Assembly: GCA_020536535.1 (NCBI GenBank)
Contig: JAHLWZ010000030.1
Coordinates: 1 to 55,182 of the forward strand
Direction of reading: 5' to 3'
DNA length: 55,182 nucleotides
From: Pelomyxa schiedti
Lineage: Eukaryota; Protista; Evosea
In this document: positions 1 to 55,182 of the stretch, piece after piece
How positions within the stretch are numbered: position 1 is the stretch's first letter
Layout of the letters: the number at the start of each line of letters is the position of its first letter
Notes under the pieces: model-generated
Databases searched by the model: none
Told to the model about the DNA's origin: nothing
Seen by the model: the letters and a program-made list of their open reading frames with translations, nothing else
Program-made: the position numbers and the translations under genes

Positions 1-1194
1 CCTGTCTTCACCGCCGCAACAGTTCCCACACGTTGTGGCTCCACTCTGATGGTTTCGCATTGTGGGTGCGGCATCGCGGATTTGTGCGGGTGGAATTTTC
101 CGGCAGGGTGATGACCTGTTGTCACTTTGATTTCAACCAAGGGATTGGCCGGGTGGTGCACAAGTTGATGCACCACAACACCTGAATATGTGTGAGTATC
201 AGAAAGGGGTGACTACAACACACACACCAAAGTTCCACACGTCTGTCTTGGGATCGCCGGTGCCGGTGCCGGTTCCGGTTCCGGTTCGGTAGGGAGGTTC
301 CGGAAATGAGTTGTGGGTGCTGTTTTTGTTGTTGGATTTGTGGGAGGTGGTTGTGGTATGTTCTTGCGGTGATCGGCATCCAAAGAATCCAAACTGTTCA
401 ATTGTGAATTCCCCGGCAATCCGGGTAGCTTTGAAGAAGGGAAAGAAAACCTTTGCCCAAGGTCCGGTTGCTCCTCCTGATTCCTGAAGTGATGTGATCC
501 AAATGCATCCTGTGTTAATGGTTGGTTAGGTGTTGTGGCGACACATGTAGGGAAAACAAACCGTCTTCAAGTAACAGTCCATTGTGAACGAGAGGAGGCT
601 GTTGCGAGTGGAGGTGCTCCAGTCCTTTTGCAACGTCTCTCAGAATCTTCTCCCTCAAACTCATTGTCAAGAGACTCCCAATGAGTGAGGACACTTCGGT
701 GGAAGGTCTCGGCATCAGTAGTTCCCTCAGGTTGAGTGGTGAATCGCCGACGAAGTTCTGAGCAATTTCCGGTGGAAGGATATTTGAAAGAAGCACCGGG
801 GGTAACTGCGCAGGCACCACCCACAACTTTGTTTCATCATGAATGCGCGCACCTGTGTAGTTCACGAGTTCACATGGGTGCTTGTAGATCGAAGACACCA
901 CTTTGTTTGGAATCTCCCTCCAAGCAGAAATCACAAGCAGTATTGCCTCCAGCACTAGTGGCACCTTATCACCCTCGTAAATCAAGATTTTGCCATCGTT
1001 CACAGAATCAGTAGATGTTGCGCCAGTCGTGAGGTAAGCAAGTTCAGGAGCAATGACCGTCAGTTTCACGGGCGGGGCACTTTCTTCCCCTCGGGGGCAT
1101 TTGATGCTACGTTCTCCGTGCAGTGCGGCCCTGAGTACGTCACCCTCTCGAAGGAATTTCATGTCAGCTGAGCTCTCTTCATTGTAGAGGAAAT
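1..1194 (-). CDS. Roco-like pseudoenzyme copy A, partial (end of COR plus pseudokinase exons); runs off the left window edge and is cut by an N-gap
   Basis: ORF 515-1162 (COR end IAPEL, kinase VIa LRDVAKGLEHLH..LVHNGLLLEDG). Downstream exons splice to ..PWAK|FGFFG..PKTDVWNFG|VLV. Near-identical to copy H 35154-36342. Confidence 0.85.
256..285 (-). repeat. (ACCGGA/ACCGGC)n hexamer repeat encoding Thr-Gly in the pseudokinase activation segment of copy A
   Basis: Plus strand gccggt x3 then tccggt x2. Related arrays occur at about 16665-16690, 26207-26227, 30733-30766 and 35406-35435. Confidence 0.9.
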
Positions 1195-1294
1195 NNNNNN
1201 NNNNNNNNNNNNNNNNNNNNNNNNNNNNNNNNNNNNNNNNNNNNNNNNNNNNNNNNNNNNNNNNNNNNNNNNNNNNNNNNNNNNNNNNNNNNNN
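1195..1294. other. Scaffold gap (100 N) with non-overlapping flanks
   Basis: Run of exactly 100 N; the left flank is mid-COR of copy A and the right flank is the 3' end of copy B. Confidence 0.99.
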
Positions 1295-1313
1295 CGCGAT
1301 TTTTTGAAGTCAT

Positions 1314-4300
1314 TCAATCACCAAAGTAGTCCCATGCCTTGAGGAGGTCGCACATCGAGGGTCTTGAGGAGGGGTTCACAGTCCAACACAAGGTCATGAG
1401 CTCCTTGGCCCATCTGGGTGTCGATTTGGGGAAGACGGGCACAATACTGCAGCCAGTCTTGACAGCAACAACAGTGGCCAGGCGTTGTGGCTCCACTGCG
1501 ATGGTGTGCGGCTGGGCCCACGGAAGCCTCGTCGAGGGGTGTTGGTGGGGATGGAACCTGCCGGCGGGGTGCCCTGGTGTGACCTGCACTCGCTGCAGGG
1601 TGTTCACAGGGTCGACAACCTGGCGAACAAGCACACCTGTGTGCGTGTTTATGGGCTGTGTTACAAGAGAGGGAGAGGGGGCAACACACACCAAAGTTCC
1701 ACACGTCTGTTTTGGGGTCACTTCCACCCAGGTGAATTCCGGTTGCGGTGTGAGGTTCCGTAACTGAGTTTTGGGTTCCGGTGTTTTTGGATTTGTGGGA
1801 GGTGGTTTCAGGATGTTCTTGTGGTGGTAGGCACCCAAAGAACCCAACCTAATCAATGTGTGTGGTTACCGGTATATATTATATATAATATTAATTAATA
1901 TTCACAATGAGCGAAAGATAGCAACCTTTGCCCAAGGTCCGGTTGTTCCTCCTGATTCTTGAAGCGATGTTATCCAAATGCATCCTGTTGAGAATTGATG
2001 GTTGTGTGGCACGAATATTAATTAATGGGGGAGGGAGAACAAAGTCAACGAACCATCTTCAAGGAACAGACCATCGTGAACGAGAGGAGGATGTTGAGAG
2101 TGTAGGTGACACAGTCCTTTGGCAACGTCTCTCAGAATCTTCTCCCTCAAACTCATTGTCAAGAGACTCCCAATGAGCGATGAAACCTGTGCTGAAGATT
2201 TCATCAACAGTTCCCTCAGGTTGAGTGGTGAATTTCTCAGCAAGCTCTGAGAGATTACTTCCAGTGCACGGTAGCTTGGAGGAAACTCAAGAGGGATTGG
2301 CTTCTGCACCACCCACAACTTTGTTCCACAAACGCGAGCACCAGTGTAGTTCATAAGTTCACGCCGGGGCTTGGGAATCTCCCTCATAATAGAAATCATC
2401 GGCAATATTGCCTCCACCACCATTGGCGCCTTCTCACCTTCATAAACCAAAATGTCACCACTTCCCACAGAATCAGATGTTGTGCCAACCTTGAGATAAG
2501 AAAGTTCAGGAGCAATGTCCGTAAGTTTCATGACTGGAGCCTTTTTGTCCCCTCGGGGACATTTGAGGTGACTGGGCTCTTGGTCCAGTGCAACCTTCAG
2601 TACATCTTGAAAGTACTTCACTTGCTCTCTCTCGTCTCTAATTTTATTCATGAGGCAATGGGGGCAGGGGAAGGACTGCACTGCTGGGAGGTTGTTGACT
2701 TGGAAAAATCTGTTCAACCACATCAACACATGGGCTCCTAGGTTTACCCCAAATGAGAGTGAGTTATGTTGAATCCCATGACTGATGGGATGCGATGAAG
2801 AAAAGGTTGTTCTCATGAACATGTTGATTGTCTCCTCAGGCTGCTCGTCGATGAGAAGATCCTGTTTACCCCCCTCACACTTCTTTGACACCCACAGGCC
2901 AGTCTTCCAAAACACCTCTGGATAAACACCTGGTATCTGCCGCACCATGTTCATCAGTTGTGTGAGCATCCCTTCATGAATATTCTCAAGCCGGAAGGCT
3001 CTACCGGTTACAATGATTTTGTCCTTGGTGCTGTTAAACTTCCTAAAACTTCCCCATACTGAATTCATTAGATTCTCAGGCACGCCATCTGAACCACTCA
3101 TAGGGGGCTTTTGCAGTAGACAGAAGGAAATGTGAGGAACGTTGTCACACATGAACGCCAGGTGTAGTTCCTGAAGAAGAGATGACATCCAAGAGGAAAT
3201 TCCTGGCATCCGAGTCTGAACCTGCACTCCCAACAAGATTCTCTGAGCACAGTCAGCCATTTGATTGAGTTCTGCCTTCTTTTGACCTGTGTGGCGGGAT
3301 CTGTGTCATCACTATTCATGAACTCCCCAACGGCTCTTATGAGAGTGCCATAATTGATGCCCCTCACAGATTCCTTCATAGCAGAGAACTGGTTGTTGAA
3401 CCACTCTAGCTTCAACACAACGAACTGAGAGAGGATGGGTTGGGAGTTTGACCAGAGGGGATGCCTGAAGTGGATGATGGATCCTGTGTCCGACAGGAAA
3501 TCACAACACATCTCAAGATCAACTTCTGGATTCACTCCACTCAGAACACCAACACCACAGGAAGCAGCCATTTGAACAAAGTCAGTCCACTTGATGATGC
3601 TTTCTTGCACCACCCTCAGCCTCTTGGACAATGCGATCCATCTTGGTGAAACTGGTCTTGTGGTTTCCTTGGCAATTCTTTCAAGGAGCTGAGAAATTCT
3701 TCCAACTTGCTTTCCTGTGATGGGTTTGCATGTAGAAGCTGAGTTGAAGGTGAATGGAGGGGAATCAGAGAACCACTCATAATCCTTGAAGTAGTTGATT
3801 ACAGAAACTGCACGAAGAGTGAGGTTCTTGAATCGGTCTGAATGCAGGATTGGGTCCACTGTTCGTGAAAGTTTTTCTTGGATGTCAGGGTACGCTCTGC
3901 CGAACGCAACGAGGATAATTTGGGCAGTTCCGCGAACGTTGGATTGACTCCAACACCTAGATATTTCATCAAGCCAGAAGAACAATTTCTTTGGGGGTTC
4001 AGTCTCATCCAAATTGACTTGGAAAAAATCGAAGAATGCCAGGAAAACAGAATTGCTGCAGAAGAAGCACGGGAAAAATAGGTGGTGTTTTTCACCTGAG
4101 TTGGAAAAATTGAGTGGGCTTGGTGAAAAAAAAAAAGAAAAAAAGAAAAAAGGGCGCTGCACACCCAAGCTCCACACTGTCCATGTGTGTGACTCCTCTT
4201 TATTGTGCATCTTGAAATCCTGCTGAGTGTTGATGACGGCTGCATGATGGACGTATCTTTTTTTGAAGTCCAACTTCAGTTTGTGTCTTTTGTCTTTCAA

Positions 4301-5629
4301 GCACTTCAAAACATCTTCCTGCAAGTTTCTGTCCTCCCCGAAGCAAATGAGTTTGTGGGAATTTGAAAACTTGGCAGACTCGGCAAAGAGCATGCGGTGG
4401 ATGTACCATCTGTTCCCCATCGGCTCTTCATTAAACTTGGCAATATCTTGTACTTTGGTATGAGTAAGCCACTGTGGTAGTTGCGTAATGGAATTGTGAC
4501 GAAGGTCCAGGTTCTGACACGTTATTCCTGAAAGTTGTTCTGGTACTGATTTCAAATTCAGGCCTCCAAGGGTAACAACCTCGTCTTGCATGGATTTTGC
4601 CAGTATCAGTTCAGTTACCGCAGGCCAGTTTTTCACTTGAATCCATCTTTTCAGTGCACATCCCAACACTGAAATTGATTCATGAAACGGGACGTGGGGC
4701 CCTGGACCTAAAATTGGAAGAAATTTGTTCCGCACTGTGGATGGAGACATGTACGTAATATCAAGCCCAGTTCCAGGTGGCAAAACCGACTCTATTATAT
4801 TTACTTGTGATGAATTCGATACCATAATTGGGGTTGGGTAATATACCGTAACCGGGGAGTCTTGCCGTTTCAAGTATCGAGCGAAATAATCCCGGTGGTG
4901 TGCGTGGTTGCCCTTCTTTGGTGATCCCTTTCAACAACTTGAATGCACCGATCTGTTTGTTGTCAGATGGCGGTAAGATATTGTAATACAGCAAACGCAC
5001 CGAAAACGCGGCGACTAAGCTGCCCCGCCTATCTGCCTTTCCATTGGAAATCCCACAATCCACAAGCAAGAGATTCCTGGCTTTAGCCGCAGCCTTCGCA
5101 TTGCCCTCCATATCGAAAATTCCACCTTGATACACCCCTGCCAGGGAAGGAACCATCCCCTCGAGGCACTTTGGGACGTCAGGGGACTTTACCATGGCCA
5201 CAACAACAACAGCAGCAGCAGCGTCGGCGTCGTCGTCGTCACTGCGTCCCATAATATTGCCAGCCCAACCGGGCATGCTCGTGTCCCGGAGCACCCTGGG
5301 CCCGGTGACCCACCCATTCCTGTGCAGCCTCACCCTCACTCTCCTCATCCTCCTGCCGCCGCCATTGTCCCCTAATTGCAATTCCATTCCCTCTGGTGTT
5401 GTTCGGGGGACGGGTTGGCGCTCGGGGTTGAGGCCGGAGTAGAAGAAGAAGGGATCTTGGTCTGGGAGGGTGATGGTGAGTCGCCCCGGCGCTGCTGCTG
5501 CTGGCCCGCTTCGGGGGTGATGCCGCGTGTCTCGAGTTCGTCGAACAGCATGGAGACGCAAGACTCATCGCCGATGACCGCGCACTTTACAACAGGCACC
5601 CCAATCGCTTCGTCTTTGTGATGGTGCAT
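1314..5629 (-). pseudogene. Roco-like copy B (pseudoRas-LRR-pseudoRoc-COR-pseudokinase) with two 1-nt deletions
   Basis: ORFs 5372-5656, 4761-5561, 3098-4873, 2022-3260 and 1314-1856 tile the same 7-exon architecture as the paralogues. Frameshifts lie at about 5480 (GGC GAC TC ACC vs paralogue GGC GAC CTC ACC) and about 3268 (CAG AAC TC AAT CAA ATG vs CAG CAC CAC AAT CAA ATG). Consensus errors cannot be excluded. Confidence 0.75.
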
Positions 5630-5945
5630 CGTCGTAGTTGTTGTTAAGCTGTTCACAGAAAACTCACCAAGCGAGATAAAGAGGAAAGTGTTTATTTATT
5701 TTAGTTGATCTGGTGGAGGTGTGGTGAAAGTGTGGAATAAGTGCATGAAAGATAAGGAATGGATAAGCCCAGGTGCTTCCCATGAATTCCAGGTATTCAG
5801 TGGACCCACAGCATCACGTGATTCCCTTTTTCAGGAAGTCATCACTTTCACATAGGTGCTGAGGTGAAGTGTTATGTGCCGTGCTGTGGTGCACTGTTGT
5901 TAAAACACCTCTGCCTTTTTTTTGTTTTCAAACCTTAAACATCAT

Positions 5946-8900
5946 TCAAACACCAAAGTAGTCCCATGCCTTGAGGAGATTGCGCACCGATGGCCTTGAG
6001 GAGGGGTTCACAGTCCAACACAAGGTCATGAGCTCCTTGGCCCATCTGGGTGTCGATTTGGGGAAGACGGGCACAATACTGCAGCCAGTCTTGACAGCAA
6101 CAACAGTGGCCAGGCGTTGTGGCTCCACTGCGATGGTGTGCGGCTGGGCCCACGGAAGCCTCGTCGAGGGGTGTTGGTGGGGATGGAACCTGCCGGCGGG
6201 GTGCCCTGGTGTGACCTGCACTCGCTGCAGGGTGTTCACAGGGTCGACAACCTGGCGAACAAGCACACCTGTGTGCGTGTTTGTGTGTGTTACAGGAGAG
6301 GAAACTACACACACCAAAGTTCCACACGTCGGTGTTGGGATCATTTCCGCCGGTGTGAATTCCGGTTCCGCTGCGATGTGCTGGTAATGAGTTTTGGGTG
6401 CGGGTGGTTTTTTTGGATTTGTGGGGGTTTGCCGGATGTTCTTGTGGTGATCTGCACCCAAAGAACCCAACCTGTTCACTCGGTCATTACCGGTAATTTA
6501 CATTGAGGAAGTATAGCAACCTTTGCCCAATGTCCGGTTGTTCCTCCTGATTCCTGAAGTGATGTGATCCAAATGCATCCTGTAGGTTGCGTGGCACGAA
6601 TATTTATTAATGGGGGAGGGAGAACAAAGTCAACGAACCATCTTCAAGGAACAGACCATCGTGAACGAGAGGAGGATGTTGAGAGTGTAGGCAATCCAGT
6701 GCTTTGGCAACGTCTCTCAGAATCTTCTCCCTCAAACTCATTGTCAAGAGACTCCCAATGAACGATGACACCTCGGTGGAAGGTCTCATCATCAACAGTT
6801 CCCTCAGGTTGAGTGGCGGAACGATTTCTGGGAAAGGATGGTTTGGAGGAAATTCAAGAGGTATTGTCTCAGACTCCACCAACAACTTTGTTCCATCATG
6901 AATACGAGCACCAGTGTATTTCAAAAGTTCAGTTTGCTTTGGAATCTCACTCAAAACATAAATCACGGGTAAAATTGTCCCTGCAACATGCTGGGCATTC
7001 TCTCCCTCATAAATAATTTGGCCATTGCTCTGCGAAGTGGGTGTTGTGTCAACCTTGAGGCAAGAAAGTTCAGGAGCTATTTCAGTTAGATTCAAGGATT
7101 GGTGCTTTTCCTTCTGGAAGGGGCATCTGAGGATGCTTGTCGCATCCCGTGCAGCCATAAGAACCTCCCCCTCCTCAAAGTTTTTCAGTGACGCCAGGGG
7201 CCCCCCTCCCAGTACTATATCCTTGAGGCAATGGGGACAGTAGAAGGACTGCACTGCTGGGAGGTTGTTGACTTGGAAAAATATGTTCAACCACATCAAC
7301 ACACGAGCTGCCAGGTTGAGTCCCAGTGAATGTGAGTGACAGGTTTCAGTGGCAGGCGAAGAAAAGGTTGTTCTCATGAGCACGCTGATCGAGTCCCCTG
7401 GTTTCTCAATGATGAAAAGATCCTGTGTGACGCCCTCACACTTCTTTGATATCCACATGCCAGTCTTCCAAAACACTTCTGGTTGCATTCCTGGGATTTG
7501 TCGCACCATGTTCATCAGTTGCGTGAACATCCCTTCGTGAATATGGTCAATGTGGAAAGTCCTTCCACACACGATGGTTTCGACTTTCTTGAGTGGCTGA
7601 TTCCTAGAAGCTGGCCATACTTCACCCAGTAATAGCTGGAGACTGTAACTCATAGGGCTGTCAGTCAAGCCAGGCATAAGAGAGAAGGAAAGGTGAGGCA
7701 CATTGTCACACATGAACGCAAGCTGTAGTTCCTGAAGAAGAGACGACATCCAAGAGCTAATGTCTGGCATCCAGGTCTGAACATGACCTCCTGATAAGAT
7801 TCTTTGGGCAAAGTCAGCCATTTGACTGCCACTCATTCTTTTGAACTGTGTGGAGGAATCCGTGTCTTCACTGCCAAGGGGCTTCTGGTGGTCCCTGAGG
7901 AGCTTTAGAAAAGAGATGCCCCTCACGTCAGATAACAGCTTGTTGAACCACTCTAGCTTCAGCACAACAAATTGACAAAGTATGGTTTGGAACTTTGACC
8001 AGAGGGGATGCCTGAAGTGGATGATGGATCCTGTGTCCGACAGGAAATCACAACACATCTCAAGGTCAACTTCTGGATTTAATCCACACAGAGCTCCAAC
8101 ACCACAGGAAGCAGCCATTTGGACAAAGTCAGTCCACTTGATGATGCTTTCCCGCATCACCCTCAGCTTCTTGGAGAATGCGATCCACCTTGGTGAAACT
8201 GGTCTTGTGGTTTCCTTGGCAATTCTTTCCAGGAGTTGAGAGATTCTTCCAACTTGCTTTCCTGTGATGGGTGTGGATGTAGAATCTGTGTTGAAGGAGA
8301 ATGGAGTGGAATCAGAGAACCACTCGTATTCTTTTACGTGGTTGACAGTAAGTGGTTGGATAACAGAAACTCCACGCAGAGTGAGGTTATTGAATCGGTC
8401 TGACTGTAAAATGGGGTCAACTATTTGTACAATTTCTTTCTGGATGTCAATTTCAGTGGACACATTGGCGTGCACAAGGAGGATAATCTGGGCATTTCCG
8501 AAAACGTTGGATTGACTCCAGCACCTGGAAATTTCATCAAGCCAGAAGGACAATCTCTTCAGGTGTTCCTTCCTTTTGTTCAAAGTGCAGAACACCAGGA
8601 AAACGGAATTACTGCAGAAGAAGCATGGGAAAAACGGGTGGCAGTTCTCACCTGGAAAAATTGAGTGGACTGCGTGAAAAAAGCACTACACACCCAAGCT
8701 CCACACTGTCCATGTGTGTGATTCCTCTTTATTGTTCATCTTGAAATCCTGCTGAACGTTGATGACGGCTGGCTGGTTTTCCTTTCTTTTTAAATTCAAC
8801 TTCAGTTTGTGTCTTTTGTCTCTCAAGCAGTTCAAGACATCTTCCTGCAAGTTACTTTGTTCCCCAAAGCAAATGAATTTGTGGGAATTTGGAAACATGG

Positions 8901-10354
8901 GAGACTCTCCAAAGAGCATGTGGTGCATGTCCCATCCCTTTCCAATCGGCTCTTCATCAAACTTTGCAATGTTTTGTATTTTTGCATGAGCAAGCCATTG
9001 TGGTATCCAAGTGATGGAACTGTGACGAANNNNNNNNNNNNNNNNNNNNNNNNNNNNNNNNNNNNNNNNNNNNNNNNNNNNNNNNNNNNNNNNNNNNNNN
9101 NNNNNNNNNNNNNNNNNNNNNNNNNNNNNCCAAAGAGCATGTGGTGCATGTCCCATCCCTTTCCAATCGGCTCTTCATCAAACTTTGCAATGTTTTGTAT
9201 TTTTGCATGAGCAAGCCATTGTGGTATCCAAGTGATGGAACTGTGACGAAGGTTTAATTGCTGACAGGTTATCCCTGAAAGTTGTTCTGGTACGGATTTC
9301 AAATTTAGACCACCAAGAGTGACATCCTCGTTTCGCATTGCTTTTGCCAGTATCAACTCTGTTATTGCCGGCCAGTTTTTCACTCGAATCCATCTTTTCA
9401 GTGCTGACCCAACAACTGAAATTGATTCAGGATACGGGACATTGGGCACTGGACCTAAAATCGGAAGAAATTTGTTCCGCACTGTGGATGGAGACATGTA
9501 GGTGATATCAAGCCCAGTTCCAGGTGGCAAAACTGACGCAATTATATTTTTTGTGATGAATAATAAATAATATACCGTAACCGGGGAGTCTTGCTGTTTC
9601 TAGTATTGCGCGAAACAGTCCTTGTGGTTCCCCTTCTTTGATCCCTTTCAACAACTTAAAAGTTCCAATCTGTTTTAGATCAGCAAAAAGTGCTTGGTAA
9701 ACAGGTTATTGTTATTGCTGTAATAGATGAGAGATGGAAGAGACTCACCGAAAAGGCCCTCACAAATTTTTCACGTGTAGTTCCAGTTCCACAATCCACA
9801 AGCAACAGGTTTTTGGCTTTGGCTGCTGTGGCCGCGAGGACCTCCAGCTTCTCTGTGACACCTCTCCTCCCTGCGTACAGCTCGCTCAAGGCACCCGCCA
9901 TGTCGGCGGTGATTTTGTAGCCAGGGGAGTTGGCCATGGCCACGACCACAGCCGCATCAACCCCTGATTCCAGCTCCCTCCTGAGACCTTCCCGCCACCG
10001 CATCCTGTTGAGCCTCACCCTCACCACTTTGCCTCTCTCCCTGTGCCCGTGCCCGTGCCCGTGCCCGTGCTCCTGCCCGTGCCTGTGCGTCCTCGCCGAC
10101 TCGGACGCCGCCCCCTTGCTCCGCTCCAGCACCAGGCCCTGTCGTTGTTGTTGTTGGTGGTGTGGCCCGGAAGGGAGGGTGACGGCGACGGTGAGGACGC
10201 CGGGGGCTGGCGCATCCGCTGGTGACGGCGACGGCGCGATGCCGCTTGCCACCAGTTCCTCAAACAGCGACGAGATGGCGGACTGGTCCCCTACGAGTAC
10301 GCACTCGACGACTGGCACCCGCTCTCCACTTGGTTCCTTGCGACAGGCCAACAT
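5946..10354 (-). CDS. Roco-like pseudoenzyme copy C (apparently intact once the spurious gap is collapsed)
   Basis: Exon 1 VVECVLVGD..VRVRL..NLLLVDCG..AFS|IGTFKLLKG..PGY|VLPPG; LRR LGGLNLKSVP/LNLRHSSITWIP; Roc-like KFICFG..WTVWSLG|ENCHPFFPCFFC; COR RPVSPRWI, DLEMCCDFLSDTGSIIHF, FWKTG, CPHC; kinase-like LHSQHPPLVHDGLFLEDG|..WAK|VGFFG..TDVWNFG|..CWTVNPSSRP. All introns GT-AG. Confidence 0.85.
9030..9129. other. Scaffold gap (100 N) between overlapping contig ends
   Basis: 8909-9029 is repeated exactly at 9130-9250 (121 bp). Confidence 0.95.
10043..10070 (-). repeat. (CACGGG)n repeat encoding HGHGHGHG in exon 1 of copy C
   Basis: Plus strand gtgccc x4 plus gtgc. Confidence 0.9.
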
Positions 10355-10491
10355 CAAATCGACTGTTTCTGTCAGTGACGGTCACCAATGACTCTTATTT
10401 CTCCCCGACTCACCAGATGGCGTCACCAATCAGCGGGGACATTGTTTGTTAGTGAGGAAGTAGAACTTGTTGTTGTTGCAGGGAAAAAAAA

Positions 10492-11728
10492 TCAAATTCC
10501 AGGGGGGAGAGGAGGGTTCATGACAAACTTATAGGCAGTTGGGCAGCAGCACATATGTACAGTAGGGAACATTGGAACAGAGGTGTCCACATCACAATAT
10601 CTAACAAGTGGTGTATGATTTCTCCACACACCAACACAGGCCCTCTCCTTGTTGCTGGTTCCCTCGGCACGTGTTTGAAATGTGACGAGGAACGAGAACC
10701 TGTCACCAGGCATCGCTTGAGCCTGGTCTGCTGTAACATTCAGCGAGACTCCTGAGGGAGCAATCACTTGTGTGCCTTGGACTCTGGTCAGAATGCTCCA
10801 GCCAAAAGACAGGCCAAAAGACTTCACACCCCTGCACTCGCTCAGATGTGGGTATGTGATTGGGTAGAAGTCACCCCCGTGACTCTTTTCAGCATCAAGA
10901 ACCATCCCCATGAGAGATGAACTGGCTCCCAGTCCTTCCTTATTAACGTTTACAAGAAATTAAGTGCATTGTTTGTTGAGAATTAATTACCTGGCATGAT
11001 TGAGTGATAGGCTTCACCAGATCAAAGGCCCAATACACCATGTTTGAATTACCAGCAATTTGCTGAATAGAAGGTTCCAACCAAGCGATCCTCCCTCCAA
11101 CCGTGCTTGCACATTTGCATTTAATGCCTTCATCTAAGTCTCTCCACACCACTGTATCATCCTCAATTGTGATACCTCCCCCTATTGTCTGCCACGTTCC
11201 ACGTGTGTACACATGAATTGTAAATTCTGCTGTTTTTGTTTTTTGTTTTAGTTTCAGTGGAACGGGAGGAGTTTTTGTTTCGTTTCAGTGGAAAGGGAAC
11301 TAGTTTTTTGCAACGTTTACTCAGTGCACACCCATTATCCACTCTATGATTAAGGTTGCCACAGAGGGAGGCACGTTGAGTGCTGACATCACACTGGCGC
11401 CACCTGCCCTGTGATGCCACCCTGCCAAGAACGCAACCGACTTCTGCACGGCAACATCACGCAACCTACGCCTCGTAGTTGTGGTAGGGCGATCGGCGAT
11501 GCTCGTTGTTTGTTGTGGCTGAATTATAGAGGAGGTTGTTGGAGTGGAAACGGTAGTGCCCCGCTTCCTTCTCCAAAACATCTGTTTGATTCCTTGTGTG
11601 AAAGTGATGACTTTCCGAACAAGGGAGGACAGCAGCATCACTTGAGAGGCAATACTGGGGGGCCCCCACTTTGGCCGCACAGAAGGAGGTGGTTCCGCTA
11701 CCCCTGCGGTACTCCCGCTTGTTGTCAT
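10492..11728 (-). CDS. Hypothetical protein, HxRxG-motif family (3 exons)
   Basis: ORFs 11321-11728 (AFLAGWHHRAGGASV..LNVPPSVATLIIEWIMG), 10943-11212 and 10492-10911 join in frame through two GT-AG introns (..IMG|EFTIHVYTRG; ..SCQ|EGLGAS). Confidence 0.6.
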
Positions 11729-11927
11729 TTCAACTTTTTATTGCTTATCACACCTCGCCACGCCCCAGGTCGTACTTCTAGTCAAAAATACAATAAAAAA
11801 ACGAGTTAGAACCAGTAAAACAAACACAGTCACTACGACATCGTTTTCAGACTAAAAACCACCACCACTTACTGTTTTGTTTCGGTGGTACCCTTGTTGT
11901 GACTCCCGACACAGCCAACAGAGCGAC

Positions 11928-13159
11928 ATGACATCGGCCACCAAGGTGGTGCTGCGTGCACGTGACCAAATAAGTGCTTTGGCGGCGGCGACGCACATTC
12001 GGTGCGGGACCAACAGCCCCGCGAGGGCAATGTCGGGAAACGTGATGTGGTACTTGTGGGAAACGTGCACGGCTGACACCACTTGGGTGGGTGTGTTCTG
12101 TGACAACGCGGCATTTATTTCATTCAGGGCGTGCACGATGATTGGTGGGATATTGGGCGGGAGTGGGAGCGACTGTGTGAGTGTGCTGGCTATGAATGAA
12201 AAGCCATGGGTTAGTGGTGACTGGATTGACCCTAGTAGAGTGGTTGCATGGTGGGAGAGAGGAGATAGAATCGCAATTTTTGATGGTGTGAGTGGGAGGG
12301 TGAGCTGCCTTTTGCCTGGTCCCTCAACTGCTCTGTGGTACAGAGTGAACAGCAAGTGGTCAGTATCTTCTGATACCACAGGTATTCTCACTGTGGGGAA
12401 GATTACCATGCACGAGGAACTACAACAAAGAGAACCCGCTGGTGGTTTCCAAACTATTCCTTCAGTCACTCTTCCAGTTACCCCAATTTTCAATGGACTT
12501 CGTGAAACATGCAAATCAAACCCAGACAAACTGCTACTTTCTGTGGATTCAGGACGTACTTCGCGTTGTTTTTACGTTGTTGACCTTGCAGAGAGTTACA
12601 AGAGAAGGGTGCTTAGAATTCTAAGTGTGACGCATTTCCCAGTTGTTTCCACTGCAAAGATCCTGTTCATGGAGAAAAATAATGGACAAGATGTATTCAT
12701 CATTGCATATGAGTTAATGGAAGATAAACTCCAATATCGAGTTGTGATTGTGGCGGCAGGTTTGTGAGTTGATATATTTGACATACACACTCACTAGAAA
12801 CTTTTGAAGAAAGTGGGAACACCCACCTTGTTGCTTGGAGAATTGACAGTGAGTCATTGTACCAAATGAGTAACTCATTATTTGCTGTGGTTCACCTGAC
12901 TCCAAGCTATTGTTGGTGTCCTGAATACGAACTGTGGGATTGCAACTGCACAGACCACCCACAGTCAATCGTATCCCTCTCACCATCAGTTGTTGGGGGA
13001 TTCAGCCTAAGTGCTGCAGGTGGTTTCATCCTGAGTGTTTCTCACACCAGTGAACTTGATGTGATTGACCCAACCTCAGGTGATGTTGTGCTACACATCA
13101 AGTTACCACCTGGTAACCCGCTTCCACTGCCCTTGACATACTTCTATTATTCCTCTTGA
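11928..13159 (+). CDS. Hypothetical protein, HxRCG-motif family with ELWDCN C-terminal module (2 exons)
   Basis: ARDQISALAAATHIRCGTNSPAR. An intron at about 12761-12797 joins ORF 11877-12767 to ORF 12857-13159 in frame. Shares DKLLL..V.DLAES, ELWDCN and V.D.TSG motifs with the genes at 14681 and 24375. Confidence 0.75.
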
Positions 13160-13362
13160 TGATATCATAATAGCTCACTACACACAGTCCGTCAGTCACA
13201 AAAAAAATTCAAATTTCAATTTAAATTCCATTTAGCATTGTCCTGTTAACCTGTGAACTCGCAGTTCCCATCTCAAATCCCGGATTCTTCTCAGAGCCGA
13301 AGTTGAAGATACAACCTGTTAGAATTCAACCAAAAAAGCCTGTAATAACCGCCGCGTACGGC

Positions 13363-14325
13363 ATGGCAGCAGCAACAACAACCACGTCAGTTACTGCAAC
13401 AATGGGGGCTGCTGCAACAGTGACTTGTACGCCACTGAGTACAATGTGTTTCAAGGATGCTGTTGTTGGTGGTGCAGCACCACCAGGTGGTGCAAGGGAG
13501 TGCCGCTGCTGCTGCGCTTTCACTTGTTCGGTTTGGTTGCGTGACAAATGCAGAGTAAAACGTGTGTTGTCGAGTTGTCGTTATAAACGAATACAAACAA
13601 CAACAACAACAAACCTAACTGTTGGAGTATTTGTTTGGCTGTGTGAGTGGATACGTTAATAATTGTTATTGCGTTGTATACTACTTGCTTGAGCCGTACG
13701 CAACAGTATCACCACAGCCACCCACGATACACAACAATACATACTGCTACGCGATAATAATGAAAGAAATTTGCAGGTATCTCTGATAAAAGAGTCAAAT
13801 TGCATATTTCTTCACCTTGTGATGACTCCCACTTGCGCAGTTTCATTGCAGAGGTTTTTTTTATACCAATTTGTATTTCTTTATTATCTCTCTTGTAAAA
13901 TATATTTGTTTAAATATGATTAAACAATCATTGGGTGTTGTGTCACTCCACCTCTCTCTGGTTTCAGCTAATTATTATTAGAGACTCTCAATTGCAGAAA
14001 GTGATGTGATTGTAGAAACATGGAGAGATCATGATAAACCACGCAAGAGGTTTTTGAAGGTGTTTGGATTGGATTCCAAGGCAGTGTATGTGCTTTCTAA
14101 CAACCAATAGTTGATGAAAGTGATAAAGAACCTTTTAGGTATGAAAGGATGCAGCCCAGAGAGGGAGAAAACAGTGATGACGATGAAGCTTATGATTCTG
14201 GTGCAGAAGCACCTACAGGTGTGGTTGTTAACCACAGTGAACCCCCTCACAACTATGATACCCCATTTTATCGGTGTTTAACTCTCCTTTGCATGTGCTG
14301 CCCCACCTGTCCACTAACAATGTAG
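13363..14325 (+). CDS. Small multi-exon hypothetical gene (not captured by the ORF track); 5' structure uncertain
   Basis: Hand splicing gives MKEICS|FIAE|RLSIAESDVIVETWRDHDKPRKRFLKVFGLDSKAV|YERMQP..YRCLTLLCMCCPTCPLTM* (stop 14323-14325) with GT-AG introns. A possible A/T-rich first exon starts at 13363. Confidence 0.35.
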
Positions 14326-14680
14326 TGGACATAGCATTTTGTTTCAGTCACATAATGCAATTTATGATTTATTCACCGTCACTGACAAAATTTTTTTTTC
14401 TTTTCCTGTGGACCAAGCAATCAACAATTGACACACACAGTGAGAAGGGTCCATGACAGGGAGGTTCTGATTCTGACTATTGATAGTGCAAAGCACTGTA
14501 ACAACACACAAAACTTGATCTTACCCGTTTTCTCTGCACTGAGGACCAATAGAGCCCCACCAACGACATCACATACTCTCACAGATTTTGTGTAGCCTTG
14601 TTGAGGGATCCTGATTGAGGAAACTATTTGTCAGATTTTTCGTTGTAGACAACAACTACTGATTGACCGTCCCAGTAATA

Positions 14681-15985
14681 ATGCGGCGCACACTTTTTCA
14701 ACACGAGGGGGGCCACCGCCACCATCATTCCGCCGCCGTTGCCCTCGACGCCCGTGCCCTCGCACTCGCCCTGGCCACCTCATCGCACCCTCGCTGTGGG
14801 CGCGCCAGCCCAGCGAGGATCGCCACGCAGCACCCCGCGGTGATGCGCACGATGTGGGACACCTGGGCCGCCCGCTGCGCCGTCCGCCTCACCCTCCTGC
14901 TGTTCACCGCCGACCGGCCCCACGCCCGCGCCCGCGGCGCCGTGGCGCTGTCCGTCGACGCCTCGCCCGCCCTGGGCGTGCTTGGCCCCGTGGCCGAGTC
15001 GACGTGGGAGGAAGGGGCAACGCCGCAGGGGAGGAGCACCCTGTGGTGCCTGAGCGTCGAGGGCGGCGTGGTGGGGCCCCCGGGCGTTGCTGTGGGGCAC
15101 GTGAGGGACGTGGTGTTCGACGTGAGGGGCAAGATGGCGGAGCTGACTGCCGGGGTTCCAATCGGCCCAGCCGACCTCGACGTGGTCCATTGCAACGCAA
15201 TTGACGGACAGTGGTGGGTGTGGTGGGCGCCCTCGGTTGTGGTGATCGAGACAACCACCCTGATTCCATCGAATGGTGGTTGTGGTGGGTCGCCTTCTTC
15301 TTCAACTCGGAAGTGGGCTTGTGTGAGGCTCGATGGTGAGTTCTGGGATTCCACTGGCCGCGGGAATTCAGAGGTGTGGAGCTTGCGCGATGTTGTGGGC
15401 GGGAGGCCTGGCCAGGCCCTGCTGGTTTTCATTGTGCCCTCGTCATCGTCCACTGTTCTGGTAACGATTGATGTGGCTGATTCGTTCACAACAGGGAAGT
15501 TGCGTGTGTGCGGAACTGTGCACTGCAGTTTGCCCGGGTACTGGACTGCACTTGTGATGAAGAAGAATACCCGCACAACAACTGGCAGCAGCAACTACAC
15601 CTTGATTGTGCAGGGTACCAATCTTCCATTTGGCTGTGTGTGGGAGGTGGACATCGAAACCGGTGCTGTAAAGGGATCGCAGAAGATCACTTATGGTTCT
15701 CTGAGATCAAGGTTGTCTGAGAGCCTCTTCTCAGTGTACAAGGACCTGTCGGAGCAGTCTGAAGTCTGGGACTGCAATGACCTTTCAGCACCACGCGGGA
15801 TTGTGAGTGGTGGTGCGTACCTGTTTGGTGGTGGTGGGTTCATTCTTCAGGTCGACCATTCAGTTGGAATGAAAGTCAAACTAACTGATGCACACAGTGG
15901 ACAACTTTTCATCACACTCGGGCTCCTGCCAGAGCCTGGAAAGTACTTCACTGAGACTCACACTTTTTGCTCCAGCATTCTTTAG
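14681..15985 (+). CDS. Hypothetical protein, HPRCG-motif family (single exon, about 434 aa)
   Basis: Uninterrupted ORF; ALALATSSHPRCGRASPAR; C-terminal SRLSESLFSV..EVWDCNDLSAP..GGGFI..LTDAHSG. Confidence 0.8.
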   Translation: MRRTLFQHEGGHRHHHSAAVALDARALALALATSSHPRCGRASPARIATQHPAVMRTMWDTWAARCAVRLTLLLFTADRPHARARGAVALSVDASPALGVLGPVAESTWEEGATPQGRSTLWCLSVEGGVVGPPGVAVGHVRDVVFDVRGKMAELTAGVPIGPADLDVVHCNAIDGQWWVWWAPSVVVIETTTLIPSNGGCGGSPSSSTRKWACVRLDGEFWDSTGRGNSEVWSLRDVVGGRPGQALLVFIVPSSSSTVLVTIDVADSFTTGKLRVCGTVHCSLPGYWTALVMKKNTRTTTGSSNYTLIVQGTNLPFGCVWEVDIETGAVKGSQKITYGSLRSRLSESLFSVYKDLSEQSEVWDCNDLSAPRGIVSGGAYLFGGGGFILQVDHSVGMKVKLTDAHSGQLFITLGLLPEPGKYFTETHTFCSSIL

Positions 15986-16237
15986 ACACAAGAAAAAAAA
16001 AACTGTTTAGGAGTATGTGTGTTGGCGATAGGAGACTGAAATGGATGACAGAGAGTCACTTGAAGCGCTGTAGCTTTCCCAACCCACTGCAGTGGGCGGC
16101 CTTGATACCATCACCCATGCATCACCCCAACCACGTCGAAAAAAGAAATAGAAGGAGCATCAGGGCAGCGATGGGGAGATGTGGTCCCACAGTTTCTGAA
16201 GGGAAGACATTGTGGGCCTCGACGCAGGGATCACTGT

Positions 16238-16337
16238 NNNNNNNNNNNNNNNNNNNNNNNNNNNNNNNNNNNNNNNNNNNNNNNNNNNNNNNNNNNNNNN
16301 NNNNNNNNNNNNNNNNNNNNNNNNNNNNNNNNNNNNN
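16238..16337. other. Scaffold gap (100 N) between overlapping contig ends
   Basis: 16117-16237 is repeated exactly at 16338-16458 (121 bp). Confidence 0.95.
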
Positions 16338-16380
16338 ATGCATCACCCCAACCACGTCGAAAAAAGAAATAGAAGGAGCA

Positions 16381-19300
16381 TCAGGGCAGCGATGGGGAGA
16401 TGTGGTCCCACAGTTTCTGAAGGGAAGACATTGTGGGCCTCGACGCAGGGATCACTGTTCAACACGATGTCATGACTTGCTTGGCCCATTCTGGTGTCAC
16501 TGTTTCGGCACCTGTGAACATCGGCACGATGGTGCAGCCTGTCTTCACCGCCGCAACAATTCCCACACGTTGTGGCTCCACTCTGATGGTTTCGCATTGT
16601 GGGTCATTCTTCTGACAATACACACACCAAAGTTCCACACGTCAGTTTTGGGATCATATCCGCCGGTTCCGGTTCCGGTTGCGGTTGCGGAGGGAGGTGC
16701 TGGAAATGAGTTGTGGGTGCGGGTGTTGTTTTTGGATTGGTGGGAGCTTGCCGTATGTTCTTGCGGTACTTGGCACCCAAAGAACCCAACCTGTTCAATT
16801 ATTATATAATATGTAAATAAAATAAATAGAGAAGAAGAAAAATAAAAAAGCTATTTACTATTTAAATAGTAAATAAATAATAAATAAAATAAATAGTAAG
16901 AAAAACAGTTATTTCACTAACAACCTTTGCCCAAGGTCCGGTTCCTGATTCCTGAAGAGATGTGATCCAAATGCATCCTGTGGGATTTGTTGGTTGTTGT
17001 GTGTGAGGAAGTATCATTCCGACAAACCATCTTCAAGGAAGAGTCCATTGTGGACGAGAGGAGGGTGTTGAGAGTGCAGGTGACACAGTCCTTTGGCAAC
17101 GTCTCTCAGAATCTTCTCCCTCAAACTCATTGTCAAGAGACTCCCAATGAACGATGACACCTCAGCGGAAGGTCTCATCAACAGTTCCCTCAGGTTGAGT
17201 GGTGGATGACCCCCGAGATCTGGGAAAAGGTTGTGGAGGAAGTGAGAGAGATACCGGCTCAGACTCCACCCACAACTTCGTTTCATCGCGAAGGCGAGCA
17301 CCGGTGTAGGTCACAACATGTCGGTGCTGGGGGATCTCCCTCAAAAAAGAAATCACAGGCAATATTGCCTCCAAGGCGTCTTGTACCTTCTCGCCTTCAT
17401 AAATCAAGATGCTGCTGCCATCGCTCACAGAATCGGTGGATGTTGTCCCAATCGTGAGGCAAGAAAGTTCTGGATATATTTCAGTTAGTTTCATGAGTGC
17501 ATCCGGATCCATTTTATCGCCTCTGGGGCATTTGAAGTGGCTCTCTCTGTGCAGGGCAGCATTAAGAACCTCCCCCTTCTGGAAGTACAATTCATTCGCT
17601 TCCCTTATAATAGAGTTCTTGAGGCAATGGGGACAGGGGAAGGACTGTTCTGCAGAGAGGTTGTTGACTTGGAAAAATCTGTTCAACCACATCAACACAT
17701 GGGCTCCCAGGTTGGGCCCCAATGAGTGTGAGTAGTAACAGGATTCAGCAGTAGTTGAAGAAAAGGTTGTTCTCATGAACATGTCGATAGACTCCTCTGG
17801 CTGCTCAGTGATGAGAAGATCCTGTTTACCCCCCTCACACTTCTTTGACACCCACAGGCCAGAGTTCCAAAACACCTCTGGCTGAACTCCTGGTATTTGT
17901 CGCACCATGCTCATCAGTTGTGTGAACATCCCTTCGTGAATATGTACAAAATGGAAAGTCCTTCCCCACACAATGGTTTCGACTTTCCCGGGTGGCTGAT
18001 TCCTAGAGTTTCTATAAGTATGCCATAGTTTACTCATAAATCCCCTCTGGTCAAATTCCCAACCCCCTCCTCCCGCAGTTTGTTGTTCTAAAGCCTGAGT
18101 GGTTCAACAAGCTGTTATCCGACATGATTGAATGTGCGAGGGGCATCTCTTTTCTAAAGCTCCTCAAAGTTCACCAGGAGCTCCTGGCCGCTGATGACAC
18201 AGACCCCTCCACACAGCTCAAAAGAAGCCAGCACCACAATCAAATGGCTGCCTGTGCCCAAAGAATTTTGTGGGGAGTGCAGGTTCAGAGTAGGATGCCA
18301 GCGATACACTCTTGGATGTCGTCTCTTCTTCAGGAGCTTCATCTGGTGTTCGTGTGTGGCAACGTGCCCCACATTTCCTTCTCTCTGCTGCCTGACTTGA
18401 CTGACACCCATATGGGTGTAACTTCCAATCCCAAGTGGACTGACTTGGTTCGAATAGCTGCTTCCTGTGGTGTTGCTCTGTGTAGAGAAAATCCAGAAGT
18501 TGATCTTGAGATGTGCTGTGATTTCCTGTCAGACACAGGATCCATTATCACCCTCAGCCACTTCAGGCATCCTGCATCACCCTCAGCCTCTCGGACAACG
18601 CAATCCACCTTGGTGAAACTGCTCTTGTGGTTTCCGTGGCGATCCTTTCCAGGAGTTGCGATATCTTTCCAACTTGCTTTCCTGTGATGGGTGTGGATGT
18701 AGCAGTGGCGTTGAAGGGGAATGGAGTGGTATCAGAGAACCACTCGTATTCTTGGAAGTTGTTGATAACAGCAATCCCACGAAGAGTGAGGTTCTTGAAT
18801 CGGTCTGAATGCAAAATGGGATCCACTATTTGTGCAATTTTTTTCTGGATGTCACCGTCTACTCCAGAGTGCACAAGGAGGACAATTTGGGCATTTCCAT
18901 GGTGGTAGGATTGACTCCAGCACCTGGAAATTTCATCAAGCCAGAAGAACAATTGCTTTGGGGGTTCCCTCTCCCACAAACCACAGAACACCAGGAAGAC
19001 AGAATCACTGCAGAAAAAGCATGGGAAAAAGTACTTTATTTTGAACAGCTTCAGTTTGTGCCTTTTGTCCTTCAAGCACTGCAAAATATCTTCCCTCAAG
19101 CCACTGCCTTCCCCAAAGCAGATGAGTTTGTGGGAATTTGGACACATGGGAGACTCTCCAAAGAGCATGTGGTGCATGTCTCGTCCCTTCATTGGTTCTT
19201 CTTTGGCCTTGTCAAACAAAATAACATCCTGTATTTTGGCATGAGCAAGCCATTGTGGAATCCGAGTGATGGGATTGTGATGAAGATCCAGTTTGTTACA

Positions 19301-19870
19301 TGTTATCCCTGAAAGCAGCTCTGGGACTGATTTCAAATTAAGGTACTCAAGAGTGACATCCTCGTATTGCGTTGCTTTTGCCAGTATCAGCTCAGTTACT
19401 GCTGGCCAGTTTTTCACTTGAATCCATCTTTTCAGTGCAGCTCCAGCAACTGAAATTTGTGTATCAGGGCTCAAATGACTGCAAGTCGGAAGAAATTTGT
19501 TCCGCACTGTTGCTGGGCACATGTGCGTAATCTCAAGTGCAGTTCCAGGTGGCATAAATGATTCTTTTACACTTGGTGACCCGTGCCTGTGCGTCCGCTC
19601 GAGCACCAGGCCCTGTTCAGAAGGAAGGGTGACGGTGACGGTGAGGTCTTCTGGGTGTGGGTCCGCTGCTGGCCGCGGGGAGATGCCGCGTGCCACGAGG
19701 TCCTCGAACAGCGACGAGATGCAATCCGAGTCCCCGACGAGCACACACTCGACAAGTGGCATCCGGTCTCCACTTGGTTCCTTGCGACTGGTGGCGGCCG
19801 ACATGCCACTTGGTTTCTGAATGATTATTATGTCGCTGTTGTGCTCTTCGCTTGATCTATTACATGACAT
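16381..19870 (-). pseudogene. Roco-like copy D, decayed and internally rearranged
   Basis: In-frame deletion of most of the pseudoRas domain (~19580); deletion of the Roc G3 region and intron 3 (~19035); inverted COR segments 18040-18572; frameshift ~17235; loss of the last splice acceptor and the start of exon 7 (~16605); TGG>TGA in the CW motif (16459-16461). Confidence 0.9.
18040..18572 (+). other. Inverted COR-coding fragments inside copy D
   Basis: Plus-strand ORF 18124-18687 encodes COR peptides (WMSSLLQELHL.., then KWTDLV..DLEMCCDFLSDTGSII) that are on the minus strand in all other copies. Confidence 0.9.
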
Positions 19871-19936
19871 CAGCTTCCCCTTCCACTAAACACGCATGTG
19901 TGATGGAAATTGATAATAGTGGATGGGTCTACGGGT

Positions 19937-22900
19937 TTAAATGTGATCCCACAATCTGAGGAGAGTGAGCATAGTGGGTCTCGACGCTGGGTCGGTTGCC
20001 CAGCAGCATGTCATGACCTGCTTGGCCCAAGTTGGTGCCTCTGCTGATGGTGATGATGCCGCGTGTGGTTGCGATGTGAATATCGGAGTGAAAGTGAATC
20101 GGTGTGACTGTGTGAGGGTGTGGAGGTGTGACCGGTGCATAATTATCCTCCTCGGGGGTTGCGGTTGTAATTGCTTGTTTGTTGTTGCGTTTGTTGCTGA
20201 TAAGAGTTCAACTTCAACCAACGGATTGAGCGGGAAAACAAGCTGGTGCACAAGAACTCCTGATTGAAGGCAAGGGGTTAGAACATGGAAATCATGGAAA
20301 GGACTATATATATCAACCAAAGTTCCACACGTCGGACTTGGGGTTGCCGGAGCTCTGGAGTTCAGGGCCGGTATTGCCAAGGTGGCTCTGCGGATCGGTT
20401 GCCGCATCGGTATTTATATTCGGCGGTGAGCCCAGGTGCGAAAACTACTTACCAAATGAGTTTGAACCAAAACGGGTTTACATTCAAAATATAAATAAAT
20501 AAATGATGAAACCTTGGCCCAGGGACCGGGTCCCGATTCATGAAGGGATGCGATCCAAATATGCCCTGCGGGATTTGAGAATAATAAACAGGAGGTAAAC
20601 AAACCATTTTCAAGGAATAGACCATCATGAACGAGTGGTGGGTGTTGAGAATGGAGATGCCTCAGTCCCTGTGCGACATCTCTCAGAATCTTGTCCCGCA
20701 AGCTCATTGGCATTACCCGATCAAGGAAACAGGTGGGATTAATTGTTGTCCCGCGCTCTTTTCCTCTATCAATGCAACGTTTCATCAAGTCCCTCAGGTT
20801 TATGGCGGAGCTTGTATTCATACCAAGAATTTCTTCCTGCAAGTGCAGAGGTATGTTGAGAGGGAAGGGTTCAGTGAGTACCATGAGCTGGGTTCCATTC
20901 CGCTTATAAGTACCGATGCAATTGACAACATTTGGGTGCTTTGGAGTCCCCTTCAAAACTGAGATCACTGCTGCCACGGCGGCCATGGTACGGGTCTTCA
21001 TGGCAACTTCCAGCGACAACATCCTAGGACTTGGTTCTTCATTAATCTCCTTCCCGTTTACAACGGAAATCTCCTGGATGGCGGTTGTACTTTTGAAGCA
21101 AGAAAGCTCTGGGGCGATATCAGAAAGTTTCACGAGTGTATCCTGTCCCTCATTCGGGCAATGGAGAAATTCGTTTCCTGCCAGTGCCGCATCAAAAACT
21201 TCACTCTCGTGGAAGAAGTGCAAGTGAGGTTTTTCTCCACTGTGACTACTAACGAATTGGAATTTCTCACTGTTGTCAAGCAGTTTATCTAGGCAATGAG
21301 TACATGAAAACCACTGCGCCGGTGACGGGATGTTGTTGTCTTGGCAAAATAAGTTCAACCACTCGATGGCATGGGAACTCAAGTTCGTACTACTGTCTAT
21401 TGAGGAGTCACAGTCAACAGTTTCAAATTTTGTCCTCATGAATATGTTAATTGATGTGTTCTTGAGAGTTCCAATCCTGCCCGGACACTTTATGAATAAG
21501 TCCTGTGTGAGGCCTTCACTCTTCTTCGATACCCAGAGGCCCGATTTCCAGAACACCTCCGGCTCCACACCTGGTATCTGCCGGACCATGTTCATTAACT
21601 GTGGGAATAATCCGTCGTGGACACGTCCAAGATCAAGTGACCTCCCGCGCACGGTAATTTTGAGTTTGTTTCTTGATGAACTGTTTTCCCTGTTGCAAGA
21701 CCCAGACTTCCAGAGCCAAAGTTCAATCAGTGTATTGGAAATGTAGTCATCATAAGGAACTTCTGGCAGCAGACAGAATGAAAAGTGAGGTACATTATCG
21801 CACATTAGTACCAAGCTCAGCTCCCGAAGGAGGGAGGACAACCAAGAAGCAACTCCAGGGGGTTCATTGTTTCTTGTAAGGAACTGGGATAGCCGGTCCG
21901 CCATCTGATTCGAGTGGAATTTTCTCTTTAGCAAGCTGCCGGAAATTGCCTGCTCAGATACCATACCAGCTCGAGATTGTCTGATATTATCAAAAGTAAG
22001 ATCAGCAAGAGAGGCCATTATAGAATGCATGATTTCACTGAACCATTTGGGTTTGAGCACAACGATTTGAGACAAGTTTGGATGGGATGAGTTTGACCAG
22101 AGGGGATGCCTGAAGTGGATGACGGACCCTGTGTCCGACAGGAAATCACAACACATCTCGAGGTCAATCTCTGCTTTTGTTCCCCCTCCACGTGGGACTC
22201 CCACACCGCAGGAAACAGCCATTCCAGCAAAGTGGTTCCACCTTATCACGTTTTCTGTCACCTGCGACAGTTTATGGGAGAGGTTTATCCATCTCGGTGA
22301 GGCTGGTACATTTTCGCTGCTCGCTATTCCTTCCAGAAGTTCGGAAATTGTTAGCACTGGTGTCGGGGTGAGGTAGCCTCCAGTGAATGGATAGGCAGTG
22401 GAGAGTAGCCCCTCTTCCGTAGAAAGACTGAGAATGCAAATGCCGCAGAAAGTAATGTTCTTTCCCAGATGTGAACGTAGAATTGGGTGCAGGAGTTTAT
22501 CCTCCAAGATTTTCTCGTCTTGGAGAAACTTTCCGTCCTTGAGAGAATACCCAAGCAAGATTACTTGGGCATTTCCACGCACATCAGCTTGTCTTTGACA
22601 CCTTGATATTTCATCAAGCCAGAAGTGTAATCTGGGCTCTTCTTCACAAGAGTACTTGGTCAACCCAGTATGAAAGAACAGCATGAAAATAGACTTACTG
22701 CAGAAGAAGCACGGGTACAACGGGTACTGCATCCTATCTTAAGAGGAAGAGTGAGCAAATCGTGGTAGTAAGAATGCGAAATGGCACACTTAAGTCCCAT
22801 GCCGTCCATGTGATCACTGGTTTCTTGAGCATCCTGTTGACTATCTTGTATGCTTGTTGTATGTAGAGTACTGACGGCTTGAAGCCAGCTTGGTTACGGT

Positions 22901-24335
22901 TGGTTTTGAGTTGATTTTTATTCTCTGTCATGGACTTCAGAAATGCGGCTTTGTTATCGTCATGATCTCCAAGGAGAATGAGTTTGTGGGAATTTGAAAA
23001 TGCGGGTTCCTCTCCAAAGAGCATTCTGTGCTTTATAATCGCCCATCTCTCCTCCCTCAGTTGTTCCGGTATCAGCTCGTCATCCAGGAGAACAGTATGA
23101 ATATTAGCACTGAACAACCACTGCGGTAAATTGTTTGTGATGTGATTGTGACGAAGATCCAGTGTTTGGCAAGTGATACCTTCGAGGTGCTCCGGAACGG
23201 AATCCAAATGTAAGTCTGAAAGGTCAATGTATTCATCTCTCGTGGCTTGGGCTAGAATAAGCTCAGTAACCGCGGGCCAGTTTTTTGCTTGGACCCATTG
23301 CCGGAGTGCGACCGGAGAAACCGGTTCTAGGCAGCGCATGCCATCAGTGGCACTCCGCTCCATCTCATCAGGAGTAGGGCTGAGAAACTGTAAAACACTC
23401 CTGACTGAAGATGGAGCCATATCAGTAATATCAAGGGCAGTTCCGGGAGGAATAAGAGAGGAAAGGTCCTTCATTTTCGCACAGTTGCGGATACTTGCTG
23501 TTACTTCCTGCTGCTCGAAGTTGTTCTTGCCTTGAGTGAGTAATTAATAAATATGCAAAGCATAAAAAGTACCACGGCCTGGGATGCCTGCAGTTTCTCG
23601 AATAACAAAAATCAGGCCTTTCAAGCACTCTCCTCCACTTGAATCCCCACTCCACACCATCAACTTGAAGGCACTAAGCTTAACGAATGGGCGATCAGAA
23701 ACAAAGTAAGTTGGAAAAAGGAAACAACTCCAAATACACACCGTGAAAGCCATTGTCAACGCGGCCTCCCTCCTTCTGTGTTCCAAGTCAATACCGCAAT
23801 CCACGAGTATCAGATTCCTTTTGGTTCCCATACCCATCCCCGTCCCACCACCACCACCGGAATACACCGCCCTCAAGTCCTCCCCCACATCGCGTGGTAC
23901 CCTACCATCCCGCGACTTCACCATCGCCACAACGACGACGACGACGACCGGGTCATCAGAAACCGATTGATCTTCCTCCTCCTCCTCCGTCGTCGTCATA
24001 CGCCCCGCTCTCACCCTGACCACTTCCAGTTCTGCCGCTCCATCTCCGTCGTCCACCTCCAGGGGCACCCGCAGGCTCCTGCGGGTTTTGGTGTGGCGTC
24101 CCCGGGGTTCTCCGCTGCCTACTGTTAATTCCGCCTCGATTCCGGCGAAGAGCGAGGAGACCGAGGCATCGTCGCCAAGTACCAGGCACGACACAACTCG
24201 CCTCGCAGCTGTAACCGTCGACTCCCGTTGTGGTGGTGAGTCACCTGCTGATTCTATGTCCGCCATCCTACCTGCACTCAAACCATGTGTTAGGTTCGTT
24301 CTCAGCAGAGGGTTTTCTTTAGCAGAATTTTGCAT
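19937..24335 (-). CDS. Roco-like pseudoenzyme copy E (most divergent, apparently intact; start at 24335 or 24266)
   Basis: Same 6 intron positions: AFT|LSAFKL, PGRG|KNN, WDL|NRMQYPLYPCFFC, LENG|HIWI, PWAK|FSHLG, SDVWNFG|VLV. LRR LSDLHLDSVP/LDLRHNHIT; EVAMK and HPNVVNCIG; CWATDPASRP. Confidence 0.85.
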
Positions 24336-24374
24336 CAACTTCTCCCCCTCAGGCAGATCAATCAAATCAATAGA

Positions 24375-25682
24375 ATGGCCACTGCGCAGTTGACGACCAC
24401 AGGGCCGTTCTCAGGGTTCCTCCGCGTGGATGGGTGCACGACCGCCACGGCGCAGTCCCTGTTTGTTGCGCTGGCACTGGCCTCCCACCCCCGCTGCGGC
24501 GCCCGCACGTCCCTGGGCTGCCCCGAGCACGGCGGCCCGTGGCTGTCCTTCCTGCGGCAGCTTTGGAGCGACTTCGTGCTGCCCTCCCGCGTGACCCTCG
24601 TGGCCGACATCGAGGCCGGGGAGAAACGAGACGGTGGCCGGGGCGCCCTCGACTCTCCGCCCGCTCGCACCAGGTTCGCCGTCTCCGTCTGCGTGTCTCC
24701 GCTGGTCCTGGCCCCCATCTGGCCCGTAACGACTCACCCGTACACAGACGGCGACCGCCTTGACCTCCACAGGCACATCATCAAGCAGTGGGTCAACAGG
24801 ACCTTCGAGATATACGTCGAGGATACGGCGGCCCCGCCTCAGACTCAGACTCAGTGCCGGCCTCGCTACAAGGTGCACCCCAACAACCGGGGAATCTACA
24901 GTGCAAACTCCAAGTGGGTAGTGATGTTCACTCTTGGCGACGGCGGAAATGGGAGCAAGGCGATAATCCACAGGGCTGAGGACTTGGCCAGCCTCAAGTT
25001 CACTCGGCGCACCGTAAACTCGCCCCGCCCGTGGTACATGAAGTACCTGTCCTTCTGTGCGCAGTCAGATCCAGACAAAGCGGTGCTTGTGGTGAGGGAA
25101 CTACGCCCCCGCGAGATCCTGGTCTCAGTCATGCTGATTGACGTCGCCAAGTCGTTTTACACGCAGACCCTGGTGGTTGTGTTCGAGACAAAGTGCCAGA
25201 TTGGAGGCGACCCCAGGCTTTTTGGACTGGACAAGGTCCTGAGCCTGAAAACAGCGGCCGGAACCCAGTGCTTTGTTCTGAGAAAGACCAACTACGATGG
25301 GAGCCATTTCCTGCTGTGCGGGGTGTATGACGGCGTGCACGTGGCGAGTCCAATTCGGACCAACGTGGACCCGAAAGATCTGATGGTATCCCAGGTGACA
25401 GAATCGCAGTTCTGCGTGAGCCCCAGGTGCGAGCCTAGCGCCTTTGCGGAGTTATGGGACTGCAGCGACCTCAGTGGGCCTCTGAAGGTGCTTCAATTTG
25501 GGGAGCTGGGTGGGACTGGTCCCGGGAACTCGTGCACAACAACAGGAACTATGGAGGGGTGCTGTGGGTTCCTGTTTGTGAACTGTGGTGACAGGATCAA
25601 GGTGATACACGCTACCAGTGGAGTGTGCTGCCTCACTGTGGTTGTGCCCATTTGTTTTTTATCCAGCGTCACTCGCCTGTAA
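24375..25682 (+). CDS. Hypothetical protein, HPRCG-motif family (single exon, about 435 aa)
   Basis: Uninterrupted ORF; LFVALALASHPRCGARTS; DKAVLVV..LIDVAKSF, SQVTESQFCV, ELWDCSDLSGP, IHATSG. Confidence 0.8.
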   Translation: MATAQLTTTGPFSGFLRVDGCTTATAQSLFVALALASHPRCGARTSLGCPEHGGPWLSFLRQLWSDFVLPSRVTLVADIEAGEKRDGGRGALDSPPARTRFAVSVCVSPLVLAPIWPVTTHPYTDGDRLDLHRHIIKQWVNRTFEIYVEDTAAPPQTQTQCRPRYKVHPNNRGIYSANSKWVVMFTLGDGGNGSKAIIHRAEDLASLKFTRRTVNSPRPWYMKYLSFCAQSDPDKAVLVVRELRPREILVSVMLIDVAKSFYTQTLVVVFETKCQIGGDPRLFGLDKVLSLKTAAGTQCFVLRKTNYDGSHFLLCGVYDGVHVASPIRTNVDPKDLMVSQVTESQFCVSPRCEPSAFAELWDCSDLSGPLKVLQFGELGGTGPGNSCTTTGTMEGCCGFLFVNCGDRIKVIHATSGVCCLTVVVPICFLSSVTRL

Positions 25683-25790
25683 ACTGAATAGTGATAAACT
25701 GAATAGTGAATGTGCACCTTACAAATGAAGATCAAATCAGTATTTTTTCTGATGGAATGTTTGTCCCAATTCGAAAACGGGTGATGAGCA

Positions 25791-28700
25791 TCAGGGCAGT
25801 GATGGGGAGATGAGATCCCACAATCTGAGGAGGGAAGACATTGTGGGCCTCATCGCATGGTCCACTGTCCAGCACGATGTCATGACTTGCTTGGCCCATT
25901 CTGGTGTCATTGTATCACCTGTGAACATCGGCACGATGGTGCAGCCTGTCTTCACCGCCGCAACTGTTCCCACACGTTGTGGCTCCACTCTGATGGTTTC
26001 GCATTGTGGGTGCGGCACAGTCGAGTGGTGATGGTGAGGGAGGAATTTTCCGGCAGGGTGATGGCCTGTTGTGATTTGTATTTCAACCAAGGGATTGGCC
26101 GGGTGGTGCACAAGTTGATGCACCACAACACCTGAAATGAGTATGAGTGAAGGAATGTCTGACAATAGAAACATATACCAAAGTTCCACACGTCTGTCTT
26201 GGGATCGCCGGTGCCGGGGGTGCCGGTAGTGGAGGGAGGTTCCAGAAATGAGTTGTGATGGATGTTGTTGGTTTTGTGGGATGTCGTTTCCGGATGTTCT
26301 CGCGGTGGTAGGTATCCAAAGAATCCAAACTGTTCAATCGGTCGTTACCGGTATATATATTTAAATATTTAATAATTATTCATAAATTATTATAAATTAA
26401 TTATTTCTGAGATACACCACAGTAACGACCGACTGAATTAATTAGAATAAATTTTATGAGGGAGATATAACAACCCTTGCCCAAGGTCCGCCGGATTCCT
26501 GAAGTGATGTGATCCAAATGCATCCTGTGTGTGGTTAAGTGTGAATCGTTGGTTTTTTGTTGTGGTAACGCAGTTGTTGGGGTGGGGATTGGGGAAACAA
26601 ACAAACCATCTTCAATGAAGAGTCCATCGTGAACGAGAGGAGGCTGTTGAGAGTGTAGGTGCTCCAGTCCCTTGGCGACATCTCTCAGAATCTTCTCCCT
26701 CAAACTCATTGTCAAGAGACTCCCAATAAACAATGACACCTCGGCGGAAGGTCTCATCATCAACAGTTCCCTCAGGTTGAGTGGTGAATCGCAGAAGAAG
26801 CTCTGAGCAATTTCTGTGAAAATGGTGTTTGGAGGAAGTGAGAGGGATAGAGGCTCAGATATCACCCACAGCTTTGCTTCATCACGAAGGTGAGCACCAG
26901 TGTAACTAACAAGTTCACGTGGGTGCTTTGAAATCTCCCGCAAAACAGAAATCACAGGCAACACTGTTTGCGCTGCATACAGAGCTCTCTCCCCCTCATA
27001 AATTGTTTGACCAAAACTTCCAGAAACAGAGGGCAGTGTGCCAATCATGAGATTAAAAAATTCCGGTGCGATGTCGATCAGTTTCACGAGTGGTTCATCT
27101 CCTTCCTGCTTCGGGCATTTGAGGTTCCTCTTTCCATGCAGTGCAGCCATGAGCACATCACCTTCTTTGAAGAAGTGGAGAGTCGCACTATTTTCACTGT
27201 AAAGAGCATTCTTCAAACAAAAGGGACACGGGAAGAACTGCACTGCTGAGAGGTTGTTGACTTGGAAAAATCTGTTCAACCACATCAACACATGGGCTCC
27301 CAGGTTGACCCCAAACGAGGGTGAGGCACTGGCTTCATCAGATGAAGAAAATGTTGTTCTCATGAACATGCAGATCGACTCCCCTGGTTGTTCAGTGACC
27401 ACAAGATCCTGTGTGACTCCCTCACACTTCTTTGACACCCACAGGCCAGTCTTCCAAAACACCTCTTGCTGAACTCCTGGTATCTGTGCCACCATGTTCA
27501 TCAGTTCTGTGAACAGACTTCCGTGAATACTTTCAAAACGGAAGGATCTTCCGTTCACAATGATTTTGTCCTTGCTGGGTTGTGGTGTCCCCTCGATGTC
27601 AGGTCCCCAGAGTTTTATCACTCTTTCCAAGGCTTCGGTATTCCAGTCAGGCAGCAGACAGAAGGAAAGGTTGAGAACGTTGTCACACATGAACGCCAAG
27701 TGCAGTTCCTGAAGAAGAGATGACATCCAAGAAGAAATGCCTGGCACCCGAGTCTGAACCTGGAAATCCCACAATATTTTTTTGGCAGAGGCAGCCATGT
27801 TATTGAAGTGCTGGACGTTGGTAGGATCTGTCGGGTCCATGAACATGACGCGATCTTCCTTGAGCTGGTCGACAGAGATCCACATTAGATTTCGAGTGAG
27901 GTCAGATGACAACTTGTTGAACCACTCGAGATTCAGGACAACGAACTGAGACAAGTTTGGATGGGATGAGTTTGACCAGAGGGGATGCCTGAAGTGGATG
28001 ATGGATCCTGTGTCCGACAGGAAATCGCAACACGTCTCAAGGTCAGCCTCTGATTTGATTCCTCCTCCACCATCACGGGAAGGAACACCAACACCACACG
28101 AAACAGCCAGTCGAACAAAGTCACTCCACTTGATGATGCTTTTACGCACGGCTCTCAGTCTCTTGGAGAATGCGATCCATCTTGGTGAAACTGGCCTTGT
28201 GGTTTCTCTGGCAATCCTTTCCAGGAGTTGGTCCACCCTTCCAATTTGCTTTCCTGTGGCTGGTGTGTTCGTTGATGACTCGTTGAAGGAGAATGGAGTG
28301 GAATCGGAGAACCACTCGAATGACTTCAAGGTGCTGACAACATAAACTCCACGCAATGTGATGCTCTTGAAGCGGTCTGATGAATGTAGAATGAGGTCCA
28401 CTGTTCGCGAGAAGTTTTTCTGGATGTCAGTGAACACTTTGGAGGGGGTGAACACGATGAGAATGATCTGGGCATTTCCGTGAACGTTTGATTGGCTCCA
28501 GCACCTCGATATCTCATCAAGCCAGAAGAACAATCTCTTTGGCGGATCGGTGCCATCCAAATTGAAGGAAACCAAGAAAACGGAATTGCTGCAGAAGAAG
28601 CACGGGAAAAACGGGTGGCAGTTTTCATCTGAGTTGGAAAAAAAATTTAGATCGAGGACAAAAGATAAAAAGGATGTTGATGATGAGGAAAAGGACACAC

Positions 28701-30200
28701 CCAAGCTCCACACTGTCCATGTGTGTGATGCCTCTTTGTTGTGCATCTTGAAATCCTGCTGAATGTTGATGACAGACGGTGGAATACTCTTTATTTTGGG
28801 GTTCAACTTCAGTTTGTGGCCTCTGTCCTTCAAGCATTTCAAGACCTCTCCCTGCAAGCGATTGTCTTCTCCAAATAAAATGAGTTTTCTGGAATTTGGA
28901 AACGTGGGCAACTCTCCAAAGAGCATGCGGTGCATATCCCATCCAGCTGGTTCTTCTTTGGTCTTGTCAAACAGGACAATATCCTGTATTTTGGCACGGG
29001 GAAGCCACTGTGGAAGTTGAGTGATGGAGTTTTGACGAAGGTACAGTTTCTGACATGTTATTCCTGCGAGCTGTTCTGGTACTGATTTCAAATTCAGGCC
29101 CCCAAGGGTGACGTCCTCGTGTTCCATTGCTTTTGCCAGTATCAGCTCAGTAATTGCAGGCCAATTTTTCACTTGAATCCATCTCCTCAGTGCACGCCCC
29201 GCAACTGCAATCCCTGGATGGTACACGTGACTGTTTTCTTGACTCTCATTGCTTGGATGGTGGAAATTTTGAAGAAAGTTATTCCTGACAGTGGAAGGAG
29301 ACATCTCCGTTATATCAAGCGCATTTCCAGGTGGCAGGCATGATTCTGTGTTTTTGTGAATCTCAGATATTTGGGCGGCTAAATATACTGTAACCAGGGA
29401 GTTTCGCACTCACAGTTTCAAGTATTGAACAAAACAACCCCCAAGGGTGCCCTTCTTTTATGGTCGCTTTCAACAACTTGAAAGCACCGATCTGTTGTCG
29501 ATTAGAATATGAAAATTTCAAAATACAGCTAACTGATATGTATGTATCTCTATGCGTATAATGATATAATATGTATGTCACACGCCATGAACGCCAGTGT
29601 AAATCCGACCTCCCCAACTTTTTCAGCATCTCCCATTCCACAATCCACGAGAATCAGGCTCCTGCTGTTGGCCGCGTTGTCCCCGCTGCTATGTTCATCC
29701 ATGGTCATGTGTCCCCCTCCTCCATACTCCCATCTCAGGTCCGTAACCAACTGGTCCAGGCAAGTTGCGAGGCTAGGTGACTTGGCCATAGCCACGACAA
29801 CGACTGTAGCAGCAGCGGCCTCGTTGTCATTGGTTGCCCCCCCCGTCTTACTCCCCCCCGTCCTCCCATGATGATGGCCCCGCTGCTCCCTCCACCCGTT
29901 CCTATTTAGCCGCAGCCTCGCTCTCCCCCGGCCTGACGCCAGTTGTGTGCTGGTGGGGGTGCCCGAGGCGGCTGAGGCGGCGGGCCACTGCTCGGGGAGC
30001 GTGACGGTGAGGTCGCCGGGGTGCTGGTCCGCCGATGCGGCTATGCCGCGTGCCACGAGGCCCTCGAACAGCGCGGAGATGCACTCGGGGTCCCCGACGA
30101 ACACGCACTCGATCACCCGGGGGGCCAGCGACTGTTCGAAAGGCCGAGGACGAGGACTGGGGGCACCGTCGGCGGGGTCGAGGGACGCGGCCGATGTCAT
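25791..30200 (-). CDS. Roco-like pseudoenzyme copy F (apparently intact)
   Basis: ORFs 29550-30419 (VIECVFVGD..LILVDCG), 29363-29641 (IGAFKLLK), 26401-29409 (LRR-Roc-COR-kinase N part) and 25791-26189 join through conserved introns. The exon 1/2 junction needs either a GC donor or an upstream acceptor. Confidence 0.82.
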
Positions 30201-30310
30201 TGTGAGTGTAATCCCGTGTGTAGGAAAAGCGTCAGTATCAAAGCGTCCATTCTCGGGAATGGAACAGATCGAAAAAAAGGGTGATGAGTGTCTGCCTTGA
30301 TGCTCACACA

Positions 30311-33300
30311 TCAGGGCAGTGATGGGGAGATGTGATTCCACAATTTGAGGAGGGAAGACATTGTGGGCCTCGAGGAAGGATCCACTGTCCAGCACGATGT
30401 CATGACTTGCTTGGCCCATTCTGGTGTAATCATCGTCGTAGTATCACCGGTGAACATCGGCACGATGGTGCAACCTGTCTTAACGGCTGCAACTGTTCCC
30501 ACACGTTGTGGCTCCACTCTGATGGTTTCGCATTGCGGGTGCGGAACGGCGGGGTGACTGGGATGGAATTTTCCGGCAGGGCGATGACCTGCCGTGACTT
30601 GCATTTCAACCAAGGGGTTGGCCGGGTGGTGCACAAGTTGATGCACCAGAACACCTGAACATGTGCGTGAGTATGAGTGAGGGAATGTCTGACAATACAC
30701 ACCAAAGTTCCACACATCTGTCTTGGGATCGCCGGTGCCGGGGGTGCCGGTTCCGGTTGCGGTTGCGGAAGGAGGTTCCGGAAATGAGTTGTGAGGGGTG
30801 TGGTGGTGGCTGTTGTTGTTGGATTTATGGGAGGTGGTTTCCGGATGTTCCCGCGGTGGTAGGCATCCAAAGAATCCAAACTGTTCAATCGATCGTTACC
30901 GGTAATTTCATGTTGGAGGGGAATAACAACCTTTGCCCAAGGTCCGGTTGTTCCTCCTGATTCCTGAAGTGATGTGATCCAAATGCACCCTGCACGCGTT
31001 GTGAGTGTTGTTGCTGTGATTCATTTTGGTTTGTTGTGCCACATTTTAAATAAATCTATAATAATAACGGGCGTCGCGCGCGCGGGGCGGGGGCTGGTTG
31101 TGTGGTGGGAGAACAAAGTCAACAAACCATCTTCAAGGAATAATCCATCGTGAACGAGAGGAGGATGTTGAGAGTGTAGGCAATCCAGTGCTTTGGCAAC
31201 GTCTCTCAGAATCTTCTCCCTCAAACTCATTGTCAAGAGGCTCCCAATAAACAATGACACCTCGGTGGAAGGTCTCATCATCAACAGTTCCCTCAGGTTG
31301 AGTGGTGAATTTCTCAGGAAGGTCTGAGCGATTACTTCCGGTGAAAGGTTGTTTGGAGGAAGTGAGAGGGATAGAGGCTCAGATATCACCCACAGCTTTG
31401 CTTCATCACGAAGGTGAGCACCAGTGTAACTAACAAGTTCACGTGGGTGCTTTGAAATCTCCCGCAAAACAGAAATCACAGGCAACACTGTTTGCGCTGC
31501 ATACAGAGCTCTCTCCCCCTCATAAATTGTTTGACCAAAACTTCCAGAAACAGAGGGCAGTGTGCCAATCATGAGATTAAAAAATTCCGGTGCGATGTCG
31601 ATCAGTTTCACGAGTGGTTCATCTCCTTCCTGCTTCGGGCATTTGAGGTTCCTCTTTCCATGCAGTGCAGCCATGAGCACATCACCTTCTTTGAAGAAGT
31701 GGAGAGTCGCACTATTTTCACTGTAAAGAGCATTCTTCAAACAAAAGGGACACGGGAAGAACTGCACTGCTGAGAGGTTGTTGACTTGGAAAAATCTGTT
31801 CAACCACATCAACACATGGGCTCCCAGGTTGGCCTCAAAGGCGGGTGAGCCACTGGCTTCATCGGATGAAGAAAAGGTTGTTCTCATGAACATGCAGAGC
31901 GACCCCCCTGGTTCCTCAGATGTGAGCAAAAGATCTTGTGTGACTCCCTCACACTTCTTTGAGACCCAGAGGGCTGTTTCCCAAAACACCTCTGGCTGAA
32001 CTCCTATCTGTGCCACCATGTTCATCAGTTCTGTGAACAGACTTCCATGAACATTTTCAAGTCGGAAGGATCTTCCGCTCACAATGATTTTGTCCTTGCT
32101 GGGCCGTGGTGGATTTCCGGATACATTCCCGGTGATGGGTCCCCAGAGTTTCCTGAGAGTCATAAAGCCTGTCCCCAACTGGCCAGGCAGCAGACAGAAG
32201 GAAAGGTTGAGAACGTTGTCACACATGAACGCCAAGTGCAGTTCCTGAAGAAGAGATGACATCCAAGAGGAAATTCCTGGTTGCCGAGTCCGATCCTGCA
32301 CATCCCACAATATTTTTTTGGCCGAGTCGGCCATGTTATCGAAGCACTGGGCAGGGGGAGACCTGCCAGTCAGTGCATGGAAGCGGTCAGCAGATATTCC
32401 ACTGACAGCTTGAGTGAGGTCAGATGACAGCCTGTTGAACCACTCTGGATTCAGGAGAACGAACTGAGACAAGTTCGGATGGGATGAGTTTGACCAGAGG
32501 GGATGCCTGAAGTGGATGATGGATCCTGTGTCCGACAGGAAATCACAACACATCTCAAGGTCAACCTCTGCTTTGGTTCCACAACGGGAAGGAACACCAA
32601 CACCACACGAAACAGCCAGCCGAACAAAGTCAATCCACTTGATGATGCTTTCCGGAACCACCCTCAGTCTCTTGGAGAATGCGATCCACCTTGGTGAAAC
32701 TGGCCTTGTGGTCTCTCTGGCAATCCTTTCCAGGAGTTGGTCCACCCTTCCAATTTGCTTTCCTGTGGCTGGTGTGTTCGTTGATGACTCGTTGAAGGAG
32801 AATGGAGTGGAATCGGAGAACCACTCGAATGACTTCAAGGTGCTGACAACATAAACTCCACGCAATGTGATGCTCTTGAAGCGGTCTGATGAATGTAGAA
32901 TGAGGTCCACTGTTCGCGAGAAGTTTTTCTGGATGTCAGTGAACACTTTGGAGGGGGTGAACACGATGAGAATGATCTGGGCATTTCCGTGAACGTTTGA
33001 TTGGCTCCAGCACCTCGATATCTCATCAAGCCAGAAGAACAATCTCTTTGGCGGATCATCCTTCAAAAAGAATGACACCAAGAAAACGGAATTGCTGCAG
33101 AAGAAGCACGGGAAAAACGGGTGGCAGTTTTCATCTGGGTTGGGGAAGAAAATTTGAGATTGAGAACAAAAGATAAAAGGATGGTGATCAGAGGGAAAGG
33201 GGCACCACACACTTAAGTTCCATACTGTCCATGTTTGTGATTCCTCTTTGTTGTGCATCTTGAAATCCTGCTGAATGACATACGGTGAAATGCTTGAGAT

Positions 33301-34922
33301 GTGCTTTTTTTTGGAGTTCAACTTCAGTTTGTGGCCTCTGTCCTTCAAGCACTTCAAGACCTCTCCCTTCAATCGATTGTCTTCTCCAAATAAAATGAGC
33401 TTCCTGGAAGTTGGAGCTATGGGCAACTCTCCAAAGAGCATGCGGTGCATATCCCATCCAGCTGGTTCTTCTTTGGTCTTGTCAAACAGGACAACATCCT
33501 GTATTTTGGCACGGGGAAGCCACTGTGGAAGGTGAGTGATGGAATTGTGACGAAGGTCCAGTTTCTGACATGTTATTCCTGAGAGCTGTTCTGGAACAGA
33601 TCTCATATTCAGGCCCACGAGACTGACAACCTCGTTTTGCATTGCCTTTCCCAGTATCAGCTCGGTGATTGCAGGCCAGTTCTTCACTTGAAGCCATCCT
33701 TCCAGTGCCAATCCAACCGCGATCGTTGCGCGGTGCGGCTCATGGTTAGCTTGACTCCCGTCGGTTGGTTCATGGTGGGAATTTCGAAGTAACTTATTCC
33801 TGACAGTGGAAGGAGACATCTCGGTGATCTCAAGTGCATTTCCGGGTGGTAGAAATGATTCTATGTTTTCGTGACCAAACGCCAATGGCAATATTTGTTT
33901 TTTTTTATGAGTGGATATACCGTAACCGGGGAGTCTTGCCGTTTCAAGTATTGAGCGAAACAGTCCTTGTGGGGTGCATTGGTGCCCTTCTTTGGTGGTC
34001 CCTTTCAACAACTTGGATGCCCCGATCTGTGGTAGTTGTGAGGAAACAATTCGGCTAAGAGAGAGGAGAAACACACCGAAAACGCCACTGCGAATTTGGC
34101 ATCCCTGACTTTGCTTGAATGTGTAATTCCAATTCCGCAATCCACAAGCAACAGGTTCCTGGCATTAACAGCCGCAGCCGCGGCGAGCCCCCCCACGTTC
34201 TCCCCCTTCGCATACAGCAGGGCCAGTTCGTGCGCCAAGCTGTCAGGGATCTGGTAGTCCGGATTCCTCGCCATTCCCACAACCACAACCGCGTCCACTC
34301 CCGCTGCCCCGCTGCCCTCCCCGTCCAGCTCCCCTTCCGCGGACCCCCCCTCCGTCGCCGCCTCCCTCGCCGTCGCCCTCTCCCTGTCCCCCTTGCCCCT
34401 CGCGGGTGCCCTGTTTTGCCTCGCCATGTCCTCCCACAGCTTCCTCATCATCAGGACGTTCTTCCACTCCACGCGGTTGAGCCTCACCCTCACCCTCCTC
34501 CTCGTCGTCCCCGTCCCCGTCCCCCCGCCTCCGTGGGGCTCGGCGCCCCCCTCCCGCTCCCGCTCCCCCGGCGCCGCGTCTCGGGTTGGCCCTCCGTTGT
34601 GGTGGCACCGCTCATGGTGTGCTGTTGTGGGGTGCCGCTGGGCCTCTGTTGCTACTGCGGATGGTGATGGTGATGGTGATGGTGTGCTGGTGGGCCGAGG
34701 TGGTGGCTGGTGGACCTGGGGGGGCAAGGGGGGCAACAGGTCTTGGTCGGGGAGCGTGACGGTGAGGTCTCTGGGGTCTTGGCCCGGCGACGCGGCGATG
34801 CCTCGGGCCACGAGGTCGTCGAACAGCGCCGAGATGCAGCCCGAGTCCCCGACGAACACGCACTCGACAACCGGCACCGCTTCGTGTTGTCCGTGAGGGC
34901 TCGGGCGGGAACGATGCGCCAT
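30311..34922 (-). CDS. Roco-like pseudoenzyme copy G (apparently intact)
   Basis: ORFs 34005-34922, 31021-34140 and 30311-30715; all domain motifs and six GT-AG introns present. Confidence 0.85.
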
Positions 34923-34996
34923 CCACGCAGCGAGAATTTATTTCGTTGTCGCTGGTCAAGTCGTTTTTCGGCGAAGGGATTCGGGGAAATCTGATT

Positions 34997-37900
34997 TCAG
35001 GGCAGTGATGGGGAGATGAGATCCCACAGTCTGAGGAGGGAAGACATTGCGGGCCTCGACTCATGGTCCACTGTCCAACACGATGTCATGACTTGCTTGG
35101 CCCATTCTGGTGTCATTGTTTCGGCACCTGTGAACATCGGCACGATGGTGCAGCCTGTCTTCACCGCCGCAACTGTTCCCACACGTTGTGGCTCCACTCT
35201 GATGGTTTCGCATTGTGGGTGCGGCATCGCGGATTTGTGCGGGTGGAATTTTCCGGCAGGGTGGCCTATTGTCACTTTGATTTCAACCAAGGGATTGGCC
35301 GGGTGGTGCACAAGTTGATGCGCCAGAACACCTGAACCTGTGTGAGTATCAGAAAGGGGTGACTGCAATACACACACCAAAGTTCCACACATCTGTCTTG
35401 GGATCGCCTGTGCCGGTGCCGGTTCCGGTTCCGGTTCGGAAGGGGGGTTCCGGAAATGAGTTGTGGGTGCTGTTTTTGTTGTTGGATTTGTGGGAGGTGG
35501 TTGTGGTATGTTCTGGCGGCGATCGGCATCCAAAGAATCCAAACTATTCAATTGTGAATTCCCCGGCAATCCGGGTTGCTTTGAAGCAAGAAGGGGAAGA
35601 AAACCTTTGCCCAAGGTCCGGTTGCTGATTCCTGAAGTGATGTGATCCAAATGCATCCTGTGTTAATGGTTGGTTAGGTGTTGTGGCGACACATGTAGGG
35701 AAAACAAACCGTCTTCAAGGAACAGTCCATTGTGAACGAGAGGAGGCTGTTGCAAGTGGAGGTGCTCCAGTCCTTTTGCAACGTCTCTCAGAATTTTCTC
35801 CCTCAAACTCATTGTCAAGAGACTCCCAATGAGTGAGGACACTTCGGTGGAAGGTCTCGGCATCAGTAGTTCCCTCAGGTTGAGTGGTGAATCGCCGACG
35901 AAGCTCTGAGCAATTTCCGGTGGAAGGATATTTGGAAGAAGCACTGGAGGTAACTGCGCAGGCACCACCCACAACTTTGTTTCATCATGAATGCGCGCAC
36001 CTGTGTAGTTCACGAGTTCACATGGGTGTTTGTAGATCGAAGACACCACCCTGTTTGGAATCTCCCTCCAAACAGAAAGCACAAGCAGTATTGCCTCCAG
36101 CACCAGTGGCACCTTCTCACCCTCGTAAATCAAGATTTTGCCATCGTTCACAGAATCAGTAGATGTTGCGCCAGTCGTGAGGTAAGCAAGTTCAGGAGCA
36201 ATGACCGTCAGTTTCACGGGTGGGGCACTTTCTTCCCCTCGGGGGCATTTGATGCTACGTTCTCCGTGCAGTGCGGCCCTGAGTACGTCACCCTCTCGAA
36301 GGAATTTCATGTCAGCTGAGCTCTCTTCATTGTAGAGGAAATTCTTCAAGCAATGGGGACACGGGAAGACCTGGGCTGGTGAGAGGTCGTTGACTTGGAA
36401 AAATCTGTTGAGCCATATCAGCACATGGGCTCCCAGGTTGATCCCAAACGAGGGACAGTCACTGGCTTCAGGGTCTGCATCAAAGGTTGTTCTCATGAAC
36501 ATGTCGATTGACAGCCCGTCTTTTGGAGATGTGACGAGAAGATCCTGTGTTATACCATCACCCCTCTGGGATACCCACAGGCCAGTCTTCCAAAACACCT
36601 CTGGTTGAACTCCTTGAACCTGTTGCAACATATTCATCAGTTGAGGGAGGATCCCTTCATGAATACTTGTAAGCTGGAAGCACCTCCCATTCAGAATGGT
36701 TTTGTCCTTGCTGGGTGACAGATTCACGGTGTTAGGTCGCCAGAGTGCAATCATTCTTGCAACTGACGAGTTGGGGTTATCCCAGTCAGGCAGCAGACAG
36801 AAGGAAAGGTAAGGAATGTCTTCACATGTGAACCCCAAGTGCAACCCCTGAAGAAGAGATGACTTCCAAGAAGAAGACAGTCCTGGTAAATCGCCTTGAT
36901 CATTCAGGAATTCCTTGGCACATAACACCATTCCATTGCGGTGCTGCACAGGGGGAATGGTAGTCAGGGCCTTGTAACGTTGTTTCTGGAGTGTGTCCAC
37001 GGCTAACCCACCAGAACCAACAAATGCAGTGAGGTAATAAGACAACTTGTTGAACCACTCTGGATTGATAACAACGAACTGAGACAAGTTCTGGGGGGAT
37101 GAGTTTGACCAGAGGGGATGCCTGAAGTGGATGATGGATCCTGTGTCTGACAGGAAATCACAGCACATCTCGAGGTCAACCTCTGATTTAGTTCCACCGC
37201 CACGTGGTACACCAACACCACACGAAACAGCCAGTCGAACAAAGTCAGTCCACTTCATGATGCCTCCCTGGGCCACCCTCAGCCTCTTGGAGAATCTGAT
37301 CCACCTTGGTGAAACTGGCCTTGCGGTTTCTCTGGCAATCTTTTCCAGGAGTTGAGGTATCCTTCCAATTTGCTTTCCTGTGGCTGGTGTGCTCATTGAA
37401 GGCTCTTCAAAAGTTAATGGAGTGGAATCAGAGAACCACTCAAATGCCTGACAGGTGCTAACAACATAAACTCCACGCAAGGTGATGTTCTTGAAACGGT
37501 CTGATGAATTAAGAATGGAGTTCCACACAGTTTCTACAAACGTTTTCTGGCTGTCAGTGAACACTTTGGAAGTACAGAATATGAGGAGTATAATTTGGGT
37601 TGGCCCGCGGTCACTTGATTGACTGCACCTGGATATTTCATCAAGCCAGAAGAACAATCCCTTTGGGGGTTCGTTATCAAAAGAGCAGAACAGCAAGAAA
37701 ATAGACTGACTGCAGAAAAAGCACGGTAAAAACTGGAATTTTTCAGCTGAGTTGGAAAAAGTGAGTGGACTGAAAAGACAAAAAGGGGGCATAACAGACC
37801 CAAGGTCCACACTGTCCACGTGGGTGACCCTTTGTTGTGCATCTTGAAATCCTGCTGAACGTTGATGACCTCCAGTTCATTGCCCTTTATTTTGGGGTTG

Positions 37901-39357
37901 TTGAATCTCAGTTTGTGTCTCTTGTCTTTCAAGCACTTCAAGACCTCTGCCTGAAAATCCTTGTGATCCCCAAAGCAAATGAGTTTTCTGGAATTCGAAA
38001 ACGTAGGAGACTCCCCAAAGAGCATGCGGTGCATACCCCATCCAGCTGGTTCATCCCTGTCAAACAGGGCAACTTCCTGTATTTTGGCACGGGGAAGCCA
38101 CTGTGGAAGTTGAGTGATGGAGTTTTTACGAAGGTCCAGCTGCAGACATGTTATTCCCGAGAGCTGTTCTGGTACTGATTTCAAATTCAGGCCCCCAAGG
38201 GTGACGTCCTCGTGTTCCATTGCTTTTGCCAGTATAAGCTCGGTGATTGCAGGCCAGTTTTTCACTTGAATCCATCTCCTCAGTGCCGGCCCCGCAACTG
38301 AAATCCCTGCATGGTACACGTCATTGCTCACATGGTCTTGGAAAATTCGAATAAATTTATTCCTGACACTGGAAGGAGGCATCTCTGTTATATCAAGCCC
38401 GGTCCCATGTGGCATAACTGATTCTACATTTCTGTGATGAATGCGGTACTGCACCATAATTGGGGTGGGCTAATATACCGTAGCCTGGGAGTTTTGCCGT
38501 TTCGAGTATCGAGCGAAATAATCCCGGTGGTGTGCGTGGTTGCCCTTCTTTGGTGATCCCTTTCAACAACTTGAATGCACCGATCTGTTTGTTGCGATTT
38601 GGAGTGAGATGGTGGTCGTAAGATATTCCAAGATAGGAGACAAGCAACGCACCGAAAACGCCACAATAAAGGCGACTTCCCTGTCTTTCTTCCCACTGGA
38701 AATCCCACAATCCACGAGCAACAGATTCCCGGCTTCAGCCGCCGCCGTCGCATTGGCCTCCACATCCGAAGCTGCGCCTCCATAAAGCGAGGCCAGGCCA
38801 GGAACCAGGCTATCAAAGCACCGAACCACACTAGGGGTCTTTTCCATGGCCACAACAACAACAACAACACCGCGTCCACTTCCCACAATACTGGCGTTGG
38901 CGTTGCGCTTCCTTGCCGCGGTGTTTGCGGCCCTCCACCCATTCCTGTTCAGCCTCACCCTCACGCTCCCACCCCCCCCACCCCTTCCCCCGGTCGCTGT
39001 TGCTGTTTCCGCGGCGGTGGTTGCTCCTGCTGCTACCGGTGGTGGCGGCGGTGTCGGTGTCGTTTGGGGGAGGGGGGAACTGTCTTGGGGGCTGTGGTCC
39101 CAGCAGTAGGGATCTTGGTCAGGGAGGGTGATGGCGAGGTCGCCCTTGGCTTGGTCCGCGTCGGCCGTGACCCCGCGCGCCGCGAGTTCGTCGAACAGCG
39201 AGGATATGCACTCGGGGTTCCCGATGAAAACACACTCCACTACCACCTGCCCCCTCCCCTCGCTGCTCTCGGCACCTTCGCCCTCGCTCGGCTGGTGGCT
39301 GTGGTGGCGGCCGCGGTGGGGAGGCAGCGGTTGGCTGTCGGCGCCGCGCTTCTTCAT
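34997..39357 (-). CDS. Roco-like pseudoenzyme copy H (apparently intact)
   Basis: ORFs 38563-39417, 38393-38710, 37534-38457, 35663-37819 and 34997-35656 join in frame through the conserved introns (e.g. WTL|AEKFQFLPCFFC). Confidence 0.85.
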
Positions 39358-39447
39358 CTGCCGAGATTGGTTGGTTTTCTTGCTGTTTCGTTCTTGTTCG
39401 AAACAAGAAAAACCCAAGAACAGCCGGTACAGATAAGATAGATAGAT

Positions 39448-40936
39448 TCAGTTGTTGTTTGTGGTTGTGGTTGCTGTTGTGGGTGTTGTAGATGGTAAGG
39501 GGGGTTGGTCTGTTTCGACGTCTAGGGAGCAGAGCTCAGCGACATTGACCTTTGGGGCTGAGTCCATGCTGAGCCTCTTGAGCACTTTGTCCTTGTCCTT
39601 GTCTATTTGTGCTGTGCCCAGAAACACCATGGCATTGAGGAAGCCTTGGGCGGGCATGACGAAGCTACCAACGGCCTTCCTCCACGGCGTGCCTCCATTG
39701 TCTATCTGAGAGCACACTCTGTTGTTGTGTATATTGATTGCGTTAGGGATATTGAATTTGGGGTTGGCGGTGGCATTGCATGGGAGAAAAAAAAAGTGTA
39801 TAGTAATGGACGCATGTGTGAAGATAGATGGGAAGCGCCTAGCACTCAATGCGGTGTTGTTATTTTATACGCAGATGTAAGGTATAATGTAATTATTGGG
39901 GTAATGTGTAAAATATTTTGACTGGAGGCAACACACGTTAAGATAATCATGATGAGAGGGTAAAGAATTATCTGCCGGAATGCAGGCACCACAAACCTCT
40001 CTTTTTTATGTTTGATGATGCTTATCTGATAAGCGCGTATCAGTATGGCTATGTAGGCAACACGTTTTACCTGCGGTTGGGTGTCTTTCCATGCGCCACT
40101 TTGAAACCGCAGTTTAACTGCAAGAACTCCAAGGACGACGTATATTATCAAGGCTGCCGCAAGGGTTGTCCATCCCCAGACAATGGAGAGGCTCCAGGCA
40201 AGCCCCGGGTATTTTCCTACATTTATCCAGCACCTAAGGTGTTGAGTAATACTGTTGAACAGAAACAGATAACTACTTACCAAGCATTAGCATAAGAATA
40301 GCCATCTTTCCGGACGAATACGAGACAGGAGAGAAGAGTGGGGAAACCCCAAGCTAAAGCAGTCCAAGCCAGCTCCACTTTTATGTTAGGGACAGATTTC
40401 CAAATTGTTATCCACAGAAGTATTATAGCCAAGAAAACCGTCCACAACTGTGAGCAAAATACAGAGACATTGTTGATGAAACCTGCAAGCTGTCACCAGT
40501 ACCACTCTCGATAGTGTGGACACACCATCAAAGTCACAGACCCAGTCATCCAATTCATATATTCTTATAGGAGGCCCAAGGAACTTGAGAAAAGAAACAA
40601 GAAGGATTAGGAAAAAAAAAACATGAAAAAGCCGAGTCAAATAAAGGTTGCCAAAAATTGAACTTCAAAGAAAGACTCACCACACTGAAGCAGAGTAATA
40701 AGTCTGCCACGGCAGTATAAACCACAGTGCGCCAATACACGAGGTGCAACCTGCCCATCAGCACACACCCAACAATAACAACAACACATCCAACAACTGA
40801 CAGGCCTGAACTCACAAGCCCACACACCTAATTTGTGTTTGTTTTGGCCGCCTTCAATTATTGAAACGAAAGTATATACGCGAAAAATGTTTTTTTTAAT
40901 AGTGAAAAGAAGTACCTCGTCACTATCTAGTTTCAT
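39448..40936 (-). CDS. 7TM receptor, cAMP-receptor-like/GCR1-type GPCR (multi-exon)
   Basis: TM1 LSVVGCVVVI; TM2 AVADLL; Cys before TM3 (WVCDFDG); ECL2 CWI; TM6 IILYPLIMII; TM7 PAQGFLNAMVF, typical of the Dicty_CAR/GCR1 family. Some exon boundaries approximate. Confidence 0.75.
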
Positions 40937-41500
40937 TCTAATAGTCGGTAGCTATACTACACAAATACAACTTGGGGTGATGGTGGTGGAGTGGCGGTTA
41001 TGGGATGTACAACGGTGGTGACGGTGTTGTGTTAGTTGTCAATTGATAAACGTGATATCAAGTGCTGTCCTTGTGCACCTTACGATTCCGTGGCACCATA
41101 ACACGGCTTCGCCTAACTGTACTTTCTCCTTTTTTCACCCTTGTGTACCTCAGGCTCAGTAGTGCCTCAACTGGGGAAAGATATCCACACGATGAGGGGC
41201 ACACATGCGGGTACTGGATTCAATCAGGAAAGAGGCTACTGTGCTAACACTAAAAATATCTCTTAAATCTTTTGCGCAAAAGCCGAAGAGAAAAAAAAAT
41301 TAAAAAAAACCCCTCAACCAAAATCGCGTTGACAACACGCGCCGCGGACCGAGTATGTTGCAGTCAAACTCCACAACGCACCACACAAACACCAAATTAT
41401 GGGATGCTTCTTTTTTGTTTGTTTGCCATTATCACTTCTGTTGTTTTTCTTTGCACCCCTTTTGTAGCTGACACAACTAATACGTTGCTATCACGATAGA

Positions 41501-43165
41501 ATGGAACGTATTAGGAAGTTACCGTCGAAATTGAAGAAATTGTTGTTGGCAGCACATGGATTCCGACTTCACGGTTCCCTCTCGAAGTCAAAGAAACATA
41601 GCAAGCTCGACAAGGAAATGGTACCGCGCTACGCTCTCTCACATAATGAGATTTTTTATTTGTATCACGATATCTCGGTACTGACTCATGGGATAGGAGA
41701 GGCTAGTCAGTACGTTTGCTGGGAAATACATTTGCTCGTACATGAGCAAGGAGGAGTTGAAGCAGGTCGTTGTTTTCGTGGACGACGCTACGCACAAGTA
41801 CACTTCAAAATCGGCTTTTATCAAGTACTTTGTTGCAGACATTGCAAATTGTGGGATCAAGGTTATTTCCCGAGGTTGCGTTTGACCTATTCCTGACATT
41901 TCACAGAATTTCCTGGAGGAGCAGAAAGAGGAGGAGGGCACACTTGCCATCATTGCCAGAATTCTCTACATAAACGAAAAGTAACCTCACACCCTCCAGT
42001 TTGTGCTTTAACTGTATTCTTCAAGTTGCGACGATCTTAAGAAACGCATTGCAGAAGAGCTGGAAATACATGGAATTAAGGAATTCCTACAGCCGGTATG
42101 AAGATTTTTATTTTATTTTTGAGTTTTACTCTGTACTAGGCAAGCACTACAGTTCTCACTGACTGCTGTGACCATATGGGATTTACTGTGAAGAAGGGTC
42201 ATACAAAGGTGCAACTTATTGATGCCATTGCTACTGGATCGGTGTGCATTATCTGGCCTCTTTAACTTGCGTAACAATTTGTAGATCGGGAAAGCTGCTC
42301 ATAAAACAAAACCCGTTATCAAAATTAGCAAACACAAACCGGAAATTAGCAAGGGAATTTCCAAGGTTGATCTCTTCCACTACTATGGCCTAGGTACCTT
42401 CTTTCTAAGCATTTTCCGACTAACAAGCACAGAAAAATTGGCCAAGTTTTGCAAGACCCACAAAATCAAGTCTTCTGGCTCCAAGAAGGTATTTATTAAG
42501 TTACCTAGTAGAGTGTAATTTATTCCACACAGGTTCTCATGGAACGCATCCTGGCCTATTTGGAAGGAGACGACACAGTTCTTGTTGGACACAAGAAGCC
42601 AAAGAAGCCCAAGAAGAAGGCAACAAAGAAGAAGGGGAAAAAGGGGGGAAAGACCAAGAAGGACAAGGAGAGTGAGAGTGAGTCTGGTAGTGAGGGAGAA
42701 GGCAAAGAAACCGGGACCGAGGAAGAAGGGGAAGGAAAAGCCAAACCGGCAGCCGAGGGCGACCCTAAGGTGTCCAAAAAGCCCGAGGAAGAAGAGGAAG
42801 AGGGCAAACCGAAGGCGGAAGAGGAAGAAAGGGAGGAGCCGGAACCAGACAAGACAGACAAGAAACTCGAAAGAACCAAGTCCAAGAAGGCCGCGGAATC
42901 CTCTAGCGAAAGCGAGAGCGAGAAGGACACCAAGAAGAAGCACAAGGACAAGAAAGGAAAGAAGAAGCACGCGAGTTCCGAGAGTTCAAGCGAGGAAGAG
43001 GACACCAAAGCCAAGATCTCCAGGAAGAAGTCCACCACAACATCAACCACCTCCACATCATCCACAGAGGAGGCCGGCAGGAAGAGGCCCCCTACATCAC
43101 CAGCGGAAAAAACATCTGAAGAAAACCCCAAGGAACCAGAGCCAAAGAAGGGCCGCAAAGGTTAA
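41501..43165 (+). CDS. Hypothetical chromatin-type protein with SAP-like motif and K/E/S-rich tail (multi-exon; start uncertain)
   Basis: Spliced KPEISKGISKVDLFHYYGL|EKLAKFCKTHKIKSSGSKK|VLMERILAYLEG resembles a SAP helix-loop-helix; long charged low-complexity C-terminal exon 42533-43165. Confidence 0.6.
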
Positions 43166-43326
43166 ATTCCGCACATACAATTACACCACTTTCCCCTTTG
43201 TTTGTTTCCCTATGTAGACTTCTTCACATAAGGGAAGTAATAAAAAAAAACCTTTTTTTTCCCACGTGAAGTTATTATCTTTTCTTCTGTTGTTACACTC
43301 ATACACAAAGGCAAGGTAGCCCTCTT

Positions 43327-45947
43327 TCATTGGTTTGATGGTGGGTTATCTCCATAGGCTTCTTGTAAATTGTGCATAACCATTTGTTCAAATTCTGGAG
43401 AAACGCCTTTGCTTTCAGAGAGTTTGTCATTGGTGTGTTTTTCTATAATGTATTTAGAAATTGTGGATTATAGGGTAAATGTAAAGGACTGGTTAGGTTG
43501 ATGCTGGGAATACCTTCCAAGAAGCAGATGAATACGGTGTCAGCCGCAACGTTTACAATGTGGGAAGATATGGTGAATATTGTACCACTGAGGGCAATGA
43601 CTACAATAAGAGTAACCCCACTTATACCACCATAAACTGCTTGGCACGTCACAGCTGCAAGATTTACGTGAGGTTTACATGTGTTTGAATGCGGGGAATA
43701 CCAACAATAAAGCAGCTTAGTACTGTACAAAGTAGCACTCCGAAGTAAACAACTAGAAGTGGTAAAAAGTCTAGATATTTGCTTATGAACTGGCGCACCA
43801 TATTCACTGACGAAATTTAATATCACAGTGCGCAGTAAGTTCTGTGTGATGTAGCAAAAGGTTTTGTATGTGCTAAAACAAAATCCATTTCCGTGCATTC
43901 CTGAAGATAATATTGTAAGTTCAGAGACTCGAATTGATCCATACCAATGTATATGTAAGCATATTTGTTCACAAACTTTACTGGTCGCAAAATACATGAA
44001 ACGCATACGCAATTTACACACTTGGAAACCTATCTCATTTTAATACTTCATAAGAAAAGTTTGGACACCAACCTTATTTTGGCAAGCGCAGGACGTCATG
44101 TGACTGACAACAAAGTTGATAAATTGAAAAGTGGCAACAATCAAACTGCCAAAAGCCTGCACAAACTGCTAAGTATCATCTTGTAAATAGGGAAATTAAC
44201 AAGTGAGCCAAGGGAGAGAGTAAATGCCCTCAGCAATGCCGTAAGAGCATTAGAGCCTGTAAATTGTAAGCTCATGTTCAAAAAAAAACAAAAGTAACTC
44301 ACCAATATCTTTGCGTGAGAAATACCACCGTGACACAACAGCTGCGGTTGTCATTTGAAAGACTGCACTCAAAAACGAGCATGTCCAAAAAAGAGCTTCT
44401 GATTGTAAGAGGGAGAAAAACGTGTTTGTTTGGACAAGACCAAAAACATTGAAGAATATCAGCTTCTGGATAGATGTCTTAAACAGAACATATTCTTGGC
44501 TTCCACTTCCTTTTGTTGCGGTAAATAGAAGCACATTTCATGTTCACCTACCAATAGGGATTATAATTTCGGATTCTGGGATACTACACAGATAGTGAGA
44601 AAAGTGACGTGGAAAATACCAGGTACCTAAAGAGATATATCAAAGATGCTGTCCACATAATTATATACAATACGAACAGGATGACCAACAGTGTAGCCAA
44701 AAAAAGTATCTGCAGGTTACCGTTGATGGCTGTTGCTGCTTCCTTTTGATTTTTGTTTCTTACTGTAAGGTGATGTGTGATTAATTTTGAACAGACCTGT
44801 ATGAGAAGGCACGTGAGATGCAATCTTGACCGTAAGGATATAGCTAAAACACATAGAAGCACAACTAGTATCTACTTTATACAATGAGAACAGCCAATTA
44901 GCAAGAAGTCACACAAGTAGCAAAAATCCAATTACAATCAATCCGGTATAAGAATGCCTAAAGCCTACACCAATGCAATATAAGCCACCCGCGAGCGTTC
45001 CAGTAATGGAAACAATTATTGTTGCCCTATAGGTACATTTAGATTGACACATATGGAATACTGGAATACCAAATGGCTATGGAAGTAAGTAACCTCATGG
45101 TATAAATCCAAACCACTGCCACAGTAACGGAGAGAAGTAGACCCCCAAGTAAAGTTGGATAATCTGACAGGAGATAAGAATCCTCAAAGACAGGAAAAGA
45201 CACTTTCTACCTTCTTTGAGCTGGGCTACTGAGTTCTGCATAAAAGATTGTGTCTGACGAGTTATGTTAGAAGTTTGGGACACATAGGAATATCCTACTG
45301 ATTTAAAAAAAAAAAAAAAAAAATAAATAAAATAAATAAAAGAAATAAATAATCAAACCAGTCCCACCAACCAACCAGGGAAATAGACAAGTCTCTCCAA
45401 TAGTCATTCGGCATCAGCCAAGTTGGGTCGCCCCTTTCGAACGCCACGCCGGCAATGCACGCCCACACAACCTCGACCACAACAAACACCACGCACATGG
45501 CCACGTCCCTCCACCCCCCAAACACCCCCCAGTCCCCAAACACAACCGCCTGCCCCCCCCCCGCCGTGCCCCCCCCCCGCCCCCGCAGCAGCAACAACAA
45601 CAACCACCCCCGCTGCCCCTGCCTTGTTGCTCTATCACTGTCACCGACACGTAGTCCATGTCCATGTCCATGTCCATGTCCACGTCGCCGCCCCCGATCG
45701 CCGCCCCCGCCCCTGCCCCGCCGTGTCGCCCTCCCCCTCCCTTGGTTGTTGCTTGCACGGCGGCCAGCAGTGGCGGGCCCTGTGGTGCTGCTGCTGCTGC
45801 GGCGGCGTCGGCCTCGGCGGTGACTGCGACAAGCATGCGGGGTGGCTGGTAGTCCCCCCCATCCGACGTCGTCGTGGTGGTTGTGTGTGGTGCTGTGGGC
45901 CACCCGTACTGCCCCGTTGTGTCCTCCTCGCCGCCTGCTGTTAGCAT
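43327..45947 (-). CDS. Choline transporter-like (CTL/SLC44/Pns1) family membrane protein (many exons)
   Basis: GDPTWL (GDPxRL-like); RLHLTCLLIQ..EAATAI; FWTCSFLSAVFQMTTAAVVSRWYF; RAFTLSLGS; VAADTIFICFLE. A frame change in the poly-G region near 45555-45585 is needed. Confidence 0.8.
45654..45683 (-). repeat. (ATGGAC)n repeat encoding DMDMDMDMD in the CTL N-terminus
   Basis: Plus strand gtccat x4 plus gtccac. Confidence 0.9.
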
Positions 45948-46769
45948 CGCCCCCGATAACAAAAAAAACCGAAAAAATTCATTTCTTCTACTCTTGCTGT
46001 ACCAGTAAAAACAAACTAAGTCGAGCAGCGCGATTGTGCATCTCCACACCGTGCCACAAAAAAGGTTGCGGTGCACTGTGCCACAATCATCGTAGTTCGT
46101 TTAAGAATAAAGGTGTGGAGTCGTTAAGGAACAAAGAAGGGAACCTAGAACGTGGTCTTCAGCAATACCTCCCTCGGCAGTGCGATCACTGCCGTTGCTT
46201 GTTCCCCGTAGTTGCTTTCGCCGCTAAAAAACATCATTTCCCCGAAAAACACAAAAACGCCACATCAGGGGGAGAGGGGGGAAGGGAACCACAGCACACC
46301 CAACAAGCCAAAAATCACCCAGGTCGTGGTGAATTTGGGGTGAGGGTGGTTGTCAGGGTTATTGACCCAAAAAAACCCACTCCCCACAAAAAATCCAACA
46401 GAAATCCAAATGCAGACTAACAACATGTTGTTTGCTCCGTTTGTGCCCCTTCGTACTTCTTCAAAACGACCACCAACGTTGTTGTTGGCCCACGAGCACT
46501 AGTACACCAATAGTGCATGCATAGCACAGACTTCAGCTCCGCGCACTTATCGCACTACCGGCATTGCGCAGCACCACTTTTGTTTTTTTTGTGTATTTTT
46601 TGGAAGAAGAAATCTCTTTCCCTGAAACATGAATCTTTTCACTACGAAAAACTACTGACCCACAATTGTACAGCCGGAGGGGGGCTAAATAAGACGCGAG
46701 CTGAGGCACACAATAAAATCACCGGCGCAGGGCCAGGCGCATAACGTTTTTGTCATTCGCCTTTTACTA

Positions 46770-49700
46770 ATGAGCAACCGTGCTCCTGGTCGTCATCAAA
46801 TGCGCTTTGATCACGTATTTTTGTGACTGGGTCCGCAAGGACCCTTTTTATGAAATCAAATAGAAGACCCTCTTTGTGTTTTTGATAAACAGAATTCTTT
46901 TTATTTTTTCTGGTCATGGCGTGGTGGGTTGGTGATGCGTCTCTGGGGTATCGATTGTAGTTGCTGTTGCACTTGAGTTAACAAAAAAAGCAGGTACCGG
47001 TGCTTGTGTGCGAGTGACGACGGTGTGCAATTGTGGGATGCCGTAGGAGCAGGTACCCTTAGGCAAACGATTGGGGTCGGCGCAGTATGTGGCACACCGA
47101 CCACCTTGTCTCTTCATCCCGATGTATGCGTTTTTTTTTTTTTTTGTTTTGTTACTTACTTTGAGTGTTTGTAGGGCAAGCATATGTGCATTGGCACTAA
47201 GGAACACACTGTTTGGGTGTATGTTGTCAAGGCAGGGCCGTCACCTGATCAGCAACTGGAGCTGGAACCTGTGTCTCAGGTTCTGAGGACCACACTCCCT
47301 GTCACGTTTGTGCAGTTTACGCAGACGCGCATAGTGGTCGGCTGTGAGTAGGTTCTACCTTCTACGTAGTTCTAATTAACATTATACTACATTCCTGCTT
47401 TTCTTGTAGCATGCTTAAAAAAATCTTGTGAAGGGACGGTGATATCAGATTACTTCCGTGGCCGTTAAATGCCTCCTCTGAACTCACCTCCTCTGCTGAA
47501 GTGTTTAAATCACCTCTAGGCCTTCTCGTATTTGGTTCTGTCAATAAAAGTGAAACTCAACTTGTAGGTTCTACAACTCCAATATCGAACCATTTGAACT
47601 TTTGACTAGTTCTTCACACTAGGCAGCCTTAACATCTGACAGGACGTTAGTTGTATTTGAGATCTCCTCAAAGCAAATACTGCACAACAGACCTGGAAAG
47701 TCTCCTCTCACGAAGTACTCAGAAATATGTTACCAAACCTCACCTTCTTACAAAAGGAAACTCACGAATGTTGCTTTGAGTTGGGACTCCTCAGGAAGTC
47801 TATTATTTGTGCCAAGTGGGATAGGTTTCCTTTAGATCCTTTTGATCGTTTTGAGAACTTCCTGTAGAAGTTGCAGTTCTTGATACCTCTAATTGGAAGG
47901 AAGTTACTTCGTATGTTGTAAGCTATGACATGGTGTGCACAGCCACTTTTTTTCCTGACTGATTTTTTTCTCCAGGAAGTTACTCATGCACTTTTCGAAA
48001 CTTCAGCAAAAGTTTTATGTACTGTTGCTTCTGATGGCGAATCTTATGAGCTGTCCATGTGGGGTTACCCACAACAAAAGAAATTGTTCAAGTATGGGCA
48101 AGGGTGCAGGCTCGTTATCAAAGAACCTAATTTACCTTGAAGGAACCAGTGCAACAGTGTTCGACATATATCATGGTCACCAAATGCACACTCTCTTGCT
48201 GCGGTACCCGCTCTTATGTCAACCCAAAATGACTTTTTTTTTTAAGGTCACACCTCAAGGTGTATCGTTCTTCGCGAATGCTGCAGAATCGAAAAAGCCG
48301 AAAACCCCGGAGAAGAGTGAAACTACTGCCTCCAGTGAAAGTGAGTCAAGTGAGGAGGAAGCAGATAGCATGCTTGACCTTGCAGCAAAAAGTGTCCATG
48401 GTTTCAATCGTTACATAAATTCGCCTCTCATATTTTCAAAGGTGATATCGATGGGAGTTTGTCGGAATCATCAGAAGAAAGCAGTGATACAAACACTAAA
48501 CCAAATTCAGAACTACCACCGAAGAATAAAGAAAAGGAGAATATTGACGACAATGAAAAGTCAGCGATACAAGAAGATGAAAATGACTCGTTTGTCGTTG
48601 AGGGTAGGAATCCTTGAAAAAACGCTCTAAATTTACAAGGAACAGATGACATCAAAGTCATAGAGAATAAACCAAAAGGGCATACCCCAGCACCCTTTCA
48701 TCCCATCCTCCAACCCGACTCATTCCAACCAACTGCAACTCCCTGGCGACAGAAACAGCGGTTTTTGAGTATTAATGGATTAGGTTCCATAATCACCATC
48801 GAAGACCATGACGCTAACAACATTGTCATTGAATTAACAAACCACAAGAAGACCTTCATCAAAGACACAAGCGTGTTTTCTGCTGCAGCTCTTGGTTTAG
48901 CACCCCGATCATTTTCTTCTGGTAACTTCACAATTAGCTTCATCTGCTGCTGTATTTGCCACCGAACACCTAGTCAGCGTGAAATTATACAATGGTGCAA
49001 CTACCCCTCCAATTCACACAGCTGTAAGTGAATGGACAAGAGTATTCCCTCAAGAAGATCCAATCACCTGTATGAACGATTCAACGCCACCTCTCCGCAC
49101 GCGAATTTTTTATACAATTTAGGTCTTGCAATGAATGAAAAGGTTGTTGTAATAACCTCACAGTCTTTTCTGTACATGTTCACTCTGACTGGAATTCAAA
49201 TTTTCATGAGCGTTCTTTGTGGAAAAGCTTTGTGTCTATGTGCCAAAGCAACGCGCGCTGCCCTGGCCTATTCATCCCAATGTATGCTTCTACGAATTTG
49301 CTACAGTTCACCAACGAATAATAGCTGGGCAGTGTTATTTCACTGAATTCGATACCTCACTGTCACACGGTGTTGTGGAAATTATCAGTCAGGGAATGTT
49401 ACCCCAAAACAACATTAAATGGTTTGGGTTTTCTGATGAGAATTTAGTACGTTATGTTATCATTTTCAGTACTCCCAATTGACTGTCCAAAGGATCTTCT
49501 ATGTGAAGATTGTAAGGGAATGCTATGCAAAAAAACTCTCGCATCAAGTACTGATACAAACAGTACCCTGTGGGTACCAGTCCTGGTTCTAAAGCCTAAT
49601 CAGTGGCTCGTAGATGTTACTAGCACAGACTCGGCTTTGGTGGCAAAGTGTGAGGTATACAAGTCTGTTGTCGATGAAAAAATTAACATTTCAACGGCAG

Positions 49701-50949
49701 GAAGGAAAACACTACCCAACTACCACTCCACTTCCTCTCTTCGTATTGATACCGTTTTTTGTCCCTCTTTTAGCCGAGTCGCATCCTCAGGAGGAGGAAA
49801 AGTACCTCTCCTGCTGCATGAGCCTGAACAGTGCCATTTCCACAATATGGCCTACAGATACTGATTGGCGCAACACCGCAAAGAAGCTGACTGAGATTGA
49901 TGTAGTTCTTTACCAGCTGTTCAAAGTGAGACCTTTTCCTTGGATATTCCTCACTCACTATTCACCCAATTTTCAGCATGCCTGTTCTACTTTCAATCAC
50001 GACCGGGCTGTGGACTTGTGCAAGCAAATGTATCTCCCGAAAGGTATTCAGATGTGCCAGAAATATGCAAATGATCAGAGGCAAATCGGGCTCGCAACAA
50101 GGATACAAGAAATTCTCGTATGGTCTAGCTTTTTCCCTTGAGTTAAAATTAACTCAAAAAACTTCAGGAGGCCAAAACAGCCGGCGTTGAACCTCTTCCA
50201 GCAGCGGCAACCCCAGTTGACAAGTATCAACCCCCTCTCAATCCCCCGAAACCCATTTTCATTTTCCTCGCAGGGTTTGCCACAAAGCCTTCATGCCATT
50301 TCACCCACACCCCACTCGCACCACCACCGCGGATTCCTCCGCCAACAGCAACGCCAATCTCAGCACCGCCTCTCCCACGCCTTCTCCCTCTCCACCACAA
50401 CCTCAACCGCAACCAACAGATAGCAGTTGTAGTACATTACCGCAACCGGCACCAATCTCAACCACAAACAAACCCGAACCACTCGCACCATCTACTAGTT
50501 CCACCAAGACCACAAAACCCACACCGGTACCAACCCGGTCCGCATCCATACAACAAACGCTGCAAGGGGTGAGGCTATCTAGTCTACTAAGCCGGCCGGC
50601 CGTGGCCACCTCTAAGCATAACAATAACAACACAAGCACTCCACAAAAGCAGCAAAGTGCTGTGGCTCCTCCTACGCCGTCAGCCTCAGGATCAACACCA
50701 ACAGGGGATGCCTCCAATCAGGCAAACGGAAGCACTAACACAACTACAACCAGTGCTAGTGCCAACGCCAGCAGTGATCAAGCTGTTCCTGCGCAGGTGG
50801 AGCAGTCATCATCGTCACCATTGGGTGCATTGAGTGCTCTGTGTGCTGCATCTTCAGCGAGTAGTGGTGCTACATCAGACAGGAAGAGGCCAAAGCTGTC
50901 ACCTACTGCAACAAAGCAAAAGACCCCAGCAAAGAGGGGCAGGTGCTAA
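46770..50949 (+). CDS. WDHD1: WDHD1/AND-1/Ctf4-like replisome hub (WD40 + SepB + helical domain, low-complexity tail; no HMG box seen)
   Basis: Spliced WD40 strands (VQLWDA, VWVY, LSWDSSGSLLFVP); SepB signature QPDSFQPTATP..RFLSINGLGSI..IVIEL..FIKD..FSAAALG; LWVPV; helical AVDLCKQM..IQMCQKYA..LATRIQEI. Start inferred (MSNR..MRFDH). Confidence 0.75.
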
Positions 50950-51043
50950 ACCCAGTACAAATTCAATAAGTGATGCCATTTGAAAGGAGAAAGAAAAGAG
51001 AAGGTGAAAGTTTATTTACTAGTTGTTGGGTGGCTTGGGGTGT

Positions 51044-51903
51044 TTAATTAAGCACACGGTTGAATCGTCGTCCAAAAAAGACTCCGCCTGTAGAAGAGTG
51101 AGTGTTTGCTCGAGAGTTTTATTCGCCGTAATACCTCTGAGAGTTGCTTTGACGTTTCTCTCGAATTCGGCCGGACGGGAGACCATGCTATCGGCGGCTT
51201 CTGCAGGAAAATCAATGAGCGGAACACGGAGTGTGAGTGAATTGCCTTTGTTAAGGGGATCATCTGCATTGGGTTCCAAAAACAAGTGAAGTAGACCAAA
51301 AATGACTGCGCCAACGCTCAAAACCGGCATCCAATCTTGTCGCAAAATGTTCAAGCAAACCTGAGGGGAGTAAGTGCTTGTAGCTCGGAGCTGTGGCGAG
51401 CTTACGTGGCCTTCCCAGTCAATGTTGGGGTGATAAATTAAAGTATCGCAATGAACTTTTGGGGGATCATAGGGGTATGTGGCTGGAACCTTAACAGAGA
51501 AAATGAATTCTCCTCCGGCATAGAGACCCTCGGGTGGCTTTACTTTGACCTGCGCGAGTTAATATACTTTGCAGTTATCGATGACTGTGGGTAATTACAA
51601 TGAAGTGCATGAAGTTCGTTGGATCAGGAAACGTTATAGTAGTACCAGGACACCGGTCCATCTCGGAAATGTCTATATATTTAAGAACGCGGCACCGAGA
51701 GCACAAAAAGTACCTTTTTGACAGCGCATTTCAGCCATCGCCCTTGCCCTGTCTCCGGTCCTAGCTGCTGGCGGCGAAGTCGAAGGAGGTGACGTGGCAG
51801 ACCCGGTCGAATGTGACGACGATGTTGTGGTCGTAGATCCGGATGCGGACGCGGCAGCCTGTTGCTGCCGCTGTTGCTGTTGCATCTGTCGTAACTTGAG
51901 CAT
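51044..51903 (-). CDS. UBC12: NEDD8-conjugating enzyme Ubc12/UBE2M
   Basis: MLKL N-terminus; AEMRCQK; PPEGLYAGGEFIFSVKVPATYPYDPPKVHCDTLIYHPNIDWEGH|VCLNILRQDW (catalytic Cys); LFLEPNADDPLNK|EAA; RG|GVFFGRRFNRVLN*. Confidence 0.9.
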
Positions 51904-52018
51904 CGCTGTTTGATCACCACTCAACTTTTTTTTTTATTGTTTTTCCAGATTTCAAGCGAAAAATTACAAGCCAGATCTGAATTACAAACTCAGAGACGCC
52001 TTTGACCTTGGCAATTAC

Positions 52019-53316
52019 TCAGTCTTTGCCAGAGAGGGAGTCATTGTACTGGATAACAATTTGTCTGTAGATGTAATCCCACAATTCCTTCAAGCCAGCG
52101 CCAGTTTTAACGCTGATGTTGCTGCACAGAACAACATTAGTTTCACCTGATTTAGGTGTGTTCTAAAGAATATGGGAAACACACAAAGTGCTGTAGACGC
52201 CGCGGTCCAGAAGGCTCTAATTTGTGTGTTAATTGTATCATGGCAAACAAACAAAGAGAGAAGCTACCTGAACATTGGGGGGTATGCGTGGTATGCAGTC
52301 AATTTTGTTTCCAACGAGGATGAGCTCCGCGCCTAAGTCCGGTTGAGAAAACCTGCGGTAGTGTGAGTTGATTATGTCCCAAGGTATGGTGAATGTCAGC
52401 TCCCAACATATCAAATGCGGTTATCCATGATTGCAAGTTTTCACCGGGATTCTGAACATCGTAAAACAGAAGGCCGAATGAAGCCCCTCGGTAATGGGAA
52501 CCTGTCCGAAGCGTTGCTATCTTTCTATGTGTTGAAGTTATCTTACTTGATGTGTTGGTCTTATCAATCAACAACGGGAACACATTGTTAGGAGTTTATA
52601 TGGTTGATAACAAAGGGGGAGGGGGTGTAGTTACATGATCTCCGGGGGTGTCATACTGTGTTGACTGTGAGGGACACAATTCACATGATTGTGAGGGGGG
52701 GTTGTTACCATTATTATCTCACCGTTCAAATTCTCCAGATATTTGATAAACTGCGGAAAAAGTACCTTTAGAATGGCTCTTGTTGAGTGTGAATGAATCC
52801 TTACCTCTGCCTGGGGTGATGCGAGCGGATATCCTTGTTCCTTTTTCCCATCAAATTCAAATGCAACAAAGTAAGGAACTACACACCGCAAAGAGACAAC
52901 AAAACGAAGTTTTCCCAGCCCCATAATCTGCAGATCGCAAGGTGCGGTTAATTCGAAAAAGTGAGCAAGACAGAACAACCTCCCAACAGAGACAATTTAA
53001 CGCGAGGGTGCGTCCCCACACAAAGTTTTGGTCTATCTGCCAATCGCGGTCAGTATTCTGGGCAAGTCCAAGGCCAAAGGGCCATCATCAACCAAAAGCA
53101 ACAACACATACACGTAGGACTTGCCGGTGGCGCTGCAGTAGCAGTAGCAGAAGCAGTAGTAGTAGTGGTTGTGGTTGCGGGTTTTGCTTTTGTAGTTGTG
53201 GCTCTTTTCGGTTCATCGGTTGGTGGAACCACGTTGAGGGTGTTGCGCCCATCGCCACCACCATTACCACCATCACCACCATCGCCGCCACGTTTTTTTG
53301 GTGAGCAGTTACCCAT
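52019..53316 (-). CDS. Atypical Rab-like small GTPase paralogue 1 with MGNC N-terminal acylation signal (many short introns)
   Basis: Spliced G1 KLSLLG|DYGAGKTS; G3 YDTPGD; HYRGASFGLLFYDV; G4 LILVGNKID; G5 NISVKTG; ends QYNDSLSGKD* with no CaaX. Confidence 0.8.
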
Positions 53317-53527
53317 TTTTCGGTGGTGTGATGCTAGCTAACCAAAACTGTGGGGACTGACGAACTTTATGAAATATCTAAGTTACTGACTTAGTTTCTT
53401 AAAACTTTATTAGGATGGTTCTGGGTGATGCTTGTTTGTGCAGCTGCTGCTTTGCTTTTTACAATACGTGTACAGGCCCATGGGGTAAGGCCAGAGTTTG
53501 TAGGTGAAGTACTCTGTTGGGAGCTGC

Positions 53528-54719
53528 CTACGCATCGGGATCAAGGGATTCATAGTACTGAGCAACGATTTGTTTGTGAATGTATTCCCACAGTGCATCC
53601 ACACCAGCACCAGTTTTAACGCTGATGTTGCTACACACAACAGTAAAACAGATGATCATTGAGCTCAAAAAAAAGGAGATTGGAAACACACAAAGTCTTG
53701 TGCACTCCGCCACGCAGAAGGATCTAGGATAGTAATAGGGATGTGAGAAGTCACATCGAGTAACAGACAAAGGAGGTGTACCTGAACATCGAGGCCCACA
53801 CAGGGAACGAGGTCAATTTTGTTGCCAACGATGATTAGCTCTGCGTTCGGGGGAGAATTCCTACAGATGAAGGTTGGTTGTGTCCAGGGGTGACTGTGAA
53901 AAACCAAACCTAACAAATCCGTCGATCCATGATTGTAAGTTAACACCGGGATTCTTAACATCGTAAAAAAGCAGGCCGAATGAAGCCCTTCGGTAATGCG
54001 TACCTGTGTAAAAGTGTTGTTTTATTTCTATGTGTTGAGGTTATCTTACTTGATGTGTTGGTCTGTTATGAATCAATGTGTTACCGCCATTGAGTTAGGT
54101 TTTTATATTGTTGATAACAAAGGGAGAGGGGGGTGTAGTTACAAAATCTCCGGGGGTGTCATACTGTATTGACTGTGAGGGACACAATTCACATGATTGT
54201 GAGGGGGGGTTGTTACCACTATTATCTCGCCATTCAGATTCTCCAGATATTTGATAAACTGTGGAAAAACAACCCTTAGAATGGCTCTTGTTGAGTGTGA
54301 ATGAATCCTTACCTCGGCCTGGGGTGCTGGCAGTGGGTATGTTATGCCCTTTTTCCATCAGATTCGAAGGATAAAAGTAAGGAACTACACACAGAAAAGA
54401 GAGAACAAAACGAAGTTTTCCCGGCACCAGGATCTAACATCGTTAGTTCTTCTAGAGGTAAGAATGGAACCACCTCCCAGCAAAGCTATTTTCTCACAAG
54501 GGTGCTTCCCCACATCAGGTTTTGGTCTGTCTGCCCGACAGGTTTAGTAGTTTTTCTTCTGTTTAAAGCAGACAACATACAGAGAGGGTTTCTAGTAGGC
54601 GCAGGAGTAGCAGCAGTTGTTGCTGTTGTTGCGGATTTTCTTTTCGAGTTGTCTGGTACTACAGTGACGCCTCCAACACCACCATTTTTTGGCCTACTTT
54701 TCGTTAGGCAGTTGCCCAT
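53528..54719 (-). CDS. Atypical Rab-like small GTPase paralogue 2 with MGNC N-terminus
   Basis: G1 KIALLG|DPGAGKTS; G3 YDTPGD; G4 LIIVGNKID; G5 NISVKTG; ends ESLDPDA*. Same exon structure as paralogue 1. Confidence 0.8.
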
Positions 54720-54809
54720 TCACCACTAGGGTTTTTTTTTGTTTGTTTGGTTTTTTGGACACAGAGCCACTTAAGTTTGTTCTTTTGGGAAGTTGGTTGC
54801 GGGTTATTC

Positions 54810-55182
54810 CTAGAAGCAGAGGTTTGATGGTGCCTTGATACATATCTTGCATAGGAAGCCATCAGACAAGTTGTCGATGAGCCACTCCAGCTCCCGGTTG
54901 GCGTTGCTGCTAGCGTTGTTGTTGTTGTTGTTGTTGGTGGTTGCCGTGATGCTGCTGGCCGATGGCCCAGGAATAGTCGTCGGTGCCAGCGCGGTTGGTG
55001 TTGATGACGTTGTTGTTGTTGGTGATGCTGATGATGCTTGTGATAACGACGATGTGCCGGTTGCTGCTGCTGCTCCTGTTGTTGTTGTTGGTTGTGGTGG
55101 GGTAGAAGATGGAATTCTGACTGTCGAATCGGAATCGGTGTGGTTGGGGTATGGGTATTTCGGGGTTGGTGATGGAAGCGGG
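54810..55182 (-). CDS. 3' end of a gene entering from the right edge: S/T/N low-complexity region ending in LCKICIKAPSNLCF*
   Basis: Stop-free frame from 55181 to TAG at 54810-54812; no start in the window, so absent from the ORF track. Confidence 0.55.
   Translation of the reverse strand, partial: PLPSPTPKYPYPNHTDSDSTVRIPSSTPPQPTTTTGAAAATGTSSLSQASSASPTTTTSSTPTALAPTTIPGPSASSITATTNNNNNNNASSNANRELEWLIDNLSDGFLCKICIKAPSNLCF

Follow-up and report, generated by a model that had tools for sequence, protein, structure and literature searches.

The anaerobic amoeba Pelomyxa schiedti carries a tandem array of Roco-like genes that probably encode non-catalytic scaffold or regulator proteins, forming a lineage-specific Roco subfamily in which the fold has been kept and both enzymatic activities are predicted to be lost (a reading to which we assign a probability of roughly 0.6). 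The window analyzed here is the entire P. schiedti scaffold JAHLWZ010000030.1 (55,182 nucleotides), and tblastn self-mapping places eight Roco-like paralogues head-to-tail on the minus strand of positions 1–39357, with the following features:

34997–39357, minus strand: copy H, intact, 7 exons, 1341 aa; Roc G1 GDHKDFQA, HRD replaced by HNG, DFG by FFG
30311–34922, minus strand: copy G (Pelo_520), intact, 1395 aa, six introns present
25791–30200, minus strand: copy F (Pelo_519), intact, 1308 aa, intron 1 is GC-AG
19937–24266, minus strand: copy E (Pelo_517), intact, 1335 aa, exact exon map
24266–23573, minus strand: copy E, N-terminal α/β domain (AlphaFold)
23530–23007, minus strand: copy E, linker and short LRR
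23006–22340, minus strand: copy E, Roc-like domain
22339–21020, minus strand: copy E, COR-A/B (Pfam COR-A, 34–35 bits)
21019–19940, minus strand: copy E, pseudokinase (Pfam PK_Tyr_Ser-Thr, 39 bits)
16384–19798, minus strand: copy D, rearranged pseudogene
16238–16337, no strand: artefactual 100-N gap in the last exon of copy D, identical flanks 16117–16237 and 16338–16458
10492–15985, no strand: spacer between copies D and C, two called genes
12138–15985, plus strand: spacer gene, 882 aa
10492–11728, minus strand: spacer gene, 360 aa
5955–10354, minus strand: copy C, intact, 1289–1291 aa after collapsing an artefactual gap and a duplicated 121 nt
9030–9129, no strand: artefactual 100-N gap inside copy C, identical flanks 8909–9029 and 9130–9250
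about 1320–5623, minus strand: copy B, two frameshifts, otherwise open
1195–1294, no strand: real gap between the 3' end of copy B and fragment A, flanks without overlap
1–1194, minus strand: fragment A, 1.2 kb, last ~340 codons only (end of COR-B and pseudokinase)

With introns projected onto the five intact copies (1289–1395 aa), each reads through without a stop, giving 1341 aa in H, 1395 in G, 1308 in F, 1335 in E, and 1291/1289 in C and bearing out the original prediction of five open copies of roughly 1300 aa. Six intron positions, their junctions deduced from homology and the existing annotation, are common to the paralogues, with GT..AG at homologous columns of the nucleotide alignment wherever the region exists. 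The proposal of eight paralogues with six shared introns holds; of the eight, A is a 3' fragment and B and D are defective. In intron 2 of copy C the homologous acceptor reads TG, and a CAG 6 nt downstream preserves the frame. Existing annotation agrees with the projected model for copy H (both 1341 aa, the projection without internal stop) and departs from it elsewhere: the 1415-aa model of copy G leaves in the 60-nt in-frame intron 2, the 1287-aa model of copy F contains a 16-nt micro-exon and an extra 51-nt "intron" (27759–27709) that deletes conserved residues, Pelo_513 (756 aa) spans only 8919–6607 of copy C, the copy D model is a 390-aa C-terminal piece, and an 893-aa gene (8–3260) joins the 3' part of copy B to fragment A. 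A search for the family of the two spacer genes detected none.

The genome was assembled from MDA-amplified single cells, with a largest SPAdes k-mer of 121 and RNA-seq scaffolding (PMC8887013), and this history explains two of the gaps. Those at 9030–9129 and 16238–16337 each lie between two exact copies of a 121-nt sequence, which is the length of the largest k-mer, and are therefore unmerged contig overlaps with no sequence missing; collapsing one repeat leaves copy C in frame, and the 3' end of copy D recurs on both sides of its gap. The scaffolder linked the contigs inside C and D through RNA-seq read pairs, which implies, indirectly, that transcripts exist. In contrast, the flanks of gap 1195–1294 do not overlap, so continuity from B to A is uncertain. 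Fragment A has an open frame cut off by the contig end and by this gap; it is 97% identical to copy H (46 differences, including three indels), and its position in the array, which rests on RNA-seq scaffolding (PMC8887013), is likewise uncertain. Copy B carries a +2 frameshift near 3269 in COR and a second frameshift in exon 1, and is either a young pseudogene or a holder of assembly errors. Copy D has lost most of exon 1 through intron 2 and the intron-3 region in two deletions, contains two neighboring blocks inverted in place (18040–18417 and 18432–18572), and has in-frame stops at 17164 and 17035. The MDA-amplified source may account for part of the damage seen in B and D.

The intact copies are maintained by purifying selection. 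Whole-CDS dN/dS in paralogue comparisons is 0.32–0.46 (bootstrap confidence intervals 0.35–0.53), values that are fairly relaxed in the 0.3–0.5 range and are distorted, as pairwise estimates, by gene conversion, tracts of which are evident among the paralogues. Every domain lies below 1, in keeping with the predicted selective maintenance, and neither of the two outcomes named beforehand as fatal to the original prediction, untranscribed copies with dN/dS near 1 throughout or predicted structures lacking Roc/COR/kinase folds, was observed. Constraint is strongest in the LRR (ω 0.11–0.19), which is the most conserved segment, in COR-A (0.24–0.29), and in the catalytic-loop region of the pseudokinase (0.15–0.26), and is relaxed in the P-loop region (0.56–0.73); no window of 40 codons reaches ω = 1. 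A reading in which the repeat consists of decaying, non-functional relics, or was produced by the single-cell MDA assembly itself, would fit the defects of B, D, and A, the amplified and RNA-seq-scaffolded source (PMC8887013), the attachment of an H-like fragment across gap 1195–1294, and the stretches above k = 121 that are identical in different paralogues and could be collapsed repeats. We nonetheless regard it as very improbable, since five copies retain about 1300 open codons at dS 0.3–1.7 with confidence intervals for ω below 0.55, six positions have conserved splice sites, and the subfamily is also present on other P. schiedti scaffolds; moreover, the copies differ pairwise by 15–42% in nucleotides and are therefore not assembly duplicates.

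Descent from Roco proteins and an LRR-Roc-COR-kinase architecture, as originally proposed, are supported by profile and structure searches. In Pfam, COR-A and COR-B matches are weak and PK_Tyr_Ser-Thr exceeds its gathering threshold, while a PDB profile search places the kinase nearest to CTR1 and Dictyostelium Roco4. An AlphaFold model of Roc-COR-kinase reached pLDDT 79.7 and pTM 0.83 from an input alignment that contained catalytically live Rocos and so favors a Roco-like fold. Its best Foldseek match is LRRK1 (E 5.5e-23, 1059 columns), with further matches to LRRK2, C. tepidum Roco (CtRoco), M. barkeri Roco2 (MbRoco2), and the Roco4 kinase. The LRR is short, with about three units inside one exon. 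The N-terminal domain of ~210 aa had been read as a pseudoRas, and AlphaFold does place its strands and helices in a G-domain-like order, with moderate confidence. However, its profile-profile probability against Roc is 0.1%, a PDB profile search returned no match, and none of 19 members matches any Pfam G-domain family. With a likeness confined to predicted topology and no sequence signal, the pseudoRas label is not supported, and the "triple-dead" protein becomes double-dead plus an unassigned α/β domain.

Both remaining switch domains have lost their motifs. The Roc G1 reads GEDRNLQE (B), GEDNRLQG (F), and GDHKDFQA (H), as quoted in the original prediction, and GEDNRLKG (G), GEQSNLQE (C), GDHDDNKA (E), and GEGSGLRE (D) in further copies, so that acidic or bulky residues stand where GxxxxGK[ST] would be expected. 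After splicing, G3 reads WSLDEN, WNLNEN, WTLAEK, WDLNRM, or WSLGEN; DxxG is indeed absent, although the earlier WSLG and WNLS had been read partly into intron 3, which starts directly after W-x-L. Alignments anchored on canonical Rocos show that G4 ([NT]KxD/THxD) is lost, as are the kinase Gly-loop, VAIK lysine, αC Glu, HRD, catalytic Asn, and DFG. The reported replacements were found as quoted, HRD by HDG (HNG in H, D, and A) and DFG by FFG (HLG in E), as was conservation of the structural motifs K[TS]DVWNFG and CW..[DN]...RP (earlier given as CW..P..RP) across the paralogues. These losses predict that both enzymatic activities are gone.

Some pseudokinases and pseudoGTPases bind nucleotide via non-canonical residues, and the proteins might still be enzymes or nucleotide-regulated switches, like WNK-type or other rewired kinases. 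The P-loop lysine retained in E and G, the "VAMK" remnant of copy E, the relatives P0008 and P0010 that still have GxxxEKS and HGD..N, and the finding that constraint within the kinase peaks in the dead catalytic-loop region would all suit such an activity. We consider it improbable, as most copies lack the canonical Roc and kinase elements all together, the P-loop is acidic and under relaxed constraint, and the kinase N-lobe is eroded, with strands β1–β3 largely deleted in F and G.

All homologues found are P. schiedti sequences. In their tree, a 29-member dead-kinase clade follows on a grade whose Roc is live and whose kinase has HGD..DFG; an 18-member clade inside the dead-kinase clade additionally lacks Roc motifs (SH-aLRT 100 for each clade). 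The array genes nest in a Pelomyxa-only Roco radiation in which kinase motifs were lost first and Roc motifs second. Within the array, copy E is the oldest lineage, alongside a younger burst; together with pseudogenes B and D and a dispersed sister of B, this history supports the predicted tandem amplification and birth-and-death dynamics. Gene conversion, the wider radiation, and the stepwise motif loss had been overlooked in the original prediction.

The family arose by tandem duplication followed by gene conversion, pseudogenization, and occasional dispersal. We hypothesize that its products need no nucleotide and work as scaffolds or regulators. Docking surfaces could be offered by the short LRR, the pseudokinase C-lobe, and the rigid Roc-COR core, and COR-B could mediate pairing of the proteins with one another or with live Roco kinases from other loci of the genome. 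Pseudokinases are known to pair with active kinases and regulate them. No partner, localization signal, or effector domain indicating a specific pathway was found. The strongest alternative, though an unlikely one, makes the proteins sensors or decoys with an immune-like or symbiont-management role, turning over by birth-and-death as NLR clusters or the pseudokinase decoys of plants do; they would serve as bait for prey, pathogen, or endosymbiont effectors aimed at live Roco kinases, or as LRR ligand sensors. The tandem array with pseudogenes, gene conversion, lineage-specific expansion, and moderately high ω would be expected of such a family, live paralogues for decoys to mimic exist in the same genome, an immune-receptor role has been proposed for the large ROCO repertoires of brown algae (PMC3341825; PMC11378527), and P. 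schiedti hosts several prokaryotic endosymbionts (PMC10579272). However, the LRR is the most conserved rather than the most variable part, and its roughly three units in one exon preclude exon shuffling. No diversifying selection is seen, variability sits in low-complexity loops of the N-terminal domain and in COR insertions, and Pfam detects no NACHT, NB-ARC, TIR, or death domain in the paralogues. The original analogy with NLRs is therefore not supported. If the genes do encode non-catalytic scaffolds or regulators, the array is a natural test of Roco scaffold function without enzyme activities.

One close comparison is with live P. schiedti "leucine-rich repeat kinases" (such as KAH3767811.1/P0013, P0015, and P0021), which belong to the same genome and Pelomyxa-specific radiation, form the sister grade of the array genes, and share with them the Roc-COR-kinase core and a "GPWAKI" segment. 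Unlike the array genes, they keep GDGGVGKTTL, WDLGGQ, GTHLD, a GGFGKV Gly-loop, VAVK, HGDLHxGN, and DFG, pass the Pfam thresholds of Roc and COR-A, and, at about 1750 aa, are longer and differ at the N-terminus. The Dictyostelium Roco4 group and human LRRK1/LRRK2 match the array genes in domain order (LRR-Roc-COR-A-COR-B-TKL kinase). About 1000 columns of the predicted structure can be superimposed on LRRK1, LRRK2, and CtRoco. For the kinase segment, the best alignments are to CTR1 and Roco4 and take in the "SL.E..P..AK" insert preceding DFG; the COR-A "FL.D.G.IIHF" motif and a CxxC...C motif are likewise common to both. In contrast to Roco4, LRRK1, and LRRK2, the array proteins lack G1, G3, G4, the kinase catalytic elements, and WD40, have only about three LRRs, and add the N-terminal α/β domain. 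Brown-algal LRR-ROCO genes are likewise a large lineage-specific expansion rich in pseudogenes, although they encode LRR-Roc-COR without kinase, shuffle LRR exons, and are mostly dispersed (PMC11378527), whereas the genes described here are in tandem and have a short, single-exon LRR as their most conserved part.

In the literature we found no published account of these genes or their architecture, as the original prediction had supposed, nor a description of a Roco protein with both switch domains dead. Pseudokinases and pseudoGTPases are represented by KSR, HER3, MLKL, and plant ZED1-type decoys, and by the pseudoGTPase domains of CENP-M and p190RhoGAP; a kept fold, lost catalytic residues, and purifying selection, taken together, usually point to an allosteric or scaffold role. 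The array genes share all three properties, and differ from pseudoenzymes in general in that one multidomain protein has lost the function motifs of both its switch domains together.

Pelomyxa schiedti is an anaerobic archamoebid, and its scaffold JAHLWZ010000030.1 (assembly GCA_020536535.1) lies complete within the window. Every long open reading frame (ORF) of the array is on the minus strand, and tblastn with the longest ORFs and the annotated proteins as queries placed eight copies of a Roco-like gene from 39357 down to 1, in keeping with the eight tandem paralogues that the original prediction had proposed:

39357-34997, minus strand, copy H
34922-30311, minus strand, copy G (Pelo_520)
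30200-25791, minus strand, copy F (Pelo_519)
24266-19937, minus strand, copy E (Pelo_517)
19798-16384, minus strand, copy D
10354-5955, minus strand, copy C (Pelo_513 spans part of it)
about 5623-1320, minus strand, copy B
1194-1, minus strand, copy A

The copies are tightly packed, with about 74 nt between H and G, 110 nt between G and F, about 140 nt between E and D, and about 330 nt between C and B; wider spacers separate F from E (1.5 kb) and D from C (5.8 kb, with two called genes of no recognisable family). Because same-strand spacers of only about 74-140 nt (34923-34996, 30201-30310, and 19799-19936) leave scant space for promoters and terminators, read-through or coupled transcription across the array is conceivable. 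Three called genes, each without a Pfam domain, sit amid the array and may be orphan genes or spurious calls:

12138-15985, plus strand, called gene of 882 aa in the D-C spacer
10492-11728, minus strand, called gene of 360 aa in the D-C spacer
24375-25694, plus strand, called gene of 422 aa within the array

An ORF at 24330-25682 lies in a stretch of 58% GC, and a word-indexed homology search with a spacer ORF (440 aa) gave no detectable homologue among the matches listed. The flank (39448-55182) is ordinary, with a choline-transporter-like gene (minus strand, from about 43.3 kb) and several ORFs without a family match; among ten non-Roco ORFs of the window, Pfam recovered Ctf4_C alone (49614-50141, plus strand).

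Two gaps, 9030-9129 and 16238-16337, each have an exact 121-nt duplication on either side (8909-9250 and 16117-16458). The genome was assembled with SPAdes at a largest k of 121, after which P_RNA_scaffolder joined contigs by RNA-seq read pairs (PMC8887013). The duplications equal this maximum k, and the gaps are therefore unmerged graph overlaps with nothing missing; the frame of copy C is preserved once the gap and one repeat copy (221 nt) are taken out. The same joins, in C and D, imply that RNA-seq pairs span both copies. A further gap (1195-1294), which separates fragment A from the 3' end of B, has flanks without overlap. Duplication of the array by the assembler was ruled out, the copies being 58-85% identical with near-identity only between A and H. 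Tandem Repeats Finder reported nothing beyond one trivial 31-nt repeat.

The annotated proteins fit GT-AG exon sets exactly, and nucleotide alignment of all copies upheld the claim that they share six intron positions, found wherever the region is present:

Intron 1, phase 0, behind the N-terminal exon
Intron 2, phase 1, behind a second exon of about 100 nt
Intron 3, phase 1, within Roc, right behind the W-x-L of the former G3 motif
Introns 4-6, three introns in the kinase

Projection of these introns yields the five open frames of roughly 1300 aa that had been foreseen, uninterrupted in H (1341 aa), G (1395 aa), F (1308 aa), E (1335 aa), and C (1291 aa); in C the homologous intron-2 acceptor reads TG, and a CAG 6 nt downstream preserves the frame for a protein of 1289 aa. 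Copy B carries a +2 frameshift near 3269 and a second frameshift in exon 1 and is open elsewhere, while A comprises only the last ~340 codons, open and 97% identical to H (46 differing positions, including three indels). Copy D has lost most of the stretch from exon 1 to intron 2 as well as the intron-3 region, and has in-frame stops at 17164 and 17035. Its adjacent blocks 18040-18417 and 18432-18572 are each inverted in place with their order kept, a pattern (18040-18572) other than a simple inversion, and possibly the product of MDA chimeras or of a real complex rearrangement. Since the source DNA was MDA-amplified from single cells (PMC8887013), some defects of B and D could be artefactual.

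A practical consequence is that the scaffolding gaps have left several GenBank models here cut short, fused, or mis-spliced, and other scaffolds of the assembly probably carry models broken in the same way. Pelo_513 (756 aa) represents copy C in truncated form, the tail of D was annotated as a model of 390 aa, and a model of 893 aa (8-3260) runs together fragment A and the 3' part of B. The annotated F and G models look mis-spliced: in F, a 51-nt in-frame 'intron' (27709-27759) deletes residues conserved in all paralogues, and a 16-nt micro-exon is called (29492-29591) where a GC-AG intron would preserve an invariant 'AF' motif, while G keeps the 60-nt intron 2 (33861-33920). Intron 3 is likewise retained in the G3 region of the paralogue Pelo_17697 (P0006).

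Roco proteins are defined by a Roc (Ras-like G) domain with a COR domain immediately after it. Pfam placed the kinase (PF07714, PK_Tyr_Ser-Thr) over threshold at 27-39 bits (cutoff 23.1), COR-A recurrently but weakly at 18-35 bits (cutoff 35.3), COR-B weakly at 19 bits in a paralogue, and Roc below threshold at 13-18 bits (against 27); the match of the LRR, of only about three units, was non-significant (E 0.33). Against the PDB, a family profile retrieved the kinases CTR1, Dictyostelium Roco4, WNK, RIPK2, and TAK1, all of the TKL group, with CTR1 and Roco4 nearest in sequence to the kinase domain. A single-sequence PDB search with the Roc-COR segment of one Pelomyxa relative (P0008, residues 480-1010) found no match, and fold comparison was used instead. 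An AlphaFold model of copy E residues 380-1335 (pLDDT 79.7, pTM 0.83), built on a 60-sequence alignment that included live Rocos (those with canonical GTPase and kinase motifs), matched LRRK1 best (E 5.5e-23), with about 1000 aligned columns for LRRKs, and also matched LRRK2, the C. tepidum Roco RocCOR and LRR-Roc-COR, M. barkeri Roco2, and the Roco4 kinase; the RocCOR structures matched were 3dpu, 6hlu, and 4wnr. A second model (residues 1-600; pLDDT 77.9, pTM 0.77) comprises an α/β N-terminal domain of ~210 residues, a helical linker that contains about three LRR units, and Roc, and matches LRRK2 and CtRoco LRR-Roc in a Foldseek alignment that runs about 70-100 columns past Roc. At the level of these predictions, and with live Rocos in the alignment, the Roc-COR-kinase fold is confirmed, Roc being modelled immediately before COR; an LRR precedes Roc and a TKL kinase follows COR, as in kinase-containing Rocos. 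We consider the Roc segment homologous, in spite of its Pfam scores, because of the structural match and its continuous alignment to canonical Rocos. The LRR-Roc-COR-kinase architecture first read from the sequence is thus borne out by the Pfam COR-A and kinase matches and by Foldseek matches to LRRK1 and LRRK2.

Between COR-B and the kinase lies a CxxC...C(P) motif (C936, C939, and C984 of copy E, about 21310-21150) that is >90% conserved over 60 Roco relatives, canonical dictyostelid ones included. It may be a zinc site, and we know of no discussion of it for amoebozoan Rocos.

Direct pattern searches, and alignments with canonical Rocos as anchors, upheld the loss of catalytic motifs alongside retention of structural ones. 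The G1 motif, canonically GxxxxGK[ST], reads as follows:

H GDHKDFQA; G GEDNRLKG; F GEDNRLQG; E GDHDDNKA
D GEGSGLRE; C GEQSNLQE; B GEDRNLQE

G3 is reduced to W[TNSD]L followed by non-glycine residues, compared with WDxxGQ; the strings WSLG and WNLS first reported for it included the first intron base, but the loss of G3 stands. No GTHxD or G4 Asp motif occurs in the copies. Judged by motifs, these Roc domains would fall outside the GTP-binding ones, which carry G1 GxxxxGK[ST], G3 DxxG, and G4 [NT]KxD or THxD; a Roco review defines the family as GTPases. In the kinase N-lobe the Gly-rich loop, VAIK lysine, and αC glutamate are gone, and strands β1-β3 are mostly deleted in F and G, while HRDLxxxN has become HDGLF[LI]E[DN]G (HNG in H, D, and A) and DFG has become FFG (HLG in E). 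None of six elements (Gly-rich loop, VAIK Lys, αC Glu, HRD Asp, catalytic Asn, and DFG Asp) is left in H, G, F, or C, and E retains only a possible 'VAMK'; by the usual motif definition the predicted domain is a pseudokinase. The structural motifs kept are CCDFLSDTGS[IV]IHFRHP in COR-A, K[TS]DVWNFG, and CW..[DN]...RP.

The N-terminal domain had been labelled a 'pseudoRas', a label that is unproven. Its modelled order, β1-α1-β2-β3-β4-α-β5-α-β6-α (pLDDT about 45-90), is G-like minus the switch-II helix. No member of any subfamily has a P-loop in this domain, hhalign against Roc gave 0.1% probability, a profile search of the PDB found no match, and 0/19 members matched Pfam G-domain families; for the Rac/Rho matches of Foldseek, the N-terminal domain and Roc cannot be distinguished as the source. 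The domain also occurs in live-Roc relatives and is therefore older than Roc inactivation.

An exhaustive profile search over 1.84 billion representatives returned 76 proteins at E ≤ 1e-30. The first non-Pelomyxa match, which belongs to the dictyostelid Acytostelium and is a canonical Roco4-like protein, is outranked by about 74 clusters at 50% identity (P0011-P0075 among others), and all 38 proteins looked up above it are from P. schiedti. Their annotations include hypothetical, 'leucinerich repeat kinase', and 'NLRC3', and several P. schiedti Rocos are misnamed 'NLRC3' or 'FBox-LRR' in GenBank. A word-indexed homology search with the family alignment added nothing new among the best 8000 candidates, copy H's own protein being absent. 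The consensus of 89 relatives is wholly canonical (GxxxxGKTT, WDLGG, LVGTHxD, VAxK, HxDLxxxN, DFG, and APE). Per-protein motif states and a maximum-likelihood tree delimit nested classes. The basal Pelomyxa grade has a live Roc and HGD...N...DFG, with Pfam Roc and COR-A over threshold. This grade leads to a 29-member clade (SH-aLRT 100) without kinase motifs, which comprises a live-Roc group and an 18-member clade (SH-aLRT 100) with degenerate Roc, the double-dead clade to which the window genes belong; from this nesting, inactivation of the kinase preceded that of Roc. The P. schiedti repertoire also includes a separate clade in which Roc is live and the kinase dead, and some of its members have a C-terminal HIT zinc finger (P0036). 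At 50% identity the double-dead clade has at least 18 clusters. The window array, with eight genes, is the largest cluster seen, other dead-Roco loci being one tandem pair or single genes. Dictyostelium has 11 Roco genes and Ectocarpus about 35, and the repertoire of P. schiedti may be the largest in any organism. The genome paper (PMC8887013) does not mention Roco proteins or this repertoire. Literature on pseudoGTPases and Rocos yielded nothing, and that on Rocos and pseudokinases yielded LRRK2 or human-ROCO papers, with dead Rocos in none, in agreement with the earlier impression that the architecture is undescribed.

Selective maintenance, also part of the original prediction, is borne out by Nei-Gojobori dN/dS (ω) among the five intact copies: pairwise values are 0.32-0.46, with bootstrap 95% intervals (six pairs) within 0.35-0.53, well under 1. 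Every domain has ω below 1, and no 40-codon sliding window reaches 1. Constraint is strongest in the LRR (0.11-0.19), COR-A (0.24-0.29), and the surroundings of the dead catalytic loop (0.15-0.26), and the former P-loop region is relaxed (0.56-0.73). Neutral decay and assembly artefact are both rejected for the five intact copies. For D, dN and dS are each about twice as high, which leaves pairwise ω without a clear rise, so relaxed constraint by ω was rejected and its pseudogene status rests on stops, deletions, and inversions.

Values of dS vary strongly from one part of a gene to another. Between G and F there is an identical run of 482 nt (permutation maximum 72), along with two blocks of ~400 nt that are 100% identical, and C and B have an identical run of 288 nt in common, which indicates gene conversion; repeat collapse in assembly is less likely. 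The putative conversion tracts are 33132-32832 and 31914-31514 for G/F and the 3' end for C/B. In a tree built from a segment that every copy retains, D, C, (H,A), (G,F), and (B with a gene from another scaffold) group at 100/100, with E outside among dispersed paralogues. The array is therefore an old lineage plus a younger burst, with pseudogenisation and at least one dispersal, so the birth-and-death evolution proposed earlier stands, with concerted evolution added.

The pattern of constraint also bears on the suggested likeness to immune NLR clusters. An immune-like sensor or decoy family is a less likely reading, and its expected signature of variable repeats and diversifying selection is missing: the copies match neither NACHT nor NB-ARC, whereas NLR/STAND proteins combine such a central NTPase with a variable repeat sensor, and the LRR is the most conserved region instead of a variable sensor. 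The likeness to NLR clusters was not sustained.

Together, these results fit a selectively maintained subfamily of pseudoenzyme Rocos. We infer that nucleotide binding has probably been lost, since the P-loops are acidic, the guanine-specificity motif is missing, the kinase N-lobe is eroded, and constraint on the former P-loop is relaxed. By analogy with pseudokinases, the dead Rocos would act as scaffolds or regulators, and they may do so by pairing through COR with the numerous live Roco kinases of P. schiedti. It is a long shot that the clade, inactivated stepwise, kinase first and Roc second, serves as a decoy or guard layer or an allosteric brake for these live kinases, possibly in the control of phagocytosed prey or of obligate prokaryotic endosymbionts; if true, this amoeba would have its own equivalent of the pseudokinase decoys of plants, with the LRRK2 scaffold as its base. 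Rocos have been defined and studied as GTPase-regulated kinases, and a scaffold role of LRRK2 independent of either activity is still debated. A maintained pseudoenzyme clade that keeps the whole predicted Roc-COR-kinase fold bears on that question, and should concern specialists in Roco/LRRK2 proteins and pseudoenzymes alike. With live, kinase-dead, and double-dead relatives in one genome, evolution itself dissects which parts a non-catalytic function requires; the parts under constraint are the LRR, COR-A, and that portion of the C-lobe which surrounds the dead catalytic loop.
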